Part shown: piece by piece, positions 1 through 64,000 of the stretch
Layout of the letters: each line of letters opens with the position of its first letter
Numbering within the stretch: position 1 is the first letter of the stretch
The notes under the pieces: model-generated
What the model saw: the letters and a program-made list of their open reading frames with translations, nothing else
Told to the model about the DNA's origin: nothing
The model's database searches: none
Source: an uncultured Gemmatimonadaceae bacterium
GTDB taxonomy: Bacteria > Gemmatimonadota > Gemmatimonadetes > Gemmatimonadales > GWC2-71-9
Direction: 5' to 3'
Length of the DNA stretch: 64,000 nt
Assembly: GCA_964449145.1 (NCBI GenBank)
Contig: CAYUYF010000001.1
Location: 64,166 to 128,165 of the forward strand
Position numbers and translations under genes: made by a program

Positions 1-59
1 CGGGCGGGGCGGCCGCCGCCGAAGGGCGGGGGCCTCCTGCATTATTATTCAACTTGGAC

Positions 60-65
60 TATACT
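60..65 (+). promoter_or_regulatory. Possible -10 hexamer (TATACT) 5 nt upstream of the rpiB ATG (leaderless-type arrangement)
   Basis: TATACT at 60-65 lies inside the only AT-rich patch (41-65, ATTATTATTCAACTTGGACTATACT) of a GC-rich upstream region. The ATG is at 71. There is no Shine-Dalgarno in between and no convincing -35. Confidence 0.25.
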
Positions 66-70
66 CACGC

Positions 71-505
71 ATGCCCGAAGTGATTCCCATCGGCGCCGAC
101 CACGCCGGCTTCGCCCTGAAAGAGCTGCTCAAGCAGGAGCTGGCGGCTTTGGGCTACGAACCGCTGGACATCGGCACCCATTCCGCGGACTCGACCGACT
201 ATCCGGATTACGCGCATCCGGTGGCCCAGCGGGTGGAGACCGGCGAGGCGGCGCGCGGGATACTATTGTGCGGTACGGGCCTGGGGATGGCCTACGCCGC
301 CAACCGGCACCCCGGTGTCCGGGCGGCAGTGGCGTGGACCCCGGAAGTCGCCCGTCTGGCGCGGGCCCACAACGACGCAAACGTTCTGGTGCTGCCGGCC
401 CGCTTCCTGACCGAAACCGAAGGCCGCGAGATCCTGCGCGCGTGGCTGACCACCCCCTTCGAGGGTGGGCGGCACGAGCGGCGGGTGCAGAAGATCGAAC
501 CCTGA
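71..505 (+). CDS. rpiB: Ribose-5-phosphate isomerase B (RpiB/LacA/LacB family)
   Basis: 144-aa ORF. 'IGADHAGFALKE', 'LLCGTGLGMAYAANR' and 'NVLVLPARF' are conserved RpiB blocks. There is a 9-nt gap to glyA. Confidence 0.9.
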   Translation: MPEVIPIGADHAGFALKELLKQELAALGYEPLDIGTHSADSTDYPDYAHPVAQRVETGEAARGILLCGTGLGMAYAANRHPGVRAAVAWTPEVARLARAHNDANVLVLPARFLTETEGREILRAWLTTPFEGGRHERRVQKIEP

Positions 506-514
506 GGAGACCGA

Positions 515-1774
515 ATGCCGCTCGACCATAACGCCTCGCTTCGGCAGGCTGACGCCGCCATTGCCCGCCTGATCGATGATGAGCTGCACCGGCAGCAGCA
601 CGGCCTCGAGCTCATCGCCAGTGAGAACTTCGCCAGCCGGGCGGTCATCGACGCGATGGGCACGCCGCTCACCAACAAGTACGCCGAGGGCTACCCGGGC
701 AAGCGCTACTACGGCGGCTGCGAGGTGGTGGACCGGGTCGAGCAGCTGGCCATCGACCGCCTGAAGCAGCTCTTCGGGTCGGACCATGCCAACGTGCAGC
801 CCCACTCGGGGGCACAGGCCAACTTCGCCGCCTTCATGGTGCTCGCCAAGCCGGGCGAGACGATCATGGGCATGTCGCTCCCGCACGGGGGCCATCTGTC
901 GCACGGCGCGGCGGTCAACCACAGCGGCACGGTGTGGAAGGCGGTGCACTACGGCGTCGATCCCGCGACTGGCCGGATTGACTACGACCAGGTCCGCGAC
1001 CAGGCGCGCCGGGAGCGGCCCCGGCTGCTGATCGCCGGGGGGTCGGCGTACGCCCGTATCATTGATTTCGCCGTCATGCGGTCCATCGCCGACGAGGTGG
1101 GCGGCCACCTCCTGGTGGACATGGCCCACTTCGCCGGGCTGGTGGCGGGCGGGGTGCACCCCTCGCCGGTGCCGCACGCGCAGGTCGTCACCAGCACCAC
1201 CCACAAGACGCTCCGGGGTCCGCGGGGCGGGCTGATCCTGAGCACGGCGGAATTCGCGGCGGCCATCAACAAGTCGGTGTTTCCCGGCACGCAGGGTGGG
1301 CCGCTCGAGCACGTCATCGCCGCCAAGGCCGTGTCGTTCGGCGAAGCGCTGGAGCCGGAGTTCAAGAAGTACGCCCGGCAGGTCGTGGAGAACGCGCAGA
1401 CGCTGGCCGCCGCGATGGTGGAGCGGGGGTTTGCGATCGTCTCCGGCGGCACTGATACGCACCTCATGCTGGTAGACCTCCGGCCCAAGAACCTGACGGG
1501 CAAGGCCGCCGAGGCGGTGCTCGACCGGGCCGGCATCACCGTCAACAAGAACACCATTCCCGACGACCCGCAGTCCCCGTTCGTGACCAGCGGCATCCGC
1601 CTCGGCACGCCGGCGCTCACCACCCGGGGCATGGGAAAGGCGGAGATGCGGCGGGTGGCGGAGCTGATCGACACCGTGCTCACCTCGCCGGACGACGTGA
1701 CGGTGCAGCGCGTCAAGCACGAGGTCGGAGAGTTGACCTCGTCATTCCCCTTGTATCGTCCGCGTCGCGCTTGA
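515..1774 (+). CDS. glyA: Serine hydroxymethyltransferase
   Basis: 419 aa. Contains 'LELIASENF', '[14 protein letters not shown]' and the PLP-lysine block '[16 protein letters not shown]'. A GAGGAG Shine-Dalgarno lies 5 nt upstream of the ATG. Confidence 0.97.
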
Positions 1775-1831
1775 CCCTCGGCGGCCCGGGTCCTAGCTTC
1801 GCTATAACCGATCCAGGCCCACACCGAACCC

Positions 1832-2248
1832 ATGCACGAACTGCAATTCGCGACACAAACCCTGCTCCGGATCCGCGCCGAGGACAGCCGCTACCACGAG
1901 CGGGCGTATCTGTTCATGCTCGGGGCCATCGAGTTTCTGCAGTCCAGGCTCGAGATCCGGCGGCATGTCACCGGCGCCGAGCTGGCCTGGGCGTGCCGGG
2001 ACTACGCGCTGCGCCAGTTCGGGCTGATGGCGCCCAGCATCCTGGAATATTGGGGCATCCGCTCCACCGAGGACTTTGGCCAGGTCGTCTTCACCCTCGT
2101 CCGCGCCGGCCTGCTCGTGACCCAGCCGAACGACCGGCCACACGACTTCACGGGCGTCTTTGAATTCGACGCCGCTTTCGGCGAACCGTATCCGTGGGAA
2201 GGAATCGGGGCGCTGCGGGGACCGGCGATCGGTCCGCTGAACGAATAG
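1832..2248 (+). CDS. Conserved hypothetical protein (tentatively Minf_1886/TIGR04138-like)
   Basis: 138-aa ORF with normal GC3 codon bias. Contains 'RYHERAYLFMLGAIEF', 'RHVTGAELAWACRDYALRQFG' and 'WGIRSTEDFGQVVFTLV'. The family name is recalled from memory only. Confidence 0.6.
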   Translation: MHELQFATQTLLRIRAEDSRYHERAYLFMLGAIEFLQSRLEIRRHVTGAELAWACRDYALRQFGLMAPSILEYWGIRSTEDFGQVVFTLVRAGLLVTQPNDRPHDFTGVFEFDAAFGEPYPWEGIGALRGPAIGPLNE

Positions 2249-2360
2249 CCGGTCCGGCCGGCGTGGTGCGCCCCGCCCGCCGTCCTCCGGTCACCTGCCT
2301 CCGCACGACCGAACCGCCGAGCCGCGTCTCCCGTTCCGGCCAGCTGCTTTCCACTTCTCC

Positions 2361-3920
2361 GTGACTCCCGTGTCCCTCCCGGTCCTCTCGCCAGCGCAAT
2401 CGTCCGACTGGGATCGTCGCGCCATCGCGATGGGCATCTCACTCGCGACCTTGATGGATGCTGCGGGCAGGGCCGCAGCGGGAGTCATTGCGGCCCGGTT
2501 TGCCGATCGGCTGCCGGGGGGCGTCCTGGTGGTGACGGGTCCCGGTCACAACGGAGGAGACGGCTGGGTCATTGCCCGGGCGCTGCACCGGCTCGAGGTG
2601 CCGGTCTTTGTCGCGCCCCTCGCGGGCGAGCCCGCCAGCCTCACGGCTGAGATGGTCCGGCTCGCCACGGAGGCCGGGGTCCGGACCGTCGAGCCTGACG
2701 GGCCATGGCCGACGGTAGCCCTGGTCGTGGACGCCCTTCTCGGGACCGGCGCCAAGGGGACGCTCCGACCTGCCGCCGCGGCCATGGTCGAGCGGATCAA
2801 CGACCTGGCTGTGCCGGTCGCGTCGGTGGACGGCCCCACCGGCGTCGATCTTTCCACTGGGTTGAGCCATGGGCCTGCGATCACCGCGGCGCTCACCGTG
2901 ACGTTCGGCGGGGTTCGACGGGGCCACCTGCTGGCCCGGGATGAAAGTGGCGATGTGACCGTGGTGGACATCGGCCACCCGGCAGCCGATCCGGCACTGC
3001 CCCGGCTCCTCACCGATCGGGATGCGGCACTGTTGCTCGGGCGCTTCTCGGCCCGGAGTCACAAGGGAGAACGGGGCCGGGTGGTGGTGATCGGCGGATC
3101 CTCCGGGATGGAGGGAGCCGCCCGCCTTGCCGGGCGGGCCGCCTTTGCCGCTGGAGCCGGGCTGGTCCACGTGGTGGCGCCGGCGGAGACGATCCAGATC
3201 GTGAAGGGCGCCGAACCGGACCTGCAGACGCTGACCCATTCATTTGCCGTGCCGCTGGCTGCAGACCTGACCTCGCTCCTGGCCGGGGCGGACTGCGTGG
3301 TCATCGGCCCGGGCCTTGGGCGGGGAGCCGGGCGGCTGGAGTTCGTGTGCGCGGTGGCGCGGGCGTGTCGGCGGGTCCTGATCGACGCCGATGGGCTCAA
3401 CGCCTTCCAGGGCGATCCCGGCGCGCTCACCGCGCTCGCGGCTGAGCGGACGGTGGTGCTCACCCCCCATGCGGGGGAATTCGCCCGGCTCTTCCCCGCC
3501 CACGCTGCTGGTCTCGACCTCGACCCCTGGTCCGCGGCGGCGGCGGCGGCGGACTCCGGGGCGGTCGTGTTGCTCAAGGGTGTCCCCAGCGTCGTGGCCG
3601 CCCGGGGCGAGGCGCCGGTCACGGTGGCGGCCGGCAATCCCGGCCTGGCGACCGGTGGAAGCGGGGACGTCTTGAGCGGAATTGCCGGTGCGCTGCTTGC
3701 CCAGGTTGAGCCACCCCAGATGGCGGTCGCGGTAGCGGCCCAGGTCCTGGGCCGGGCGGCCGATCAAGCGGCGCGGCGGACCACGGCTCGGGCGCTTCGC
3801 CCCATGGACGTGATCGGGGCACTGCCAGACCTGTGGCGTGCCTGGGAGACCCTCCGACGGGTCCCGCCGGCAAGCCGGCCACCGGTGTTGCACGAGTTCC
3901 CCGCACCGCAGCGCTGGTAG
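2361..3920 (+). CDS. nnr: Bifunctional NAD(P)H-hydrate repair enzyme (epimerase + ADP-dependent dehydratase)
   Basis: 519 aa with a GTG start. The N-terminal half carries the YjeF_N motif 'GPGHNGGDGWVIARAL'. The C-terminal half is a carbohydrate-kinase-type dehydratase ('HKGERGRVVVIGGS', 'TPHAGEFARL', 'GGSGDVLSG'). Confidence 0.9.
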   Translation: MTPVSLPVLSPAQSSDWDRRAIAMGISLATLMDAAGRAAAGVIAARFADRLPGGVLVVTGPGHNGGDGWVIARALHRLEVPVFVAPLAGEPASLTAEMVRLATEAGVRTVEPDGPWPTVALVVDALLGTGAKGTLRPAAAAMVERINDLAVPVASVDGPTGVDLSTGLSHGPAITAALTVTFGGVRRGHLLARDESGDVTVVDIGHPAADPALPRLLTDRDAALLLGRFSARSHKGERGRVVVIGGSSGMEGAARLAGRAAFAAGAGLVHVVAPAETIQIVKGAEPDLQTLTHSFAVPLAADLTSLLAGADCVVIGPGLGRGAGRLEFVCAVARACRRVLIDADGLNAFQGDPGALTALAAERTVVLTPHAGEFARLFPAHAAGLDLDPWSAAAAAADSGAVVLLKGVPSVVAARGEAPVTVAAGNPGLATGGSGDVLSGIAGALLAQVEPPQMAVAVAAQVLGRAADQAARRTTARALRPMDVIGALPDLWRAWETLRRVPPASRPPVLHEFPAPQRW

Positions 3921-3925
3921 CACAA

Positions 3926-5481
3926 ATGCGTGTCGCGCTGCTGTGCTGCCTCTGCCTCGTCGCTCCACTGGCCGCCCAGGGCCGGGACTGGCAGCCAGAG
4001 GAGCGCGCCGTCGTGGGCGATTTCACCCGGATCGTGGCCGTGGCCACCTCCCTGGATCGGGTGTTCGCGGTGTCGCCTTCGGCGCTGCTGGTCTACGTCC
4101 CGGGGGAGCGGCGCTGGGAAGGGCCGTTCGTGCCACGAGACGCCGAGGCACTCCGGGAGGTGCGAGCGGCGTTGTTCGATCCGCTGGATGGCGGCATCTG
4201 GCTGGTCACCCGATCGGGCTGGCTCCGCTACGACCCTGCCATTCGGCTGTGGGAGAGCGGCACCGTTCCCGGTCTGATCACTGATGCGGCGCTCGACCAG
4301 GGCAACCCCGTCGGCGGGCTCTTTCTCCGGATCGGCAGTGGCTGGTACAGCGCCGGGCGGGGCGGGGTGGCCTTCCCGGCCTCCGCGCCCCGGCGCCCGG
4401 TCCGCCCCGCCAGCGTGGAAGAGGCGATCCGCAGCAACCCCGCCATCCACGCTTCCAGCGCATCACTCAGCATGGCCAGCCGGATGCGGGACATTCGCTT
4501 TCTCTCGGCAGCACGCGCGCAGGCCTCCACCGGGCTGGGCTGGTATCTCGGTACCAGCAGCGCCGGGCTCATCTTCTTCAGTGAGGGGTCGGGGTTCCCG
4601 GAGCTGATCCCGTACGGGCTTCCGGGCGAGCGGGTGGGCGCGGTCTTTTCCGGACTCGACGGAGTGTGGGCCGCCACCGACCGGACCGCCACGGTAGATC
4701 CCGCCATCACATTCGTCGGGCGGCGGCTGAGCCAGGTCCACTGGTATCAAGGCCCCCGGGCCACGGGCCTGCCGTTCGTGGCCGCGCGTCGCTTGGTGGG
4801 AGTCGGCTCCGCGCTCTGGCTGGCGACCGACAACGGCGTGGTGCGCTATGTCCCCGCGGAGGATGAGGCCACTCGGCTGGTCGGCGGCGGGCTGCCCGAC
4901 GCACGGGTGTACGACATTGCCCAGCGGCAGGGCAGCGTGGTCGCGGCGACGGTGCATGGCATCGCCCGATTCAGCGATTCGACCGGCTTCGTGCGGCTAG
5001 CGCCCAACTTCACTGGTCAGGCTCTGGCCGTCGCGCTCTCGGGCGACACCGTCTGGGTCGGGACCGCCTTGGGGTTGTTTGCCGCGGTGCCCGGCGAGGA
5101 CGACCTGCTCCAGCCCACCGCGCTGGGGGAGGCGCTCGGCAGCCGAGTGCCGGTGGTAGACATCACCTGGCGGGGAGACACCCTGGTGGCGCTTACGGAG
5201 GATCACCTGCTCTGGCGCGATCCCGGTACGGGTCGGTTTGTCCATGGCCCCCGGCTCGGCACCGCCCTTGGGAGACTGCACACGGTGGCCAACGGAAGTC
5301 GCGGGCTCTACCTCGCCGGCGACGTTGGCGTGGGTTTCGCCGGCCTGACCACGCCCGTGGTCAGGCCTTTCACCGCGCCGGGAGACCTGCCCGGCCAGGT
5401 GACCGACCTCGCCGTGGATGACGCCTATCTCTGGGTGGCCACTCTCCGCGGCCTGGTACGCTTCAGCCTGGACGTGATGCG

Positions 5482-5485
<4 letters not shown>
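3926..5485 (+). CDS. Secreted beta-propeller-like repeat protein (Reg_prop-type blades), function unknown
   Basis: ATG 3926 gives a signal-peptide-like 'MRVALLCCLCLVAPLAAQG'. The ORF-track start at 3833 would overlap nnr by 88 nt. Recurring blades (GIWLVTRSGWLRYD, LWLATDNGVVRYVP, VWVGTALGLFAAVP, LWVATLRGLVRFSL) suggest a propeller fold. Confidence 0.6.
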
Positions 5486-8115
<2,630 letters not shown>

Positions 8116-8192
8116 CTTGAGTCACTAGGATTTGCCTCCGTTCGGGAGCCCGGGCGGGTGGGAAGGCCACACCGTCGGGGTTGCCGGAACAG

Positions 8193-8266
8193 GGCTGGGT
8201 AGCTCAGGTGGTTAGAGCACGGCACTCATAATGCCGGGGTCGGCGGTTCGAATCCGCCCCCAGCTA
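8193..8266 (+). tRNA. tRNA-Met (anticodon CAT), elongator-type
   Basis: Hand-folded cloverleaf: acceptor GGCTGGG/CCCAGCT (G1-U72 wobble), D stem GCTC/GAGC, anticodon stem CGGCA/TGCCG with loop CTCATAA, variable GGGTC, T arm GGCGG-TTCGAAT-CCGCC. No encoded CCA. It resembles elongator tRNA-Met, but a lysidine tRNA-Ile2 cannot be excluded. Confidence 0.85.
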
Positions 8267-8394
8267 TACTCCTCACAGGCGGAGACTGTGATTTCGGCTC
8301 CGCGCACCGCGCCGAATCCGTACCCGGCGGTGCGGTGACCTGCTGCCATCATCGGCTTCGCGCGTGCTGTTGCAGCCCCCAGGGTCACTGGATG

Positions 8395-8425
8395 CCCCGC
8401 GCCCCCGTGGCGCGGGGTTTTCTGT
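8395..8425 (+). terminator. Rho-independent terminator
   Basis: Perfect 9-bp GC stem CCCCGCGCC (8395-8403) / GGCGCGGGG (8409-8417) with a 5-nt loop, followed by TTTTCTGTTGT. It lies 129 nt after tRNA-Met and 47 nt before the hydrolase ATG. Confidence 0.6.
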
Positions 8426-8471
8426 TGTCTGGCCGCTTGCGGCTCCCGGGTTCGAGGTTCACCTTGGCAGG

Positions 8472-9731
8472 ATGGATCGATTCCGCTCCGGTGACTTCCG
8501 CCACTCTCCTCCAGCCAGGTCGCTCGTGAATATCCGTACGCTACGGGGCGTGTTGCTGCTGCTCGCCCTTGCGGCCCAGCCGGTGTTGGCCCAGACGGCG
8601 TGGCCGGCGGCGCAGTGGCCCACCGCCGACCCCGCGGCCGTGTCCATGGATGGCGCTGCGTTGTCGGCGTTCGACGCGGCGATCGCCGCCGGACAGTACG
8701 GCCTGGTCGATGGTCTCCTGGTGATCCGCCACGGGAAGGTCGTGCTCGACCGCGCGTACCGGCACAACTACGACAGCATCAATGGGCCGTCGGCACGGGT
8801 GCCGGGCGCGCTCAACGGGCTCGACCCGAGCGGGCAGTACAACTACTTCAACCCATGGTGGCACCCGACCTATCGCCGGGGAGAGCTGCACTCCCTGCAA
8901 TCGGTGACCAAGACGGTCACCTCGGTGATCATCGGGACGGCGGTGGCACGGGGGGAGTTCCCGTCGCTGGACACGCCGGTCCTGGCGTTCTTCGATTCCT
9001 CCCGAGTGGCCAATGTCGACGACCGCAAGCGCCGGATGACCATCCGGCACCTGCTCACGATGACGGCCGGACTGGACTGGAACGAGGACCTCCCGTACGA
9101 GGACCCGAACAACAGCTGCATCATCATGGAGGCCAGCTTCGACTGGGTGGACTACGTCATCAACCGCCCGATGGCCCAGGAGCCCGGCGCCCGCTTCCGC
9201 TACAACAGCGGCGCCAGCCAGTTGCTGTCGCACATCTTCCGGGTCGCGACCGGCCGGGACATCGAGGAGTACGCCGCCCAGTCGCTCTTCGCCCCGCTCG
9301 GCATCAACGCCTGGTTCTGGAAGCGCACGCCGACCGGACTCCCGGACACCGAGGGCGGGCTCTATCTCAGCCGGCAGGATCTCGCCAGGGTCGCCTACCT
9401 GTTTGCCCGCGAAGGCCGCTGGAATGACCGGATCATCGTCACGCCAGAGTGGGTGCGGGAGTCGGTGGCCCCGAGCATCACGGTGGCTCAGGGCCTCAAA
9501 TACGGGTACAAGTGGTGGCTGGTCCCCTATGGGCCCGCAGATCCTCGGGTGGCGTGGTCGGGCTCGGGGTTCGGCGGCCAGTTTCCGCTGATCTTCCCAG
9601 ACTACGACGTGGTGGTGGTGGTGACCGGCTGGAACATCCGCGCGGGCGGGCCGGGGCTGTCGTGGCGGGTCATCATCGACCGTATCCTGGCCGCGGTGCC
9701 CGAGCATCGCCAGGAGCCGCGCCGGCCCTGA
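8472..9731 (+). CDS. Serine hydrolase, beta-lactamase/PBP4*-like family
   Basis: SxxK motif 'SVTKTVTS' and 'YNSGASQLL'. The signal-like 'LLLLALAAQPVLAQ' follows an alternative GTG at 8526. The ORF-track start at 8364 would run through the terminator at 8395-8425, so I place the start at 8472 or 8526. Confidence 0.8.
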   Translation: MDRFRSGDFRHSPPARSLVNIRTLRGVLLLLALAAQPVLAQTAWPAAQWPTADPAAVSMDGAALSAFDAAIAAGQYGLVDGLLVIRHGKVVLDRAYRHNYDSINGPSARVPGALNGLDPSGQYNYFNPWWHPTYRRGELHSLQSVTKTVTSVIIGTAVARGEFPSLDTPVLAFFDSSRVANVDDRKRRMTIRHLLTMTAGLDWNEDLPYEDPNNSCIIMEASFDWVDYVINRPMAQEPGARFRYNSGASQLLSHIFRVATGRDIEEYAAQSLFAPLGINAWFWKRTPTGLPDTEGGLYLSRQDLARVAYLFAREGRWNDRIIVTPEWVRESVAPSITVAQGLKYGYKWWLVPYGPADPRVAWSGSGFGGQFPLIFPDYDVVVVVTGWNIRAGGPGLSWRVIIDRILAAVPEHRQEPRRP

Positions 9732-9901
9732 GGGCGGTGCGGTCTGCATGACGGTGGAGCCCGCAGCGCACCTGACCAGCTCCTCGGGGTCCAGCAGCTT
9801 CCCTGTCTTGCCCGCTCCGGGCACCGTCCCCATGTTGGAGGCGGCGTCGATCCAGCTCAGGCCACTCGTCCGCGTCATCATCCTCGCCACGGAGGCCCTC
9901 G

Positions 9902-10228
9902 ATGCTCGTGCTCCAAGCGGTTCCCGCTCCCGGGCAGGACGCCTACCGGTTGTTGCGCGCCCGCATTCGCACCGCCAGCACCTGGGCGTGGAGCAACAAG
10001 GCCAAGACCAGACTCAAGCACGTGCAGCGCCCCAAAGGCGGGCATATCGCCATCTCCAATGCCAATGGCGTCCTGGTGGCTCATGTCCATCCCAAGACCA
10101 GCAACGACCTGTTCTATCTGGCCGAGAAGTTTACGGGCCGCCTCGTGGCCTGGTTTGAGACCGACCTGGTCGCCATCAACATGCAGTTCCTGGCCGATCC
10201 GCCTCCCCAGAAGCGCCGCCGGCGCTGA
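9902..10228 (+). CDS. Hypothetical protein (no family recognised)
   Basis: 108-aa ORF with GC3-biased codons and a GGAGG Shine-Dalgarno 6 nt upstream of the ATG. The C-terminus is basic ('PPPQKRRRR'). I recognise no motif. Confidence 0.4.
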   Translation: MLVLQAVPAPGQDAYRLLRARIRTASTWAWSNKAKTRLKHVQRPKGGHIAISNANGVLVAHVHPKTSNDLFYLAEKFTGRLVAWFETDLVAINMQFLADPPPQKRRRR

Positions 10229-10604
10229 CGGCGGTGAGTTCACCCTCCGCTGGTTGGCCTCGGGAGTCGCTGGCGCCTATTTGACATGGCTGCTCGTCGC
10301 CCTGTCCAGTCAGGCGTTGCCAGGCACCGTGGGGGCGGCTGGCCGGCCCGCCGGACCGGGAGTCACCTCGGAGGCCCCGGTGGTCGGGTTTCGGGTGCTG
10401 ACGTGGCTGGCGGGCAGGCAGTTCATCGGAGCCGTGGCCGTCGTCACCGGCGGCGGAGTGACAGCCGGGCGTCCCGCATGGCGTCTGTCGTGCCTCGTGT
10501 GAAGGCCCTGACGCGCGCCCGGTAGTTTGTGACCCAGCGCACAGTGGCCGGTACCGGAGTCGGGGCGGCTGGCGTTTCCACGTCCGCAGGGAATAGAATT
10601 AAGA

Positions 10605-12164
10605 ATGTCCCACCGATTCCCCGGTTGTGTATTCTCCCTTTGTGCCCTCCTCTCCTGTGGTGGCTCCAGCACGCCGAACATCATCGGGCCCGTGGCCAGC
10701 GTGACCATAACCCCAGCACTCGACACGATCTACCTATCAGCCACCGACGTCTTCACCGCCGTCGGGCGCGACGCCGACGGGCATGTCGTCACCGCAACCA
10801 CCACCACGTGGCAGGTCATCACCGGTGCGGTCGCCTCGGTTACCCAGACGGGGCAGGTACACGGCCTGTCGGCGGGGACCACGACTGTCACGGCCACGCT
10901 GGACGGCGTCACCGGACAGGCGACGTTGGTCGTGGTCGCCGCCCCGGTGGCCTCGGTCACCGTCACCCCCCAGTCCGACTCAGTGCCGATCGGCTCGGTG
11001 ATCCAGTATCAGGCGTTGGCGCGGGACAGCAACAACGCCGTCATCTTGGGGTTGTACCCCACCTGGAGCAGTACCGCCAGCGGGGTGGCCACGGTAAGCC
11101 CGGGGGGCATGGTCACCGGGGTCAGCCAGGGGACCGCCACCATCGAGGCCACGGTAGGAAGCACCGTCGGCGGCGGAGCGGTCAAGGTGCGGACGGCCTT
11201 CCTCCGGGGCGACACCGTGGCGACGCCAGTGATGGACCTCGCGGGGACCTACCTGTCGTTTGCCGGCCGCCTGTATCCCGGCGGCAATCAGATCCCGGTG
11301 GCGCACCTCGCAGCCGGTACGGCGCTGGGCCGCAGCGTGGTGCCGTTGGACATCAACGGCAACCCCAGTGCGATGGGCAAGTATGTGCTGATGTCCATCG
11401 GCATGTCGAACACCACTCAGGAGTGGTGTCACAGCCAGTGGGACGCGGCCTGCAACGCCTGGAGCTTCACCGGGCAGGCTCAGGCCGACCAGCAGGTCCG
11501 CCGAAGCGGACTGGTGATCGTCAATGGCGCGAAAGGAAGCCAGACCGCGCCGTCATGGGTGCCGGCGGGCGCCGCCAACTACATCCGCATTCGTGATTCG
11601 GTCCTCGTTCCCCAGGGCCTGTCGGAGCAGCAGGTCCAGGTCATCTGGCTCAAGCTTGCCAACGCCATGCCGGGAGTATCGCTGCCACACAACGGGGCCG
11701 ACGCCCTGCATCTCTACAGCCAGCTCGGCAGTATCCTCCGGGCCCTCAAGGTGCAGTATCCCAAGCTCAAGCTGGTCCTCATGACCAGCCGGGTCTACGC
11801 CGGGTACAACGCCATCCAGCTGAACCCGGAGCCCTACGCGTATGAGTACGGGTTCAGCATGAAATGGCTCATCGGAGAGCAAATCCGCCAGGTGGACAAC
11901 CCGTCCTCCGCGGCTGACCCGGCCACTGGCGACCTGGACTACACCACCGGCGTGGCCCCCTGGGCCGGATGGGGGCCGTATTTGTGGGCCCGTGGCACGC
12001 AGCCGCGCGCCGACGGACTCACCTGGCCCCAGACCTATCTCGAATCCGATGGGGTGCACCCGTCGGATTTGGGGGAGGAAGTCGTCGGGGCCGAGCTGCT
12101 GACCTTTTTCAAGACTTCTCCGGTCACGCGCTGCTGGTTTGCCACCAGCGGCACGTGCCCGTGA
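10605..12164 (+). CDS. Lipoprotein with two Ig-like (Big_2-type) domains and a C-terminal SGNH/GDSL-like hydrolase-type domain
   Basis: Lipobox 'CALLSC|GGS'. Two tandem units of about 85 aa begin 'VASVTITP...' and 'VASVTVTP...' and end 'TVTATLDGVTGQATLVV' and 'TATIEATVG'. The C-terminal 'SDGVHPSDLGEEVVG' resembles SGNH block V. Confidence 0.7.
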   Translation: MSHRFPGCVFSLCALLSCGGSSTPNIIGPVASVTITPALDTIYLSATDVFTAVGRDADGHVVTATTTTWQVITGAVASVTQTGQVHGLSAGTTTVTATLDGVTGQATLVVVAAPVASVTVTPQSDSVPIGSVIQYQALARDSNNAVILGLYPTWSSTASGVATVSPGGMVTGVSQGTATIEATVGSTVGGGAVKVRTAFLRGDTVATPVMDLAGTYLSFAGRLYPGGNQIPVAHLAAGTALGRSVVPLDINGNPSAMGKYVLMSIGMSNTTQEWCHSQWDAACNAWSFTGQAQADQQVRRSGLVIVNGAKGSQTAPSWVPAGAANYIRIRDSVLVPQGLSEQQVQVIWLKLANAMPGVSLPHNGADALHLYSQLGSILRALKVQYPKLKLVLMTSRVYAGYNAIQLNPEPYAYEYGFSMKWLIGEQIRQVDNPSSAADPATGDLDYTTGVAPWAGWGPYLWARGTQPRADGLTWPQTYLESDGVHPSDLGEEVVGAELLTFFKTSPVTRCWFATSGTCP

Positions 12165-12235
12165 CTCGGGGCAGCGCGTGCCTCGCCTGAATGCCCCCGG
12201 ATAGCGGTCCTACCTCTTCACCCCTGAGGCTGTCG

Positions 12236-15073
12236 ATGTCCGCTCGCTCGCTGTCACTCCTGCTGTCACTCGTCGTTGCCGCTTCACTAGGGGCGCAGCA
12301 GCCGGCGCCGCGCCCCGCGACGGCGGCCCGGACCGGGGCCCTCACCGCCCGCAGTTGTGCCCAGATTCAGGCCGCCAGCCGGGCTCGGCCCGCCCAGCGG
12401 GCAACCAAGGGCGCGAGCGTGGAAGGCATCACGGAGTACACCCTGCCGAACGGGCTCCGGGTACTGCTCTTCCCGGATGCCTCCAAGCCGACCGTCACGG
12501 TGAACATCACCTACCTGGTCGGGTCCCGACACGAGGCGTACGGCGAGACCGGCATGGCACACCTGCTGGAGCACATGGTGTTCAAGGGGACGCCCTGTCA
12601 CGAGAAGATCTTCCAGGAGCTGACCGAGCGGGGCGCCAACCCGAACGGCACCACCTGGTTCGACCGCACCAACTACTTCGAGACCTTGACCAGCACGGCG
12701 GACAACCTGGCCTGGGCGCTGGACCTCGAAGCGGACCGAATGACCAACAGCTATATCGCGAAGTCAGATCTCGAGTCCGAGTTCACGGTGGTGCGGAACG
12801 AGTTCGAGTCCGGGGAGAATGATCCGGGGGGCATTCTCGAGGAACGGGTCCTCTCCACGGCGTTCTTGTGGCACAACTACGGTAACTCCACCATCGGTGC
12901 CCGCTCTGACCTCGAGCATGTGCCGATCGAACGGCTGCAGGGCTTCTACCGGAAGTACTACCAGCCGGACAACGCCATCCTGGTGGTCGCCGGCAAGTTC
13001 GATCCCGTGACTACCCTCCGCCTGGTGGAGCAGAAGTTCGGCCGCATTCCCCGCCCGGTCCGTACGGGGGAGATGAAGCTCTGGCCCACCTACACCCTGG
13101 ATCCCACGCAGGACGGGGAGCGAGAGGTCACTCTCCGCCGGGTCGGCGACGTGCAGGTCCTGATGGCGGCGTATCACATCAGCTCGGGTGCACATCCCGA
13201 CTTTCCAGCCCTTGACGTGCTGGCCCGCGTGCTGGGGTCGCAGCCGTCTGGACGGCTCTACCAGGCGCTGGTCGCCACGAGGAAGGCGGCGTTCACCTAT
13301 GCCCGGACCTACCGGCTCCGGGAGCCCGGGATGCTGATGGCGGTGGCGCAGGTCCGCAAGGAAGATCCGATGGACAGCGCCCGCACGGCAATGCTCGCCG
13401 CCCTGGACGACGCGGTGAGCCGGCCGCCCAGCGCCGAGGAGGTGGAACGAGCCAAGACCGAGATCGGCAAGAACTTCCAGCTGCTGCTCAACAACTCTGA
13501 GGCGGTGGCGCTCACCCTGAGCGAGTGGGCCTCGATGGCCGACTGGCGGATGCTGTTCATTCATCGGGACCGGGTGAAGGCGGTGACGCCCGAGGACGTC
13601 GTGCGAGTTGCCGCCACCTATCTCAAGTCCAGCAACCGCACGCTGGGCACCTTTGTGCCAACCGAGAAGCCCGATCGGACCGAGGTGCCCGCCACGCCGG
13701 ACATTACTGCCTTGGTGCGCGAGTACCGCGGCGACACGCTGCTGGCCGAGGGCGAGGTGTTCGATCCCTCGCCGGAGAACATCGATCGCCGCGTCACCCG
13801 AATGAAGCTGGGTGGGCTCGAGGTGGCCTTCCTTCCCAAGAAGACCCGGGGCGGCTCAGTCAATGCGAGTCTGTCGCTGGATTTCAACGACCTGGCGGGG
13901 GCGCGTGGAAAGTCAGCCGTCGCGTCACTGACCGGGCAGATGCTGATCCGCGGCACCCGCACCAAGTCCCGTCAGCAGATCAAGGATGAGTTCGACCGGC
14001 TCAAGGCCCGGGTGGGACTCTCCGGCAGCGAAACAGCGCTCAACGGCCGGTTCGAGACCACCAGGGAGAATCTCCCGGCGGTGCTCCGGTTGCTGGGAGA
14101 GGTGCTTCGGGAGCCGGCATTCGATGCCAAGGAGTTCGATGAGCTGCGGCAGCAGAGTCTCGCCGGGCTGGAGGAGAATCGCTCCGATCCGCAGGCGCTG
14201 GGCTTCAACGCCTTCCAGCGCTACCTGAGCCCGTACCCCAAGGGAGACCCGCGCTATACCGCAACGATCGACGAGGAGATCGAGGATTACCAGGCAGCGA
14301 CGGTCGAGGAGGTGCGCCGCTTCTACGCCGAGACCTACGGCGCTGGCAATGGCCAGCTGGCCATTGTGGGCGACTTCGAGCCGTCGGAGATCACGCCGAT
14401 TCTGGGCGCCATCTTCGCCGACTGGAAGAGCCCGCACCGGTATGAGCGCATCCCCTCCACCTACCAGGAGGTGGCCCCCACCACGATGAGCGTCGAGACG
14501 CCGGACAAGGCCAACGCGTGGTTCCTGGCGGGGGTGAACGTCGAGCTCCGGGATGACGACCCGGCCTACCCGGCGCTCCTCCTGGGCAACGAGATCCTGG
14601 GCGGGGGGATCCTCAATTCCCGTCTGGCCACCCGCATCCGGCAGAAGGAGGGCATCAGTTACGGAGTGGGCTCGTTCCTGAGCGCCTCCTCGGAAGATCG
14701 CAACGGCCGGTTCATCGGCTATGCGATTTACGCCCCGGAAAACGTTGCCAAGGTGGAGACGGCCTTCCGCGAGGAGATGGAACGCGCTACGCGGGAGGGC
14801 CTCACCGCGGACGAGCTCGACAAGGCCCGGCTCGGCTGGCTGCAGAACCAGACGGTGAGCCGCTCCAACGACGGCGCGCTCGCGGGCGACCTGCAGGGGA
14901 AAGTCTATCTCGGCCGCACCATGGCCTTCGATGCCGAACTGGAGCGCCGGGTCCGCGCCCTGACGCTCGATGATGTCAACAGCGCTCTCCGCCGGTTCCT
15001 CGATCCCGCCAGAATCGTGGTGGTCAAGGCCGGCGACTTCGCCAAGGGGAAGACCGGACCCACCCAACCCTAG
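12236..15073 (+). CDS. M16 (pitrilysin/insulinase) family zinc peptidase, double-length
   Basis: Inverted zinc motif HxxEH in 'HLLEHMVFKGT'. The roughly 945-aa protein contains two M16 active/inactive domain pairs. The signal peptide 'MSARSLSLLLSLVVAASLGAQQ' starts at ATG 12236 (ORF-track start 12191). Confidence 0.9.
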   Translation: MSARSLSLLLSLVVAASLGAQQPAPRPATAARTGALTARSCAQIQAASRARPAQRATKGASVEGITEYTLPNGLRVLLFPDASKPTVTVNITYLVGSRHEAYGETGMAHLLEHMVFKGTPCHEKIFQELTERGANPNGTTWFDRTNYFETLTSTADNLAWALDLEADRMTNSYIAKSDLESEFTVVRNEFESGENDPGGILEERVLSTAFLWHNYGNSTIGARSDLEHVPIERLQGFYRKYYQPDNAILVVAGKFDPVTTLRLVEQKFGRIPRPVRTGEMKLWPTYTLDPTQDGEREVTLRRVGDVQVLMAAYHISSGAHPDFPALDVLARVLGSQPSGRLYQALVATRKAAFTYARTYRLREPGMLMAVAQVRKEDPMDSARTAMLAALDDAVSRPPSAEEVERAKTEIGKNFQLLLNNSEAVALTLSEWASMADWRMLFIHRDRVKAVTPEDVVRVAATYLKSSNRTLGTFVPTEKPDRTEVPATPDITALVREYRGDTLLAEGEVFDPSPENIDRRVTRMKLGGLEVAFLPKKTRGGSVNASLSLDFNDLAGARGKSAVASLTGQMLIRGTRTKSRQQIKDEFDRLKARVGLSGSETALNGRFETTRENLPAVLRLLGEVLREPAFDAKEFDELRQQSLAGLEENRSDPQALGFNAFQRYLSPYPKGDPRYTATIDEEIEDYQAATVEEVRRFYAETYGAGNGQLAIVGDFEPSEITPILGAIFADWKSPHRYERIPSTYQEVAPTTMSVETPDKANAWFLAGVNVELRDDDPAYPALLLGNEILGGGILNSRLATRIRQKEGISYGVGSFLSASSEDRNGRFIGYAIYAPENVAKVETAFREEMERATREGLTADELDKARLGWLQNQTVSRSNDGALAGDLQGKVYLGRTMAFDAELERRVRALTLDDVNSALRRFLDPARIVVVKAGDFAKGKTGPTQP

Positions 15074-15097
15074 CCGGGGCCGACGCCGGACGGAGTC

Positions 15098-15126
15098 GGG
15101 CGGCGGGCCTTCGGGCCGCGCCGCCC
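15098..15126 (+). terminator. GC-rich hairpin with TTCG tetraloop downstream of the M16 peptidase (terminator-like, no T-tract)
   Basis: GGGCGGCGGGCC-TTCG-GGCCGCGCCGCCC, a 12-bp stem with one bulged G. The following sequence, ACTTCGCG, is not U-rich, so function is uncertain. Confidence 0.35.
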
Positions 15127-15171
15127 ACTTCGCGTCTACCATCTCCCGTGCCGGTCCTCTAGGTTTCTCTC

Positions 15172-15576
15172 ATGTCCCGCCCATTCTTCTACCGCGAGAC
15201 CGAGGGAATCCGGATCAGCGTGCGACCGCTGTTCCTGCCGGACCGGTCCCACCCCGCGCAGCAGCAGTTCGTCTTCGCCTATTACGTGAGGATCGAAAAC
15301 GTCGGCGCTGCGTCGGCCCATCTGCTGACCCGGCGGTGGCTCATTCACGATTCCATCGGTGAGGACACGGTGGTCGAGGGGGAGGGGGTCGTGGGACAGC
15401 AGCCCTATCTCAACCCCGGCGAGGTACACGAGTACCAGAGCTTCTGCGTGCTCAAGTCACCGGGCGGGTACATGGAGGGCCAGTATCTGTTCGTGCGGCC
15501 CGACGGTTCCGGATTTGCCGCCGAGATTCCCCGCTTTACCCTGGAAGCCAACCAGTCCGCTGAGCCGCGGCACTGA
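15172..15576 (+). CDS. apaG: ApaG (DUF525) protein
   Basis: 134 aa. Contains 'FVFAYYVRIENVG', 'LLTRRWLIHDSIGEDTVVEGEGVVGQQPYLNPGE' and 'YQSFCVL', the typical ApaG signature. Confidence 0.9.
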   Translation: MSRPFFYRETEGIRISVRPLFLPDRSHPAQQQFVFAYYVRIENVGAASAHLLTRRWLIHDSIGEDTVVEGEGVVGQQPYLNPGEVHEYQSFCVLKSPGGYMEGQYLFVRPDGSGFAAEIPRFTLEANQSAEPRH

Positions 15577-15589
15577 CGGGCCCCCTCCC

Positions 15590-16918
15590 GTGACCCTGCT
15601 CGATGGCCTTCGTGCCGGACTGGACCGGCTGCAGCTCGGGCCGGGGCCCTGGCTGGTGGCCGTCTCCGGTGGCGCCGATTCGATGGTGCTGCTGGATCTG
15701 CTGTCCCGCCTGGGTGAGTCAGTGCCTTCCCTCGTCGTGGCGCATGTAGACCACGGCATTCACCCTGCAAGCGGGGCCGTCGCGGAGCTGGTCGCACGCC
15801 GAGCAGCAGAACTCGGACTTCCCTGTGTCAGCGTGAAGCTGCAGCTGGGCTCTACTGCGTCCGAGACCCGGGCCCGCACCGCGCGGCATGCGGCGTTGCG
15901 CAGCCTCCGGCGCGAGGCCGGGGCCCGCTGGATCCTTACCGCCCACCACGCCGACGACCAGCGGGAGACCGTCCTGATGCGGGTCCTCCGCGGCAGCGGG
16001 CCCGCGGGGCTGGCGGGGATGCCGGGGAAGGGCGGTGGCCTGGCCCGGCCGCTGCTGGCCCTGGATGTCACTCGGCTGCGTGACTACGCTCGGGAGCACG
16101 GGCTCGAGTACTGGGAAGATCCCGCCAATCGGGACCCGAGACATCTCCGCTCCTGGCTCCGGACGTCGTTCCTCCCGCCGGTCGCCGAGCGGCTCCCCGA
16201 CCTCGCCGACCGGCTGGACCAGGGCCGACGGCACGCGGCGCGCGGTCGTCGGGCGTGGTCCGAGTCCCTCTTGCACTGGCCCGGCCTGGGTTACCGCAGC
16301 GAGGACGGGCAACACTCGGTGGATTGGGCCGTCCTCGCCCCGCTGCCGGGAGCGCTCCGGCTCGCGCTGGCCCAAGCCCTCGTTCGCGCCGCCGGCGGCC
16401 CGGCGGGGGAGCGTGGGGTGGGACGAGCCATGCGCGCGCTGAAGCGGGGGGAGAGTGGGCAATCGGCCGACTTGGCCAGGGGCTGGGGGCTCGAGTTGGC
16501 GTTTGGTCGCCTGATGGTGGCCCGGCCGGAATCCGCCGGCGTCGCAGCCCCCGGGGTGCTGGACGCCGGCCCGGGGGAACTCCCCTGGGGGCGGTGGACT
16601 ATTCGCTGGGGTCCCGAGACCGCCCCACGCCTCCAGCCGCGCGACGGCGGGACGGCGTGGTTCATCCCCGGGACACTGGTAGTACGCCCGTGGCAGCCGG
16701 GGGACAGAGTATCACCCCTCGGCGGTGCGGGGCACCGACTGGCAGCCCGTTGCTTTCAGGACGCGAAGGTCGCGGCCAGTGTCCGTCGCCGCTGGCCGGT
16801 ATTCGCCACCCCGGGGGAGGAGGCTCTGGTCTGGATTCCAGGCGTGGTTCGTTCAGCGCTCCTCGTTCCGGCCGGCGGCGACCCCTCCGTCCGGGTGGAG
16901 CTGGTCCGTCATGACTGA
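15590..16918 (+). CDS. tilS: tRNA(Ile)-lysidine synthetase
   Basis: PP-loop 'LVAVSGGADSMVLLDLL'. In-frame GTG 15590 lies 14 nt after the apaG stop; the ORF-track start at 15359 overlaps apaG. The tilS-hpt-ftsH order is conserved in many bacteria. Confidence 0.9.
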   Translation: MTLLDGLRAGLDRLQLGPGPWLVAVSGGADSMVLLDLLSRLGESVPSLVVAHVDHGIHPASGAVAELVARRAAELGLPCVSVKLQLGSTASETRARTARHAALRSLRREAGARWILTAHHADDQRETVLMRVLRGSGPAGLAGMPGKGGGLARPLLALDVTRLRDYAREHGLEYWEDPANRDPRHLRSWLRTSFLPPVAERLPDLADRLDQGRRHAARGRRAWSESLLHWPGLGYRSEDGQHSVDWAVLAPLPGALRLALAQALVRAAGGPAGERGVGRAMRALKRGESGQSADLARGWGLELAFGRLMVARPESAGVAAPGVLDAGPGELPWGRWTIRWGPETAPRLQPRDGGTAWFIPGTLVVRPWQPGDRVSPLGGAGHRLAARCFQDAKVAASVRRRWPVFATPGEEALVWIPGVVRSALLVPAGGDPSVRVELVRHD

Positions 16919-17447
16919 TCCACGGCTGGGCGGGCGTACGGTGCGGCGCATTGTGTTCGACACCGAGACCATCCAGCGGCGGGTGGCTGAATTGGGGCGG
17001 GAAATCACCCTCGCCTACCCGGACGGAGACCTGCTGCTCATCGGGCTGCTCAAGGGCAGCTACGTGTTCATGGCGGATCTGGCCCGGCAGATCCTCAGGC
17101 CGCTGCAGATAGACTTCCTCGTGGCCAGCAGTTACGGGGCGTACCAGGTTTCGAGCGGGGAGGTCCGGCTCCTGTATGAGCCGCCCGCAGCGCTGGCGGG
17201 CAGGCAGATCCTGCTCGTTGAGGATATAATTGATAGCGGCCGTACCTTGGCGTCCCTGGCGGACCGACTTCGGTCCCGGAACCCCAAGAGCCTCGCGATC
17301 TGCGCGTTGCTGGATAAGCGCATCGCGGCCCCTCCGCCGGAGCTTCGGTTTGTGGGGTTTGAGGCGCCGACCAGCTTCCTGGTCGGTTATGGCCTGGATC
17401 ACGCGGAGGATTTCCGGCACCTCCCGTATATCGCGGAAGTGAACTAG
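16911..17447 (+). CDS. hpt: Hypoxanthine phosphoribosyltransferase
   Basis: Start 'MTDPRLGGRTVRRIVFDTETIQRRV' at ATG 16911, an 8-nt overlap with tilS. Contains the PRPP motif 'ILLVEDIIDSGRTL' and 'LLKGSYVFMADL'. Confidence 0.93.
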   Translation: MTDPRLGGRTVRRIVFDTETIQRRVAELGREITLAYPDGDLLLIGLLKGSYVFMADLARQILRPLQIDFLVASSYGAYQVSSGEVRLLYEPPAALAGRQILLVEDIIDSGRTLASLADRLRSRNPKSLAICALLDKRIAAPPPELRFVGFEAPTSFLVGYGLDHAEDFRHLPYIAEVN

Positions 17448-19430
17448 ATGGCTGAACGCATGCCTCCATCGCCCCGGCCCGACTGGCGGGGGCTTAGCAA
17501 GAACCTGGCGCTCTGGGTGCTCGTGGCGCTGGTGGCCATGGCCCTGTTCCAGTTGATGAACAACCAGCGCAGCGCGATGCAGGAGTTCACCTACACCGCG
17601 TTCAAGGAGCAGCTGGCCCAGGGAAATGTGAAGAACGTCGTGGTGTACGACGGAAAGCAGCTCGAGGGAGAGTTCGCTTCGCCGGTGACGCAGGACAACC
17701 GCAAGGCCAAGAACTTCCTGGTGCTCCTGCCCATCAAGGACAGTGAAGGGTTTCTGGCCGACCTGGAAAAGGCGGGTGTCCCGATCTCGGCCAAGGAGCC
17801 GAAGATCGGCGTCGCCAGCTTCCTGCTCGCCGCCCTGCCGTGGATCGTGATCATCGGTCTCTGGGTGTTCCTGCTGCGCCAGCTGCAGGCCGGCGGCAGC
17901 CGCGCGTTCAGCTTCGGAAAGAGCAAGGCCAAGCTGCTCACCGGAGACACCCCCAAGCTCACCTTCGCGGACGTGGCTGGCGCCGACGAAGCCAAGGTCG
18001 AGCTGCAGGAGATCATCGAGTTCCTGAAGGATCCGGGCAAGTTCACCCGGCTGGGTGGCCGCCTCCCCAAGGGCGCCCTGCTGGTGGGGCCGCCCGGCAC
18101 CGGCAAGACCCTGCTCGCCAAGGCGGTCGCCGGCGAAGCGGGGCGTCCGTTCTTCTCGATGTCCGGTTCGGATTTCGTGGAGATGTTCGTGGGCGTCGGG
18201 GCCTCCCGGGTCCGGGATCTCTTCGAGCAGGGCAAGGCCAACGCCCCCTGCATCATCTTCATTGACGAGATCGACGCGGTGGGGCGGCATCGTGGGGCAG
18301 GCCTGGGCGGCGGGCACGATGAGCGGGAGCAGACGCTCAACCAGCTGCTGGTGGAGATGGACGGTTTCGAGTCGAATGACGGCGTCATCCTGATCGCGGC
18401 CACCAACCGGCCGGACGTGCTGGATCCGGCGCTGCTGCGGCCCGGCCGGTTCGACCGCCAGATCATGGTGGACGCCCCGGACGTGCGCGGCCGCGAAGGA
18501 ATCCTGCGGGTGCATACCCGCAAGATCCCGCTGGCGGCGGACGTCGTGCTGGAGACCATCGCCAAGGGGACGCCCGGCATGGCCGGGGCGGACCTGGCCA
18601 ACCTGGTCAACGAAGCGGCGCTGCTCGCCGCCCGGCGCAACAAGTCGCTGGTGGACATGCAGGACTTCGAGGACGCCAAGGACAAGGTGATGCTGGGCGT
18701 AGAACGGAAGAGCCTGGTCCTGTCGGAGGATGAGCGTCGCCTGACCGCCTTCCACGAGGCGGGGCACACCGTCGTATCCATGAAGACGATGGGCTCCGAC
18801 CCGATTCACAAGGTCACGATTGTCCCGCGCGGACGGGCGCTGGGACTCATGATGTCGCTGCCGGACAAGGACCGCTACGGGCAGACCAAGGAGTGGCTCA
18901 TCGGGCGGCTGGCCATCGCCTTCGGCGGCCGGGTGGCGGAGGAGCTGGAGTTCGGACCCAACAAGATCACCACCGGGGCGGGCAGCGACATCGAGCAGGC
19001 CACGGCCATCGCCCGTCGCATGGTGACCCAGTTCGGCATGAGCGAGAAGATCGGCATGATGGCCATCGGTGACCGGGAGCAGGAGATCTTTCTCGGGCGC
19101 GAATTTGGCCAGCGGCGGGAGACCTCGGAGCGCACCGCGCAGCTGGTGGACGATGAGGTCAAGCGCTTCCTCGACGAGGCCCACGAGGCGGCGCGGAAGA
19201 TCCTGACGGAGAACCGTGAGCTGCTGGAGCGGATCGCGCTCACCTTGCTGGAACGGGAAACCATCGACCGCAGCGAAATCGATCTCCTTGCCTCCGGGCA
19301 GCCGCTGCCGCCGGAGCCGATGCTGCCGCCGCCGCCCACGCCGCCGACCGCGGCGGCGCCCAAGACCGATCCCGCGCCGGTCCGCACACCCATTCTGGGT
19401 GCCCCGCCCGCCGAGCCCATGGGCGCGTGA
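17448..19430 (+). CDS. ftsH: ATP-dependent zinc metalloprotease FtsH
   Basis: 660 aa. Walker A '[13 protein letters not shown]', Walker B 'IIFIDEIDA', SRH '[19 protein letters not shown]' and zinc site 'HEAGH'. The C-terminal tail is Pro-rich. Confidence 0.97.
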
Positions 19431-20599
19431 TCGCCCGACCGCTGGCTGCGCACTCCGCCCGGGCGGTGAAGGAGTTGCTGGCCGCGCGGGGATGGGATGA
19501 CGTGAAGGCCGATGCCGCCGCCGGGGCCCTCCGCCCGGCGGCGGTCGAGCTTGTCGGGCTGGACGAGGGTACCCTCCTCGCGCTGGTGCGCCACGCAGGC
19601 CAGTTGGGACTCGACCTGCTCACCGGAGCGGACTGGGCGGTCGTGAGCGGATCCGCGGCGCGCCTCAGTGCTCTGGCCCGACCCTGGGTCGTCCCCGCCG
19701 AACTGGCGCAGGTCGCGGACCTCGTCGGCCGGGCGCTCGCGCCGGAGGCGCCGGCGCACTGGATCACCGCTCGTGGCACCCTTCCGCTGGCCCATCCGCT
19801 GGTGATGGGCATCCTGAACATCACCCCGGATTCGTTCTCCGACGGTGGCCGGTTCCTGTCGTCCGACCAGGCGCTGGCGCAGGCCGACCGGTTGCTGGCC
19901 GAGGGCGCGGATCTGATCGATGTCGGCGGCGAATCCACCCGTCCGGGCAGTGAAGCGGTGCCGGAGGCGGAGGAGCTGGCGCGGGTGATCCCGATCGTGG
20001 CGGCGCTGGTGCGCCGGCATCCGGGTGTGGCCATTTCGGTGGACACGGTCAAGTCGGGCGTAGCCCGCGCCGCACTGGACGCGGGGGCCAGTATCATCAA
20101 CGACGTCAGCGGCGGGCGGCTGGACCCGGCCATGCCCGCGACGGTCGCGCGGGGCGGGGCCGGGTTCGTCATCATGCACTCGCGCGGCACGGTCAGCACC
20201 ATGGCGCGACTGGATCATGCGGAGTACGCGCCGGACGTCATCAGCGGCGTGCGGGAAGAACTGGCCCAGCGGCTGGAGGCGGCGCTGGCGGCGGGGCTGA
20301 CCCCTGACCAGATCGTCCTGGATCCCGGCTTCGGGTTTGCCAAGACCGGCGAGCAGAACCTGCTCCTGTGCGATGGGCTGGCGGCGCTGCTGCCGCTGGG
20401 CCGCCCCCTGCTGGTGGGCCCGTCCCGCAAGCGGTTCCTCGGCAGCGTCACCGGACGGGAAGTCGCCGAGCGGGACGTGGCCACGGCGGCGGCCTGTGTC
20501 GTGGCGTTCGAACGCGGCGCCCGGATCTTCCGGGTGCATCATGTGGCCCTGACCCGCGATGCCCTGGCAGTCGCTGCCGCCATACGCGGCGGGGGATGA
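19427..20599 (+). CDS. folP: Dihydropteroate synthase with a roughly 110-aa N-terminal extension
   Basis: The core starts near aa 112 ('[29 protein letters not shown]', '[11 protein letters not shown]', 'ISVDT', 'NDVSGG'). The GTG start overlaps the ftsH stop (GTGA). The extension has coding-type GC3 bias. Confidence 0.88.
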
Positions 20600-20670
20600 C
20601 CGGCAGCGCCGCTGCGAGGGACGAGCCGGATCGCCGCGACGTTTTTCGTTCACATTTCAACCACTTCTCC

Positions 20671-23034
20671 ATGACCGACCGTCGTCCTTCATATGGGTTT
20701 GCCGCCCTGGCGGGCCTGCTGGTGCTGCTGGGCTATGTGGTGACCCTGGCGCCCACGGTGACCTTCTGGGATGCGGGGGAGTTCATTGCGGCCACCAAGA
20801 CGCTGGGGGTTCCCCATCCACCGGGAACGCCGCTCTTCGTCATGATCGGCCACGTCTGGGCGGCGATCATTCCCCTCGCCGACTATGCCCAGCGGCTCAA
20901 CCTGCTCTCCGCGGTGATGGGGGCCTGCGGCGCCGCCTGCTTCTTCCTGGTGGCGGAAGACACCCTGCGGCAGTCGCTGGTGGGCCTGACGCCGCCGACG
21001 GAGCGGCTGGTGCGGCTGACCGGCGCATTCGGCGCCTCGCTGGTGGCGGCGTTCACCTTCACGATGTGGCAGAACTCCAACGAGACCGAGGTCTACGCCG
21101 TCGCGGTGTTCACGATCGCCCTGATCTGCTGGGCCTGCCTGCGCTGGCGGGCGGTCCGGGGGACGATGCGGGCGGCGCACCTGCTGCTGCTCATCCTGTA
21201 CCTCGCCGGCCTGTCCATCGGGAATCACCTGCTGGCCCTGCTGGCGGGGCCGGCGGTGGTCGCCTTTCTGCTGTCCGCCGTGCTCACGGAGCCTGCCGCC
21301 CGGCGCGAAGACCAGCTCACCGAACTGGCGCAGGTCGCGGTGATGGCGGGCACCTGGGCGCTCCTGATCGGCAGTGGGCTCGGGAGCACCACCCTCATCG
21401 TGCTGGGCGGGTTCTGCTATGTGGCCGCCTTCGCGTTCGCCGCCACCCAGGGCAGCGCCACCTTTGCCTTCGTGGCCCTGGCGGTCTCCTTCATTGGGGT
21501 GACCAGCTACCTCTTCCTCTATATCCGTGCCGGTCACGCGCCAATGATCAACGAGGCGCAGCCCGACAACTGGGATTCCCTGCTGGCCGTCATCCGGCGC
21601 GAGCAGTATCCGGTGCGGACCCCGCTCGACAACCCGACCCAGTTCCACGGTCCCGAGAACACCGGGCGCAGCTTCGACATCATCCGGCTGCAGTTGCTGA
21701 ACTACTTCCAGTACTTCGACTGGCAGTGGGGCAACGGCGTGCGGTGGATGCTCGGGAAGCTGCCGGTCCGCGTCCTCGCCACCCTGGTGTTCGCCTGGCT
21801 CGGAATCGTCGGGGCCACCGTGCAGCGGCGGGCGGACCGCTCGGCCTGGTGGCTGATGTTCATGCTATGGCTGACCACCGGTCTGGGGTTGGTGGCCTAC
21901 ATGAACTTCCGGCCGGGATTCAGCGTTGGCTACGATCTCTTCCCCAGCTCGGGTGACCATGAGGTGCGCGAGCGGGACTATTTCTTTGTCGTCAGCTTCG
22001 TGGTGTGGGGTTTCTGGGCGGGTCTCGGGCTGGCCCAGATGGCGCGCACGCTCATCGAGCGACGGGTCCTGCCGTCGGCCCTCGCCGTCGGCACGGCCGG
22101 GCTGCTGGTCCTGGTCCCATTTGCCGGCAACTTCGAGGCGGCCAGCCGCCGCCACAATCCCGACGCCCGGCTGGCGGCGGACTTCGCGTATGATCTGCTC
22201 AACTCGGTGCCGCCCTACGGGATCCTCTTCACCTACGGCGACAACGACACCTTCCCGCTGTGGTGGGCGCAGGAGGTGCAGGGGGTCCGCCAGGACGTAC
22301 TGGTGGTCTGTCTGGCCCTGGCCGAGACCGACTGGTACAAGAAGCAACTGCGGGACTGGCCGATCCGGCCCTTCGACGAGGCTGCTGCCCCGGCGTTCTG
22401 GCGCAACCGGAACCCGACACCACCCAGCCATCCACCCCACTCCTTCACCGACCAGCAGATCCTCTCGGCGCAGCCGATGCTCCTGCCGCAGGATGTGCCG
22501 CTGCAGATCGGCACCGTCCGCCACGTGCTGCCGAAAGGCACGCCGCTGTACAGTCGCGACTTCCTCGTGCTCAGGATCCTGCAGGACAACCTGGGCAAGC
22601 GCCCCATCGCCTGGTCGCTGACGACGGGCGGGGAGTTCTACGGATTGGAGCGCTACCTGCTGCAGCAGGGCCTGGTCATGGCCATGCAGCAGCAGGCGGT
22701 GGATACGACACGCGCGGACGTGGATCTCCAGCGCATCCTCGGGGTCGCCCTGGACGTTCCGATCACCGATACCCTGATGTGGCAGACGTACCGCTACGCG
22801 GCGCTGGTCGAGCGCGATGCGCCGAACCTCGAGCCGACCGCCGCCGGAGTGGCCAACAACCTGTCGCTACCGTTCGCCCAGCTGGCCTACGCCTACGAGG
22901 CGCGCGGGGACCGTCAGCGAGCGGTGGAGAACCTGACCCGGGCGGGCCGGCTGTCCTCCAATCCGGCCCTGGGCCGGGCACTGCAGAGCCTGATCGCCAC
23001 TCCGCCCGGGGAGTCGGCCCTCCCACGGCCCTGA
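20671..23034 (+). CDS. DUF2723 family polytopic membrane protein (glycosyltransferase-C-fold-like)
   Basis: Starts 'MTDRRPSYGFAALAGLLVLLGYVVTLAPTVTFWDAGEFIAATKTLGVPHPPGTPLF', the DUF2723 signature as I recall it. It has more than 10 hydrophobic segments and a soluble C-terminal part. The ORF-track start at 20368 overlaps folP. Confidence 0.8.
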   Translation: MTDRRPSYGFAALAGLLVLLGYVVTLAPTVTFWDAGEFIAATKTLGVPHPPGTPLFVMIGHVWAAIIPLADYAQRLNLLSAVMGACGAACFFLVAEDTLRQSLVGLTPPTERLVRLTGAFGASLVAAFTFTMWQNSNETEVYAVAVFTIALICWACLRWRAVRGTMRAAHLLLLILYLAGLSIGNHLLALLAGPAVVAFLLSAVLTEPAARREDQLTELAQVAVMAGTWALLIGSGLGSTTLIVLGGFCYVAAFAFAATQGSATFAFVALAVSFIGVTSYLFLYIRAGHAPMINEAQPDNWDSLLAVIRREQYPVRTPLDNPTQFHGPENTGRSFDIIRLQLLNYFQYFDWQWGNGVRWMLGKLPVRVLATLVFAWLGIVGATVQRRADRSAWWLMFMLWLTTGLGLVAYMNFRPGFSVGYDLFPSSGDHEVRERDYFFVVSFVVWGFWAGLGLAQMARTLIERRVLPSALAVGTAGLLVLVPFAGNFEAASRRHNPDARLAADFAYDLLNSVPPYGILFTYGDNDTFPLWWAQEVQGVRQDVLVVCLALAETDWYKKQLRDWPIRPFDEAAAPAFWRNRNPTPPSHPPHSFTDQQILSAQPMLLPQDVPLQIGTVRHVLPKGTPLYSRDFLVLRILQDNLGKRPIAWSLTTGGEFYGLERYLLQQGLVMAMQQQAVDTTRADVDLQRILGVALDVPITDTLMWQTYRYAALVERDAPNLEPTAAGVANNLSLPFAQLAYAYEARGDRQRAVENLTRAGRLSSNPALGRALQSLIATPPGESALPRP

Positions 23035-23131
23035 GGATCCGATCCCGGGGCCCGGGGTGGTGGTATGGCAGGGGCGGCATGGAGTCGTGGCCACTACAAT
23101 TAACCTCAACCCCCGCCTACCTTTACCCGCC

Positions 23132-23818
23132 ATGTCCTATCCGGCCTTGGTGGAGCGGTTGACAGAGGTTCGGGCCAGGATCGCTGAACGGCAGGCTACC
23201 CGGGGTTGGAGTCACCCGGTGACCATCGTCGCTGTCACCAAGACCCACCCGGTGGAGGCGGTTCGTGCTGCGGCGCAGGCGGGCATCACCGCGGTGGGTG
23301 AGAACCGGGTCCAGGAGGCGCTGCACAAGCAGTCCGAGGCACCGGACCTGCCGGTGGAGTGGCACCTCATCGGGACGCTGCAGCGCAACAAGGCCAAGCA
23401 CGCCGTCAATCGGTTCGCGTTGATCCATTCGATTGACAGTCTCCCGCTGGCCGCTGATCTGGACCGGCGGGCGGCGGCCGGGAGCCGACAGCCGGTGCTG
23501 CTGCAGGTCAACTGCTCCGGGGAGCCGCAGAAGGGTGGGGTGGACCCAGGCGGACTTCCGGCACTGCTGGAGCAGCTGGGGGCGCTGCCGCGGCTCGAGG
23601 TGCGCGGCCTGATGACCATGGCCGAGCTGAGTGAGGATGAAGGGGCCCCGCGCGCCGCGTTTCGGCTGCTCCGCACCCTCCGGGAGGACGCCGCCCGACG
23701 GGGTCACCAGCTGGCCGAGCTGTCGATGGGAATGTCGGGTGACTACCTCGTGGCGGTGGAAGAAGGCGCCACGATGGTCCGGTTGGGAACCCTGCTGTTT
23801 GGAGAGCGCCTGCCATGA
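23132..23818 (+). CDS. yggS: YggS family pyridoxal-phosphate homeostasis protein
   Basis: 'VTIVAVTKTHP' (PLP lysine), 'GENRVQE', 'WHLIGTLQRNK' and 'SMGMSGDY'. The start is chosen at ATG 23132 ('MSYPALVERL'). Confidence 0.9.
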   Translation: MSYPALVERLTEVRARIAERQATRGWSHPVTIVAVTKTHPVEAVRAAAQAGITAVGENRVQEALHKQSEAPDLPVEWHLIGTLQRNKAKHAVNRFALIHSIDSLPLAADLDRRAAAGSRQPVLLQVNCSGEPQKGGVDPGGLPALLEQLGALPRLEVRGLMTMAELSEDEGAPRAAFRLLRTLREDAARRGHQLAELSMGMSGDYLVAVEEGATMVRLGTLLFGERLP

Positions 23819-24330
23819 ATGACGACGCGTTTCACCTCACGCCGAACGATGTCCGCGCGCAGGAGTTCCGGCGCGCCTTCCGTGGCTATGATCCCGAACA
23901 GGTGGAGGAGTTTCAGGTTCGGGTCTCCGAGGAGCTGGACCGCCTGCTCCGGGAAAAGGCCAAGCTGGAAGACCGGATGCAGAACTTCCAGGAACAGCTC
24001 CGCTCCTTCCGCGACCGGGAGCGCGCCATGAACGAGGCGCTGCTGGCCGCCCAGCAACTGCGGGTGGCGGCGCAGGAGCAGGCCGAGCGGGAGGCCGAGA
24101 CCATCGTCCGGGAGGCGCGGTCGGATGCCCTGCGGCTGGTGGGACAGGCCCAGGAGGAGGAGCGCCAGATCCGGGAGCGCCAGGATGCGCTGCAGCGGCA
24201 GTTCGCCGCCTACCTGGCCAACTTCCGCGCCTTGCTGGAGCGACAGCTGGGGGAGGTGGAAGGTCTGCAGTCCCACGCCCAGATCACCCATCAGGTGCAG
24301 ACGGAGCTCCTGCTCAAGCGACACGCATGA
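23815..24330 (+). CDS. divIVA: DivIVA domain protein
   Basis: N-terminal 'LTPNDVRAQEFRRAFRGYDPEQVEEFQVRVSEELDRLLRE' is the DivIVA lipid-binding/coiled-coil signature. ATGA overlap with yggS. Confidence 0.85.
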   Translation: MNDDAFHLTPNDVRAQEFRRAFRGYDPEQVEEFQVRVSEELDRLLREKAKLEDRMQNFQEQLRSFRDRERAMNEALLAAQQLRVAAQEQAEREAETIVREARSDALRLVGQAQEEERQIRERQDALQRQFAAYLANFRALLERQLGEVEGLQSHAQITHQVQTELLLKRHA

Positions 24331-25160
24331 CCGAGACGCCGCTCTACGACCGGATCCAGCAGGCGGCCGCCACGGTGCGCGGCCGCTCGTCGCTCACCCC
24401 CCGCGTCGCGGTGATTCTTGGCACCGGCCTGGGTGGCCTGGCCAAGGAGATCAGTGTCGACCAGATCATTCCCTACGAGGACATCCCGGGTTTCCCGCTC
24501 TCCACCGTCGAGAGTCACGCCGGCCGGCTGATCCTGGGCACTCTGCGTGGCACGCCCGTGGTGGCCATGCAGGGACGCTTCCACCGCTACGAGGGCTACA
24601 GTCTGCAGGAGGTGACCTTCCCGGTGCGGGTGATGCATGCGCTCGGGGCTCGCACCCTGGTGGTGACCAATGTCTCTGGCGGCATGCACCCCCTGTGGGC
24701 GCCGGGAGACCTCGTGCTCATCGCGGACCACATCAACCTGCTGGGCGACAACCCCCTGATCGGCCGGAACGACGACCGACTCGGCCCGCGCTTCCCCGAC
24801 ATGTCGGACCCCTACGATGCCGAGCTCCGGGCCCAGGTCCGGGCGCTGGCGCTGGCGCAGGGGACGATGCTCCGGGAGGGAGTCTACGTCTCGGTTCCCG
24901 GTCCCAACCTCGAGACTCGGGCGGAATACCGGATGCTCCGGGCCATGGGAGCGGATATCGTCGGCATGTCCACCGTGCCGGAGGTGATCGTGGCGGTGCA
25001 CCAGGGGATGCGGGTGGCCGGGCTGTCGATCATCACCGATCAATGCCTGCCGGATGCCCTCCAGCCCGCCAATATCGAGCACATCATCGCCATCGCCATG
25101 GGCGCCGAGCCCCGTCTCACCCGCCTGGTGGCGGAACTGGTCGAACAGCTGCACGCATGA
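24327..25160 (+). CDS. punA: Purine nucleoside phosphorylase (trimeric PNP/PunA family)
   Basis: 277 aa. Contains 'AVILGTGLGGLA', 'GRFHRYEGY', 'VTNVSGG' and 'GADIVGMSTVPEV'. Confidence 0.9.
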   Translation: MTETPLYDRIQQAAATVRGRSSLTPRVAVILGTGLGGLAKEISVDQIIPYEDIPGFPLSTVESHAGRLILGTLRGTPVVAMQGRFHRYEGYSLQEVTFPVRVMHALGARTLVVTNVSGGMHPLWAPGDLVLIADHINLLGDNPLIGRNDDRLGPRFPDMSDPYDAELRAQVRALALAQGTMLREGVYVSVPGPNLETRAEYRMLRAMGADIVGMSTVPEVIVAVHQGMRVAGLSIITDQCLPDALQPANIEHIIAIAMGAEPRLTRLVAELVEQLHA

Positions 25161-28100
25161 CCTACCAGCCGTGGCCGGAGGGCGGTGCCGACCAGATGGA
25201 AACGGCGCTGCTGCAGCAGTGGGCCCGCGAGCGACTCTTCCAGCAGACGCTCGATGCCAGCCAGGGAGGGGTGCCCTTCGTCTTCTTCGAGGGTCCGCCG
25301 ACCGCCAACGGCAAGCCCGGCATCCATCACGTCTTCTCCCGCACCATCAAGGACCTGATCTGCCGCTTCCGGACCATGCAGGGACGGCAGGTGACCCGGA
25401 TCGCCGGCTGGGATACCCACGGGCTCCCGGTGGAGATCGAGGTCGAGAAGCAGCTCCAGCTCAATGGAAAGAAGGCGATCGAGGAGTACGGCGTCGAGGC
25501 GTTCAACCGCCTGTGCCGGGACAGCGTCTTTACCTACAAGGCCGACTGGGAAGCGTTGTCGAACCGGATCGGTTACTGGCTGGACTACGAGCACGCGTAC
25601 GTCACCTACACCAACGAGTACGTGGAGACGGTGTGGTGGCTGCTGGGGCGGCTGTTCGAGCGGAACCTGCTCTATCGCGGGCACCGGGTGCTGCCCTACT
25701 GTCCCCGCTGCGGCACCGTGCTCTCCAGCCACGAGCTGGCGCTTGGCTACGAGGAGGTCCGGGACAAGTCCATCTACGTCACCTTTCCGCTGGCCGATGA
25801 CAGCGGCCGGGAGCTGGTGGTGTGGACCACGACTCCCTGGACTCTGCCGTCCAACGTCGCCGCCGCCGTGCACCCCGACCTGGCCTACGCGCTGCTCCAG
25901 AGCGACAAGCACCCTGGCCGCACCTTCGTGGCGGCCGAGGCACGGGCGGAGGCGGTTTCGGAGATGCTGGGGGGCGCAGTAACGGTGGCCGGCACGGTGC
26001 CGGGCGCTCAGCTGGTCGGGCTTCGCTATCGCCGACCGCTGGACGTGGTTCCGCTGCCGGAGGACCGGGAACACTCGGTCATCGTCCCCGGGACCTTCGT
26101 GACTGCGGACGACGGGTCCGGCATCGTGCACATGGCGCCCGCGTTCGGCGCCGACGATTACGCCGCGGGGCAGGAACACGGCCTCGCCCTGCTCCGGCCG
26201 GTGGCCGCCGATGGCACCTTCCAGGGCACCTCCTGGCCCGAGATCGAAGGCCGGCTGGTCACCGCCGACGAGACCAACGAGCTGATCGTCCGCCGGCTCA
26301 AGGCCGATGGCCGATGGCTGCGCACGGAGCAGTACGTGCACACCTATCCGCACTGCTGGCGCTGTCGCAGCAAGCTGATTTACTACGCACGGGACAGCTG
26401 GTTCGTCCGCACTTCGGAGATGAAGGAGCGGATGCTGGAGATCAACCGGGGCGTCAACTGGCAGCCACCGGAAGTAGGTGAAGGCCGGTTCGGTGCCTGG
26501 CTGGAGAACAACGTGGACTGGGCCCTCTCCCGCGACCGGTACTGGGGCACGCCGCTGCCCGTCTGGGTCTGCGACCAGGACCCCGCCCACGTCGAGGTGA
26601 TCGGGAGCTACGAGCAACTCGCCAGCCGGTGGGGCCAGGCGTTGCCGCCCGACTTCGATCCCCACAAGCCGTTCATCGACGGGTACACGTGGGCCTGTGA
26701 CTGCGGTGGCACCATGCGGCGGGCGCCGGAAGTGATCGATACCTGGTTCGACTCGGGCGCGATGCCCTATGCCCAGTGGCACTATCCCTTCGAGCACGCC
26801 GAGGAGTTCGCCGCCCACTTCCCGGCGGACTACATCTGCGAGGGGGTGGACCAGACCCGCGGGTGGTTCTACTCACTGCTCGCGATCGCCACGACCGCAT
26901 TCGACAGCCCAGCCTACCGGAACGTCATCGTCAACGAACTGATCCTCGACGCCGAGGGTCAGAAGATGTCCAAGAGCCGTGGCAACGTGGTGGACCCGTG
27001 GGAGCTGATCGCGGAGTTCGGCGCGGATACTGCCCGGCTGTATCTCCTGGTGTCCAGCCAGGTCTGGCTGCCCAAGCGGTTTGACCGGCGGCAGATCGCC
27101 CAGGTGACCGGCGACTTCCTCCGGGCGCTCCGGAACACCTACGAGTTCTACCGGCTCTACGCCGGGCCGGCCCCGCTGGCCCCGCCCCCCGTGGCCGAAC
27201 GGCCCGACATCGATCGCTGGGTGCTGGCCCGGTTGGAGGCCACGGTGGAGCAGGTGAGTGGCGCGTGGGGCGGGTACGAGCCGACCGCCGGGGTTCGGGC
27301 CCTGATGGACTTCGTGGTGGACGACCTCTCGAACTGGTACGTGCGGGTGACCCGTGAGCGGTTCTGGGCCCCGGACGGCCAGGCCGACGGCGCCGCGGTC
27401 TCGACCTTGCGGCAGTGTCTCCTGACGGTGAGTCGCCTCCTGGCCCCGGCGGCGCCGTTCGCAAGCGACTGGCTGCACCGGGCCCTGACCGGGGACACCG
27501 TCCATCTGGCCGGGTGGCCCGCCGCCGAATCGGGCGGTCGGCCAGACGCCGAGTCGACCCTGCTGGTCGCCATGGACGCCATCCGCCGGCTGGCCTCCCT
27601 TGCCCGCGCGGCCCGGGAGAGCGGCAAGATCCGGGTGCGACAGCCCCTCGGGGAAATGCAGGTGGCGGTGCCGGCTGCGGTTCGTGGCCCGGCCTTCGAG
27701 AGGCTATTTTCCATCCTGCAGGCGGAGGTCAACGTCCGCCGCATCGTCGTGGCGGAGTCCGATACCGAGCTGGTCCGGCTCAAGGCCAAGCCCAATTTCC
27801 GGTCCCTGGGCAAGCGGTACGGCAAGGCCACGCCGGCGGTGGCGGAGGCGGCGCAGCGGTTGTCGGCCGAGCAGCTGCGGACGCTGGAAACGGGAGGACA
27901 GGCCGTCCTTCATGTGAATGGGCAGGACGTAGTGTATTTTCCCGAGGATATCATCGTGGAGCGGGAGGTCGCCACCAGCTGGCTGGTGGCCAGCGACGGC
28001 CCGTATGTGGCCGCGCTGAACCCGGCGATTGACGCCGAGCTGGGCGCGGAAGGCCTGGCCCGGGAGGTCGTCCACCACGTCCAGCGGCTGCGGCGGGACG

Positions 28101-28318
28101 CGGGATTCAACGTCAGCGATCGGATCGCCCTCGGGATCGAGGGCCCGGATGCAGTGCTGGACGCGGCGCGGGCACATCGGGACTTCATCTGCACCGAGAC
28201 CCTGGCGCGGCACTTCGAGGCAGGACACCTACTGCCGGATGCGGACCTCCGGCAGCGCGTCGATCTGGACGGACACGACGTGACACTCAGCGTGCGACGG
28301 CTTGCCGCCGGCGCCTGA
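25157..28318 (+). CDS. ileS: Isoleucyl-tRNA synthetase
   Basis: Starts at ATG 25157 (ATGA overlap with punA). The ORF-track start at 24125 is an out-of-context extension over divIVA/punA. Contains the class I motifs 'PPTANGKPGIHHV' and 'KMSKS'. About 1053 aa. Confidence 0.97.
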   Translation: MTYQPWPEGGADQMETALLQQWARERLFQQTLDASQGGVPFVFFEGPPTANGKPGIHHVFSRTIKDLICRFRTMQGRQVTRIAGWDTHGLPVEIEVEKQLQLNGKKAIEEYGVEAFNRLCRDSVFTYKADWEALSNRIGYWLDYEHAYVTYTNEYVETVWWLLGRLFERNLLYRGHRVLPYCPRCGTVLSSHELALGYEEVRDKSIYVTFPLADDSGRELVVWTTTPWTLPSNVAAAVHPDLAYALLQSDKHPGRTFVAAEARAEAVSEMLGGAVTVAGTVPGAQLVGLRYRRPLDVVPLPEDREHSVIVPGTFVTADDGSGIVHMAPAFGADDYAAGQEHGLALLRPVAADGTFQGTSWPEIEGRLVTADETNELIVRRLKADGRWLRTEQYVHTYPHCWRCRSKLIYYARDSWFVRTSEMKERMLEINRGVNWQPPEVGEGRFGAWLENNVDWALSRDRYWGTPLPVWVCDQDPAHVEVIGSYEQLASRWGQALPPDFDPHKPFIDGYTWACDCGGTMRRAPEVIDTWFDSGAMPYAQWHYPFEHAEEFAAHFPADYICEGVDQTRGWFYSLLAIATTAFDSPAYRNVIVNELILDAEGQKMSKSRGNVVDPWELIAEFGADTARLYLLVSSQVWLPKRFDRRQIAQVTGDFLRALRNTYEFYRLYAGPAPLAPPPVAERPDIDRWVLARLEATVEQVSGAWGGYEPTAGVRALMDFVVDDLSNWYVRVTRERFWAPDGQADGAAVSTLRQCLLTVSRLLAPAAPFASDWLHRALTGDTVHLAGWPAAESGGRPDAESTLLVAMDAIRRLASLARAARESGKIRVRQPLGEMQVAVPAAVRGPAFERLFSILQAEVNVRRIVVAESDTELVRLKAKPNFRSLGKRYGKATPAVAEAAQRLSAEQLRTLETGGQAVLHVNGQDVVYFPEDIIVEREVATSWLVASDGPYVAALNPAIDAELGAEGLAREVVHHVQRLRRDAGFNVSDRIALGIEGPDAVLDAARAHRDFICTETLARHFEAGHLLPDADLRQRVDLDGHDVTLSVRRLAAGA

Positions 28319-28354
28319 ACCCACGGCCGAGTAAGGCCAGGCAAGGGTATCGGA

Positions 28355-28738
28355 ATGAACAAGAAGCACTTGACCCACCTCGAGAAGCGGCTCATGGAAG
28401 AGCGGGCTCGCGTCATGAAGGAACTCGGCTACTACGACGAGTCCTTCAACGCCACGCTTCAAAACTCCGACGGCGACCTGTCGTCCTATTCCCTCCACAT
28501 GGCGGACCAGGGGACCGACGCCATGGAACGCGAAAAGCAGTTCCTGTTCGCGTCCCAGGAGGGCCGCTACCTGTGGCACGTCAACGAGGCGCTTCGGCGG
28601 CTCTACAAGACGCCCGACAAGTTCGGGGTCTGCCACACCTGCGGGAAGGACATCAACTTCGAGCGGCTCGACGCGCTGCCGCATGCGCGGCTGTGCATCG
28701 AATGCAAGGAAAAGGAAGAGAATGCCAAACGCCGCTGA
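28355..28738 (+). CDS. DksA/TraR family C4-type zinc-finger protein
   Basis: 127 aa. Contains 'CHTCGKDINFERLDALPHARLCIECK'. Its position between ileS and lspA matches ylyA of Bacillus. Confidence 0.85.
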   Translation: MNKKHLTHLEKRLMEERARVMKELGYYDESFNATLQNSDGDLSSYSLHMADQGTDAMEREKQFLFASQEGRYLWHVNEALRRLYKTPDKFGVCHTCGKDINFERLDALPHARLCIECKEKEENAKRR

Positions 28739-29282
28739 CCGGCGACTCTACTGGGGGGCCGGGCTGGTGGTGCTCCTGCTGGACCTGGTCACCAAGTTTC
28801 TGGCGGAGCAGCATCTGCTGCGCTCCGCCGGGCGGTCGGTGTTCGGCGAGTGGTTCCAGCTCCGGCTGGTCTACAATCCGGGGGCGGCCTTCGGGCTGGA
28901 CCTCGGGCCGTACTCCCGCTGGATCTTCATGGTGGTGGCCATCGTGGCAGCGGTGGCGCTCTTTCGGATGTCACGTCAGGCTGAGCCCGGAGACCGCTTC
29001 CGGCAGCTGGCGCTGGGGCTGGTCAGCGGCGGAGCGCTCGGCAACCTGGTGGACCGGATCCGTTCGGCGCAGGGGGTGGTGGACTTCCTCGATCTCGGTG
29101 TCGGCCAGTGGCGCTGGCCCACATTCAACGTGGCCGACATGGCGGTCAGCTGTGGCGCCATCGCCCTGGCGATCTCGCTGTGGCGGGAAGACGCCCGGAG
29201 GGAGACGGAGGCCAGCAGCGGCGGCCGGCCGCTGCCGCCGGAGCGCACCCCGCCGGAACCGGCTCTCGGGGGAGAGAAGTAA
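28722..29282 (+). CDS. lspA: Lipoprotein signal peptidase (signal peptidase II)
   Basis: Starts at ATG 28722 with an AAGGAAGAG Shine-Dalgarno. Contains 'LLDLVTKFLA', 'YNPGAAFG' and 'WPTFNVADMAVSCGA'. 17-nt overlap with the upstream gene. Confidence 0.9.
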   Translation: MPNAADRRLYWGAGLVVLLLDLVTKFLAEQHLLRSAGRSVFGEWFQLRLVYNPGAAFGLDLGPYSRWIFMVVAIVAAVALFRMSRQAEPGDRFRQLALGLVSGGALGNLVDRIRSAQGVVDFLDLGVGQWRWPTFNVADMAVSCGAIALAISLWREDARRETEASSGGRPLPPERTPPEPALGGEK

Positions 29283-29308
29283 CCGGCCTCGCGCCCGCTC
29301 CCCCTCCC

Positions 29309-30316
29309 ATGCCCCCGGCCACCTTTTCCGTCCTTCCCCCCACCACCGAGCGGCTCGACCGATTCCTCGCCGACCAGCTGCAGCTGAGCCGCACCGTGGC
29401 GGCCCGGCTGGTGGCCGAGAAGCTGGTGCAGGTGGGCGGCAGCGTCGCCCGGGCCTCGCGAACCCTGGCGCGGGGGGAAACCGTCACGGTTGCTTTCCCC
29501 GAACACCAGCCACCGCGCACCCTCATTCCCGCCGCGATCGAGCTTGATCTCGTGCATGAGGACGAGCATCTGGCGGTGATCAACAAGCCCGCCGGACTGG
29601 TGGTGCATCCGGCGCCCGGCCACTGGGACGACACCCTCGTCAACGCCCTCGTGGCCCGAGGAACCACCCTCGCCGGTGGTGCGGAAGGGCGGCCGGGTAT
29701 CGTGCACCGGCTGGACCGGGACACCTCCGGGCTGATGGTGATTGCCAAGACCGACCTCGCCCACCGGAAGCTCGGCGCCATGCTGGCCGCCCGCCGGATT
29801 GCCCGCCGCTACGCCGCACTGGCCTGGGGTCACCTGGATGAGAGCCCAATGGTCATCGAGGCACCGCTGGCCCGCCACCCGCGGGACCGGAAGCGGATCA
29901 CGGTGCAGGAGGAGGGGCGGGCGGCCCGAACCGATGCCTATGTGGTCGCCCGCCTGGCTCAGGTCGATCTCCTCCGCCTCGAGCTCCACACCGGTCGCAC
30001 TCACCAGATCAGGGTACACCTGGCCCACATCGGACACCCGGTCCTGGGCGATCCGGTGTACGGCGGCGGAGGAAGCCGGCGGATTTCCGGCGTCCAGCGG
30101 GTGGAGGCGGAAGCGCTGGAACGGCTGACCCCGAGGCAGGCGCTGCACGCGGCATGGCTGAAGTTTCGCCACCCGGCCAGCGGGGAGCCTCTTGAATTCC
30201 AGGCCGAGTGGCCTGACGATCTGGCACCTGTCCTTGCCCGCGCGCTGGCGCCGGAGCACGCCGTTGCTCAGCCCGAACCCCTCCGCTATCTTGGCTTCTT
30301 TGAAGGACATGGCTGA
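29309..30316 (+). CDS. rluD: 23S rRNA pseudouridine synthase, RluA/RluD family
   Basis: S4-like N-terminus ('RLDRFLADQL'), catalytic 'GIVHRLDRDTSGLMVIAK' and 'HQIRVHLAHIGHPVLGDPVYG'. Start at ATG 29309. Confidence 0.9.
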   Translation: MPPATFSVLPPTTERLDRFLADQLQLSRTVAARLVAEKLVQVGGSVARASRTLARGETVTVAFPEHQPPRTLIPAAIELDLVHEDEHLAVINKPAGLVVHPAPGHWDDTLVNALVARGTTLAGGAEGRPGIVHRLDRDTSGLMVIAKTDLAHRKLGAMLAARRIARRYAALAWGHLDESPMVIEAPLARHPRDRKRITVQEEGRAARTDAYVVARLAQVDLLRLELHTGRTHQIRVHLAHIGHPVLGDPVYGGGGSRRISGVQRVEAEALERLTPRQALHAAWLKFRHPASGEPLEFQAEWPDDLAPVLARALAPEHAVAQPEPLRYLGFFEGHG

Positions 30317-30743
30317 CATCTCCTCGCTCCGGCTGGTCCTCTTTCGGCTGGGTTCGCTCCCCTGCGCGGCGGCGGCCACCGTGGTGCGTGAGGTGATTCC
30401 GGCCGGCCAACCGACCAGAATTCCCGGGGCGCTGGAGTCAGTCGCCGGCCTGCTCAACGTGCGCGGTGCGCTGCTGACGGTAGTGGATGGACGCCGGGCC
30501 CTCGGCTTGACCGGAGTACAGGCAGCACCAGAATCGGTCCTGGTCGTAGACCTCGAATCACGGGTATTCGGACTGGCGGTGGACGAGGTGCTTGATCTCG
30601 TCGAAGTCCCCGAGGAGGACCTCGCCCCAGAGGAGAGCCTCCCCGGCGTGGATCCACGGCTGGTCCAGGCGGTGGGTAGACACGGCGGGCGGGTCTTTGC
30701 CGTGCTGGACGTAGGAGCCCTGCTCGCCCCAGCCACGGGCTGA
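30309..30743 (+). CDS. cheW: CheW-like coupling protein (copy 1)
   Basis: 144 aa. Contains 'LVLFRLGSLPCAAAATVVREVIP...IPGALESVAGLLNVRGALLTVVD' and 'VFGLAVDEVLDLVEV'. The ATG overlaps the rluD stop by 8 nt. Confidence 0.85.
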   Translation: MADISSLRLVLFRLGSLPCAAAATVVREVIPAGQPTRIPGALESVAGLLNVRGALLTVVDGRRALGLTGVQAAPESVLVVDLESRVFGLAVDEVLDLVEVPEEDLAPEESLPGVDPRLVQAVGRHGGRVFAVLDVGALLAPATG

Positions 30744-30882
30744 GGTCGTTCGGGACGGTGGGAGATTCAGGCAAGTGGCCGACCGGCGAGCGCCGGGCGG
30801 CGTCAGCCGCCGGACTGATGCGCTATGCTTCCGGCCCTCGGCAATCGTTCCAATGTCGTTGCTCGACTCCACGGGAGGCCGC

Positions 30883-31245
30883 GTGAGCCAAACGGTGCTG
30901 GTGTGCGATGATGCGATCTTCATGCGCACCATGATCACGGACATCCTGCAACAGGCCGGGTTCGAGGTGGTCGGCGAGGCCGAAACGGGGCGTGAAGCGG
31001 TGGAGAAATACCGCTCGCTCAAGCCGGATCTCGTCACCATGGACATCGTGATGCCGGATATGGGTGGCATCGAGGCCGTGCGGGAGATCTGCAAGGACGA
31101 TCCCGAGGCCCGGATCCTCATGTGCAGCGCCATGGGGCAGCAGGCGCTCGTGGTCGAGGCCATCCAGGCCGGTGCCAAGGACTTCGTGGTCAAGCCATTC
31201 CAGCCTTCCCGCGTGCTCGAAGCGGTCCAGCGCATCCTCGGCTGA
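30883..31245 (+). CDS. cheY: CheY-like single-domain response regulator
   Basis: 'VLVCDDAIFMR' (DD), 'DLVTMDIVMPDMGG' (phospho-Asp), 'MCSAMG' and 'DFVVKPF' (Lys). GTG 30883 has a GGGAGG Shine-Dalgarno 6 nt upstream. An in-frame alternative ATG lies at 30853. Confidence 0.9.
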   Translation: MSQTVLVCDDAIFMRTMITDILQQAGFEVVGEAETGREAVEKYRSLKPDLVTMDIVMPDMGGIEAVREICKDDPEARILMCSAMGQQALVVEAIQAGAKDFVVKPFQPSRVLEAVQRILG

Positions 31246-31252
31246 GGCCGGC

Positions 31253-33124
31253 ATGGACCTCTCCCGCTACGCCGCCCTCTTCGTCACGGAAAGCCGCGAG
31301 CAACTCGGCACCTGTGCGCAGGCGCTGCTCGAGTGGGAGCGGCACCCGGGGGCGGCGGAGCCGGTCGTCAGTCTGTACCGCGCCATGCACACGTTCAAGG
31401 GCATGGCGGCCGCCATGGGCTATTCCAACCTGACCGAGCTGGCCCACCGGAGTGAGTCGGTGCTGGATCTGCTTCGGAGCGACCCGGCCTCGGGCCGGGA
31501 ACTGATCGACCTCTTCTTCCGGGTGGTGGACGCCCTTGAGCAGGGCGCCTCGGTCGCGGTGGAGGGCGGGGACGCCGATCTGAAGTTCGGGCCCCTGCTG
31601 GCCGAGCTGGATGAGGCATCGGTCGCCGCCGCGCCGACGGGCAGCTGGGCCATCCCGGCGCTGGCGCCCCCGGTGGTCGCCGCAGCGGCGGAAGTCACCC
31701 AGGCCGGTCGCGAGGTCCGGGTGACCATCAACCCGGGTGCCACGATGCGCGGGGCCCGCGCGCTGCTCGCGTTGCGGAAGGCGGAGGCCCTCGGGACGGT
31801 CAGCGGCGTGCGCCCCGGGGTCACCACCTTTGATCAGGACGACTTTGACGGGCGGTTCCGCTTTGAGTTGGCGAGCCCGGCAACCGATGCCGCGGTGGCG
31901 GCGGTGATCCTCACCGCCGGCGACGTGCTCGCGGTCGAGTTCGCGGCTGCCGAGGAAGTCGGACGGGGCCAGGGCGCCTCCGAGCGCAGCCGGCAGATCC
32001 GGATCGACCTGCGGCGACTGGACGCGATGATGAACCAGGTGGGTGAACTCGTGGTCGCCCGCGGCCGGCTGGTGGAGCTGGCCGAGCAGGGCGATTCGCC
32101 CGAGCTCAAGGCCGTCGCGGCCCGGATCGGACGGGTCACCAGTGACCTGCACGGCGAGGTGACGCAGGCCCGTCTCACCCCGGTGTGGCAGGTGTTCGAC
32201 CGGTTCCCCCGGGTGGTCCGCGACCTGGCCCGGCAGCTCGGCAAGCGAGTCCGGTTCGAGGTGGAGGGAGAAGAGACCCAGCTGGACCGGGCCCTTCTGG
32301 ATGAGCTGGGCGAGCCGATGATTCACCTGCTCCGCAACGCCATCGATCACGGAATCGAGCCGCCTGCCGTGCGGAAGGCTCGGGGCAAGCCGGAGGAGGG
32401 CCTCATCCGGATCACGGCCTCCAGTGACCGCACCACGGTCCTGATCCGGATCAGCGACGACGGCGCCGGCATTGACCGGAGCCGGATCCTGGCCAAGGCG
32501 GTCCACGGTGGCCTGGCGACTCCTGAGACCGCCGACCTGACCGACGAGGACCTCCTGCGCGTCCTGGCCCAGCCGGGGTTCTCCACCGCAGAGGTGGTCA
32601 CCGACGTGTCAGGACGGGGGATGGGGATGGACGCCGTGGTCTCCCGGCTTCGGTCCATCGGCGGGGCGGTGGAGGTGACCACGGCCCCGGGACGGGGCAG
32701 CGAGTTCACTCTGCGTCTCCCCATGACGCTGGCGATCGTCCGGGTGCTGCTGGCCCGGGTCGGGGCGGAGCGGTACGCCATCCCGCTGTCGGGGATCGCG
32801 GAGACGGTCGAGTTCCGCTCCGACCATGTGGCGGCCCTCGAGGGCCGGGAGGCGTATATCCTCCGCGACCGGCTGGTGCCGACGGTGCGCCTGCGGGACC
32901 GCCTCGGGGCCACCGGGGAACGGCCGCCCGGGCGCTCCCCGGCGGTGATCGTGGAGGTCGGAGAGCGCCGGGCCGTCGTGGTGGTAGACGCGGTGCTGGG
33001 GCAGCAGGAGATCGTCGTCGAGCCGTTCGACGCGCCGAAGGGGATGTTGCAGATGTTCAGCGGAGCCACGATACTCGGGGACGGCGTTCCTGCCCTGATC
33101 GTCGACCCGGCCGCGCTGGTCTGA
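31253..33124 (+). CDS. cheA: Chemotaxis histidine kinase CheA
   Basis: 623 aa. HPt 'LYRAMHTFKGMAAAMG', dimerisation 'RIDLRRLDAMMNQVGELVV', N-box 'HLLRNAIDHGIE', G1 'DDGAGID', G2 'SGRGMGMDAV' and a C-terminal CheW-like P5 domain ('ERYAIPLSGIAETVEF'). Confidence 0.95.
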   Translation: MDLSRYAALFVTESREQLGTCAQALLEWERHPGAAEPVVSLYRAMHTFKGMAAAMGYSNLTELAHRSESVLDLLRSDPASGRELIDLFFRVVDALEQGASVAVEGGDADLKFGPLLAELDEASVAAAPTGSWAIPALAPPVVAAAAEVTQAGREVRVTINPGATMRGARALLALRKAEALGTVSGVRPGVTTFDQDDFDGRFRFELASPATDAAVAAVILTAGDVLAVEFAAAEEVGRGQGASERSRQIRIDLRRLDAMMNQVGELVVARGRLVELAEQGDSPELKAVAARIGRVTSDLHGEVTQARLTPVWQVFDRFPRVVRDLARQLGKRVRFEVEGEETQLDRALLDELGEPMIHLLRNAIDHGIEPPAVRKARGKPEEGLIRITASSDRTTVLIRISDDGAGIDRSRILAKAVHGGLATPETADLTDEDLLRVLAQPGFSTAEVVTDVSGRGMGMDAVVSRLRSIGGAVEVTTAPGRGSEFTLRLPMTLAIVRVLLARVGAERYAIPLSGIAETVEFRSDHVAALEGREAYILRDRLVPTVRLRDRLGATGERPPGRSPAVIVEVGERRAVVVVDAVLGQQEIVVEPFDAPKGMLQMFSGATILGDGVPALIVDPAALV

Positions 33125-33134
33125 GGAGGCTCGC

Positions 33135-33755
33135 ATGGACGACGTGAGGGAACTGCACGCACTGCAGCGCGACGCGCTCCGGGAGGTTGCCAATATCGGC
33201 GCCGGGCACGCCGCGACGGCCCTGTCCCAGCTCACCAACCGGCGCATCATGATCTCGGTGCCGGAGGTCAACATCGTCCGGCTCGAGGAAGTTCCGGAGA
33301 TCCTCGGCCGGCCGGACGAGGTCGTGGCCGCCGTGCTCATGCACATGATGGGCGACCTCACCGGGCGTACCCTGGTGCTGTTCCCGGAAGCCTCGGCCCG
33401 CGAGCTCTGCGATATCCTGCTGCGCCGCGCCCGCGGCACGACCACGACCTTCGAGGAGATGGAACAGTCCGGGCTGAAGGAGGTGGGGAACATCCTGTCC
33501 AGCGCTTACATGAACGCGCTGTCGGACTTCATGGGGATGATGCTGGTGCCGTCGGTCCCCAGCCTGGCCATCGACCAGAGCGGGGCGGTGCTCACGTCGA
33601 TCTACATGAACTTCGGCTACGATCGCGACTACGTGTTCTGTGTGGAGACGCGTTTCCTTTTCGAGGATCCGGGGCTCACTCTCCGGGGGCACTTCCTCCT
33701 GCTTCCCGATCTCGCCAGCCTCCGGGCCATCTTCGACGCCATCCGCCTTCCCTGA
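33135..33755 (+). CDS. cheC: CheC-family CheY-P phosphatase
   Basis: 206 aa with the duplicated ExxN active-site motif: 'LREVANIGAGHAATALSQL...P' and 'LKEVGNILSSAYMNALSDF...P'. Confidence 0.8.
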   Translation: MDDVRELHALQRDALREVANIGAGHAATALSQLTNRRIMISVPEVNIVRLEEVPEILGRPDEVVAAVLMHMMGDLTGRTLVLFPEASARELCDILLRRARGTTTTFEEMEQSGLKEVGNILSSAYMNALSDFMGMMLVPSVPSLAIDQSGAVLTSIYMNFGYDRDYVFCVETRFLFEDPGLTLRGHFLLLPDLASLRAIFDAIRLP

Positions 33756-33762
33756 GGGCCTC

Positions 33763-36456
33763 GTGACCGGGCCAGCGTTGTCCGATCGCGACCTGAGCGT
33801 CCTCCGGTCCTTCGCCCGCCGGATCGACCCGGCCGACGCAGGCGCGCACAACAACCTCGGCGTTCTCTACTATCAAAAGGGCCTCGTCCCCGAGGCCATC
33901 GAGGAGTTTCTCCGGGCCATTGAACTGGACTCGCGCATGCAGGTGGCGCGGGAGAACCTGGAGATCGCCTATTACGCCACCGGCTATTACGACCGCCGGA
34001 TGGCCGAGCTGCGCGAACGCCTGCGCCGGGATCCGCTGGACACCGAGGCGCGCTGGGCCCTGGGCCGCACCGCGGCCGCCCTGGGGCAATGGGACGAGGC
34101 CGCCGCCGCGTTCGTGGAACTGCTGGAGCGGAACCCGGAAAACGTCCCCGCGCTGCTGCAGCTGGGTCTCGCCGAGCGGGGACGGGGCCAGTTCGAGCAG
34201 GCTACCATCGTGTTCGAGCGGGCCCGGAGCCTCGACCCCACCAGCCCGATCACTCTCTTCCATCACGGCGAAGTCCTCTACAATCGCGGGCTGTCCGACC
34301 AGGCGCGGCAGGCCCTCGAGGAGGCGGTGGGGCGCAATCCCGACTACGCCGATGCGTTCTACCTGCTGGCCTTCGTCTACGGTGATCTTGGGTTGCACGA
34401 GGAAGCCCGCGTGGCCACCGCCCGGGCCACTTCGCTCAACCCGACTCTCGGTCGGGCCCAGAGCAACCTCTCCCTGACCCGCTACGAGGGGCTCTCCGAC
34501 AATGGGCCGGGGAGGGGTGACCAGGCCCGGCGGCCCGCGCCGAGGCCGCAGGTCGTCGAAGGGTCTGGGCTGGCCCATTTCAACCTCGGGCTCGCCTTCC
34601 GCCAGAAGGGGTACTACGTCGAGGCACTGCGGGAATACCGGCTGGCGCTCGAGGCGGGGGAGGACGGCCGGCTGGTGCAGCAGGCCATGGCCGAGGTGTA
34701 CCTGCTCCGGCGCGACCTCGCGGCGGCCCTCGAGATCTACGACGCCCTGCTGGCGGAGGACAGCGCGTCACCCAAGCTCTGGAATGAACGTGGGGTATGC
34801 CTGCACCAGTCGGGACGGCGGGACGACGCGGCGGCGTCGTATCAGCAGGCGGTGCTCGTGGATCCGGCGTACGCCCTCGCCTGGAACAACCTGGGGGTGC
34901 TGCGCACGCAGGAGGCCGAAGGCGACGGGGCGCTGGAGGCGTTCCAGCAGGCGCTCAAGTTCCGGCCCGGACTGGCGGCCGCGCGCCTCAACCTGGCCCT
35001 CGCTCTGTTCAACCGCCGCCGCCTGCAACTGGCCCTCGAGGCCTACCGGCAGGTGCTGTCGGAGCAGGCCGGTAACGCCACCGCCTGGAATGGGGTCGGG
35101 CTGGTCCTGGTCGAACTCAAGCGGTTTGAGGACGCCCGGCACGCCTTCTCCCGCGCCGTCGAGGCCGACGCCGCCAACGCCTCCGCCCACTACAACCTCA
35201 GCTTCACGCTCAGCCACCTCGGCGACTTTGATGGCGCGTTGCGCGCCACCAAGCGGGCCCTGGAACTGGAGCCGTTCTACGTGGCGCAGAAGTACGCCTT
35301 GACCCTGGACCTGCAGTACGAGCATCCGGAGATCGCCGTCGTCCCGGAGATCTCGGCGGATATCACCGCCGATCATGTCGGGGAGGAGTTCCTGTTCGAT
35401 CCACGGCTGCTGGATCGGGTCTTCGATGAGCTGGAGCCGGTCGAGCGGCATCCCGGCACGCCGGTCGAGGACGCTCTGGCGCTGGCGGCAGACTACATCG
35501 GGAAGGGCTTTCTCGAACTCGCGGCTGTTGAGGTGGAACGGGCCCTGGCCCGCGGCGCCGCCCCCGGCCGAGCCACCACGCTCCTCGGTCAGATCTTTTT
35601 CCGCCGGGGTCTCCACGGCGAGGCGCTCGAGCGCTTTCAGCAGGCCCGGGCCCTCGATCCGGCCGATCCCCAGTCGGTGCTCGGGGAGGTGCAGGCGCTG
35701 CTGGCGCTGGGGCGGGCCGCGGAGGCGTCCGGGAGTGCGGAGCTCCTGCTGCGGCTGGCGCCGGACGACGTCGAATCACTGGTGGCCGCGGCGCGAACTC
35801 GCCTGGCCTGCGGAGATACCTTCGACGCGCGCCAGGTGCTTCGTGAGGCCCGAATGCTTGCCCCGGGACGCTCGGACCTGCTGCACCTCGAAGCGGGCAT
35901 CGCAGAAGAGCACGGCGACCTGTCCGGCGCCGTGGAGGCGATCCACGGCGCGCTGGAGCTGGACCCCGGGATTCCGCAGGTCTGGCGCGACCTGGGACGG
36001 CTGGAGGAGCGGCGCGAGAACTGGGTGGCCTCACGGCTGGCGTACCAGCGGGCCCTCGATCTCCTCCCAACCTATATGGAGGCAGCCCTGCCCCTGGCGG
36101 ACCTGCTGCGGCGCACCGAATCGGCCCGGGCCGCGGTGGACTTCCTGGTGGATGTCCTCATGGCGGAGCCGTGGGACCTGGACGCGCTGCTGCTGCTGGC
36201 CCGCGCGCTGCTGGACGATGGCCGCGCCGACGAGGCCCTCCAGGCGGTGGAGCTGGTGCTCAAGTTCGATCCGCAGAACGAAGCCGCGCTCTTCTACCGC
36301 GGCGTGGCCCTGGCGCGTAACCGGCGCTACGGGGAAGCGGTCCGCACCTGGGAGCGGGTCGTGCAGGTCGATGCGGCGGGCCCCTACGCCCAGGCGGCCA
36401 GGGTGCATGCCCGATCCGCCCGCGACTTGGCGCACATCTTTGCCGGGGCGGCCTGA
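33763..36456 (+). CDS. Large tetratricopeptide-repeat (TPR) protein (about 897 aa)
   Basis: Many TPR units, e.g. 'AHNNLGVLYYQKGLVPEAIEEFLRAIELD', 'AFYLLAFVYGDLGLHEEARVATARATSLNP', 'AWNNLGVLRTQEAEGDGALEAFQQALKFRP' and 'AHYNLSFTLSHLGDFDGALRATKRALELEP'. GTG 33763 lies 7 nt after the cheC stop. Confidence 0.8.
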   Translation: MTGPALSDRDLSVLRSFARRIDPADAGAHNNLGVLYYQKGLVPEAIEEFLRAIELDSRMQVARENLEIAYYATGYYDRRMAELRERLRRDPLDTEARWALGRTAAALGQWDEAAAAFVELLERNPENVPALLQLGLAERGRGQFEQATIVFERARSLDPTSPITLFHHGEVLYNRGLSDQARQALEEAVGRNPDYADAFYLLAFVYGDLGLHEEARVATARATSLNPTLGRAQSNLSLTRYEGLSDNGPGRGDQARRPAPRPQVVEGSGLAHFNLGLAFRQKGYYVEALREYRLALEAGEDGRLVQQAMAEVYLLRRDLAAALEIYDALLAEDSASPKLWNERGVCLHQSGRRDDAAASYQQAVLVDPAYALAWNNLGVLRTQEAEGDGALEAFQQALKFRPGLAAARLNLALALFNRRRLQLALEAYRQVLSEQAGNATAWNGVGLVLVELKRFEDARHAFSRAVEADAANASAHYNLSFTLSHLGDFDGALRATKRALELEPFYVAQKYALTLDLQYEHPEIAVVPEISADITADHVGEEFLFDPRLLDRVFDELEPVERHPGTPVEDALALAADYIGKGFLELAAVEVERALARGAAPGRATTLLGQIFFRRGLHGEALERFQQARALDPADPQSVLGEVQALLALGRAAEASGSAELLLRLAPDDVESLVAAARTRLACGDTFDARQVLREARMLAPGRSDLLHLEAGIAEEHGDLSGAVEAIHGALELDPGIPQVWRDLGRLEERRENWVASRLAYQRALDLLPTYMEAALPLADLLRRTESARAAVDFLVDVLMAEPWDLDALLLLARALLDDGRADEALQAVELVLKFDPQNEAALFYRGVALARNRRYGEAVRTWERVVQVDAAGPYAQAARVHARSARDLAHIFAGAA

Positions 36457-36459
36457 ACC

Positions 36460-37608
36460 ATGGCAATCGAAGGCCCGCTCAAGGAACTCAGCATTCACGA
36501 TGTCTTCCAGCTGCTCGATCTGAGCCGGAAGACCGGCACCCTGCGGGTGGCCTCGGACCTCCGGCAGAACGCCGGGACGGTCTATTTCGAGGACGGCATG
36601 GTGACCGGTGCCGAAATCCGCAGCAACCCGTTCCCCCTGGGGCGCCTGCTGATGCGTGCCGGGAGGATATCAGAGGCCGCCCTCACCGAGGCCCGGGAGG
36701 TGCAGTCGAAGGGTGATCGACGGCGGCTGGGGCAGATTCTGCTCGAGCAGGGACTGGTGAGCGCCCGCGACCTGGCCCGCGTGGTCCGGCAGCAGATCGA
36801 GGAGGTCGTCTTCGAACTCGTCGGCTGGTCGGAGGGATATTTCGCCTTTGAAGAGGGCAAGCGAGGCGATTGGCCCATGGAAGCGGAGCTGCGGGTGGCC
36901 ACCGGCGCCTTGCTCATGGAGGCGGCGCGCCGCACCGACGAGTGGTCCCGCATCGAGAAGAAGATTACCCATCTTGGGCTGGTCCCGAAGCTGTCCCCCG
37001 TGCACGACCAAGGCACCCCGCTCGACCTGCTCCCGGGTGAGTGGGAGCTCCTGGCTGTCATTGACGGCGAGCGCTCGGTGCGGGAGCTGGCCTCGGTGCT
37101 GGGCCGCCCCGAGTTCGAGATCGCCAGAGTCCTCTTCGGGTTGGCCACCGCTGGCATTATCCTGCTTGAGGATCCGGCCCGCCGCGCCATGGAAGCGCTC
37201 GGCGGCGCCGATCTCCCGATTCTGCTGGGCGAGGTGGATCAGCTGCTCGGTGCCGGCGACCCCGACGCCGCCGCCCAGGCAGCCCAACAGGCCGTGACCG
37301 GCCACCCGGAGGAGCCCCTGGCACACCTGGCGTATGGTCGGAGTCTCCTCGCAGCCGCCCGTCCGGCGGAGGCCTCCGAAGCGCTGTGGCAAGCGGTGCA
37401 TCTCGACGCCGAGTCCGCGCCAGCCCAGCGGCTGTTCGGGTTGAGCCTGGCGGCAACGGGCCGGTTCCGGGAGGCGGCCCAGGTGTGGGAACAGTGGAGA
37501 CGACTGGCAGCCAAGGCGCCCGAGGAAGAGGCCCAGGCCGCCGCGGTGGAGCGGGTGCGGCAGGCTGCGCTGGCGCTGGACCTCGCGCTCAGGGGATCAC
37601 GTGACTGA
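36460..37608 (+). CDS. PATAN/DUF4388 domain protein with helical insertion and C-terminal TPR-like region
   Basis: 'GPLKELSIHDVFQLLDLSRKTGTLRVAS...GTVYFEDGMVTGAE' is the DUF4388 signature. It is followed by paired 'LGRLLMRAGRISEAAL'/'LGQILLEQGLVSARDL' helices (GspE-N-like), then 'GYFAFEEG'. The C-terminus has TPR-like helices. Confidence 0.8.
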   Translation: MAIEGPLKELSIHDVFQLLDLSRKTGTLRVASDLRQNAGTVYFEDGMVTGAEIRSNPFPLGRLLMRAGRISEAALTEAREVQSKGDRRRLGQILLEQGLVSARDLARVVRQQIEEVVFELVGWSEGYFAFEEGKRGDWPMEAELRVATGALLMEAARRTDEWSRIEKKITHLGLVPKLSPVHDQGTPLDLLPGEWELLAVIDGERSVRELASVLGRPEFEIARVLFGLATAGIILLEDPARRAMEALGGADLPILLGEVDQLLGAGDPDAAAQAAQQAVTGHPEEPLAHLAYGRSLLAAARPAEASEALWQAVHLDAESAPAQRLFGLSLAATGRFREAAQVWEQWRRLAAKAPEEEAQAAAVERVRQAALALDLALRGSRD

Positions 37609-38431
37609 CGACATCCGTGCGCTCAGCGCCCAGTATGCCGCCGACCCGTCGAGCCTGGTCTTCCTGCGACTGGGCGAGGCGCTCCGGCAGCGGGGGCAGA
37701 CCGACGCCGCGCTCAAGGTGGCCGTCCAGGGCCTGTCCCGGTATCCCCACCTGCCCGACGCCCACGACCTGTACGCCCGTATCCTCGCCGACCGGCGGGA
37801 CTATTCCAGCGCCTTCGACGAGTGGGACACCACCTTGCGGCTCTCCCCCCATCATCTGGGCGCGCACAAGGGCATCGGCTTCCTGTACTACCGGGCCGGC
37901 GAGCAGGAGCAGGCGCTGTATCATCTGCGGCTCGCGGTCTCGCTGGACCCGGAGGATCCCGGCCTGCGCCAGGCGGTGGAGCGGGTCGCGGGCGGCGGCG
38001 AGATCTGGGACACTCCCGCACCCGAGGTACCCGCACTCGCCGGCCCGGCGCCCGACAGCGCCACCCCGGTGCTCGCCGAGACGTTCGCCGGTCTCGAGGG
38101 CTCGCAGGACCGGCTGCTGCTGGTGGATCAGGATGGACTGCGGCTGGGCGGCGGCCTGGCCGCGCCTGACGGCCGCAATGTCAGCGATGAGGCTGCGGCC
38201 ATGCTGGCCGGCACTACCCGGGAGGCGGGTCGCGCGGCGCGGTTGCTCGAGCTGGGCGACTGGGGACACCTCACCATCGAGGGTGCTGAGGTCAGCGCCT
38301 GCCTGCTCAACCCGACCGGCGATACCAGCCTCCTCGCCGCGATGGATGCGGGTCTGCCGGCCGGCCAGCTGAGTTTCTTCGCCGAGCGCGCCGCGAAGGC
38401 GGCGCGCAGCTGGCTGGAGCGGGTCCGATGA
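37601..38431 (+). CDS. TPR - Roadblock/LC7 fusion protein
   Basis: The N-terminus has TPR units ('LVFLRLGEALRQRGQTDAALKVAVQGLSRYP', 'AHKGIGFLYYRAGEQEQALYHLRLAVSLDP'). The C-terminal ~110 aa, 'LLLVDQDGLRLGGGL...AAAMLAGTTREAGRAARLLELGDWGHLTIEGAEVSACLL...LLAAMDAG', fit the Roadblock pattern. 8-nt overlap with the upstream gene. Confidence 0.7.
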   Translation: MTDDIRALSAQYAADPSSLVFLRLGEALRQRGQTDAALKVAVQGLSRYPHLPDAHDLYARILADRRDYSSAFDEWDTTLRLSPHHLGAHKGIGFLYYRAGEQEQALYHLRLAVSLDPEDPGLRQAVERVAGGGEIWDTPAPEVPALAGPAPDSATPVLAETFAGLEGSQDRLLLVDQDGLRLGGGLAAPDGRNVSDEAAAMLAGTTREAGRAARLLELGDWGHLTIEGAEVSACLLNPTGDTSLLAAMDAGLPAGQLSFFAERAAKAARSWLERVR

Positions 38432-38775
38432 CCGCCCATTTCGCCTCCCTGCTGGAGGCGCTCACCCGGCTCCGCGGCATCCGTGGCGCGCTCGTGGTCT
38501 CCGGCTCGGATGGGCTGGTCGTGGCGGAATCGCTGATTGGCGGGCTCAAGGGTGGCCCCCTCGCCGCGGTGGCGGCCACCCTGGCGGGGCGGGTCGCGGA
38601 GCTCTCCGGCCGCAGCGGATTCGGGACGCCCCGCTTCATGCATCTGCAGGCTGTCGATGGCGCCCTGCTGGTGGTCCCGGCCGGAGACCTGCTGCTGGTC
38701 GCGGTCGCGGGACGCGACGTCGCCATCGGTCTGCTGCGCCTGGAAATGCTCCGCACGGCGGAGCGGCTGCGCTGA
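38428..38775 (+). CDS. Roadblock/LC7 domain protein (MglB/MglC-like paralog)
   Basis: 115 aa: 'IRGALVVSGSDGLVVAES...LAAVAATLAGRVAELS...MHLQAVDGALLVVPAGDLLLVAVAGRDVAIGLLRLEMLRTAERL'. 4-nt overlap upstream. Confidence 0.8.
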   Translation: MTAHFASLLEALTRLRGIRGALVVSGSDGLVVAESLIGGLKGGPLAAVAATLAGRVAELSGRSGFGTPRFMHLQAVDGALLVVPAGDLLLVAVAGRDVAIGLLRLEMLRTAERLR

Positions 38776-39239
38776 TGCAGGCCGTCGAACCGTGGGTGAT
38801 CCCGCCGCTGCGAGCCTTCGTGGCGGAGTCGTCGGCCCGGCTCGCCCTCCTGATGACCTCCTCGGGACAGGTCGTGGCGCAGCATGGCTTCGTGGGCGCG
38901 CTGGACCTCATGGCCGCGGCCGCCCTGGGCGCGGGCATCGTGGCGTCCAGCACCGAGCTCGCTGTGCAGGTCGGCTGGGCCCCGTTCCGGACGGTGGCCC
39001 ACCAGGGCCAGCGCCAGGCCCATTTCCTGGCGTGGTTCGATACGCCGCGGGGCCGCTGGGTGGCGCTGGTGGTGTTCGGCAACGAAACCAAGCTGGGGCT
39101 GGTGCAGGTGTTCTTCGATCAGCTGGTGCAGGAACTGGCCGCGGCCGCGCCGGTGGCAGATGAACCGCGCCGGGAAGTGCTCGCCGCGGACTTCGAACGG
39201 GAACTCAACGCGAGCCTCCGGTCGCTCTTCGGACGATAG
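38775..39239 (+). CDS. mglB: MglB-like Roadblock protein (best candidate for the MglA GAP)
   Basis: 154 aa, immediately upstream of mglA as in Myxococcus. 'WVALVVFGNETKLGLVQVFFDQLVQEL' parallels M. xanthus MglB 'VLVVIFDNRTSLGLVRLRIKKASDEL' (recalled sequence). It has a C-terminal extension ending '...LNASLRSLFGR'. Confidence 0.65.
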   Translation: MQAVEPWVIPPLRAFVAESSARLALLMTSSGQVVAQHGFVGALDLMAAAALGAGIVASSTELAVQVGWAPFRTVAHQGQRQAHFLAWFDTPRGRWVALVVFGNETKLGLVQVFFDQLVQELAAAAPVADEPRREVLAADFERELNASLRSLFGR

Positions 39240-39242
39240 CCC

Positions 39243-39848
39243 ATGTCCCTCGTCAACTTCACCACCCGCGAGATCACCTGCAAGATCGTGTACTACGGCC
39301 CGGGGCGTTCCGGGAAGACCACGAACCTGCAGTACATCTACGGCCGCGTGCCCGAGGCCCGCCGGGGCCGGATGGTCAGTCTCGCGACCCAGACGGACCG
39401 CACCCTGTTCTTCGATTTCCTGCCCATCGATCTGGGGGTCATCAGCGGATTCACCACCCGCTTCCAGCTGTACACCGTGCCGGGGCAGGTCTACTACAAC
39501 GCGACCCGCAAGCTGGTCCTGCAGGGCGCCGATGGCATCGTGTTCGTGGGGGACAGCCAGGCCCGCCGGCTGGAGGACAACATCGAGAGTCTGCAGAATC
39601 TGCAGTCCAACCTGCTGGCGCAGGGGGTCGATGTCCGCAACTTCCCCGTCGTCCTGCAGTACAACAAGCAGGATCTGCCGGCCGACCTCATCCTCCCGCC
39701 CGCCGACCTCGACGACGCGCTCAACTTCCGGGGCTACCGCAGCTTCCCCGCCGATGCGGTGCGCGGGGCGGGGGTGTTCGAGACCCTGAAGGGCATCTCC
39801 GAACTGGTGCTCAAGCGGCTGGCCGCCGGCGGCGCCGGAGCGGCCTGA
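39243..39848 (+). CDS. mglA: MglA, Ras-like small GTPase (mutual gliding-motility protein A family)
   Basis: 201 aa, close to M. xanthus MglA along its whole length. Contains '[25 protein letters not shown]', '[11 protein letters not shown]' (intrinsic Arg), '[12 protein letters not shown]' (the MglA-specific TxxGQ switch II in place of DxxGQ) and 'LQYNKQDLP' (NKxD). Confidence 0.93.
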
Positions 39849-41881
39849 TGACGCGGCTCAATCCCCGGCACCGCTTCGACGCGTACGTCGTGGGCGCGGC
39901 CAACCGCCTGGCGGTGACCGCCGCCCGGGCCGTGGCCGAATCGCCCGGCGCGGTGTACAACCCGCTCTTCGTGTATGCGAGTTCGGGATTGGGGAAGACC
40001 CACCTGCTGATGGCCATCGGGCATCTCGCCCTGGAGATCAATCCCCAGCTGACGGTCGAGTATCTGACCCTCGATGAGTTCATCGAGGCCTTTCACGCCG
40101 CCATCGCCGCCGGCCAGAGCGAGGCGTTCCGCCATCGCTACAGCGACACCGGCCTCCTGCTGGTGGACGATGTACAGTTCCTCACCCACCGGCGCGAAAT
40201 GCAGGCGGAGTTGCTCCGTCTGACCAACGCCGTCCTGACCGCCGGCCAGCAGATCGTCCTCTCCAGCGACCGGCCCCCCAACGAGATCGAGTCCCTCGAC
40301 GACCGTCTGATCCAGCGGTTCGCCGGCGGGCTGGTCATTGACATCGCCGGGCCCGACTACGAAACCCGGGTCGCGATCCTCCGGCGCCAGTCGGAGGAGC
40401 GGAAGGCCCAGTTCGACCCCAGCGTCATCGAGGCGGTGGCGGCGCTGCCCATCGGCAGCATCCGCGAGCTCATCGGTGCGTTCAACCGGCTCATCGCGTT
40501 TCAGGCCGTGAGCGAGGCGCCGCTCTCCTCCGCCGATGCCCGCGCGGTGCTTGCGCGGACCATGCCCGCCACCGTGCGCGGTGCGCCGGCGCCGGCGGCC
40601 GCGGTGGCGCCGGAGGGCGGCCCGGCTCCGCAGGAAGGGGAGGGAGGCGCCGGGCCACCGGCACCCGTCCCGGCGGCCGAGACCCCCTTTACGCTGGGCA
40701 GTGGCGACGAATTCGGCGCCTTCCTGAGCGAGATCTCCTCCGCGGTGGCGCGGCAGGTCGAGGCGTGGCGCGGCCGGGTAGCCGAGGCCGTGGTGCGCTG
40801 GGAAGGCGAAGGGTATCGCACCGAGCGGCTGCAGCGGCTCCTCCAGGGGGAGGCTCCGGTCGATCCCGACGCCGCGCTGCAGGACTTCGAGGACGATATC
40901 GCCCGGCTCAAGGAGTTGGCGGCAGAAGCCCATGAGCTCGATTCCAGCATGGTCGCCCGGCCGATGTTCCACGATCCCGACCGGCTGACCGAAGCGGAAG
41001 CCGAGCTGGTGCGGGCCCGCGAGGGCCTGAGCCCTCCGCCCAGCCCCTCGCCGCTGTGGCGGCTGGAGGAGTTCGCCGAGTCGGCCGCCAACAAGGAGGC
41101 CCTCGGCGCCATCCGGTCGGTGCTGGCGGAACCGGGCGGACACTACAACCCCCTGCTCATCGTCGGCGGCAGCGGGGTGGGCAAGACCCATCTGCTTCAC
41201 GCCATCGGCAACGCGCTGGCGCAGCCGGGGAGAATCGTCGCCTGCCTCGGGGCCGTGGATTTCGTGGACGACCTGATCAAGGCCATCGACCGCGACCGCG
41301 TGACCTGGTGGCGTGCGCGCTACCGCCGGATCGGGGCGCTGCTGCTGGACGACGTTCACCTCCTCGCGGGCAAGGACCGCACCCAGGAGGAACTCTTCTG
41401 GCTCTACAACCTGCTGGCTGAGGGCGGGCAGCAGATGGTATTCACCTCGGCCCAGCCGCCGGAGGCCCTGGAAGGGATCGAGCCGCGGCTGCGCACCCGG
41501 CTGGAAGCCGGGCTGGTGGTGGAGCTCCCGCCGCCAGACCGCGAGATCCGGGAGGTGATCACCGCCCGCCTGCTCCGCGACAAGGGGGGCGAGGCGGACC
41601 CCGACCTGACCGCCTACCTGGCGACCCGTCCGGTGGAATCGGTGCGCGCCCTCCAGGGGCTGGTCCAGCGGGTCATCGAAGCCGCGGACGCGGAAGCCGA
41701 ACGCCCCAACGCGGGCATCGCTCGCCGGGTGCTGGAGGGCACACCGGCGGGGCCAGCAAGGCGCACCAGCAGCGCCCGCACCAGCGGGCTGCTCTCGCCC
41801 ACCGGCAGTCTGCGCAGCCGGGAGAAGACCATCTGGGACTGGCCGGACGCCGCCGATCGCATCATCGAGGAGGCGCGCTGA
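39848..41881 (+). CDS. Tandem DnaA-type AAA+ ATPase (two DnaA domain-III modules; no domain I/II or DNA-binding domain IV)
   Basis: Module 1: 'YNPLFVYASSGLGKTHLL', 'LLLVDDVQFL', 'IVLSSDRPP', 'RLIQRFAGGLVIDIAGPDYETRVAIL' and 'SIRELIGAFNRL'. Module 2: 'YNPLLIVGGSGVGKTHLL', 'ALLLDDVHLL', 'MVFTSAQPP', 'RLRTRLEAGLVVELPPPDREIREVI' and 'SVRALQGLVQRV'. TGATG overlaps occur at both ends (39846-39850 and 41879-41883). Confidence 0.85.
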   Translation: MTRLNPRHRFDAYVVGAANRLAVTAARAVAESPGAVYNPLFVYASSGLGKTHLLMAIGHLALEINPQLTVEYLTLDEFIEAFHAAIAAGQSEAFRHRYSDTGLLLVDDVQFLTHRREMQAELLRLTNAVLTAGQQIVLSSDRPPNEIESLDDRLIQRFAGGLVIDIAGPDYETRVAILRRQSEERKAQFDPSVIEAVAALPIGSIRELIGAFNRLIAFQAVSEAPLSSADARAVLARTMPATVRGAPAPAAAVAPEGGPAPQEGEGGAGPPAPVPAAETPFTLGSGDEFGAFLSEISSAVARQVEAWRGRVAEAVVRWEGEGYRTERLQRLLQGEAPVDPDAALQDFEDDIARLKELAAEAHELDSSMVARPMFHDPDRLTEAEAELVRAREGLSPPPSPSPLWRLEEFAESAANKEALGAIRSVLAEPGGHYNPLLIVGGSGVGKTHLLHAIGNALAQPGRIVACLGAVDFVDDLIKAIDRDRVTWWRARYRRIGALLLDDVHLLAGKDRTQEELFWLYNLLAEGGQQMVFTSAQPPEALEGIEPRLRTRLEAGLVVELPPPDREIREVITARLLRDKGGEADPDLTAYLATRPVESVRALQGLVQRVIEAADAEAERPNAGIARRVLEGTPAGPARRTSSARTSGLLSPTGSLRSREKTIWDWPDAADRIIEEAR

Positions 41882-43500
41882 TGGCGATCAAGGGCAGTCT
41901 CAAGGAAGCCAGTCTGCCGGACGTGCTGCAGCTGCTGGCCCTGGGCAAGAAGACCGGGTGTCTGGCCGTCGCCGACCGCCAGAACTTCGGCTACATCTTC
42001 TTCGACGAGGGCAGGATCTGCTATGCCTCCATCGTCAACCGGCGGGATCGCATCGGCGACCTGCTGCGCAAGAACCAGCTGGTCACCACCGAGCAGCTCG
42101 ATCACGCCATCCGGCTGCAGGAGCTGCACCGGGAGCGCCGCCTGGGGGACATCCTCATCGAGACCGGCGCCCTGGAGCGGGGCGAGCTGGAGCGACTGCT
42201 GGCCCTGCAGATCGAGGAGGCGGTCTTCCACCTGTTCACCTGGATCCAGGGCACCTTCAACTTCGAAGCCGGGGTCAAGCCGGAAGGCCAGGTCTTCACT
42301 GTTTCCATCAATCCCGAGTCGCTGCTGCTGGAGGGGGCCCGCCGGGTGGACGAGTGGAGCCAGATCGAGAAGAAGATTCCCAGCTTCGACCTGATCTTCG
42401 CGGTGGATCCCACCCATCCGCCGGGGGACAACGTGGGCCTGTCACCGGCGCAGGAACGGATCATTCCCCTGCTGGACGGCAGCCGGGACGTGCAGCAGGT
42501 CATCGACGAGTGCTCGCTCATCGAGTTCGACGCGGCCCAGGCCCTGTTCGGGCTCATCACTGCCGGGTACGTGCGCCGGGTCGGGACTTCGGCCCGCCCG
42601 GAGGCGCCCCGCGCCAACGACGTCCGCATCCAGGAGCACCAGAATCTCGGCATCGCGTTCTACAAGACGGGGATGCTGGACGAGGCGCAGCGCGAGTTCC
42701 GCCGGGTGGCGGACCTCCGCCCGACCGAACCGCAGGCGTCCTTCTTTCTCGGGCTGATCGCCCTCAAGCAGGCCCGGTGGCAGGAAGCGGTGGACACGCT
42801 CCAGGAGGCCATCGAGCGCGGCGCCCGGCGGGCCTCCAGTTACCACAACCTCGCCTTCGCCTTCGAGCAGCTGGGCCGGCTGGCGGACGCGGAGACCGCG
42901 TACGCGGAGGCGGCATCGCGAGCCCGCGACGACGCGCGGGTGATGATCGGGTGGGGGGTGACCGCGCTGAAGCGCAACGATCCCGAAGTGGCGCTGGGCC
43001 GCCTGCAGCGGGCGGCGGAACTGCTGGGGGATCGCCCGCGGCCGGCCACCTGGTTCTGGGCCATGGCGCTCGCGGTCGCCTGCCAGGGAGACCTGGTGGA
43101 AGCGCTGTCGGTGTCCGAACAGGGCGTGGAGGCGCACAGCGGCAACGCCGTCCTCAAGAACAACCACGCCGTGCTCACCGAGCTGGCGGGTGATCTCGCC
43201 AGTGCGGAGCTGCTCCTGCGCACGGCACTCGCGCAGGACCCCACCCTCGCCCCGGTCTCGAAGAACCTGGGGGACCTGTTGTACCGGGCGGGCCGCTTCG
43301 ACGATGCCTTCGAGGCCTATGAGCGGGCCGCCAAGCTCAGCCCGGCCCTCGGTGACGACCTCTATTTCAAGATGGGCAACATCGCCTACAAGCGCCGAGA
43401 CCGGGAACGGGCCCGCTCCTGCTGGCGCCGGGTCACCGAGCTCAACCCCAGTCACCAGCTCGCCCGCGCCAACCTCGACACCCTGGACGCCACCGCGTGA
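41881..43500 (+). CDS. PATAN/DUF4388 domain protein with helical insertion and C-terminal TPR domain
   Basis: 'GSLKEASLPDVLQLLALGKKTGCLAVAD...GYIFFDEGRICYAS', then 'IGDLLRKNQLVTTEQL'/'LGDILIETGALERGEL', then 'GTFNFEAG'. The C-terminal TPRs include 'HQNLGIAFYKTGMLDEAQREFRRVADLRP' and 'SKNLGDLLYRAGRFDDAFEAYERAAKLSP'. Confidence 0.8.
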   Translation: MAIKGSLKEASLPDVLQLLALGKKTGCLAVADRQNFGYIFFDEGRICYASIVNRRDRIGDLLRKNQLVTTEQLDHAIRLQELHRERRLGDILIETGALERGELERLLALQIEEAVFHLFTWIQGTFNFEAGVKPEGQVFTVSINPESLLLEGARRVDEWSQIEKKIPSFDLIFAVDPTHPPGDNVGLSPAQERIIPLLDGSRDVQQVIDECSLIEFDAAQALFGLITAGYVRRVGTSARPEAPRANDVRIQEHQNLGIAFYKTGMLDEAQREFRRVADLRPTEPQASFFLGLIALKQARWQEAVDTLQEAIERGARRASSYHNLAFAFEQLGRLADAETAYAEAASRARDDARVMIGWGVTALKRNDPEVALGRLQRAAELLGDRPRPATWFWAMALAVACQGDLVEALSVSEQGVEAHSGNAVLKNNHAVLTELAGDLASAELLLRTALAQDPTLAPVSKNLGDLLYRAGRFDDAFEAYERAAKLSPALGDDLYFKMGNIAYKRRDRERARSCWRRVTELNPSHQLARANLDTLDATA

Positions 43501-44327
43501 CCGCGACCGACGAGGCCGGGTTCGCCGCCCTGGCGGAGCGGATCGCGGGTCGCGCCGGCCTCGATATCGGTGCCTACAAGGACCGCTGCCTCAGGCGCCG
43601 GATCGCGGTGCGAATGCGGGCCTGTGGGGTGCACCGCTACGGGGATTATGTCGCGCTGCTGGATGACCATCCGGAGGAGTTCGACCGGCTGCTGGATGCG
43701 CTCACCATCAACGTCACCAAGTTCTTCCGCAACCGCGAAACCTGGGAGTGGCTGGGGGCGGAGCTGCTCCCGGCCATGCTGCAGGCCCGGACGGGGCAGC
43801 TGCGGGTGTGGAGCGCCGGCTGCGCGTCCGGGGAAGAGCCGTACACCATCGCGATCCTCGTGGCGGAGGTGCTCCGGCGCATGGGCCAGCCGGAGTGGAT
43901 GGCCCGGGTCCGCATCGAGGCCACCGACATCGACCGCCGCTCCATGGACCGCGCCAGGGCCGCGCGTTATCCGCGCCGGGCGTTCAGTGAGGCCGACCCG
44001 GACGTGCCGCTGCGCTACTGCACCATCGCCGGGGTGGGGGAAGAGGAGCTCGAGATCCGGGCGGAGATCCGGCGCATGGTGGAGATCCGGCCGTTTGACC
44101 TCACCCGCGACCATCCCCCGGTCGGGCGGTACGACCTGGTCTGCTGCCGCAATGTGGTGATTTATTTTGACAGGGAGACACAGGAACGACTCATGAACCT
44201 CTTCGCCGATGCCCTGATCACCGAGGGCATCCTCGTGCTGGGGAAGGTCGAGACCATCCTGGGACTGGCGCGCAATCGCTACGACCTGCTGGAACCGCGT
44301 GAGCGGATCTACCGGAAGATCGCGTGA
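43497..44327 (+). CDS. cheR: Chemotaxis protein methyltransferase CheR
   Basis: 276 aa. Contains 'LTINVTKFFRN', 'LRVWSAGCASGEEPYTIAILV' (SAM site) and 'DLVCCRNVVIYFD'. The GTG start overlaps the upstream stop (GTGA). There is no TPR extension. Confidence 0.93.
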   Translation: MTATDEAGFAALAERIAGRAGLDIGAYKDRCLRRRIAVRMRACGVHRYGDYVALLDDHPEEFDRLLDALTINVTKFFRNRETWEWLGAELLPAMLQARTGQLRVWSAGCASGEEPYTIAILVAEVLRRMGQPEWMARVRIEATDIDRRSMDRARAARYPRRAFSEADPDVPLRYCTIAGVGEEELEIRAEIRRMVEIRPFDLTRDHPPVGRYDLVCCRNVVIYFDRETQERLMNLFADALITEGILVLGKVETILGLARNRYDLLEPRERIYRKIA

Positions 44328-44812
44328 CCACGACGGAACTGCTGGTGCGCGTCGCGGATCTCCAGGCGGGGCGGGGCGACGCCGTCCTGGTCACGCTGGG
44401 CCTGGGCAGCTGCGTCGCCATCATGCTGCACGATGCGGCGGGACAGCTCGGAGGCCTGGCGCACATCCTGCTCCCCTCCCGTTCGCTCAGCCGCGGTGGC
44501 GACAACCCGGGACGCTTTCCCCAGACGGCCATCCCGGCCCTGCTGGAGCGCATGGGCGAGCTGGGCGCTGACCGTCGGCGGATCACCGCGCGGCTCGTGG
44601 GCGGGGCCGCGATGTTCGCCAGCCTGGCCCCCGCCGGCTCCATCCAGATGGGCGACCGTAACCTCATCGCCGTGCGCGAGGTGCTCACCGGCCACGCGAT
44701 TCCAATCGTCGGTGAACTGGTCGGGGGGGCGCAGGGCCGTTCGGTCTGGTTTGAGGTGGCAACCGGCAGGATCCGGGTGCGTTCGGTGGGGCAGAGTGAG
44801 CAGCTCCTCTGA
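44324..44812 (+). CDS. cheD: Chemoreceptor glutamine deamidase CheD
   Basis: 162 aa. Contains 'VTLGLGSCVAIMLHD', 'GGLAHILLP', 'ARLVGGAAMF', 'MGDRNL' and 'GGAQGRSVWFEVATGRIRV'. Confidence 0.9.
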   Translation: MTTTELLVRVADLQAGRGDAVLVTLGLGSCVAIMLHDAAGQLGGLAHILLPSRSLSRGGDNPGRFPQTAIPALLERMGELGADRRRITARLVGGAAMFASLAPAGSIQMGDRNLIAVREVLTGHAIPIVGELVGGAQGRSVWFEVATGRIRVRSVGQSEQLL

Positions 44813-45869
44813 GCTGCCCGGCGTGCTCGTCGTGGACGACAGCGCGTTCTTCCGGCGCCTCGTCAGCGAGGTCGTCGCGGGGTCGGGCGAGTTCCGCGTC
44901 GTGGGCAGCGCCTCGGACGGGCTGGAGGCGCTGGAAAAGGTCCACGCGCTGCAGCCCGACCTGGTGACCATGGATCTGCAGATGCCGGGGCTCGGGGGGC
45001 TCGAGGCGATCGGATACATCATGTCCGAGGCGCCCCGGCCCATCGTCGTGGTGAGTGCGCATGCCGGCCACGGGTCGGTGAGCTCGATCCGCGCGCTCGA
45101 ACTCGGCGCGGTCGAGCTCGTCCCCAAGGAGGACAGCCGGGGCGGCCGGCTCTCCTCACTGCGTATTGCCCCCCGCCTGCTGGACGCGCTGCGGGCGGCG
45201 GTGGCCGCCGATATCCGGCGCGTGCCGGTGCTCGCCCGGCCCCGCGCCAGCGTCGGGTTCGCCGGGGCCCGGCCGGCCGGCGCTGCCCGGCGCATCCTGG
45301 CCATCGCGGCCTCGACCGGCGGACCGAGGGCCCTCGCCGAACTGGTTCCCGCCCTCCCCCTAGGGCTGGAGACGGCGGTGCTCATCATCCAGCACATGCC
45401 CCCCGGGTTCACCCGGAGCCTGGCCGAGCGGCTCAACGGCCTCTCCGCCCTTACAGTGGTGGAAGCGGAACAGGGCATGCAGGTGAGAGCGGACACCGCC
45501 TATTTGGCTCCCGGGGATTATCATATGAAGTTGAGCGAGGTGGAGGGAGCGCTCCAGCTGTCGCTGGACCAGGCGCCACCGGTCTGGGGGGTACGGCCCG
45601 CCGCCGACCCGCTGTTCCATTCGGTGGCCCACGGGTTCGGTCCGGCGACCGTCGGCGTGGTACTGACGGGGCTCGGCCGCGACGGCGCCGCCGGTCTCCG
45701 GGCCATCCACGATGCAGGCGGCGTCGGCATCGCCCAGGACCGGAGCACCGCCACGATCTACGGGATGCCAGGTGCCGCCCTCGAGGCCGGCGGCGCGGAC
45801 CTGGTGCTGCCGCTGGGCGCCATTGCCGACCGGGTGGGTGCATTACTCCGCGAGGTGCCTCGGCGATGA
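44796..45869 (+). CDS. cheB: Protein-glutamate methylesterase/glutaminase CheB (REC + CheB_methylest)
   Basis: REC 'VLVVDDSAFFRR' and 'DLVTMDLQMPGLGG'. Esterase 'AIAASTGGPRAL', 'IQHMPPGFT', 'GVVLTGLGRDGAAG' and 'TATIYGMPGAA'. The start is GTG 44796 (17-nt overlap with cheD) or an alternative GTG at 44823. Confidence 0.93.
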   Translation: MSSSSELPGVLVVDDSAFFRRLVSEVVAGSGEFRVVGSASDGLEALEKVHALQPDLVTMDLQMPGLGGLEAIGYIMSEAPRPIVVVSAHAGHGSVSSIRALELGAVELVPKEDSRGGRLSSLRIAPRLLDALRAAVAADIRRVPVLARPRASVGFAGARPAGAARRILAIAASTGGPRALAELVPALPLGLETAVLIIQHMPPGFTRSLAERLNGLSALTVVEAEQGMQVRADTAYLAPGDYHMKLSEVEGALQLSLDQAPPVWGVRPAADPLFHSVAHGFGPATVGVVLTGLGRDGAAGLRAIHDAGGVGIAQDRSTATIYGMPGAALEAGGADLVLPLGAIADRVGALLREVPRR

Positions 45870-46300
45870 CCGCGGCCCAACTCCTGTACGTCCGGGCAGG
45901 TGGTCACCGCTGCGGCTTACCGCTGGCGCAGGTCCTGGCGGTCATCGAAGCGGGCCCGGTGCAGGCCGTCCCGGGGCGGCTGGCGGCGCTGCGGGGAATC
46001 ATCCAGGTGCGGGGCCGGATGGTCTCGCTGTTCAACCTCGGCGCGCTGCTCGGCGGGGAGATGCCGCCGGGGCCGCCGAATGGCATGCTCGTGCTCACCC
46101 GGATCGGGGGCCGCGAGGTGGCCCTGGAGGTGGACGAGATCGACGCCGCCCCGGCGGGCGCGGTGGTCCCGCCGCCTGACTACGCTGGCCTGCAGGTGTG
46201 GGCCAGCGGCGCCGTGCGGCAGACGGACGGCTGGGTGCCGATTCTCAATCTCGAAGGCCTCGCCGAGCGCTGGCGGCTGGCCGAGGAGGGGGCAAGGTGA
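45866..46300 (+). CDS. cheW: CheW-like coupling protein (copy 2, divergent)
   Basis: 144 aa: 'LLYVRAGGHRCGLPLAQVLAVIE...VPGRLAALRGIIQVRGRMVSLFNLGALLG' and 'EVALEVDEIDAAP'. ATGA overlap with cheB. Confidence 0.8.
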   Translation: MTAAQLLYVRAGGHRCGLPLAQVLAVIEAGPVQAVPGRLAALRGIIQVRGRMVSLFNLGALLGGEMPPGPPNGMLVLTRIGGREVALEVDEIDAAPAGAVVPPPDYAGLQVWASGAVRQTDGWVPILNLEGLAERWRLAEEGAR

Positions 46301-46755
46301 GTGAGGACGAACTGCAGTTCGTGGTCTTCCGGCTTGGGCCGCAGGAATTTGCGCTGAGCATCGTGCAGGTGGAGCGGATCCTGCGCTACGAGGCGCCCGC
46401 GGCGGTGCCGCAGGCCCCGGAATTCCTCGAGGGGGTCATGCCGTATGGCGGCGGCGTGGTGCCACTCGTGGACCTGCGCAAGCGCCTGTCGCTGGAGGCG
46501 CCGCTCAAGGAAGAGACCCGGGTGATGGTCGTCCATCTGGACGATCAGCACGTCGGGGTCGTCGTAGACCAGGTCAAGGAGGTGCTCCGCGTGGATACCC
46601 GCACCATCGCCTCCCCGCCGCCCATGGTGCGGGGCCTGGCCGCCCGGTACATCAGCGGCATCATCACCCGGCCCGGCCGGACCATCGTGGTGCTGAACGC
46701 GGGCCGGCTGCTCTCGACCGAGGAACGGCTGGCCCTGTCGGAGGCGTTGCCGTGA
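46297..46755 (+). CDS. cheW: CheW-like coupling protein (copy 3)
   Basis: The GTG 46297 start overlaps the upstream TGA. Contains 'LQFVVFRLGPQEFALSIVQVERILRY..AVPQAPEFLEGVMPYGGGVVPLVDLRKRL', 'HVGVVVDQVKEVLRV' and 'TIVVLNAGRLLS'. Confidence 0.85.
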   Translation: MSEDELQFVVFRLGPQEFALSIVQVERILRYEAPAAVPQAPEFLEGVMPYGGGVVPLVDLRKRLSLEAPLKEETRVMVVHLDDQHVGVVVDQVKEVLRVDTRTIASPPPMVRGLAARYISGIITRPGRTIVVLNAGRLLSTEERLALSEALP

Positions 46756-47627
46756 GCGACTCTCCGGTGACCGAGCCCCTGGTGACGGCGTACCGGGAGC
46801 AGTACCGCGACATTGCCGAGCGCCTCGAGCGGGCGACGACCGGGGCCGAGCGCGAGGTGGTCAAGCGCGAGATCATCGCGTACTTCAAACGCGTCGACTC
46901 GGCCCTGGTGGAGCTGACCCAGGTCAAGGAGGAGATCCGCCAGCTGGTGGATCGCTACAAGCAGAGTGCCGCCAGCACCGAGGCCGCGCCGGCGCCGCAG
47001 TTCACCGGCGCCCGCCCCGTCGTCCAGCAGGACCATCTGGGCGCCTCGACCTACATCGAGAAAGGCTGGAGCCTGATCTCCCTCGGGGATTATTCGGGCG
47101 CCATCCAGTCGCTGAGCAAGGCGCTGACGCTGGCGCCATCGGAAATCCAGGCCCAGTCCCTGCTGGGGTGGGCCCAGATGCTTCACGAGGAATATGACGA
47201 CGCGCTCGGCACCTTCTCCAAGGTGCTGATGAAGGAGCCCGCCAACTCGCTGGCGCGCATCAACGTCGGCTACATCTGCCTCAAGAAGCGGATCTTCGGG
47301 GAGGCCATCGAGCACCTCTCGAAGGCCATCCGCCTCGACAACGACCGCAAGGCCACCCTCTACGCCCACTACTACCTGGGGCTGGTGTATCTCGAGCGGG
47401 AGATGTTCGAAGACGCGGTGACATTTCTCCAGAAGACCCTGCAGCTCGGGCCCAATCTGATCGAGGCCTACTACGAGCTGGGCCGCGCCAACTGGTTCGC
47501 GGGAGAGAAGGAGGCCGCCGCCGCCGCCTGGAGCGACGGCTTCAAGGCCAACAAGTTCAATCCCTGGGGCAAGCGCTGCAAGGAAATGCTGGACCTCACC
47601 GCTGGCGGTGGCGAGCCGCCCCGCTAG
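46752..47627 (+). CDS. Coiled-coil + TPR protein
   Basis: 291 aa. The N-terminal ~90 aa are helical and charged ('EREVVKREIIAYFKRVDSALVELTQVKEEIRQLVDRYKQ'). TPRs follow ('YIEKGWSLISLGDYSGAIQSLSKALTLAP', 'HYYLGLVYLEREMFEDAVTFLQKTLQLGP'). GTGA overlap upstream. Confidence 0.75.
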   Translation: MSDSPVTEPLVTAYREQYRDIAERLERATTGAEREVVKREIIAYFKRVDSALVELTQVKEEIRQLVDRYKQSAASTEAAPAPQFTGARPVVQQDHLGASTYIEKGWSLISLGDYSGAIQSLSKALTLAPSEIQAQSLLGWAQMLHEEYDDALGTFSKVLMKEPANSLARINVGYICLKKRIFGEAIEHLSKAIRLDNDRKATLYAHYYLGLVYLEREMFEDAVTFLQKTLQLGPNLIEAYYELGRANWFAGEKEAAAAAWSDGFKANKFNPWGKRCKEMLDLTAGGGEPPR

Positions 47628-48576
47628 CCGGCTCGACACGCTCGCCTCCGCCACGCTGTGGCCTGTGCTGCTTCCTCTCCTCGCCCTGCTCCTCGCCGAT
47701 ACACTCGCCATCCAGGTGGGCCTGGTGTCGGTCGTGGCGCCCCCGGAGCTGCAGGCGCTGGCGGTCTCGCTGGCGGAGCAGGCGGAGCGCCCGGTCGAGT
47801 GGCCGGGACTGGGGCAGCGGGTTCCACCACCCTTCACCCTGATCATGGCTTCCGATTCCGCCGCCCTGGCCCGGCTCACCCGGGGCCGGGCCCCGGGCTG
47901 GGGCGCGGCGGTGGCCATTCCCAGCGCCCGGCGGATCTACCTGCGGGCCGACCTGCCGAACCTGGCGCACACCCTCCGCCACGAGGTGGCGCATCTGGTC
48001 CTGCGCGACGCCGTGCGGGCCCGGACACCCCTGTGGTTCGACGAGGGCTACGCCGCGTGGGCCTCCGGTGAACTGGAACGCTTCGCGACGCTCGAGTTGA
48101 ACCTGGCTGTGGCCGCGGGCCGGCTGCCCACCTTGCCGCAACTGGACGCCATGCTCCGCAGCTCTGCCGCCACGGCGGACCTGGCGTACGCCCTTGCGGC
48201 GAGCGCGGTGCTGGAACTGTCACGGCGCCAGCCGGCAGGAGCGCTCGAGCGGGTGATGGCCGGGCTGGTGCCCGGCGCGACGTTTTATGGCGCCCTGGAG
48301 CAGGCGACTGGACTGAACGAGAGTGCCTTCGAACGCGCCTGGCACCAGGGGTTGCGGCGCCGCTACAGCCTGCTCACCTGGCTGGCCGCCGGGGGGCTCT
48401 GGCTCCTGGTGGCCGCCGGGGTGGTGGCCGTCGCTTTGAACCGCAAACGCCGGGAGGCGCCGCGCCGGGCCGCGCTGGACTGGGGCTGGCCGGGACCGGA
48501 AGAATCCATCACCCTGGACGGTGCCGGTCCCGCCCCCCCGGGCGGCCCCGTTGACCCCGGGGCACCGAGGCAGTAA
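47608..48576 (+). CDS. Membrane-anchored MA-clan (Peptidase_MA_2-like) putative zinc metallopeptidase
   Basis: HExxH in 'LRHEVAHLVLRD', followed 19 aa later by 'WFDEGYAAWASGE' (gluzincin-type third ligand). It has an N-terminal hydrophobic segment and a C-terminal TM, 'LLTWLAAGGLWLLVAAGVVAVAL'. The ATG overlaps the upstream TPR gene by 20 nt. Confidence 0.6.
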   Translation: MASRPASRLDTLASATLWPVLLPLLALLLADTLAIQVGLVSVVAPPELQALAVSLAEQAERPVEWPGLGQRVPPPFTLIMASDSAALARLTRGRAPGWGAAVAIPSARRIYLRADLPNLAHTLRHEVAHLVLRDAVRARTPLWFDEGYAAWASGELERFATLELNLAVAAGRLPTLPQLDAMLRSSAATADLAYALAASAVLELSRRQPAGALERVMAGLVPGATFYGALEQATGLNESAFERAWHQGLRRRYSLLTWLAAGGLWLLVAAGVVAVALNRKRREAPRRAALDWGWPGPEESITLDGAGPAPPGGPVDPGAPRQ

Positions 48577-48587
48577 GCTCAACTCCC

Positions 48588-48779
48588 ATGCCAAGTTCCG
48601 ACTCAACTACTCCCGGGCGGCAGCTCAGGTTCGGCTCCCGGAACGTGATGCTATTGGGGGCGGCGCTCGTCTCCCTGATCGCGGGCTACCTCTGGCTTCA
48701 GGCCGGTGGTACCACCGGTGCGGCCGCCCTGCTCGTTCTGGGCTACTGCGTCCTCTTTCCGCTGGGGATCGCCCTGTAG
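48588..48779 (+). CDS. Small two-TM membrane protein (hypothetical)
   Basis: 63 aa with the hydrophobic segments 'VMLLGAALVSLIAGYLWL' and 'AAALLVLGYCVLFPLGIAL'. No family assigned. Confidence 0.45.
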   Translation: MPSSDSTTPGRQLRFGSRNVMLLGAALVSLIAGYLWLQAGGTTGAAALLVLGYCVLFPLGIAL

Positions 48780-48849
48780 CGCCGATGCGCATGTTTTCCC
48801 CGTTCGATCGTCTCTCGCCTGGTTGGGCCGGCGGGAAGGGTTCCTGTCC

Positions 48850-48924
48850 GGGCGAATAGCTCAGCTGGTCCAGAGCGCCTGCCTTACACGCAGGATGTCG
48901 GGGGTTCGAATCCCTCTTCGCCCA
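48850..48924 (+). tRNA. tRNA-Val (anticodon TAC)
   Basis: Acceptor GGGCGAA/TTCGCCC, D stem GCTC/GAGC, anticodon stem CCTGC/GCAGG with loop CTTACAC, T arm GGGGG-TTCGAAT-CCCTC. No encoded CCA. Confidence 0.9.
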
Positions 48925-48992
48925 TTTCAGATAACACCGGCCCGGAGGCAGCACTCGGCCGCGCTGGGTCCCCCAACTTGCGGAGATCGTTG

Positions 48993-50711
48993 ATGCGACT
49001 GGTCCGTCTGCTCACCCTGACCCTGCTCGTGACCGGGACGTCCGTTGTGACGGCCCAGATCCCCACCCGTCGGCCCACGCAGACGCAGGCTGCTGCCGCA
49101 CGGATCCTCGTCGGCAATCCGCATACGTTCAACGCCCGGGATTCGGTGTCCGCGGTCGCCATTGGGGATGGCATCCGGACCCGTCTCGACAAGATCTCGG
49201 GGAGAGACTTCCGGGTGCTCAGCCGGGCCGACATGAACGAAGCCCTGGTGCAGTTCGGATACCCGGTGGATGCCATTCTCGCCGCGCTCCCGGCCCGCAA
49301 CCTGGCCCAGTCCCTGAACGCCCGCCTCCTGCTGGTCTCCACCCTGACCCGCAACCAGGCCGGCCTGTACACGGTGACCGCGCGGCTGGCCGGGATCAAC
49401 GACGATGCGGGGAACGTGGTGACGCAGACCCAGGCGACGGCCCAGCCACTGGCTGACCTCGGCGCCAAGGTCAGCGACGGTTTCGCTCCGGCCCTCAAGG
49501 CGTTCTCCGATGCGAAGGCCTGCGTGGACCTGACCCGGACCGAACCAGAGAAGGCGGCGGTCGCAGCGAAGAAGGCACTCGTCACGATGCCCAGGCATGG
49601 CCTCGCCAACTTCTGCCTGGGACAGCTCGCCCTGGCTCGCGGCCGCAAGGCCGACAGTGCGGAGGCGATGCAATACTTCCAGGTTGCGGTCACAGGGGAC
49701 CCGCTGAGCCTCGCGGCGTGGACCCAGCTCGCGGCCGGCCGGGAGGCCGCTGGTGACACGGTGCAGACGATCGAAGCGCTCAAGCAGATGCTGCGCATCG
49801 CCCCGACCAACCAGCCGCTGCGCGAGCTCGCCTTCAAGAAGTTCCTCAGTTATGGCAAGCCGGAGATCGCCGAGGAAGTGGCCAACGACGGGCTGGAGCT
49901 CGACCCGACCAACATCGATCTGCTGGAGCTGCGCGCCAATGCCCGGATCTTTCGCGAGAACTACTCCGGGGCCCTGGACGATCTGGAACAGATCATCGCA
50001 CTGGATTCAACCCGCGCCGACAGCACCTTCTACGTGAAGTTCCTGGTGACGGCCAGCCAGAAGCCGGACACCGCCCGCCTGGTGCGCTGGTCCTCCCAGG
50101 GGCTGAAGAAGTTCCCGGACAACCTCACCATCCTCCAGCAGGTGACCGGGGCCTACTCCCAGCTGGGCATGGCGGACAGCCTGCTCGGGGCCATGAACCT
50201 GCTGCTCCGGGTAGACACGGCATCCGCGGTGGGCCTCGCCCTGCAGGAGGCCAAGACGCGGCAGGACAACAAGCTGTTCGCGGAGGCGATGCCGTTCCTC
50301 GACTTCGCGGCCCAGCATGGCGATGCTCAGGCCAGGGAAAGCGCTGCCGGCCTGCTCCTCAACGGGACCCTGCCGATGCTCCAGCCCCCCCAACAGGATT
50401 TCCAGGGGGCCGCCGCCGGGCTCAGGCGGGTGATCCAGCTGGCGGATCCCGCCGGACGGTATGCGCCCATCGCCAGTCACTTCCTCGGCCTGTCGCTGGT
50501 GAACATCATCAGTGGTCTCGATACCGAGGCGGAGAAGCAGAAGTCCTGCGACCTGGCGCGGCAGGTGGAGGCCACCACACTGGAGGCCGAGACGGCACTC
50601 GCTGCGGCGACGGCCTACACCGCCCAGGAGGAGGCGCGGACCCGGCTGCTGCAGTACCTTGGCGGCCTCAAGCCCAGGACCGCCTCCATGATCCGAGTCT
50701 ACTGCAAGTAG
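48993..50711 (+). CDS. Secreted TPR-like repeat protein
   Basis: Signal peptide 'MRLVRLLTLTLLVTGTSVVTAQ' from ATG 48993. The rest is a helical-repeat body ('LANFCLGQLALARGRKADSAEAMQYFQVAVTGDP', 'NIDLLELRANARIFRENYSGALDDLEQIIALD'). Function unknown. Confidence 0.7.
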   Translation: MRLVRLLTLTLLVTGTSVVTAQIPTRRPTQTQAAAARILVGNPHTFNARDSVSAVAIGDGIRTRLDKISGRDFRVLSRADMNEALVQFGYPVDAILAALPARNLAQSLNARLLLVSTLTRNQAGLYTVTARLAGINDDAGNVVTQTQATAQPLADLGAKVSDGFAPALKAFSDAKACVDLTRTEPEKAAVAAKKALVTMPRHGLANFCLGQLALARGRKADSAEAMQYFQVAVTGDPLSLAAWTQLAAGREAAGDTVQTIEALKQMLRIAPTNQPLRELAFKKFLSYGKPEIAEEVANDGLELDPTNIDLLELRANARIFRENYSGALDDLEQIIALDSTRADSTFYVKFLVTASQKPDTARLVRWSSQGLKKFPDNLTILQQVTGAYSQLGMADSLLGAMNLLLRVDTASAVGLALQEAKTRQDNKLFAEAMPFLDFAAQHGDAQARESAAGLLLNGTLPMLQPPQQDFQGAAAGLRRVIQLADPAGRYAPIASHFLGLSLVNIISGLDTEAEKQKSCDLARQVEATTLEAETALAAATAYTAQEEARTRLLQYLGGLKPRTASMIRVYCK

Positions 50712-50854
50712 CCCGAATCCGAATATTGCGAGGGGAGTGCGGGGGTCGAGTCGCGCCGAACCGGCGCCCCGACTCCTGCCACGCGCCCCAGGTGGCGTGG
50801 CTTGGCCCACTACCGTCTGTCTGGGCCTCTCCCTATATTGCTCGCCCGCAGCAG

Positions 50855-50929
50855 GGGGCTGTAGCTCAGCTTGGTTAGAGTGCCGCACTGTCACTGCGGA
50901 GGTCGCGGGTTCGAGCCCCGTCAGCCCCG
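50855..50929 (+). tRNA. tRNA-Asp (anticodon GTC)
   Basis: Acceptor GGGGCTG/CAGCCCC, D stem GCTC/GAGT (G10-U25), anticodon stem CCGCA/TGCGG with loop CTGTCAC, T arm GCGGG-TTCGAGC-CCCGT. A TATATT box at 50834-50839 lies 15 nt upstream. Confidence 0.9.
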
Positions 50930-50939
50930 TTTTTCTCGG

Positions 50940-50977
50940 CACCCCGTCCGCAGCCGCGGCCGGGGTGTCGTCGTTTT
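50940..50977 (+). terminator. Rho-independent terminator-like hairpin between tRNA-Asp and rsmH
   Basis: CACCCCGTCCGC-AGCC-GCGGCCGGGGTG, a 12-bp stem with one mismatch, followed by TCGTCGTTTT. The tRNA itself is also followed directly by TTTTT (50930-50934). Confidence 0.5.
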
Positions 50978-50999
50978 CTCCCCTCTTCCACGGTACGCC

Positions 51000-51914
51000 A
51001 TGACCTGGACCGGGCCGTACCATCTCCCCGTACTTCCGGCGGCCGTTCACAAACTCGCTGAGGGCAGCCGCCGCGCCGTGGACTGCACCCTGGGTGGGGG
51101 TGGGCATGCGGAGCTGCTGCGTGCAGCCGGTGCCGAGGTTTTGGGAATCGACCGGGACCCTTCCGCCGTGGAGGCCGCGCACGCCCGGCTGGGGGATTCC
51201 GGGATGCGGTACCTGCAGGCGCCCTATGCCAGTCCGGAGGCGCTGTCCGCGATCGGCGACTTTCAGCCCGACCTGATTCTGCTGGACCTCGGGGTCTCCT
51301 CCCACCAGCTGGATGCCGAGAGCAGGGGATTCAGCTTCCGCCCGGGCGCTCCCCTGGACATGCGGATGGACCAGTCGGGAGAGACCGCCGCGGAACTGCT
51401 GAATCGTGCGGGGGAGGGAGAGCTGCGCACCATCTTCGCCGAGTACGGCGACGAGCGCCAGGCGGGGCGGCTGGCTCGGGAGATCGTCCGGCGCCGAGGC
51501 AACCGGCCCTTCGAGACGAGTGATGACCTGGTCAACGCCATCCGTGCCGTGCTCGGTGCGCGGAGCGGTCCGGGAGACTTCGCCCGCCTCTTTCAGGCGG
51601 TGCGGATCGCGGTGAACGACGAACTCCCGGGGCTCCGCCTCGCCCTGCCGGCGATGCGGGAGGCGCTCGTCCCGGGTGGGAAGCTCGCCGTGATCAGTTA
51701 TCATTCTGGGGAGGACCGGATCGCCAAGCACACCCTGCAGGAGTGGGCCAGGGCCTGCATCTGCCCGCCCAAGTCCCCGGTGTGCACCTGCCGTGGGAAG
51801 CCCCTCGGGAGGCTGACGCCGCGCAAGCCGATCCGCCCGGACGACATCGAAATCGCCACTAATCCGAGGGCCCGCAGTGCCACCCTCCGCATCTTCCAGC
51901 AAGCCGAGAGTTAA
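51000..51914 (+). CDS. rsmH: 16S rRNA (cytosine1402-N4)-methyltransferase RsmH (MraW)
   Basis: Starts at ATG 51000 ('MTWTGPYHLPVL'). Contains 'DCTLGGGGHAE', 'LLDLGVSSHQLD', 'ISYHSGEDR' and 'NPRARSATLR'. First gene of the dcw cluster. Confidence 0.93.
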   Translation: MTWTGPYHLPVLPAAVHKLAEGSRRAVDCTLGGGGHAELLRAAGAEVLGIDRDPSAVEAAHARLGDSGMRYLQAPYASPEALSAIGDFQPDLILLDLGVSSHQLDAESRGFSFRPGAPLDMRMDQSGETAAELLNRAGEGELRTIFAEYGDERQAGRLAREIVRRRGNRPFETSDDLVNAIRAVLGARSGPGDFARLFQAVRIAVNDELPGLRLALPAMREALVPGGKLAVISYHSGEDRIAKHTLQEWARACICPPKSPVCTCRGKPLGRLTPRKPIRPDDIEIATNPRARSATLRIFQQAES

Positions 51915-52194
51915 GGGCCGACACTGGGTCCTGCTCTGGCTGGTCGTGTTCCTCGGCGTCGCCGTCGTGGTGCAGGCCCGCCAGGCGTCCGCCATCGGGA
52001 CGGCCACGCGGGTCGGTCAGCTGGTGGAGGAGCGCACCGCACTGGAGGCGGAACTCGCCGGCCTGGAGCGACAGGTCCGGCTGGCCACGGGACGGCGGGT
52101 GCTGGGCGAGCGGGCGGAGCGGGATCTGGGGCTCCACTTTCCCGCCGACTCAGAGTTCATCTTCTTCTACCGGCCATTGGCCGGCGATCGCTGA
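51877..52194 (+). CDS. ftsL: Cell division protein FtsL-like
   Basis: 105 aa. One TM ('HWVLLWLVVFLGVAVVV') is followed by a coiled coil ('LVEERTALEAELAGLERQV'). Its position between rsmH and ftsI supports the call. The GTG start overlaps rsmH by 38 nt and is uncertain. Confidence 0.6.
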   Translation: MPPSASSSKPRVKGRHWVLLWLVVFLGVAVVVQARQASAIGTATRVGQLVEERTALEAELAGLERQVRLATGRRVLGERAERDLGLHFPADSEFIFFYRPLAGDR

Positions 52195-52197
52195 GCC

Positions 52198-54171
52198 ATG
52201 GCCAAGTTCACGGTCCGCCTGACGCTGCTGGAACTGGGCCTGGCCCTGGCCGCGGTGGCGGTGATCGGAAAGGCCGGCCAACTTCAGCTGGTCGAAGGGG
52301 CGAAGTGGCGAGCCGAGGCACGGGAGTCCCGCAGCGAGACGGTCCTGCTTCCCGCCCGGCGGGGCGGCATTTACGACCGCAACGGGGTAGCGCTGGCGGT
52401 GACGCAGGAGTACTTCGGGGTTGGCGTTGCGCCCAACGAGCTGCGAGAGCCCGCCCGGGACGCACGAACCATCGCCCGGGCGCTCGGGCTCCCGCCGGCG
52501 GCGGTCACGCGGGACATCGCCGCCAGGCGATGGGTCAGCTATCGCGGTCCGTTCAGCGGGCTGCAGGTCCAGCCGCTGCGGGAGCTCCGCGGGGTTCACC
52601 TGGACGGCAGCTACGCGCGGCACTATCCGGCCGGACCGCTGGCCCGTGGGGTCATCGGCGCCCTGCGGCCCGATAGTGGCCGGGGCGCCAGCGGACTGGA
52701 GCTGGCACTCGACACCCTGCTCAACGGCGTGCCAGGGCAGGCGGTGGTGCTCAAGGACTTTCGGGGACGACGCTACGCCTCGCCATCGCGACTGGTGGAC
52801 GCCCCGGTGGCCGGCCAGGACGTCATCCTGACCCTCGATGCCGAGCTGCAGGAGATCGCGGAGCGGGCCATCGAGGAGGCCATGGATCGCTATAACGCTA
52901 CCGGCGGCGACATCGTCATGATGGACCCGCGCACCGGCCAACTCCTCGCGCTCGCCTCCCGAATCACCAGCGAGGGCCGTCGAATTGCCGGCAAGGCCTC
53001 CTTCTTCACCGACCCCTTCCAGCCCGGTTCCACCGCGAAGCTCTTCACTGCCGGGGCCCTGCTGTCGCTCGGAAGGGTTGACTCCACGGATGAGGTCTAC
53101 GCCGAGAATGGTGTGTGGGTCATGGAGGTCTCCTCCCGAGGGGTGACGCGGACCATCCACGACGCCCACAAGGTGCCCGGCAACCTGACCCTGGCCGGGG
53201 CAATCAAGCTGTCGAGCAATATCGCGATGGGGAAGTTCAGCCAGCGGCTCTCGGCGACCGAGCAGTACGACGCCATGCGCGACTTCGGCTTTGGCAGCCC
53301 GACTGGGGTGATCTTCCCCTCGGAGGCCCGCGGCACTCTCCGGATGCCGAATCGCTGGGACGGCTACAGCAAGGCGAGCATCGCGATGGGGTACGAGTTC
53401 CAGGTGACGCCGGTGCAGCTGGCTGCGGCCTACGGCGCCATCGCGAATGACGGCATCCTGCTCACCCCCGCGCTGGTGCGGGAGATCCGCGGGGCCGACG
53501 GCCGGGTGCGCTGGCGGCACCAGCCGGAACCGGTGCGCCGGGCGGTGTCTCCACAGGTCGCCCGGACCTTGCGGAACTATCTCCGCGGCGTGGTGGAAGA
53601 GGGAGGCACCGCGGAGTCGGCGCAGCTCAGCAATTACAGTCTGGTAGGCAAGACGGGCACGGCCGTCCGCTTCGACGGCCGGGCGTACGTACCCGGGAGC
53701 TACACCGCCACCTTCGCGGCCATCTTTCCGGCCGACGACCCGATGCTGGTGGTGGTGGTGAAGATTGACGATCCGAAGGGTGCCGCAAGTTATGGCGGGG
53801 AGACCGCGGCACCGCTCACCCGGGCCATGCTGGAGGAGGCGCTGGCCGCGCGCCGGAGTGCGATCGACCGCCGCCGACTCGGCGGACCGGTCCCGGAGGC
53901 CGGCGTGGTCCAGTCTGCGGCCGCCCCCGCCGCCGACCCCGTCAACGCGCCGGTGGTGCTGTCGCTGCCCCTGGCGGCGGCCCCGGTCGAGCGGCCGGGC
54001 CGCCGGGCCGTGCCGAATGTGGCTGGCCTGTCGCTCCGCCGGGCGGCGAGCACGGTTCACCGCCGTGGGTTTCGGGTGGCGATTCACGGCACGGGGCAGG
54101 TGCTCCGGACCATCCCTGCCGGGGGTGACTCCCTGGCTTACGGCGGTACCGTGACGCTCTGGGCCGAATGA
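52198..54171 (+). CDS. ftsI: Penicillin-binding protein (FtsI/PBP3 class B transpeptidase) with C-terminal PASTA domain
   Basis: SxxK 'GSTAKLFT', SxN 'LSSNIAM' and KTG 'GKTGTA'. The C-terminal 'VPNVAGLSLRRAASTVHRRGFRVAIHGTGQVLRTIPAGGDSLAYGGTVTLW' looks like a PASTA unit. Confidence 0.92.
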   Translation: MAKFTVRLTLLELGLALAAVAVIGKAGQLQLVEGAKWRAEARESRSETVLLPARRGGIYDRNGVALAVTQEYFGVGVAPNELREPARDARTIARALGLPPAAVTRDIAARRWVSYRGPFSGLQVQPLRELRGVHLDGSYARHYPAGPLARGVIGALRPDSGRGASGLELALDTLLNGVPGQAVVLKDFRGRRYASPSRLVDAPVAGQDVILTLDAELQEIAERAIEEAMDRYNATGGDIVMMDPRTGQLLALASRITSEGRRIAGKASFFTDPFQPGSTAKLFTAGALLSLGRVDSTDEVYAENGVWVMEVSSRGVTRTIHDAHKVPGNLTLAGAIKLSSNIAMGKFSQRLSATEQYDAMRDFGFGSPTGVIFPSEARGTLRMPNRWDGYSKASIAMGYEFQVTPVQLAAAYGAIANDGILLTPALVREIRGADGRVRWRHQPEPVRRAVSPQVARTLRNYLRGVVEEGGTAESAQLSNYSLVGKTGTAVRFDGRAYVPGSYTATFAAIFPADDPMLVVVVKIDDPKGAASYGGETAAPLTRAMLEEALAARRSAIDRRRLGGPVPEAGVVQSAAAPAADPVNAPVVLSLPLAAAPVERPGRRAVPNVAGLSLRRAASTVHRRGFRVAIHGTGQVLRTIPAGGDSLAYGGTVTLWAE

Positions 54172-55625
54172 ACCGACGCCCTCTCAGCGCCCTGGCGGAG
54201 GCGCTTCAGCGGGATGGCCTGCTGCGTGGACCGGTGACCGGCGAGGTTGAGATCACCGGCGTGACCGCCGACAGCCGGGTGGTGCGGCCGGGGATGCTGT
54301 ATGTGGCCGTGCGGGGCGCTACCGTGGATGGGCATCACTTCGTGGCCGAGGCGGTCAGCCGCGGTGCCGGCGCCGTCGCGACCGAGCAGTTGTCCGGGTC
54401 CGGCGTGGCGGAACTGCTGGTGGAGGATGGCCGGCGCGCGGCCGTGAGCCTGGGCCGGGCCTGGTACGGGGACCCGGGGCGGCGCCTGACCCTGATCGGC
54501 ATCACCGGAACCAACGGGAAGACCACAACCACCGCGCTGGTGCGCCACCTGCTGAACCAGAGCGGCCTGGCCGGGAGCATCGGCACCCTCGGCGCGTTCG
54601 ACGGAGCGGGTGATCCGGTCGAGTCCACGGCGGGGTCCCTCACGACGCCGGGGCCGATCGATCTCCAGGCGACGCTGGCCGACATGGTGGCGCGGGGGGT
54701 GACCCAGGTGGCCATGGAGACCTCCTCGCACAGTCTGGATCAGGGGCGTCTGGATGGGCTGAGCTACGCCGCCGGCGTCTTCACCAATCTGACCCGCGAC
54801 CACCTCGACTACCATGGCACGATGGACGCCTACCTCGCGGCGAAACTCCGGCTGGATGGCCTGCTGGCGCCGGACGGTGTCCAGGTGGTCAACGCCGATG
54901 ATCCCGCGTGGCGGGCACTGCCCCGGGGGCCGCGCCGACTCAGCTTCGGGATCCGCCAGCCCGCCGATGTGACGGCGTCCCAGGTTGTCCTGGATCACTC
55001 CGGGAGCCGTTTTCTCATGGAAACGCCGGCGGGACGGGCCGAGGTGCGGCTGCCCCTGCTGGGAGAGTTCAACGTGGCCAACGCCCTCGCCGCCGCCGCC
55101 GCCGCGCTGGCGCTCGGACTCCCGCCGGAGGCGGTGGCCGCCCGGCTCTCCGCGGCGCCCCAGGTTCCCGGCCGGATGGAACGCCTTGCCGATCAGCCCG
55201 CGGTGATCCTCCGGGATTATGCCCATACCCCCGACGCCCTGGAGCGGGCGCTGGAGGCGCTGCGCCCGCTTACCCCCGGGCGGCTGATCGTGGTCTTTGG
55301 TTGTGGCGGCGACCGGGATCGGGGCAAGCGTCCCGTCATGGGGCGGATCGCCGCGGCCCTGGCGGATCTGGCGGTCGTCACCTCGGACAATCCCCGTACC
55401 GAGGACCCGCTGGCCATCATCACCGAAGTCGAGCAAGGGATGGGACAGGCTTCCCACCATCGGGCGGTGGATCGCCGGGAGGCGATCGCGATGGCGCTGA
55501 CGAGCGCGGGCCCGGGGGACACCGTGCTCCTGGCCGGCAAGGGGCACGAGACCTACCAGGTGGTGGGTACTGAGAAGCTGCCCTTCGACGAACGGGAGAT
55601 CGTCCTGGGGCTGCTCGGGGAATGA
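54168..55625 (+). CDS. murE: UDP-N-acetylmuramoyl-L-alanyl-D-glutamate--2,6-diaminopimelate ligase
   Basis: 'GITGTNGKTTT', 'TNLTRDHLDYHG' and the meso-DAP-specific 'DNPR' in 'VTSDNPRTEDP'. Confidence 0.95.
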   Translation: MNRRPLSALAEALQRDGLLRGPVTGEVEITGVTADSRVVRPGMLYVAVRGATVDGHHFVAEAVSRGAGAVATEQLSGSGVAELLVEDGRRAAVSLGRAWYGDPGRRLTLIGITGTNGKTTTTALVRHLLNQSGLAGSIGTLGAFDGAGDPVESTAGSLTTPGPIDLQATLADMVARGVTQVAMETSSHSLDQGRLDGLSYAAGVFTNLTRDHLDYHGTMDAYLAAKLRLDGLLAPDGVQVVNADDPAWRALPRGPRRLSFGIRQPADVTASQVVLDHSGSRFLMETPAGRAEVRLPLLGEFNVANALAAAAAALALGLPPEAVAARLSAAPQVPGRMERLADQPAVILRDYAHTPDALERALEALRPLTPGRLIVVFGCGGDRDRGKRPVMGRIAAALADLAVVTSDNPRTEDPLAIITEVEQGMGQASHHRAVDRREAIAMALTSAGPGDTVLLAGKGHETYQVVGTEKLPFDEREIVLGLLGE

Positions 55626-56986
55626 TCTGGACCGACGCGGTGATTCGCGAAGCGCTGGAGCCCGCCGGGTACGGGCCGGGTGCGCCGCGACCAGAACTGG
55701 TGTTTGCGGAGGTTTCCACCGATACCCGGACACTCCGCCCCGGCGCGCTGTTCGTAGCGATCAAGGGAGAGCGATTCGATGGCCACGACCACCTGGCCGC
55801 GGCGCGGGCGGCTGGGGCCACGGGTGCGGTGGTCCGTGAGGGCACCAGCGCCGTCGAGGGGCTCACCCTCTACCCGGTGAACGACACCCTCGCGGCGTAC
55901 GGATTCCTGGCGCGGGCCCGGCGGCGTGTACTCAGCGGTCCGGTAGTGGCGATCGGGGGAGCCAACGGGAAGACCAGCACCAAGGAGATGTGCGCCGCCG
56001 CCCTGCGCACCCGGTTCCGGGTGCATGCGACGCCCGCCAACGACAACAATCTTGTCGGGGTGCCGAAGACCATCCTGTCGGCACCGGCCGACACGGAAGC
56101 GCTGGTCATCGAGGCCGGCGCCAGCGTCCGGGGCGAACTCGCGCGGATGCGTCAGCTGGTCGAACCCACGGCGACCATCACCACCAACGTCGCCGTTTCC
56201 CACCTCGATGGCTTCGGGGACCTGGCCGGCGTGCTGGCCGAGGAGCTCGATCTCCTGGATGGGGTGCCACTCGCCGTTGTGGGAACCGAGCCGCCGGCCC
56301 TGGCGGAAGGCGCCCGGCAGCGCGCCGGACGTGTTATTTCCGCCGGTCTCGGCCGAGCGGACCGGGTGGCACAATCGGCCAATGTCGATTCCACCGGGCG
56401 CCCGACGCTCACGGTGGACGGGCAGCGGATCACCCTCCCGCTGCTCGGGCAGCATCAGGCCGCCAATGCCATGCTGGTGTGGGTGCTGGCCGGGGAGCTG
56501 GGACTCGACCCGGCCCGGGTGGCGGAGGCGTTCCGGTCCCTGCGGCTGCCGGGGGGTCGAGGCGAGGTGATCGAGGCCGGCGGGCTGACGATCGTCCACG
56601 ACGCCTACAACGCGAACCCCGCTTCGTTCCTCGCCGCCATCGCCACCGCGCGGGCCATGCGGGGCGGGCGCCGGCTGGTGTTCGTGGCCGGCACCATGCG
56701 GGAACTGGGCACAGAGGCGGCGCGGCACCACGCCGCAGTGGCGGCCGCGCTGATCGGCCTGGAACCCGACCTGCTGGCGGGAGTGGGAGAGTTCGTGCCG
56801 CCGCTGGAGCTGTATCGCGCCCGGCTGGCCGACCGGCTCCTCACCGCGCCCGACGCGCCCGCCCTCGGCCCGCTGCTCCAGTCCCGTCTCCGCGGCGATG
56901 AGCTGATATTCCTGAAGGCATCCCGCGGTGCGCAGCTGGAGCGTATACTTCCGCTTCTCACCGGGCGGGACCACCAGCCACATTGA
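55622..56986 (+). CDS. murF: UDP-N-acetylmuramoyl-tripeptide--D-alanyl-D-alanine ligase
   Basis: 'AIGGANGKTSTKEM', 'ITTNVAVSHLDGFG' and 'DAYNANPAS'. ATGA overlap with murE. Confidence 0.93.
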   Translation: MIWTDAVIREALEPAGYGPGAPRPELVFAEVSTDTRTLRPGALFVAIKGERFDGHDHLAAARAAGATGAVVREGTSAVEGLTLYPVNDTLAAYGFLARARRRVLSGPVVAIGGANGKTSTKEMCAAALRTRFRVHATPANDNNLVGVPKTILSAPADTEALVIEAGASVRGELARMRQLVEPTATITTNVAVSHLDGFGDLAGVLAEELDLLDGVPLAVVGTEPPALAEGARQRAGRVISAGLGRADRVAQSANVDSTGRPTLTVDGQRITLPLLGQHQAANAMLVWVLAGELGLDPARVAEAFRSLRLPGGRGEVIEAGGLTIVHDAYNANPASFLAAIATARAMRGGRRLVFVAGTMRELGTEAARHHAAVAAALIGLEPDLLAGVGEFVPPLELYRARLADRLLTAPDAPALGPLLQSRLRGDELIFLKASRGAQLERILPLLTGRDHQPH

Positions 56987-56992
56987 GGCGCC

Positions 56993-58120
56993 GTGTTCTA
57001 CCACCTGCTCACGCCGCTCGCGAAGCAGTACCTGATCTTCAACCTGTTCAACTACATCAGTTTCCGGGCGGCGGGTGCCACGGTGACGGCCATCCTGCTG
57101 GCCTTCGTGGTGGGGCCGGCCATCATCAACCGGCTCCGCCGCCGGAAGATCGAGCAGGTCATTCGGGCCGAGGGCCCGGCGAGCCATCTCGGCAAGCGGG
57201 GCACCCCGACCATGGGCGGCAGCATCATCCTGATCGCCACGGTGGTGCCGACCCTGCTGTGGGCCCGGCTGGACACCCGGTTCATCCTGTTCGCCATCCT
57301 GGCCACGCTGTGGATGGGGGCCATCGGGTTCCTCGATGACTGGCTCAAGGTGGTGCAGGGGAAGTCGCGCGGGCTGGTGGCCAAGTGGAAGCTCGCCGGG
57401 CAGGTGAGCTTCGGGGTGGTGCTCGGCACCCTGCTGGTCTACTTCCCCGTGGTGCCGCCCGAAACCATTCCCGCGGCGGCGACGACCGTGCCGTTTTTCA
57501 AGTTCGTGATCGTGATCTTCGCGCCGTGGCTGTATGTGGCGTTCGTCACCACGGTCATCACCGGGTCCAGCAATGCGGTGAATCTCACCGACGGGCTGGA
57601 TGGCCTGGCCACCGGACTCTCGGCCATCGCCGCCGCTGCGTTCGCGCTCTTCGCCTACATCCTGGGCCGGACCGACACGACGGGGTACCTCAACCTGTTC
57701 TTCCTCCCCGGCGCGGGGGAGCTGACCATCTTCTGCGCTGCGCTGATGGGCGGCTGCCTGGGCTTCCTCTGGTTCAACGCCCATCCCGCGCAGGTCTTCA
57801 TGGGGGATACCGGCAGCCTCGCGCTGGGCGGCGCCTTCGGCACGGTGTCCATCCTGCTCAAGTCGGAGTTTCTGCTGCTGATCATCGGCGGAGTGTTCGT
57901 GGCCGAGGCGGTATCCGTCATCCTGCAGACCTCCACCTACAAGTGGCACAAGCGCACCCGTGGCCGGGAGTACGCGGACCAGCACAAGGTGTTCCGCATG
58001 GCGCCGCTGCACCATCACTTCGAGAAGCTCGGCTGGCACGAGAGCACCGTGGTGACGCGGTTCTACATTCTCGGGATCTTCTGTGCCATGGTGGCGCTGG
58101 CGACTCTCAAGCTGCGATGA
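56993..58120 (+). CDS. mraY: Phospho-N-acetylmuramoyl-pentapeptide transferase
   Basis: 'KRGTPTMGG', 'SNAVNLTDGLDGLA', 'FMGDTGSLALGG' and 'APLHHHFE'. 10 TM-like segments. Confidence 0.97.
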   Translation: MFYHLLTPLAKQYLIFNLFNYISFRAAGATVTAILLAFVVGPAIINRLRRRKIEQVIRAEGPASHLGKRGTPTMGGSIILIATVVPTLLWARLDTRFILFAILATLWMGAIGFLDDWLKVVQGKSRGLVAKWKLAGQVSFGVVLGTLLVYFPVVPPETIPAAATTVPFFKFVIVIFAPWLYVAFVTTVITGSSNAVNLTDGLDGLATGLSAIAAAAFALFAYILGRTDTTGYLNLFFLPGAGELTIFCAALMGGCLGFLWFNAHPAQVFMGDTGSLALGGAFGTVSILLKSEFLLLIIGGVFVAEAVSVILQTSTYKWHKRTRGREYADQHKVFRMAPLHHHFEKLGWHESTVVTRFYILGIFCAMVALATLKLR

Positions 58121-59523
58121 GCTTCGAACGCTGGCGGGACGGCGGCCGCGAGGCGGCCGTGGTGGGACTGGGCAAGAGCGGAGTCGCGGCGGGACGGCTG
58201 CTCCGCCGTGAGGGCATTCCGGTGTATGCCTCCGACAGCGCCGCGGCACCGGACAAGGCGGTGGGTGAGGCAGGACTGCAGCTGCTGCGCGCCAGCGGCG
58301 CCGAAGTCCAGCTGGGTGGCCACGACCTGGCGCGGATCGGCCGGGCGGGGGTGTGCGTCGTCTCGCCGGGGGTGCCGCCGGCGGCAGCCCCCCTGCAGGC
58401 GGCGCGGGAGGCCGGGGTGCCGGTGATTTCGGAGCTGGATGTCGGGGTGGCCGGGCTGACTGGGATCCGCTACGCCGCGATCACCGGCACCAACGGCAAG
58501 ACGACGACCACCGCTCTGGCGGCCCACCTGCTGCAAGCGGCGGGCATCCCGTCGCTCACGGCGGGCAATATCGGACGACCGCTGGCGGAGGTCGCACTGG
58601 CCGGCGAGCGCCCCGCCTGGATCGTGCTGGAGCTCTCTTCGTTCCAGCTGCACGACACCTATGATCTGGCGCCCGCGATCGGGGCGATGACCAACCTGGC
58701 CCCCGACCACCTGGACCGGTACGAGAGCATCGAGGCGTATTTCGCCGACAAGGACCTGTTGTACCGGAACGCGGGGCCGTCTTCCTGCTGGATCCTCAAC
58801 GGCGACGACCCCGAAGTCCTGCGGCGCGCGGCGGGACGGCCCGGGACGGCGCTCACCTTCAGCGTCCAGGGCCGGGCCGATGCCTGGTACGACCCGGTGC
58901 GCCGGCAGCTGATGATCGGCACGGTGGTGCTGCTCCCACGCGGTGAGCTGGGGCTTTTCGGCGACCACAACGTGGCCAACGCCCTGTGTGCCGCCCTCCT
59001 CGCGCGCGAGGCCGGTGCCGGGCTGGCCGCGATCGCCCAGGGGCTGGCCAGCTTCCGGGCGTTGCCGCACCGGATGGAGCCGGTGCGGGAGGTGGGCGGG
59101 GTCCTGTGGATCAATGACTCGAAGGCGACCAACGTGGCCTCCACCCTCGTGGCCGTGCGGGCGATGGAGCGGCCGTTCGTGCTGCTGCTGGGCGGGCGCC
59201 ACAAGGGGGAGCCCTACACCGCGCTGGGGCGCGCGGCGGGGGAGCACTGCCGCGGGGTGGTGGCGTTTGGTGAATCGCGCGAACTGGTGACCGAAGACCT
59301 CGCCGGGCTGGTCCCGGTGGTGGACGCGGGGACCGACTTCGGCGAGGTGCTGCACCAGGCCGGTCGGCTCGCCCGGCCGGGGGATGCGGTGCTGCTCTCG
59401 CCGGCCTGTTCCAGCTACGACATGTTCCGCAACTATGAGGATCGGGGCGGGCAGTTCCGCGCGGCAGTCCAAGCCATCCAGGGTGCGCCGCCGGCGCGAC
59501 CCTCCGGAGGGAATGCGTCATGA
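58117..59523 (+). CDS. murD: UDP-N-acetylmuramoylalanine--D-glutamate ligase
   Basis: Starts at ATG 58117 (ATGA overlap with mraY). Contains 'VVGLGKSGVAAGRLL', 'AITGTNGKTTTT', 'NLAPDHLDR' and 'NDSKATN'. Confidence 0.93.
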   Translation: MSFERWRDGGREAAVVGLGKSGVAAGRLLRREGIPVYASDSAAAPDKAVGEAGLQLLRASGAEVQLGGHDLARIGRAGVCVVSPGVPPAAAPLQAAREAGVPVISELDVGVAGLTGIRYAAITGTNGKTTTTALAAHLLQAAGIPSLTAGNIGRPLAEVALAGERPAWIVLELSSFQLHDTYDLAPAIGAMTNLAPDHLDRYESIEAYFADKDLLYRNAGPSSCWILNGDDPEVLRRAAGRPGTALTFSVQGRADAWYDPVRRQLMIGTVVLLPRGELGLFGDHNVANALCAALLAREAGAGLAAIAQGLASFRALPHRMEPVREVGGVLWINDSKATNVASTLVAVRAMERPFVLLLGGRHKGEPYTALGRAAGEHCRGVVAFGESRELVTEDLAGLVPVVDAGTDFGEVLHQAGRLARPGDAVLLSPACSSYDMFRNYEDRGGQFRAAVQAIQGAPPARPSGGNAS

Positions 59524-60674
59524 GTGCGCCGGTCGTGCGGCACCCGGGAGAGATGCGCTGGGAGACCCGCCTGCTGGCGGTGGTCACCGCCACGCTGGTC
59601 GCCTTTGGCATCGCGATGGTGTACGGAGCCTCGAGCCTGGTCCGCACGACCGGCGGCGGGGTGGTCGGTGGAGCCTTTGCGCTCAACCAGTTCATCGGCG
59701 CGGCGCTGGGCGGCATCCTGATGCTCACCCTCGCCAGGATGGACTATCGCCAGCTCCGCCCGCTGGCCTGGCCCATCATGTTCGTCACCCTCTTTCTGCT
59801 GCTGCTGCCAGTCCTTCCCTTCACCGATGCCATCGCGCCTTCGCTCAATGGCGCCCGGCGCTGGATCCGGCTGGGGCCGCTCAGCTTTCAGCCCTCGGAG
59901 CTGGCCAAGCTGTCGGTCATCATCTGGTGCGCCATGCTGGCCACCAAGAAGGGCGAGCAGGTGCGCGAGTTCAAGAAGGGCCTGGCGCCATTCCTGGTGG
60001 TGCTCGCGGTGGTGTCCGGACTGATCCTGCTCCAGCCCAACATGTCCATGGCGGTGGTCGTCGCCCTGCTGGGTGGAATCGTGCTGTTCGCCGCCGGCGC
60101 CAAGATCGGGCACTTCCTGCTGCTGGGGGTCGGGGCGGTCGCGGCCGGACTGCAGCTCATCCAGCGCGCCGGCTATCGCGCGGAACGGCTCGACAAGTTC
60201 CTCAACGGCGCCGAGGGTACCAGCCAGATCTACCAGTCGCTGGTCGGCATCGGGTCGGGGCGGCTCTTCGGGGTCGGCTTCGGGGAAGGGCAGCAGAAAT
60301 TCGGCTACGTGGCCTATGCCTATTCTGACTTCATTTTCAGCACCATCGGCGAGGAGTGGGGCTTCATCGGCATCGTCCTGATCGTGCTGCTCTACGTCAC
60401 CTTCTGCTGGCTGGGGTTCCGCATCGCCCGGACGGCGGAGGATCCCTTCGGCCAGTACCTGGCGGCCGGGCTCACCGCAGCGGTCGGGGTCACCGCCGCG
60501 ATGCACATGGCCGTAACGCTCAGCCTCATGCCCACCACCGGCCTCACTCTGCCGTTCATCTCGTTCGGCCGCTCCAGTCTGGTCGTGTCGCTGATCGGGG
60601 TGGGGATCCTGATCAGCATCGGGCGGATGCGGGGCAAGGCGAGTCGCCCCATCCGCAGGCTCAAGGACGCATGA
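59520..60674 (+). CDS. ftsW: FtsW (SEDS family peptidoglycan polymerase / lipid II flippase)
   Basis: 384 aa, polytopic. Contains 'RWIRLGPLSFQPSELAKL', 'PNMSMAV', 'DFIFSTIGEEWGFIG' and 'TGLTLPFISFGRSS'. The location between murD and murG supports the call. Confidence 0.93.
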   Translation: MSAPVVRHPGEMRWETRLLAVVTATLVAFGIAMVYGASSLVRTTGGGVVGGAFALNQFIGAALGGILMLTLARMDYRQLRPLAWPIMFVTLFLLLLPVLPFTDAIAPSLNGARRWIRLGPLSFQPSELAKLSVIIWCAMLATKKGEQVREFKKGLAPFLVVLAVVSGLILLQPNMSMAVVVALLGGIVLFAAGAKIGHFLLLGVGAVAAGLQLIQRAGYRAERLDKFLNGAEGTSQIYQSLVGIGSGRLFGVGFGEGQQKFGYVAYAYSDFIFSTIGEEWGFIGIVLIVLLYVTFCWLGFRIARTAEDPFGQYLAAGLTAAVGVTAAMHMAVTLSLMPTTGLTLPFISFGRSSLVVSLIGVGILISIGRMRGKASRPIRRLKDA

Positions 60675-60727
60675 GGCCGCTTCGGCGCCCGGGCGCGTCG
60701 GCGCCTCGCTCCGGGGGAGAGCACTAG

Positions 60728-61882
60728 GTGGACTCCGGTGGGGCGGGACGTGCGGACCGCACCGGAAGGGCCGAAGCGCCGAAGCGCCGGACCGTGCTCA
60801 TTGCGGGCGGCGGGACCGGCGGGCACCTCATGCCGGCGCTGGCCATCGCCGCGGGCCTTCGGGACGCCCGGCCGGACCTCGAGCCGGTGCTGCTCGGCGC
60901 CGAGCGGGGCATCGAGGCGGAGATTCTGCCGGCCCGTGATTTCCGCTTCTACCTCCTTCCCTTCGAGCCGGTCTACCGGCGGCAGTGGTGGAAGAACGTT
61001 GGCCTTCCGCTGATGGCGATGCGGGTCCTGTCCGGCCTGCGGCGGATCTTCGCACAGGAGATGCCGGTGGCGGTGCTGGGCACCGGCGGCTACGCCTCCG
61101 GGCCGGCGGTCTGGCTGGCGGCCCGGCGCGGCATCCCATGCGCCATCCAGGAGCAGAATGCCTTCCCCGGTCTGGCCACCCGGCTCCTGTCGCGGCGGGT
61201 GAATGAAGTCTATCTCGGCCTGCCCGAGGCGCGGTCCCGGCTCCAGTTCGGCTCCGCCACCAGGGTCTTCGACACCGGCAACCCGATTGTTCCTCCGAAT
61301 CCCGATCGGAGGGGCCAGGCGCTGCGTCGATTCGGGCTGCAAGGAGTGGGTGCACGCCCGGTCCTCCTCGTCACCGGCGGATCGCAGGGCGCGGTGGCGA
61401 TCAACGAGACGGTGGCGGCCTGGCTGGACCAGGGCGGGGCGGGCGACTGCGTCGTCCTCTGGGCCACTGGGCGGGGGAGCCACGCGCGGTTTGCCCGCCT
61501 TCACCGGCCGCCCGAGATCCAGGTCATCGATTTCCTGGACCCGATGGCCGATGGCTACGCCGTCGCCGACCTGGTCGTCGCCCGGGCCGGGATGATGACC
61601 GGAGCGGAGCTCTCCGCCTGGGGTCTGCCGGCCGTCCTGATTCCGTTGCCCACCGCCGCCGAGGATCACCAGCGTCACAACGCGGTCGCCCTGCAGGAGG
61701 GCGGCGCGGCGGTCATGCTGGAGCAGCGGGACCTCACGGCCACGTCCTTCGGAAAGGTGGTCGGGGAACTGCTGGGGGACCCGGCCCGCCGTGCGGAGCT
61801 GGCTCGGGCAGCCAGAAGTCGGGGAAAACCCGGCGCGGCGGCTGAAATCGTGGCCCGTCTGGCGGCGATCTCGGGGGCCTGA
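60728..61882 (+). CDS. murG: UDP-N-acetylglucosamine--N-acetylmuramyl-(pentapeptide) pyrophosphoryl-undecaprenol GlcNAc transferase
   Basis: 'VLIAGGGTGGHLMPALAIA', 'GGYASGP', 'TGGSQGA' and 'ARAGMMTGAELSAWGLPAVLIP'. GTG 60728 is assumed as the start. A later GTG just before 'VLIAGGG' is possible. Confidence 0.92.
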   Translation: MDSGGAGRADRTGRAEAPKRRTVLIAGGGTGGHLMPALAIAAGLRDARPDLEPVLLGAERGIEAEILPARDFRFYLLPFEPVYRRQWWKNVGLPLMAMRVLSGLRRIFAQEMPVAVLGTGGYASGPAVWLAARRGIPCAIQEQNAFPGLATRLLSRRVNEVYLGLPEARSRLQFGSATRVFDTGNPIVPPNPDRRGQALRRFGLQGVGARPVLLVTGGSQGAVAINETVAAWLDQGGAGDCVVLWATGRGSHARFARLHRPPEIQVIDFLDPMADGYAVADLVVARAGMMTGAELSAWGLPAVLIPLPTAAEDHQRHNAVALQEGGAAVMLEQRDLTATSFGKVVGELLGDPARRAELARAARSRGKPGAAAEIVARLAAISGA

Positions 61883-61927
61883 CCCGCTTTCGCAACTCTC
61901 GGTGGGATCTTAGATTAGCTCACCGAC

Positions 61928-63325
61928 ATGCCCCTTTTCGATCCTGCCGATCCCCGTCCCGTCCACTTCATGGGAATTGGCGGCGCTGGGATGAGTGCCC
62001 TGGCCCTGCTCGCCCGCCGTCGCGGAGTCTCGGTCACCGGCTGTGATCCCGACCCCAGTGGTGCCGCCGACGTCGCCATTCTTGGCGCACGGGTGGAGTC
62101 CGGCCACGATCCAGCCCACCTCGATGGGGTCCGCGCTGTCGTCGTGACGGCGGCAGTCCCCGCCGATCATCCCGAGCTGGTGCGGGCACGCACCCTTGGT
62201 ATTCCGGTCGTCCCCCGCAAGCAGGCGCTGGCAGATCTCGTCAATCCGGGGCGGGTGGTTGCCGCCGCGGGAACCCACGGCAAGTCCACCACCACGGTCA
62301 TGGCCACGCAGGCGCTGGCGGCGGCCGGACTCGACCCCACCGGCATCGCCGGCGGCCGGGTGAGCGACTGGGGCGGAAACGCCCGGGCCGGCGGCGACCG
62401 GGTGTTTGTGGTCGAGGCCGACGAGTACGACCAGGCCTTCCTCACGTTGCGGCCCACGGTGGCCATCATCAACAACGTGGAAGCCGATCATCTGGAGTGT
62501 TACGGCAGCCTGGAGGCGCTGGAGCAGGCCTTCGCGCGGTTCGCCGCGCCGGCGGGTCATGTGCTGCTGGGGGCAGATGATCCCGGGGCGCTGCGGGTGT
62601 CGGAGATGCTCCGGCGCACTGACGGACCGACGGGCGGACGGATCGTTTGGCGGTTTGGGCTCGTGGAGGGTGCGGAGCTGCGGCTCTCGGAGGTGGTGCA
62701 GGATGAGCGTGGCAGTCAGGCTCGGCTCACCCTGCCGGATGGCCGCACCGTGACCCTTCGGCTGGCGGTTCCTGGTTTGCACAACCTCCGCAACGCCACC
62801 GGTGCCCTTGCAGCGGTAGCGGCACTGGGTGGACCGCTGGAGCCGGCGCTCGCCGCCCTGGCCGCGTACCAGGGGCTGGGTCGGCGGTTCGAGCGGCTGG
62901 GAGAGGTGCGCGGAATCGCCTTCGTGGACGACTACGCCCATCATCCCTCGGAACTGGTGGCCACCTTGGCGGCGGCACGGCAGGCCTTTCCCGGCCGTCG
63001 GCTGGTGGCGGTGTTCCAGCCGCATCTGTTCTCCCGTACGCGGGAGCACTCAGTGGCCATGGGTCAGGCCCTTGCCGCCGCCGACCTGGCCGTCGTCACG
63101 GACATCTATCCCGCGCGGGAGCAGCCCCTCCCTGGCGTCACCGGTCGCCTGGTGGCGGATGCGGCGGCGAGTGCTGGCGTCGCGGTCGTCTACGAGGCGG
63201 ACAAGCACGCCCTCCGGGACCGGATCGCCGCGCTGGCGCGCCGGGGAGACGTCGTGATCACCCTCGGCGCTGGCGACATCACCCGGGTGGGACGGGAACT
63301 GGTCCGATGGCTCGAAGCCGCCTGA
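61928..63325 (+). CDS. murC: UDP-N-acetylmuramate--L-alanine ligase
   Basis: 'VHFMGIGGAGMSALA', 'AAGTHGKSTTT', 'EADEYD' and 'DDYAHHPSE'. Confidence 0.95.
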   Translation: MPLFDPADPRPVHFMGIGGAGMSALALLARRRGVSVTGCDPDPSGAADVAILGARVESGHDPAHLDGVRAVVVTAAVPADHPELVRARTLGIPVVPRKQALADLVNPGRVVAAAGTHGKSTTTVMATQALAAAGLDPTGIAGGRVSDWGGNARAGGDRVFVVEADEYDQAFLTLRPTVAIINNVEADHLECYGSLEALEQAFARFAAPAGHVLLGADDPGALRVSEMLRRTDGPTGGRIVWRFGLVEGAELRLSEVVQDERGSQARLTLPDGRTVTLRLAVPGLHNLRNATGALAAVAALGGPLEPALAALAAYQGLGRRFERLGEVRGIAFVDDYAHHPSELVATLAAARQAFPGRRLVAVFQPHLFSRTREHSVAMGQALAAADLAVVTDIYPAREQPLPGVTGRLVADAAASAGVAVVYEADKHALRDRIAALARRGDVVITLGAGDITRVGRELVRWLEAA

Positions 63326-64000
63326 GCAAACCCGGGTGGAAGGTGCTCGGCGTCCTGGCGCTGGGGGGTATCCTATGGCTGGGGGTGCCACGGCTGCTCG
63401 GCGGGCTGGATTTCTTCCGGCTGCGCAAGGTTGAAGTCCGCGGCCAGCGCTACCTGCGGGCGGAGGAGATCGTCGCCGCCCTCCCGCTGCACCCGGGGGA
63501 GAGCATCTTCGCCCCTCTGGATTCGGTCAACCGGGCGGGAGATTCGATCCCGGGCCTGGAATCATTCCGGGTTCACCGGAGACTTCCGGGGACGCTTGTG
63601 GTTACTGTACGGGAGGCGGACCCAGTGGCGCTGGTCTCGCGCCGCGGGGTTCTGCGGCTGGTGAGCGAGCGCGGGCGTTTTCTTCCCTTTGACCCGCTGG
63701 TGGCGGCGCCGGACCTGCCGCTGGCCCAGACGGCAGACTCGCTGGTGACTGGCCTGCTGGTGCGGTTGCGGGATGCCGATCCGACCCTGTTCGGCCGGGT
63801 GATTCTCGCCGAGCGGGCCGGAGACGGTGTCCTCCTGACGGTGGAGGGCACCGAGCCGGGCACCCGCCGCGGGACGCGGCAGCGGCTGCGCTTCCGCCCC
63901 GATGCCGCAGCCGGGGTGATCCGGGCGGTGATGCAGGTGGAACAGGATCTCGTCAAGAAGGGCCGGCGTTGGGCGGAGCTGGACGCCCGTTTCGCCGGCC
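63307..64000 (+). CDS. ftsQ: Cell division protein FtsQ (POTRA domain), 3'-truncated by the window end
   Basis: Not in the ORF track because there is no stop before the window end. My own translation from ATG 63307 is open to 64000: 'MARSRLSKPGWKVLGVLALGGILWLGVPRLL' (TM) followed by 'FRLRKVEVRGQRYLRAEEIVAALPLHPGESIF...LPGTLVVTVREADPVALV' (POTRA). 19-nt overlap with murC. Confidence 0.75.
   Translation, partial: MARSRLSKPGWKVLGVLALGGILWLGVPRLLGGLDFFRLRKVEVRGQRYLRAEEIVAALPLHPGESIFAPLDSVNRAGDSIPGLESFRVHRRLPGTLVVTVREADPVALVSRRGVLRLVSERGRFLPFDPLVAAPDLPLAQTADSLVTGLLVRLRDADPTLFGRVILAERAGDGVLLTVEGTEPGTRRGTRQRLRFRPDAAAGVIRAVMQVEQDLVKKGRRWAELDARFAG

Follow-up and report, generated by a model that had tools for sequence, protein, structure and literature searches.

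Does a chemosensory system that shares one gene array with a Ras-like polarity GTPase also act through that GTPase? In Myxococcus xanthus the MglA/MglB switch is under Frz control (PMC3441718; PMC4546325), and in Myxococcus the frz locus lies apart from mglBA, a point of the initial annotation that agrees with Wuichet and Sogaard-Andersen (2014; PMC4316618). The window analysed here, a 64-kb stretch of Gemmatimonadota DNA, carries both sets of genes in one array, and our literature searches found no description of a che-mglBA-tandem ATPase operon. Our data suggest, tentatively and at slightly under an even chance, that it is a phylum-conserved operon joining the Che and MglA polarity systems into one pathway.

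Results

The array comprises 19 genes, all on the + strand, between positions 30309 and 48576. Pfam domain searches confirmed the domains and the order of the genes, as initially annotated, with mglA and mglB, which Pfam barely detects, identified separately by comparison with PDB and NCBIfam. After cheY each junction is either at most 10 nt or overlapping, as had been claimed, the gaps from cheY to the terminal peptidase gene being, in order, 7, 10, 7, 3, -8, -4, -1, 3, -1, -1, -4, -4, -17, -4, -4, -4 and -20 nt, and the TGATG and GTGA/ATGA overlaps lie where they had been placed. This tight packing is not due to chance, since 41-75 orthologous junctions in other species show the same median gaps. 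Upstream, the stop of an rluD-like pseudouridine synthase gene (29309..30316, + strand; Pfam PseudoU_synth_2 and S4; start uncertain, with the ORF open from 29108), a housekeeping gene, overlaps the start of cheW1 by 8 nt, an overlap kept in 41/41 loci, and cheW1 is separated from cheY by 139 nt (109 nt with the cheY start at 30853). The array is followed by a small membrane ORF and then by the tRNA-Val(TAC) gene that forms its downstream boundary (48850..48924, + strand; Rfam tRNA, 72.6 bits; ARAGORN), which is kept at the same gap in relatives.

The chemosensory genes lie at both ends of a central block. The first group consists of cheW1, encoding a CheW coupling protein (30309..30743; Pfam CheW, 1.3e-26; orthologs 44-88% identical), cheY, encoding a Thermotoga-type response regulator with a single domain (30883, or 30853, to 31245; Pfam Response_reg, 1.5e-31), cheA (31253..33124) and cheC (33135..33755). 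The 120-aa form of CheY is the common one in databases, and no other gene of the array is as conserved as cheY (orthologs 85-100% identical); its product matches Thermotoga maritima CheY (PDB 4iga/1tmy) with an E value of 2e-51 and 64% identity, and 29 of 35 residues of the surface that binds FliM and CheC are identical. CheA is a five-domain histidine kinase (Hpt, P2, dimerisation, HATPase and CheW domains by Pfam) lacking a receiver, with T. maritima CheA as its best solved relative (7.5e-91) and a haloarchaeal CheA as its top NCBIfam match. CheC, the CheY-P phosphatase (Pfam CheC, 6e-22; T. maritima CheC 1xkr, 1.3e-31), has both active-site E/N motifs. The second group encodes the receptor methyltransferase CheR (43497..44327; Pfam CheR and CheR_N), the receptor deamidase and CheC partner CheD (44324..44812; Pfam CheD, 2.5e-26), the receiver-methylesterase CheB (44796..45869, with an ambiguous start at 44796 or 44823; Pfam CheB_methylest, 4.8e-62, and Response_reg), a divergent CheW (cheW2, 45866..46300; Pfam CheW, 5.6e-18) and a further CheW protein (cheW3, 46297..46755; Pfam CheW, 1.3e-33). 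Conservation within the array is lowest for cheW2 (orthologs 33-84% identical), which in some relatives is replaced by genes for an AAA_22 ATPase and a long CheW protein. The initial annotation had called the kinase and adaptation set complete, but tblastn found no MCP signalling domain in the 64-kb window or in 90 related loci.

Between cheC and cheR, besides mglB and mglA, lie six non-Che genes rather than the seven first counted. The first encodes an 897-aa all-TPR scaffold protein (33763..36456; Pfam TPR families). Two of the others encode PATAN (DUF4388)-TPR proteins. PATAN-TPR 1 (36460..37608; Pfam DUF4388, 6.5e-33) has a helical insert with two MshEN-type c-di-GMP motifs (residues 59-112), including the exact 24-residue motif at residues 89-112, the core of which is kept in orthologs, and scores 42.9 bits against NCBIfam NF053729 (cut-off 38). 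PATAN-TPR 2 (41881..43500; Pfam DUF4388, 7.5e-37) has a pair of MshEN-like motifs (residues 57-110) and scores 37.2 bits, slightly under the same cut-off. The MshEN-type motifs are conserved in both proteins, and both adaptors probably bind c-di-GMP.

Three Roadblock paralogs are encoded immediately upstream of mglA, namely a TPR-Roadblock fusion (37601..38431; Pfam TPR and a weak Robl_LC7 match, 8e-4), whose C-terminal domain aligns with the Roadblock alignment in hhalign (91% probability, E 1e-6), a stand-alone Roadblock/LC7 protein in an MglC-like position (38428..38775; Pfam Robl_LC7, 5.8e-11; hhalign with the MglB alignment, 92% probability, E 5e-7) and MglB itself. The mglB gene (38775..39239), directly upstream of mglA, encodes a Roadblock-type putative MglA GAP with a C-terminal extension, which matches PDB MglB 6h5b at 1.1e-7 and the NCBIfam MglB model at 2e-7, the latter under that model's cut-off. 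The Ras-like polarity GTPase encoded by mglA (39243..39848), of the group 1 type, matches M. xanthus MglA (PDB 5ymx) over its full length (E 1.6e-72, 57% identity) and contains the catalytic residues (P-loop, the Arg of TDRT and the TVPGQ motif). Orthologs are 79-100% identical, and by its sequence the protein is a bona fide MglA.

The next gene (39848..41881) encodes a tandem DnaA-domain-III AAA+ ATPase (Pfam Bac_DnaA x2, 1.7e-95), with module 1 at residues 1-240, module 2 at residues 400-632 and a helical domain between them. It matches DnaA domain III in PDB 8bv3 at 3e-55 with 42% identity and Hda (5x06) at 1e-8, and its AlphaFold2 model (pLDDT 81.5) gives a Foldseek TM-score of 0.92 (target-normalised) against 8bv3. 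The Walker A and Walker B motifs and arginines are invariant, and in module 1, which is 42% identical to DnaA domain III, the arginines of DnaA are preserved together with an FRHRY sequence that resembles the B motif. DnaA domains I and IV are absent from the protein, and a search of it for the Hda-type clamp motif found none. The last two genes of the array encode a 291-aa coiled-coil/TPR protein (46752..47627; Pfam TPR families), which is highly conserved (orthologs 65-93% identical), and a membrane-anchored MA-clan metallopeptidase with an HEVAH motif (47608..48576; Pfam Peptidase_MA_2, 4.5e-10).

In all sufficiently long loci from 80 Gemmatimonadota species genomes the full gene order is colinear, and it is also kept in relatives in which the ATPase is ~40% identical and in a deep variant with other flanks. 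Overlap lengths are conserved in 95-100% of loci at 16 junctions and in 79-100% at the cheW3-TPR291-peptidase end, and the interleaved order with its exact overlaps spans ATPase identities from 93% to 37% and CheA identities down to ~43%. The most conserved members are MglA, CheY, CheC and the 291-aa TPR protein. The che-mglBA linkage, whose conservation in relatives the initial annotation had made its own test, is thus found in the 80 species genomes and in deeper relatives, and this conservation of order and junction overlaps indicates that the linkage is ancient and selected. The same comparative data strongly back the single-operon inference, from which the genes would be co-transcribed.

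One Gemmatimonadota relative retains the array except for two cheW genes, which it has lost, and the MA-clan peptidase gene stays terminal even in a deep variant (L089). In a distant lineage the che, TPR, PATAN and tandem ATPase genes occur together, and mglA, mglB and the Roadblock genes are missing; Che is therefore not strictly dependent on MglA, and the TPR/ATPase pair, not MglA, may be the oldest partner of the Che genes. An ortholog of the TPR scaffold gene is colinear beside the ATPase gene even at a locus lacking che and mgl genes (L083, E 3e-89), and scaffold and ATPase are the deepest conserved pair.

Discussion

In the pathway that we infer, with its protein contacts, direction of signal flow and output organelle, a receptor-less Thermotoga/Bacillus-type core and adaptation set (three CheW proteins, CheA, CheY, CheC, CheD, CheR and CheB) would act on a polarity module made up of MglA, MglB, two more Roadblock proteins, two PATAN-TPR proteins, the 900-aa TPR scaffold and the tandem ATPase. 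Chemoreceptors encoded elsewhere would control CheA via the CheW proteins, CheY~P would be reset by CheC, and adaptation would proceed via CheR, CheB and CheD. CheY~P may dock on the PATAN-TPR or TPR-Roadblock adaptors, which have no receiver of their own, and so change how active the MglB/Roadblock GAP complex is or where it sits; this change would set the site of MglA-GTP accumulation, with c-di-GMP as a possible second input through the PATAN inserts. MglA-GTP would then act via the large TPR scaffold (compare SgmX and Bd2492) and the ATP-driven tandem AAA+ protein. Together these would position an organelle at the pole or switch it on, and type IV pili are the most plausible candidate. Parts of this scheme have precedents: for type IV pili, SgmX, a TPR protein, acts as an effector of MglA (PMC7519303), MglA is partnered by a TPR protein in Bdellovibrio (PMC3983030), PATAN-receiver regulators of cyanobacterial Che-like systems bind PilB1, the pilus ATPase, and the genes for MglA and MglB are often neighbours of PATAN genes (bioRxiv 10.1101/2021.06.11.447907; PMC4316618). 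No type IV pilus, gliding, flagellar or receptor genes were found in the 64 kb or within +/-10 kb at any locus. The role of the tandem ATPase is a guess, because we know of no MglA system with a DnaA-like ATPase.

The initial annotation inferred one dedicated machine of Che and MglA. That the Che set is dedicated to MglA is not established, because the set is Thermotoga/Bacillus-like rather than Frz-like, with CheY, CheA, CheC and CheD all nearest to T. maritima proteins, so CheY may also, or instead, address a flagellar motor. A flagellar output fits the identity and surface match of CheY at least as well. On this alternative, which we consider unlikely though clearly the strongest competitor, CheY would signal to FliM in a standard flagellar pathway, the embedded genes would receive no signal, and MglA, MglB, the Roadblock and PATAN proteins, the TPR scaffold and the ATPase would assemble the chemoreceptor array, the flagellum or both at a cell pole, or position or partition them there. 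Cultured Gemmatimonas aurantiaca is flagellated, and ParC/ParP, PpfA and FlhF/FlhG are encoded within che or flagellar operons of other bacteria; the AAA_22 ATPase beside the long CheW-domain protein of some relatives is reminiscent of ParC/ParP, and the deepest conserved pair joins che genes even where mgl is missing. However, there is no nearby flagellar gene, no sigma-28-like promoter was found upstream of cheY, and the ATPase belongs to the DnaA type and not to the ParA/MinD or SRP types. To our knowledge, MglA and PATAN proteins serve pili or gliding in all studied cases, and never flagella or arrays. The similarity of CheY does not fix its target, since archaeal CheY, which is of this type too, acts on a motor that is not flagellar.

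A role in cell-cycle or polar-growth control, with MglA marking the pole for division or budding rather than motility and the ATPase talking to the replication initiator or the chromosome, appears improbable. Gemmatimonas is able to divide by budding, module 1 of the ATPase is DnaA-like in its arginines and FRHRY, and in most Gemmatimonadales loci the array has conserved flanks, ileS-lspA-rluD on one side and a division and cell-wall cluster (rsmH, ftsI, murE, murF, mraY, ftsW, murG) on the other. Adjacency to a housekeeping cluster is, however, weak evidence; the deep variant differs in its flanks, the tRNA gene and a gene for a secreted TPR protein stand between the array and rsmH, the ATPase lacks the DNA-binding domain IV and the clamp motif, and CheR, CheB and CheD imply rapid adaptation, as is typical of taxis. 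That the che and mgl/TPR/PATAN genes are functionally unrelated and stand together only by operon history is very improbable, for although some variants have che without mgl and others the TPR scaffold and ATPase without che, a che - polarity genes - che order with exact overlaps kept over that range of ATPase identity is unexpected without selection for joint expression.

Joining Che and MglA into one pathway, the reading we tentatively prefer, would mean that a chemosensory-MglA link known only functionally in Myxococcus is built into one operon in the Gemmatimonadota, and such hard-wiring opens the link to direct testing. These soil bacteria appear to combine a Che pathway, an MglA/MglB polarity switch and an unusual double DnaA-like ATPase in a single operon of ~19 genes.

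Gene content and organization of the array

A domain scan (Pfam) of all 19 proteins encoded on the + strand between 30309 and 48576 upheld the gene list of the initial annotation. The array lies in a window of ~69% G+C in which the + strand holds nearly all genes, and it encodes CheW, CheY, a five-domain CheA and CheC, followed after a central block of genes by CheR, CheD, CheB and two more CheW proteins. The scan also recovered an 897-aa all-TPR protein (TPR897), two PATAN (DUF4388)-TPR proteins (PATAN1 and PATAN2), a TPR protein that matches Roadblock weakly, a stand-alone Roadblock protein, a single protein with two Bac_DnaA ATPase domains and, at the 3' end, a coiled-coil/TPR protein (TPR291) and a Peptidase_MA_2 protein. 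The products of mglA and mglB are barely detected by Pfam and were therefore both examined separately. The close packing first described also holds, with no gap above 10 nt from cheY to the peptidase gene and 12 overlapping junctions. The first of the three cheW genes (cheW1) overlaps the preceding pseudouridine synthase gene (rluD) by 8 nt and is separated from cheY by 109-139 nt, depending on the cheY start; the starts of cheY, cheB, rluD and the peptidase gene are estimates. Consensus scans for promoters and terminators inside the array and at its ends gave nothing above chance, and a search with sigma-28 and sigma-54 promoter patterns 5' of cheY in 45 loci found none.

The claim that the Che set is complete was not borne out, because a chemoreceptor gene is absent from the window and from 90 related loci: tblastn with the conserved receptor (MCP) signalling core over the 64-kb window and these loci gave no match. 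The presence of CheR, CheB and CheD in the array implies that receptors are encoded elsewhere.

Upstream of the array lie ftsH and a housekeeping block of ileS, a DksA-type zinc-finger gene, lspA and rluD (24125-30316). A long N-terminal extension of IleRS in this block was rejected as an ORF-calling artefact, since codon bias puts the real start near 25180. The peptidase gene is followed, in order, by a short conserved ORF for a membrane peptide with two helices (48590-48780), tRNA-Val(TAC) (48850-48924), a secreted 572-aa TPR protein, tRNA-Asp(GTC) (50855-50929) and a division and cell-wall cluster (rsmH, ftsI, murE, murF, mraY, ftsW and murG; within 48993-62000 a gene after rsmH is likely ftsL, and mraZ is not evident). 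The gap after the peptidase gene is ~420 nt and conserved in length (interquartile range 401-428 nt), and both flanks are kept in most Gemmatimonadales loci and differ in a deep variant (L089). No flagellar, pilus or gliding genes were found in the window, and its RNA families (Rfam) amount to three tRNAs.

Che proteins

CheY shares 64% identity with CheY of Thermotoga maritima, including 29 of 35 identical positions on the alpha4-beta5-alpha5 surface; the best solved relatives of CheA and CheC are also from T. maritima, while the top NCBIfam model for CheA is haloarchaeal. All of the Che phosphorylation and catalytic residues examined are present. With a five-domain CheA encoded together with CheC and CheD (Pfam), the Che set is predicted to be of the Thermotoga/Bacillus/archaeal type, and neither Frz-like nor of the cyanobacterial pilus type.

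MglA, MglB and Roadblock proteins

The mglA product (39243-39848) aligns end to end with Myxococcus xanthus MglA (5ymx; phmmer against PDB, E 1.6e-72, residues 1-198, 57% identity) and likewise with Thermus thermophilus MglA (3t12; E 4.9e-68). Its aligned sequence contains the P-loop, the intrinsic arginine (equivalent to Arg53), TVPGQ with the catalytic Gln, and NKQD, so that the catalytic residues are the same as in the Myxococcus protein, and Thr replaces Asp in the DxxG motif. Judged from sequence, it is a bona fide member of the group 1 MglA family. In databases its orthologs are mostly named "signal recognition particle receptor subunit beta", "GTPase SAR1 family protein" or "GTPase domain-containing protein", names that are misleading for these proteins.

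The mglB stop lies 3 nt from mglA, and the pair is intact in every locus that spans both genes. The mglB product (38775-39239) matches MglB structures in PDB (6h5b, E 1.1e-7; 1j3w, E 5e-5) and aligns with Roadblock at 92% probability (hhalign). It is a divergent family member, since it scores 31 bits against the NCBIfam MglB equivalog (model E 2e-7), under the cut-off of 200, and it is a putative GAP of the Roadblock-LC7 type for MglA. Profile-profile comparison identified three successive Roadblock paralogs: the TPR fusion, in its C-terminal domain, the stand-alone Roadblock protein and then MglB.

PATAN-TPR proteins

Both PATAN proteins match PF14332 (PATAN1, E 6.5e-33; PATAN2, E 7.5e-37), and since the 122-position model stretches over ~160 residues, their PATAN domains contain a helical insert. 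Each protein carries TPR repeats at its C-terminal end and no receiver domain. The inserts hold tandem copies of a 24-residue MshEN-type c-di-GMP motif, RLGxx(L/V/I)(L/V/I)xxG(L/V/I)(L/V/I)xxxxLxxxLxxQ, at residues 59-112 of PATAN1 (36634-36795) and 57-110 of PATAN2 (42049-42210); the copy at PATAN1 residues 89-112 is exact and the other three are near matches. Against NCBIfam NF053729 (cut-off 38 bits) PATAN1 scores 42.9, above the cut-off, and PATAN2 37.2, just below it. The tandem motifs, with cores conserved in orthologs, suggest that the PATAN inserts are candidate c-di-GMP sensors.

The tandem DnaA-type ATPase

The protein encoded at 39848-41881 contains two Bac_DnaA matches (Pfam, 1.7e-95) and aligns with DnaA domain III in PDB (8bv3, 3e-55). 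Walker A, Walker B and the arginines are invariant in both modules; module 1 is 42% identical to domain III of Bacillus subtilis DnaA, and module 2 is closer to Hda. In the AlphaFold2 model (pLDDT 81.5) the two AAA+ modules are accompanied by a helical middle domain and two disordered regions. A Foldseek search with this model returned DnaA domain III (8bv3) at a TM-score of 0.92 (normalised to target), and its matches were limited to DnaA, Hda and generic double-ring AAA+ proteins; nothing informative matched the helical middle domain. Residues 633-677 comprise an Arg/Ser-rich disordered segment and, after it, a tail that hardly varies, SREKxVWDWPDxADRLIEE, which is possibly a short docking motif, with one of the TPR domains of the operon as a candidate partner.

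A role as a replication initiator or as Hda was considered and rejected, because DnaA domains I and IV are absent (no Pfam match to DnaA_N or Bac_DnaA_C), as is an Hda-type clamp-binding motif (QL[SP]LPL-like) at the N-terminus. The protein thus resembles DnaA and Hda in that both halves are DnaA-type AAA+ domain III with intact Walker A/B motifs and arginines, but differs from DnaA in lacking domains I, II and IV, from Hda in lacking the clamp motif, and from both in its tandem duplication, helical insert, disordered linkers and setting in a signalling operon. It is often annotated in databases as "chromosomal replication initiator protein DnaA", which is misleading.

Conservation across genomes

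Every match in a first search for homologs of the tandem ATPase came from Gemmatimonadota. With each species represented by one genome, a scan detected relatives in 252 genomes, and the best 80 loci, which were taken for comparison, are all from metagenome-assembled genomes of Gemmatimonadota. Comparison by tblastn with all window proteins revealed a single gene order in each locus long enough to span it: rluD, cheW1, cheY, cheA, cheC, TPR897, PATAN1, TPR-Roadblock, Roadblock, mglB, mglA, ATPase, PATAN2, cheR, cheD, cheB, cheW2, cheW3, TPR291, peptidase and the secreted TPR protein. The che-mglBA linkage, for which the initial annotation had proposed a check of gene neighbourhoods, is accordingly kept in all sufficiently long loci. 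Estimated junction lengths are kept as well, with medians of -8, -4, -1, 3 and 4 nt in 95-100% of the 41-75 loci available per junction. The most conserved products are CheY (85-100%), MglA (79-100%), CheC and TPR291, and the least conserved is that of cheW2. In databases ~2,500 members belong to the CheY cluster and over 1,000 to one MglA cluster; the named cluster members are all metagenome-assembled Gemmatimonadales or Gemmatimonadota, with no cultured carrier of the exact array among them. Two labels depart from this pattern. One contig binned as Solirubrobacterales equals a Gemmatimonadales contig in length, match coordinates and gene content (L076 versus L077), and an MglA labelled Streptomyces sp. 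(P0485) sits in a Gemmatimonadales 90% cluster; both labels are probably metagenome binning errors, given this identity or near-identity to Gemmatimonadales sequences.

In an exhaustive profile search, full-length tandem ATPases could be followed to identities as low as 31%. Relatives at ~40% identity lie in the same array with the same flanks, and some of them carry an extra AAA_22 ATPase and a long CheW protein where the window has cheW2. This pair, an AAA_22/AAA_16 ATPase (265-272 aa) followed by a long CheW-domain protein (218-344 aa), was seen in relatives (L085, 15934-17384; L090, 7074-8902; L081, 4035-5923; L088, 3743-5493). At the same position the window has just the short, poorly conserved cheW2; the pair, reminiscent of ParC/ParP, was evidently lost in the lineage of the window. 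One relative (L087, GCA_029262155.1) lacks cheW2 and cheW3 with the rest of the array whole, and the CheW-like domain of CheA would therefore be its sole coupling element; the gene call at the cheW1 position of this locus (826-1047; further coordinate 15925) is just 73 aa.

More distant contexts are reduced. A deep Gemmatimonadota variant with other flanks encodes TPR, PATAN, TPR-Roadblock, Roadblock, MglB, MglA, ATPase, PATAN, CheR, CheB, CheW and peptidase. In Gemmatimonadetes bacterium GCA_003697105.1 (L083/L084, 3765-12094) only the TPR scaffold, a colinear ortholog of TPR897 (E 3e-89), and the tandem ATPase occur, without che or mgl genes. A 200-aa gene after the ATPase there was considered as MglA and rejected, having no MglA similarity and no P-loop; at a distance of a few genes upstream there are two bactofilin genes, and the genes downstream encode secreted proteins of no assigned function. 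In a lineage labelled Candidatus Cloacimonetes 4572_55 (L081/L082 and L088; ~49% G+C) we found cheW, cheY (its product 67% identical to the window CheY), cheA, AAA_22, long CheW, cheC, TPR, a short PATAN and the tandem ATPase, and within 10 kb no mglA, mglB, Roadblock, cheR, cheB or cheD. Past ~30 cluster representatives of the tandem ATPase, the next matches are true DnaA proteins, and the family seems restricted to Gemmatimonadota and this one small neighbouring lineage. Taken together, the gene order, junctions and variant contexts argue that within Gemmatimonadota the che-mglBA linkage is old and selected, that the TPR scaffold and the ATPase are the deepest conserved pair, and that the mgl/Roadblock block was gained or lost against that background.

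Comparison with known systems

In M. xanthus, frz, mglBA, romR and mglC are separate loci (PMC4316618), in agreement with the initial annotation, which places frz and mglBA apart. The array resembles the Frz/MglA-MglB-RomR(-MglC) system in combining CheA, CheW, CheR and CheB with MglA, a Roadblock MglB and extra Roadblock paralogs (cf. MglC), but all of these are encoded in one predicted operon instead of the scattered loci of Myxococcus. Unlike Frz, the array has no FrzCD-like cytoplasmic receptor, no FrzE-like fusion of CheA to a receiver, no dual-receiver output protein FrzZ, no FrzX and no RomR; its CheA lacks a receiver, and its lone stand-alone receiver is the 120-aa CheY. It has instead a Thermotoga-type Che set that includes CheC and CheD, and in addition PATAN-TPR proteins and a DnaA-like ATPase.

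Che genes and PATAN proteins are likewise encoded together in the cyanobacterial Tax/Pix/Hmp pilus operons, where PATAN proteins attach to PilB1, the pilus ATPase, and determine the polarity of pili (bioRxiv 10.1101/2021.06.11.447907; PMC5812497). The cyanobacterial PATAN domains are fused to a receiver domain, whereas both PATAN proteins here end in TPR without a Response_reg match, and the array has neither a receptor nor a hybrid CheA; conversely, its MglA, MglB, Roadblock proteins and AAA+ ATPase are not found in the cyanobacterial operons. The Bdellovibrio MglA hub consists of MglA, the TPR protein Bd2492, RomR and the c-di-GMP receptor CdgA, and shares with the array the combination of MglA, a TPR partner and c-di-GMP input, which is predicted for the array and in Bdellovibrio is located at a pole (PMC3983030). 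Its loci are scattered, however, it lacks Che genes and MglB, and a different protein type senses c-di-GMP. As with ParC/ParP of Vibrio and PpfA of Rhodobacter, whose ATPases position chemoreceptor arrays, the che genes share their operon with the gene of a nucleotide-hydrolysing protein, and the pair of an ATPase and a CheW-domain protein in some relatives recalls ParC/ParP; yet the only ATPases of the array itself are CheA and the tandem-duplicated AAA+ protein of the DnaA/Hda clade, which is not of the ParA/MinD type.

A 2014 survey of prokaryotic small GTPases listed, for the culturable relative Gemmatimonas aurantiaca, two MglA genes of group 1, in the neighbourhoods MglB>MglA and PATAN>MglA>-PATAN, with GAU_1409 in its Table S2 as a PATAN-MglA-x-PATAN locus; PATAN neighbours of MglA were occasional in that survey, che genes were not scored, and mglA was not near its signalling partners in Myxococcus and Bdellovibrio (PMC4316618). 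Our full-text literature search found no description of a che-mglBA operon, nothing on MglA of Gemmatimonadota except an entry in a table, and no DnaA-like ATPase in che clusters. Chemosensory control of the MglA polarity switch is already known, and the unprecedented component is the tandem DnaA-type ATPase.

Proposed mechanism and significance

The best supported reading is one integrated pathway, with the Che phosphorelay and the MglA switch working jointly, because the genes are interleaved, coupled by overlaps and deeply conserved in order, because Frz acts on MglA/MglB in Myxococcus (PMC3441718, PMC4546325), and because partners of these component types are known, such as SgmX, a TPR effector of MglA (PMC7519303), the TPR partner of MglA in Bdellovibrio (PMC3983030) and the PATAN regulators to which the pilus ATPase binds (bioRxiv 10.1101/2021.06.11.447907). 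CheY~P would dock on the receiver-less PATAN-TPR or TPR-Roadblock adaptors and thereby alter how active the MglB/Roadblock complex is or where it resides, which would set the MglA-GTP state; MglA-GTP may then act on a polar organelle by way of the TPR scaffold and the ATPase, with c-di-GMP as a second input. Every step past gene identity is one that we infer, and the model as a whole is tentative, standing at a little under an even chance.

The main rival takes the Che set for a plain flagellar pathway, with the central block placing arrays or flagella. The array does share CheA architecture, CheC, CheD, CheR, CheB and CheW with flagellar chemotaxis of the Thermotoga/Bacillus type (MiST class F1-like), but differs in having no receptor or flagellar gene nearby, in the eight non-Che genes that interrupt it and in its three CheW proteins; we consider this reading possible and rather unlikely. 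A cell-cycle or budding role, to which the DnaA-like module and the adjoining division cluster lend weak support, is improbable, and mere co-location of the che and central-block genes is highly improbable in view of their conservation.

The tandem ATPase and the 900-aa TPR protein might form a nucleotide-driven core, of a new kind, in a bacterial polarity machine, into which the Che phosphorelay, MglA/MglB and c-di-GMP (through the PATAN inserts) would be wired, a proposal that we regard as speculative and unlikely. In its boldest form, the DnaA-like module could link the identity of the pole with the chromosome or with the initiation of replication.

Gemmatimonadota is a phylum with budding division that is very abundant in soil, and MglA is routinely mis-annotated in its genomes. 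Even for Myxococcus, with its parts dispersed over the genome, there is still debate on how a chemosensory phosphorelay reaches the MglA switch. The array presents the whole parts list in one predicted operon kept across a phylum, and names as candidate connectors the PATAN-TPR proteins with c-di-GMP motifs, the TPR-Roadblock fusion, the extra Roadblock protein, the large TPR scaffold and the DnaA-like double ATPase, the last being closely paralogous to the ATPase domain of the replication initiator and recruited to a signalling operon.
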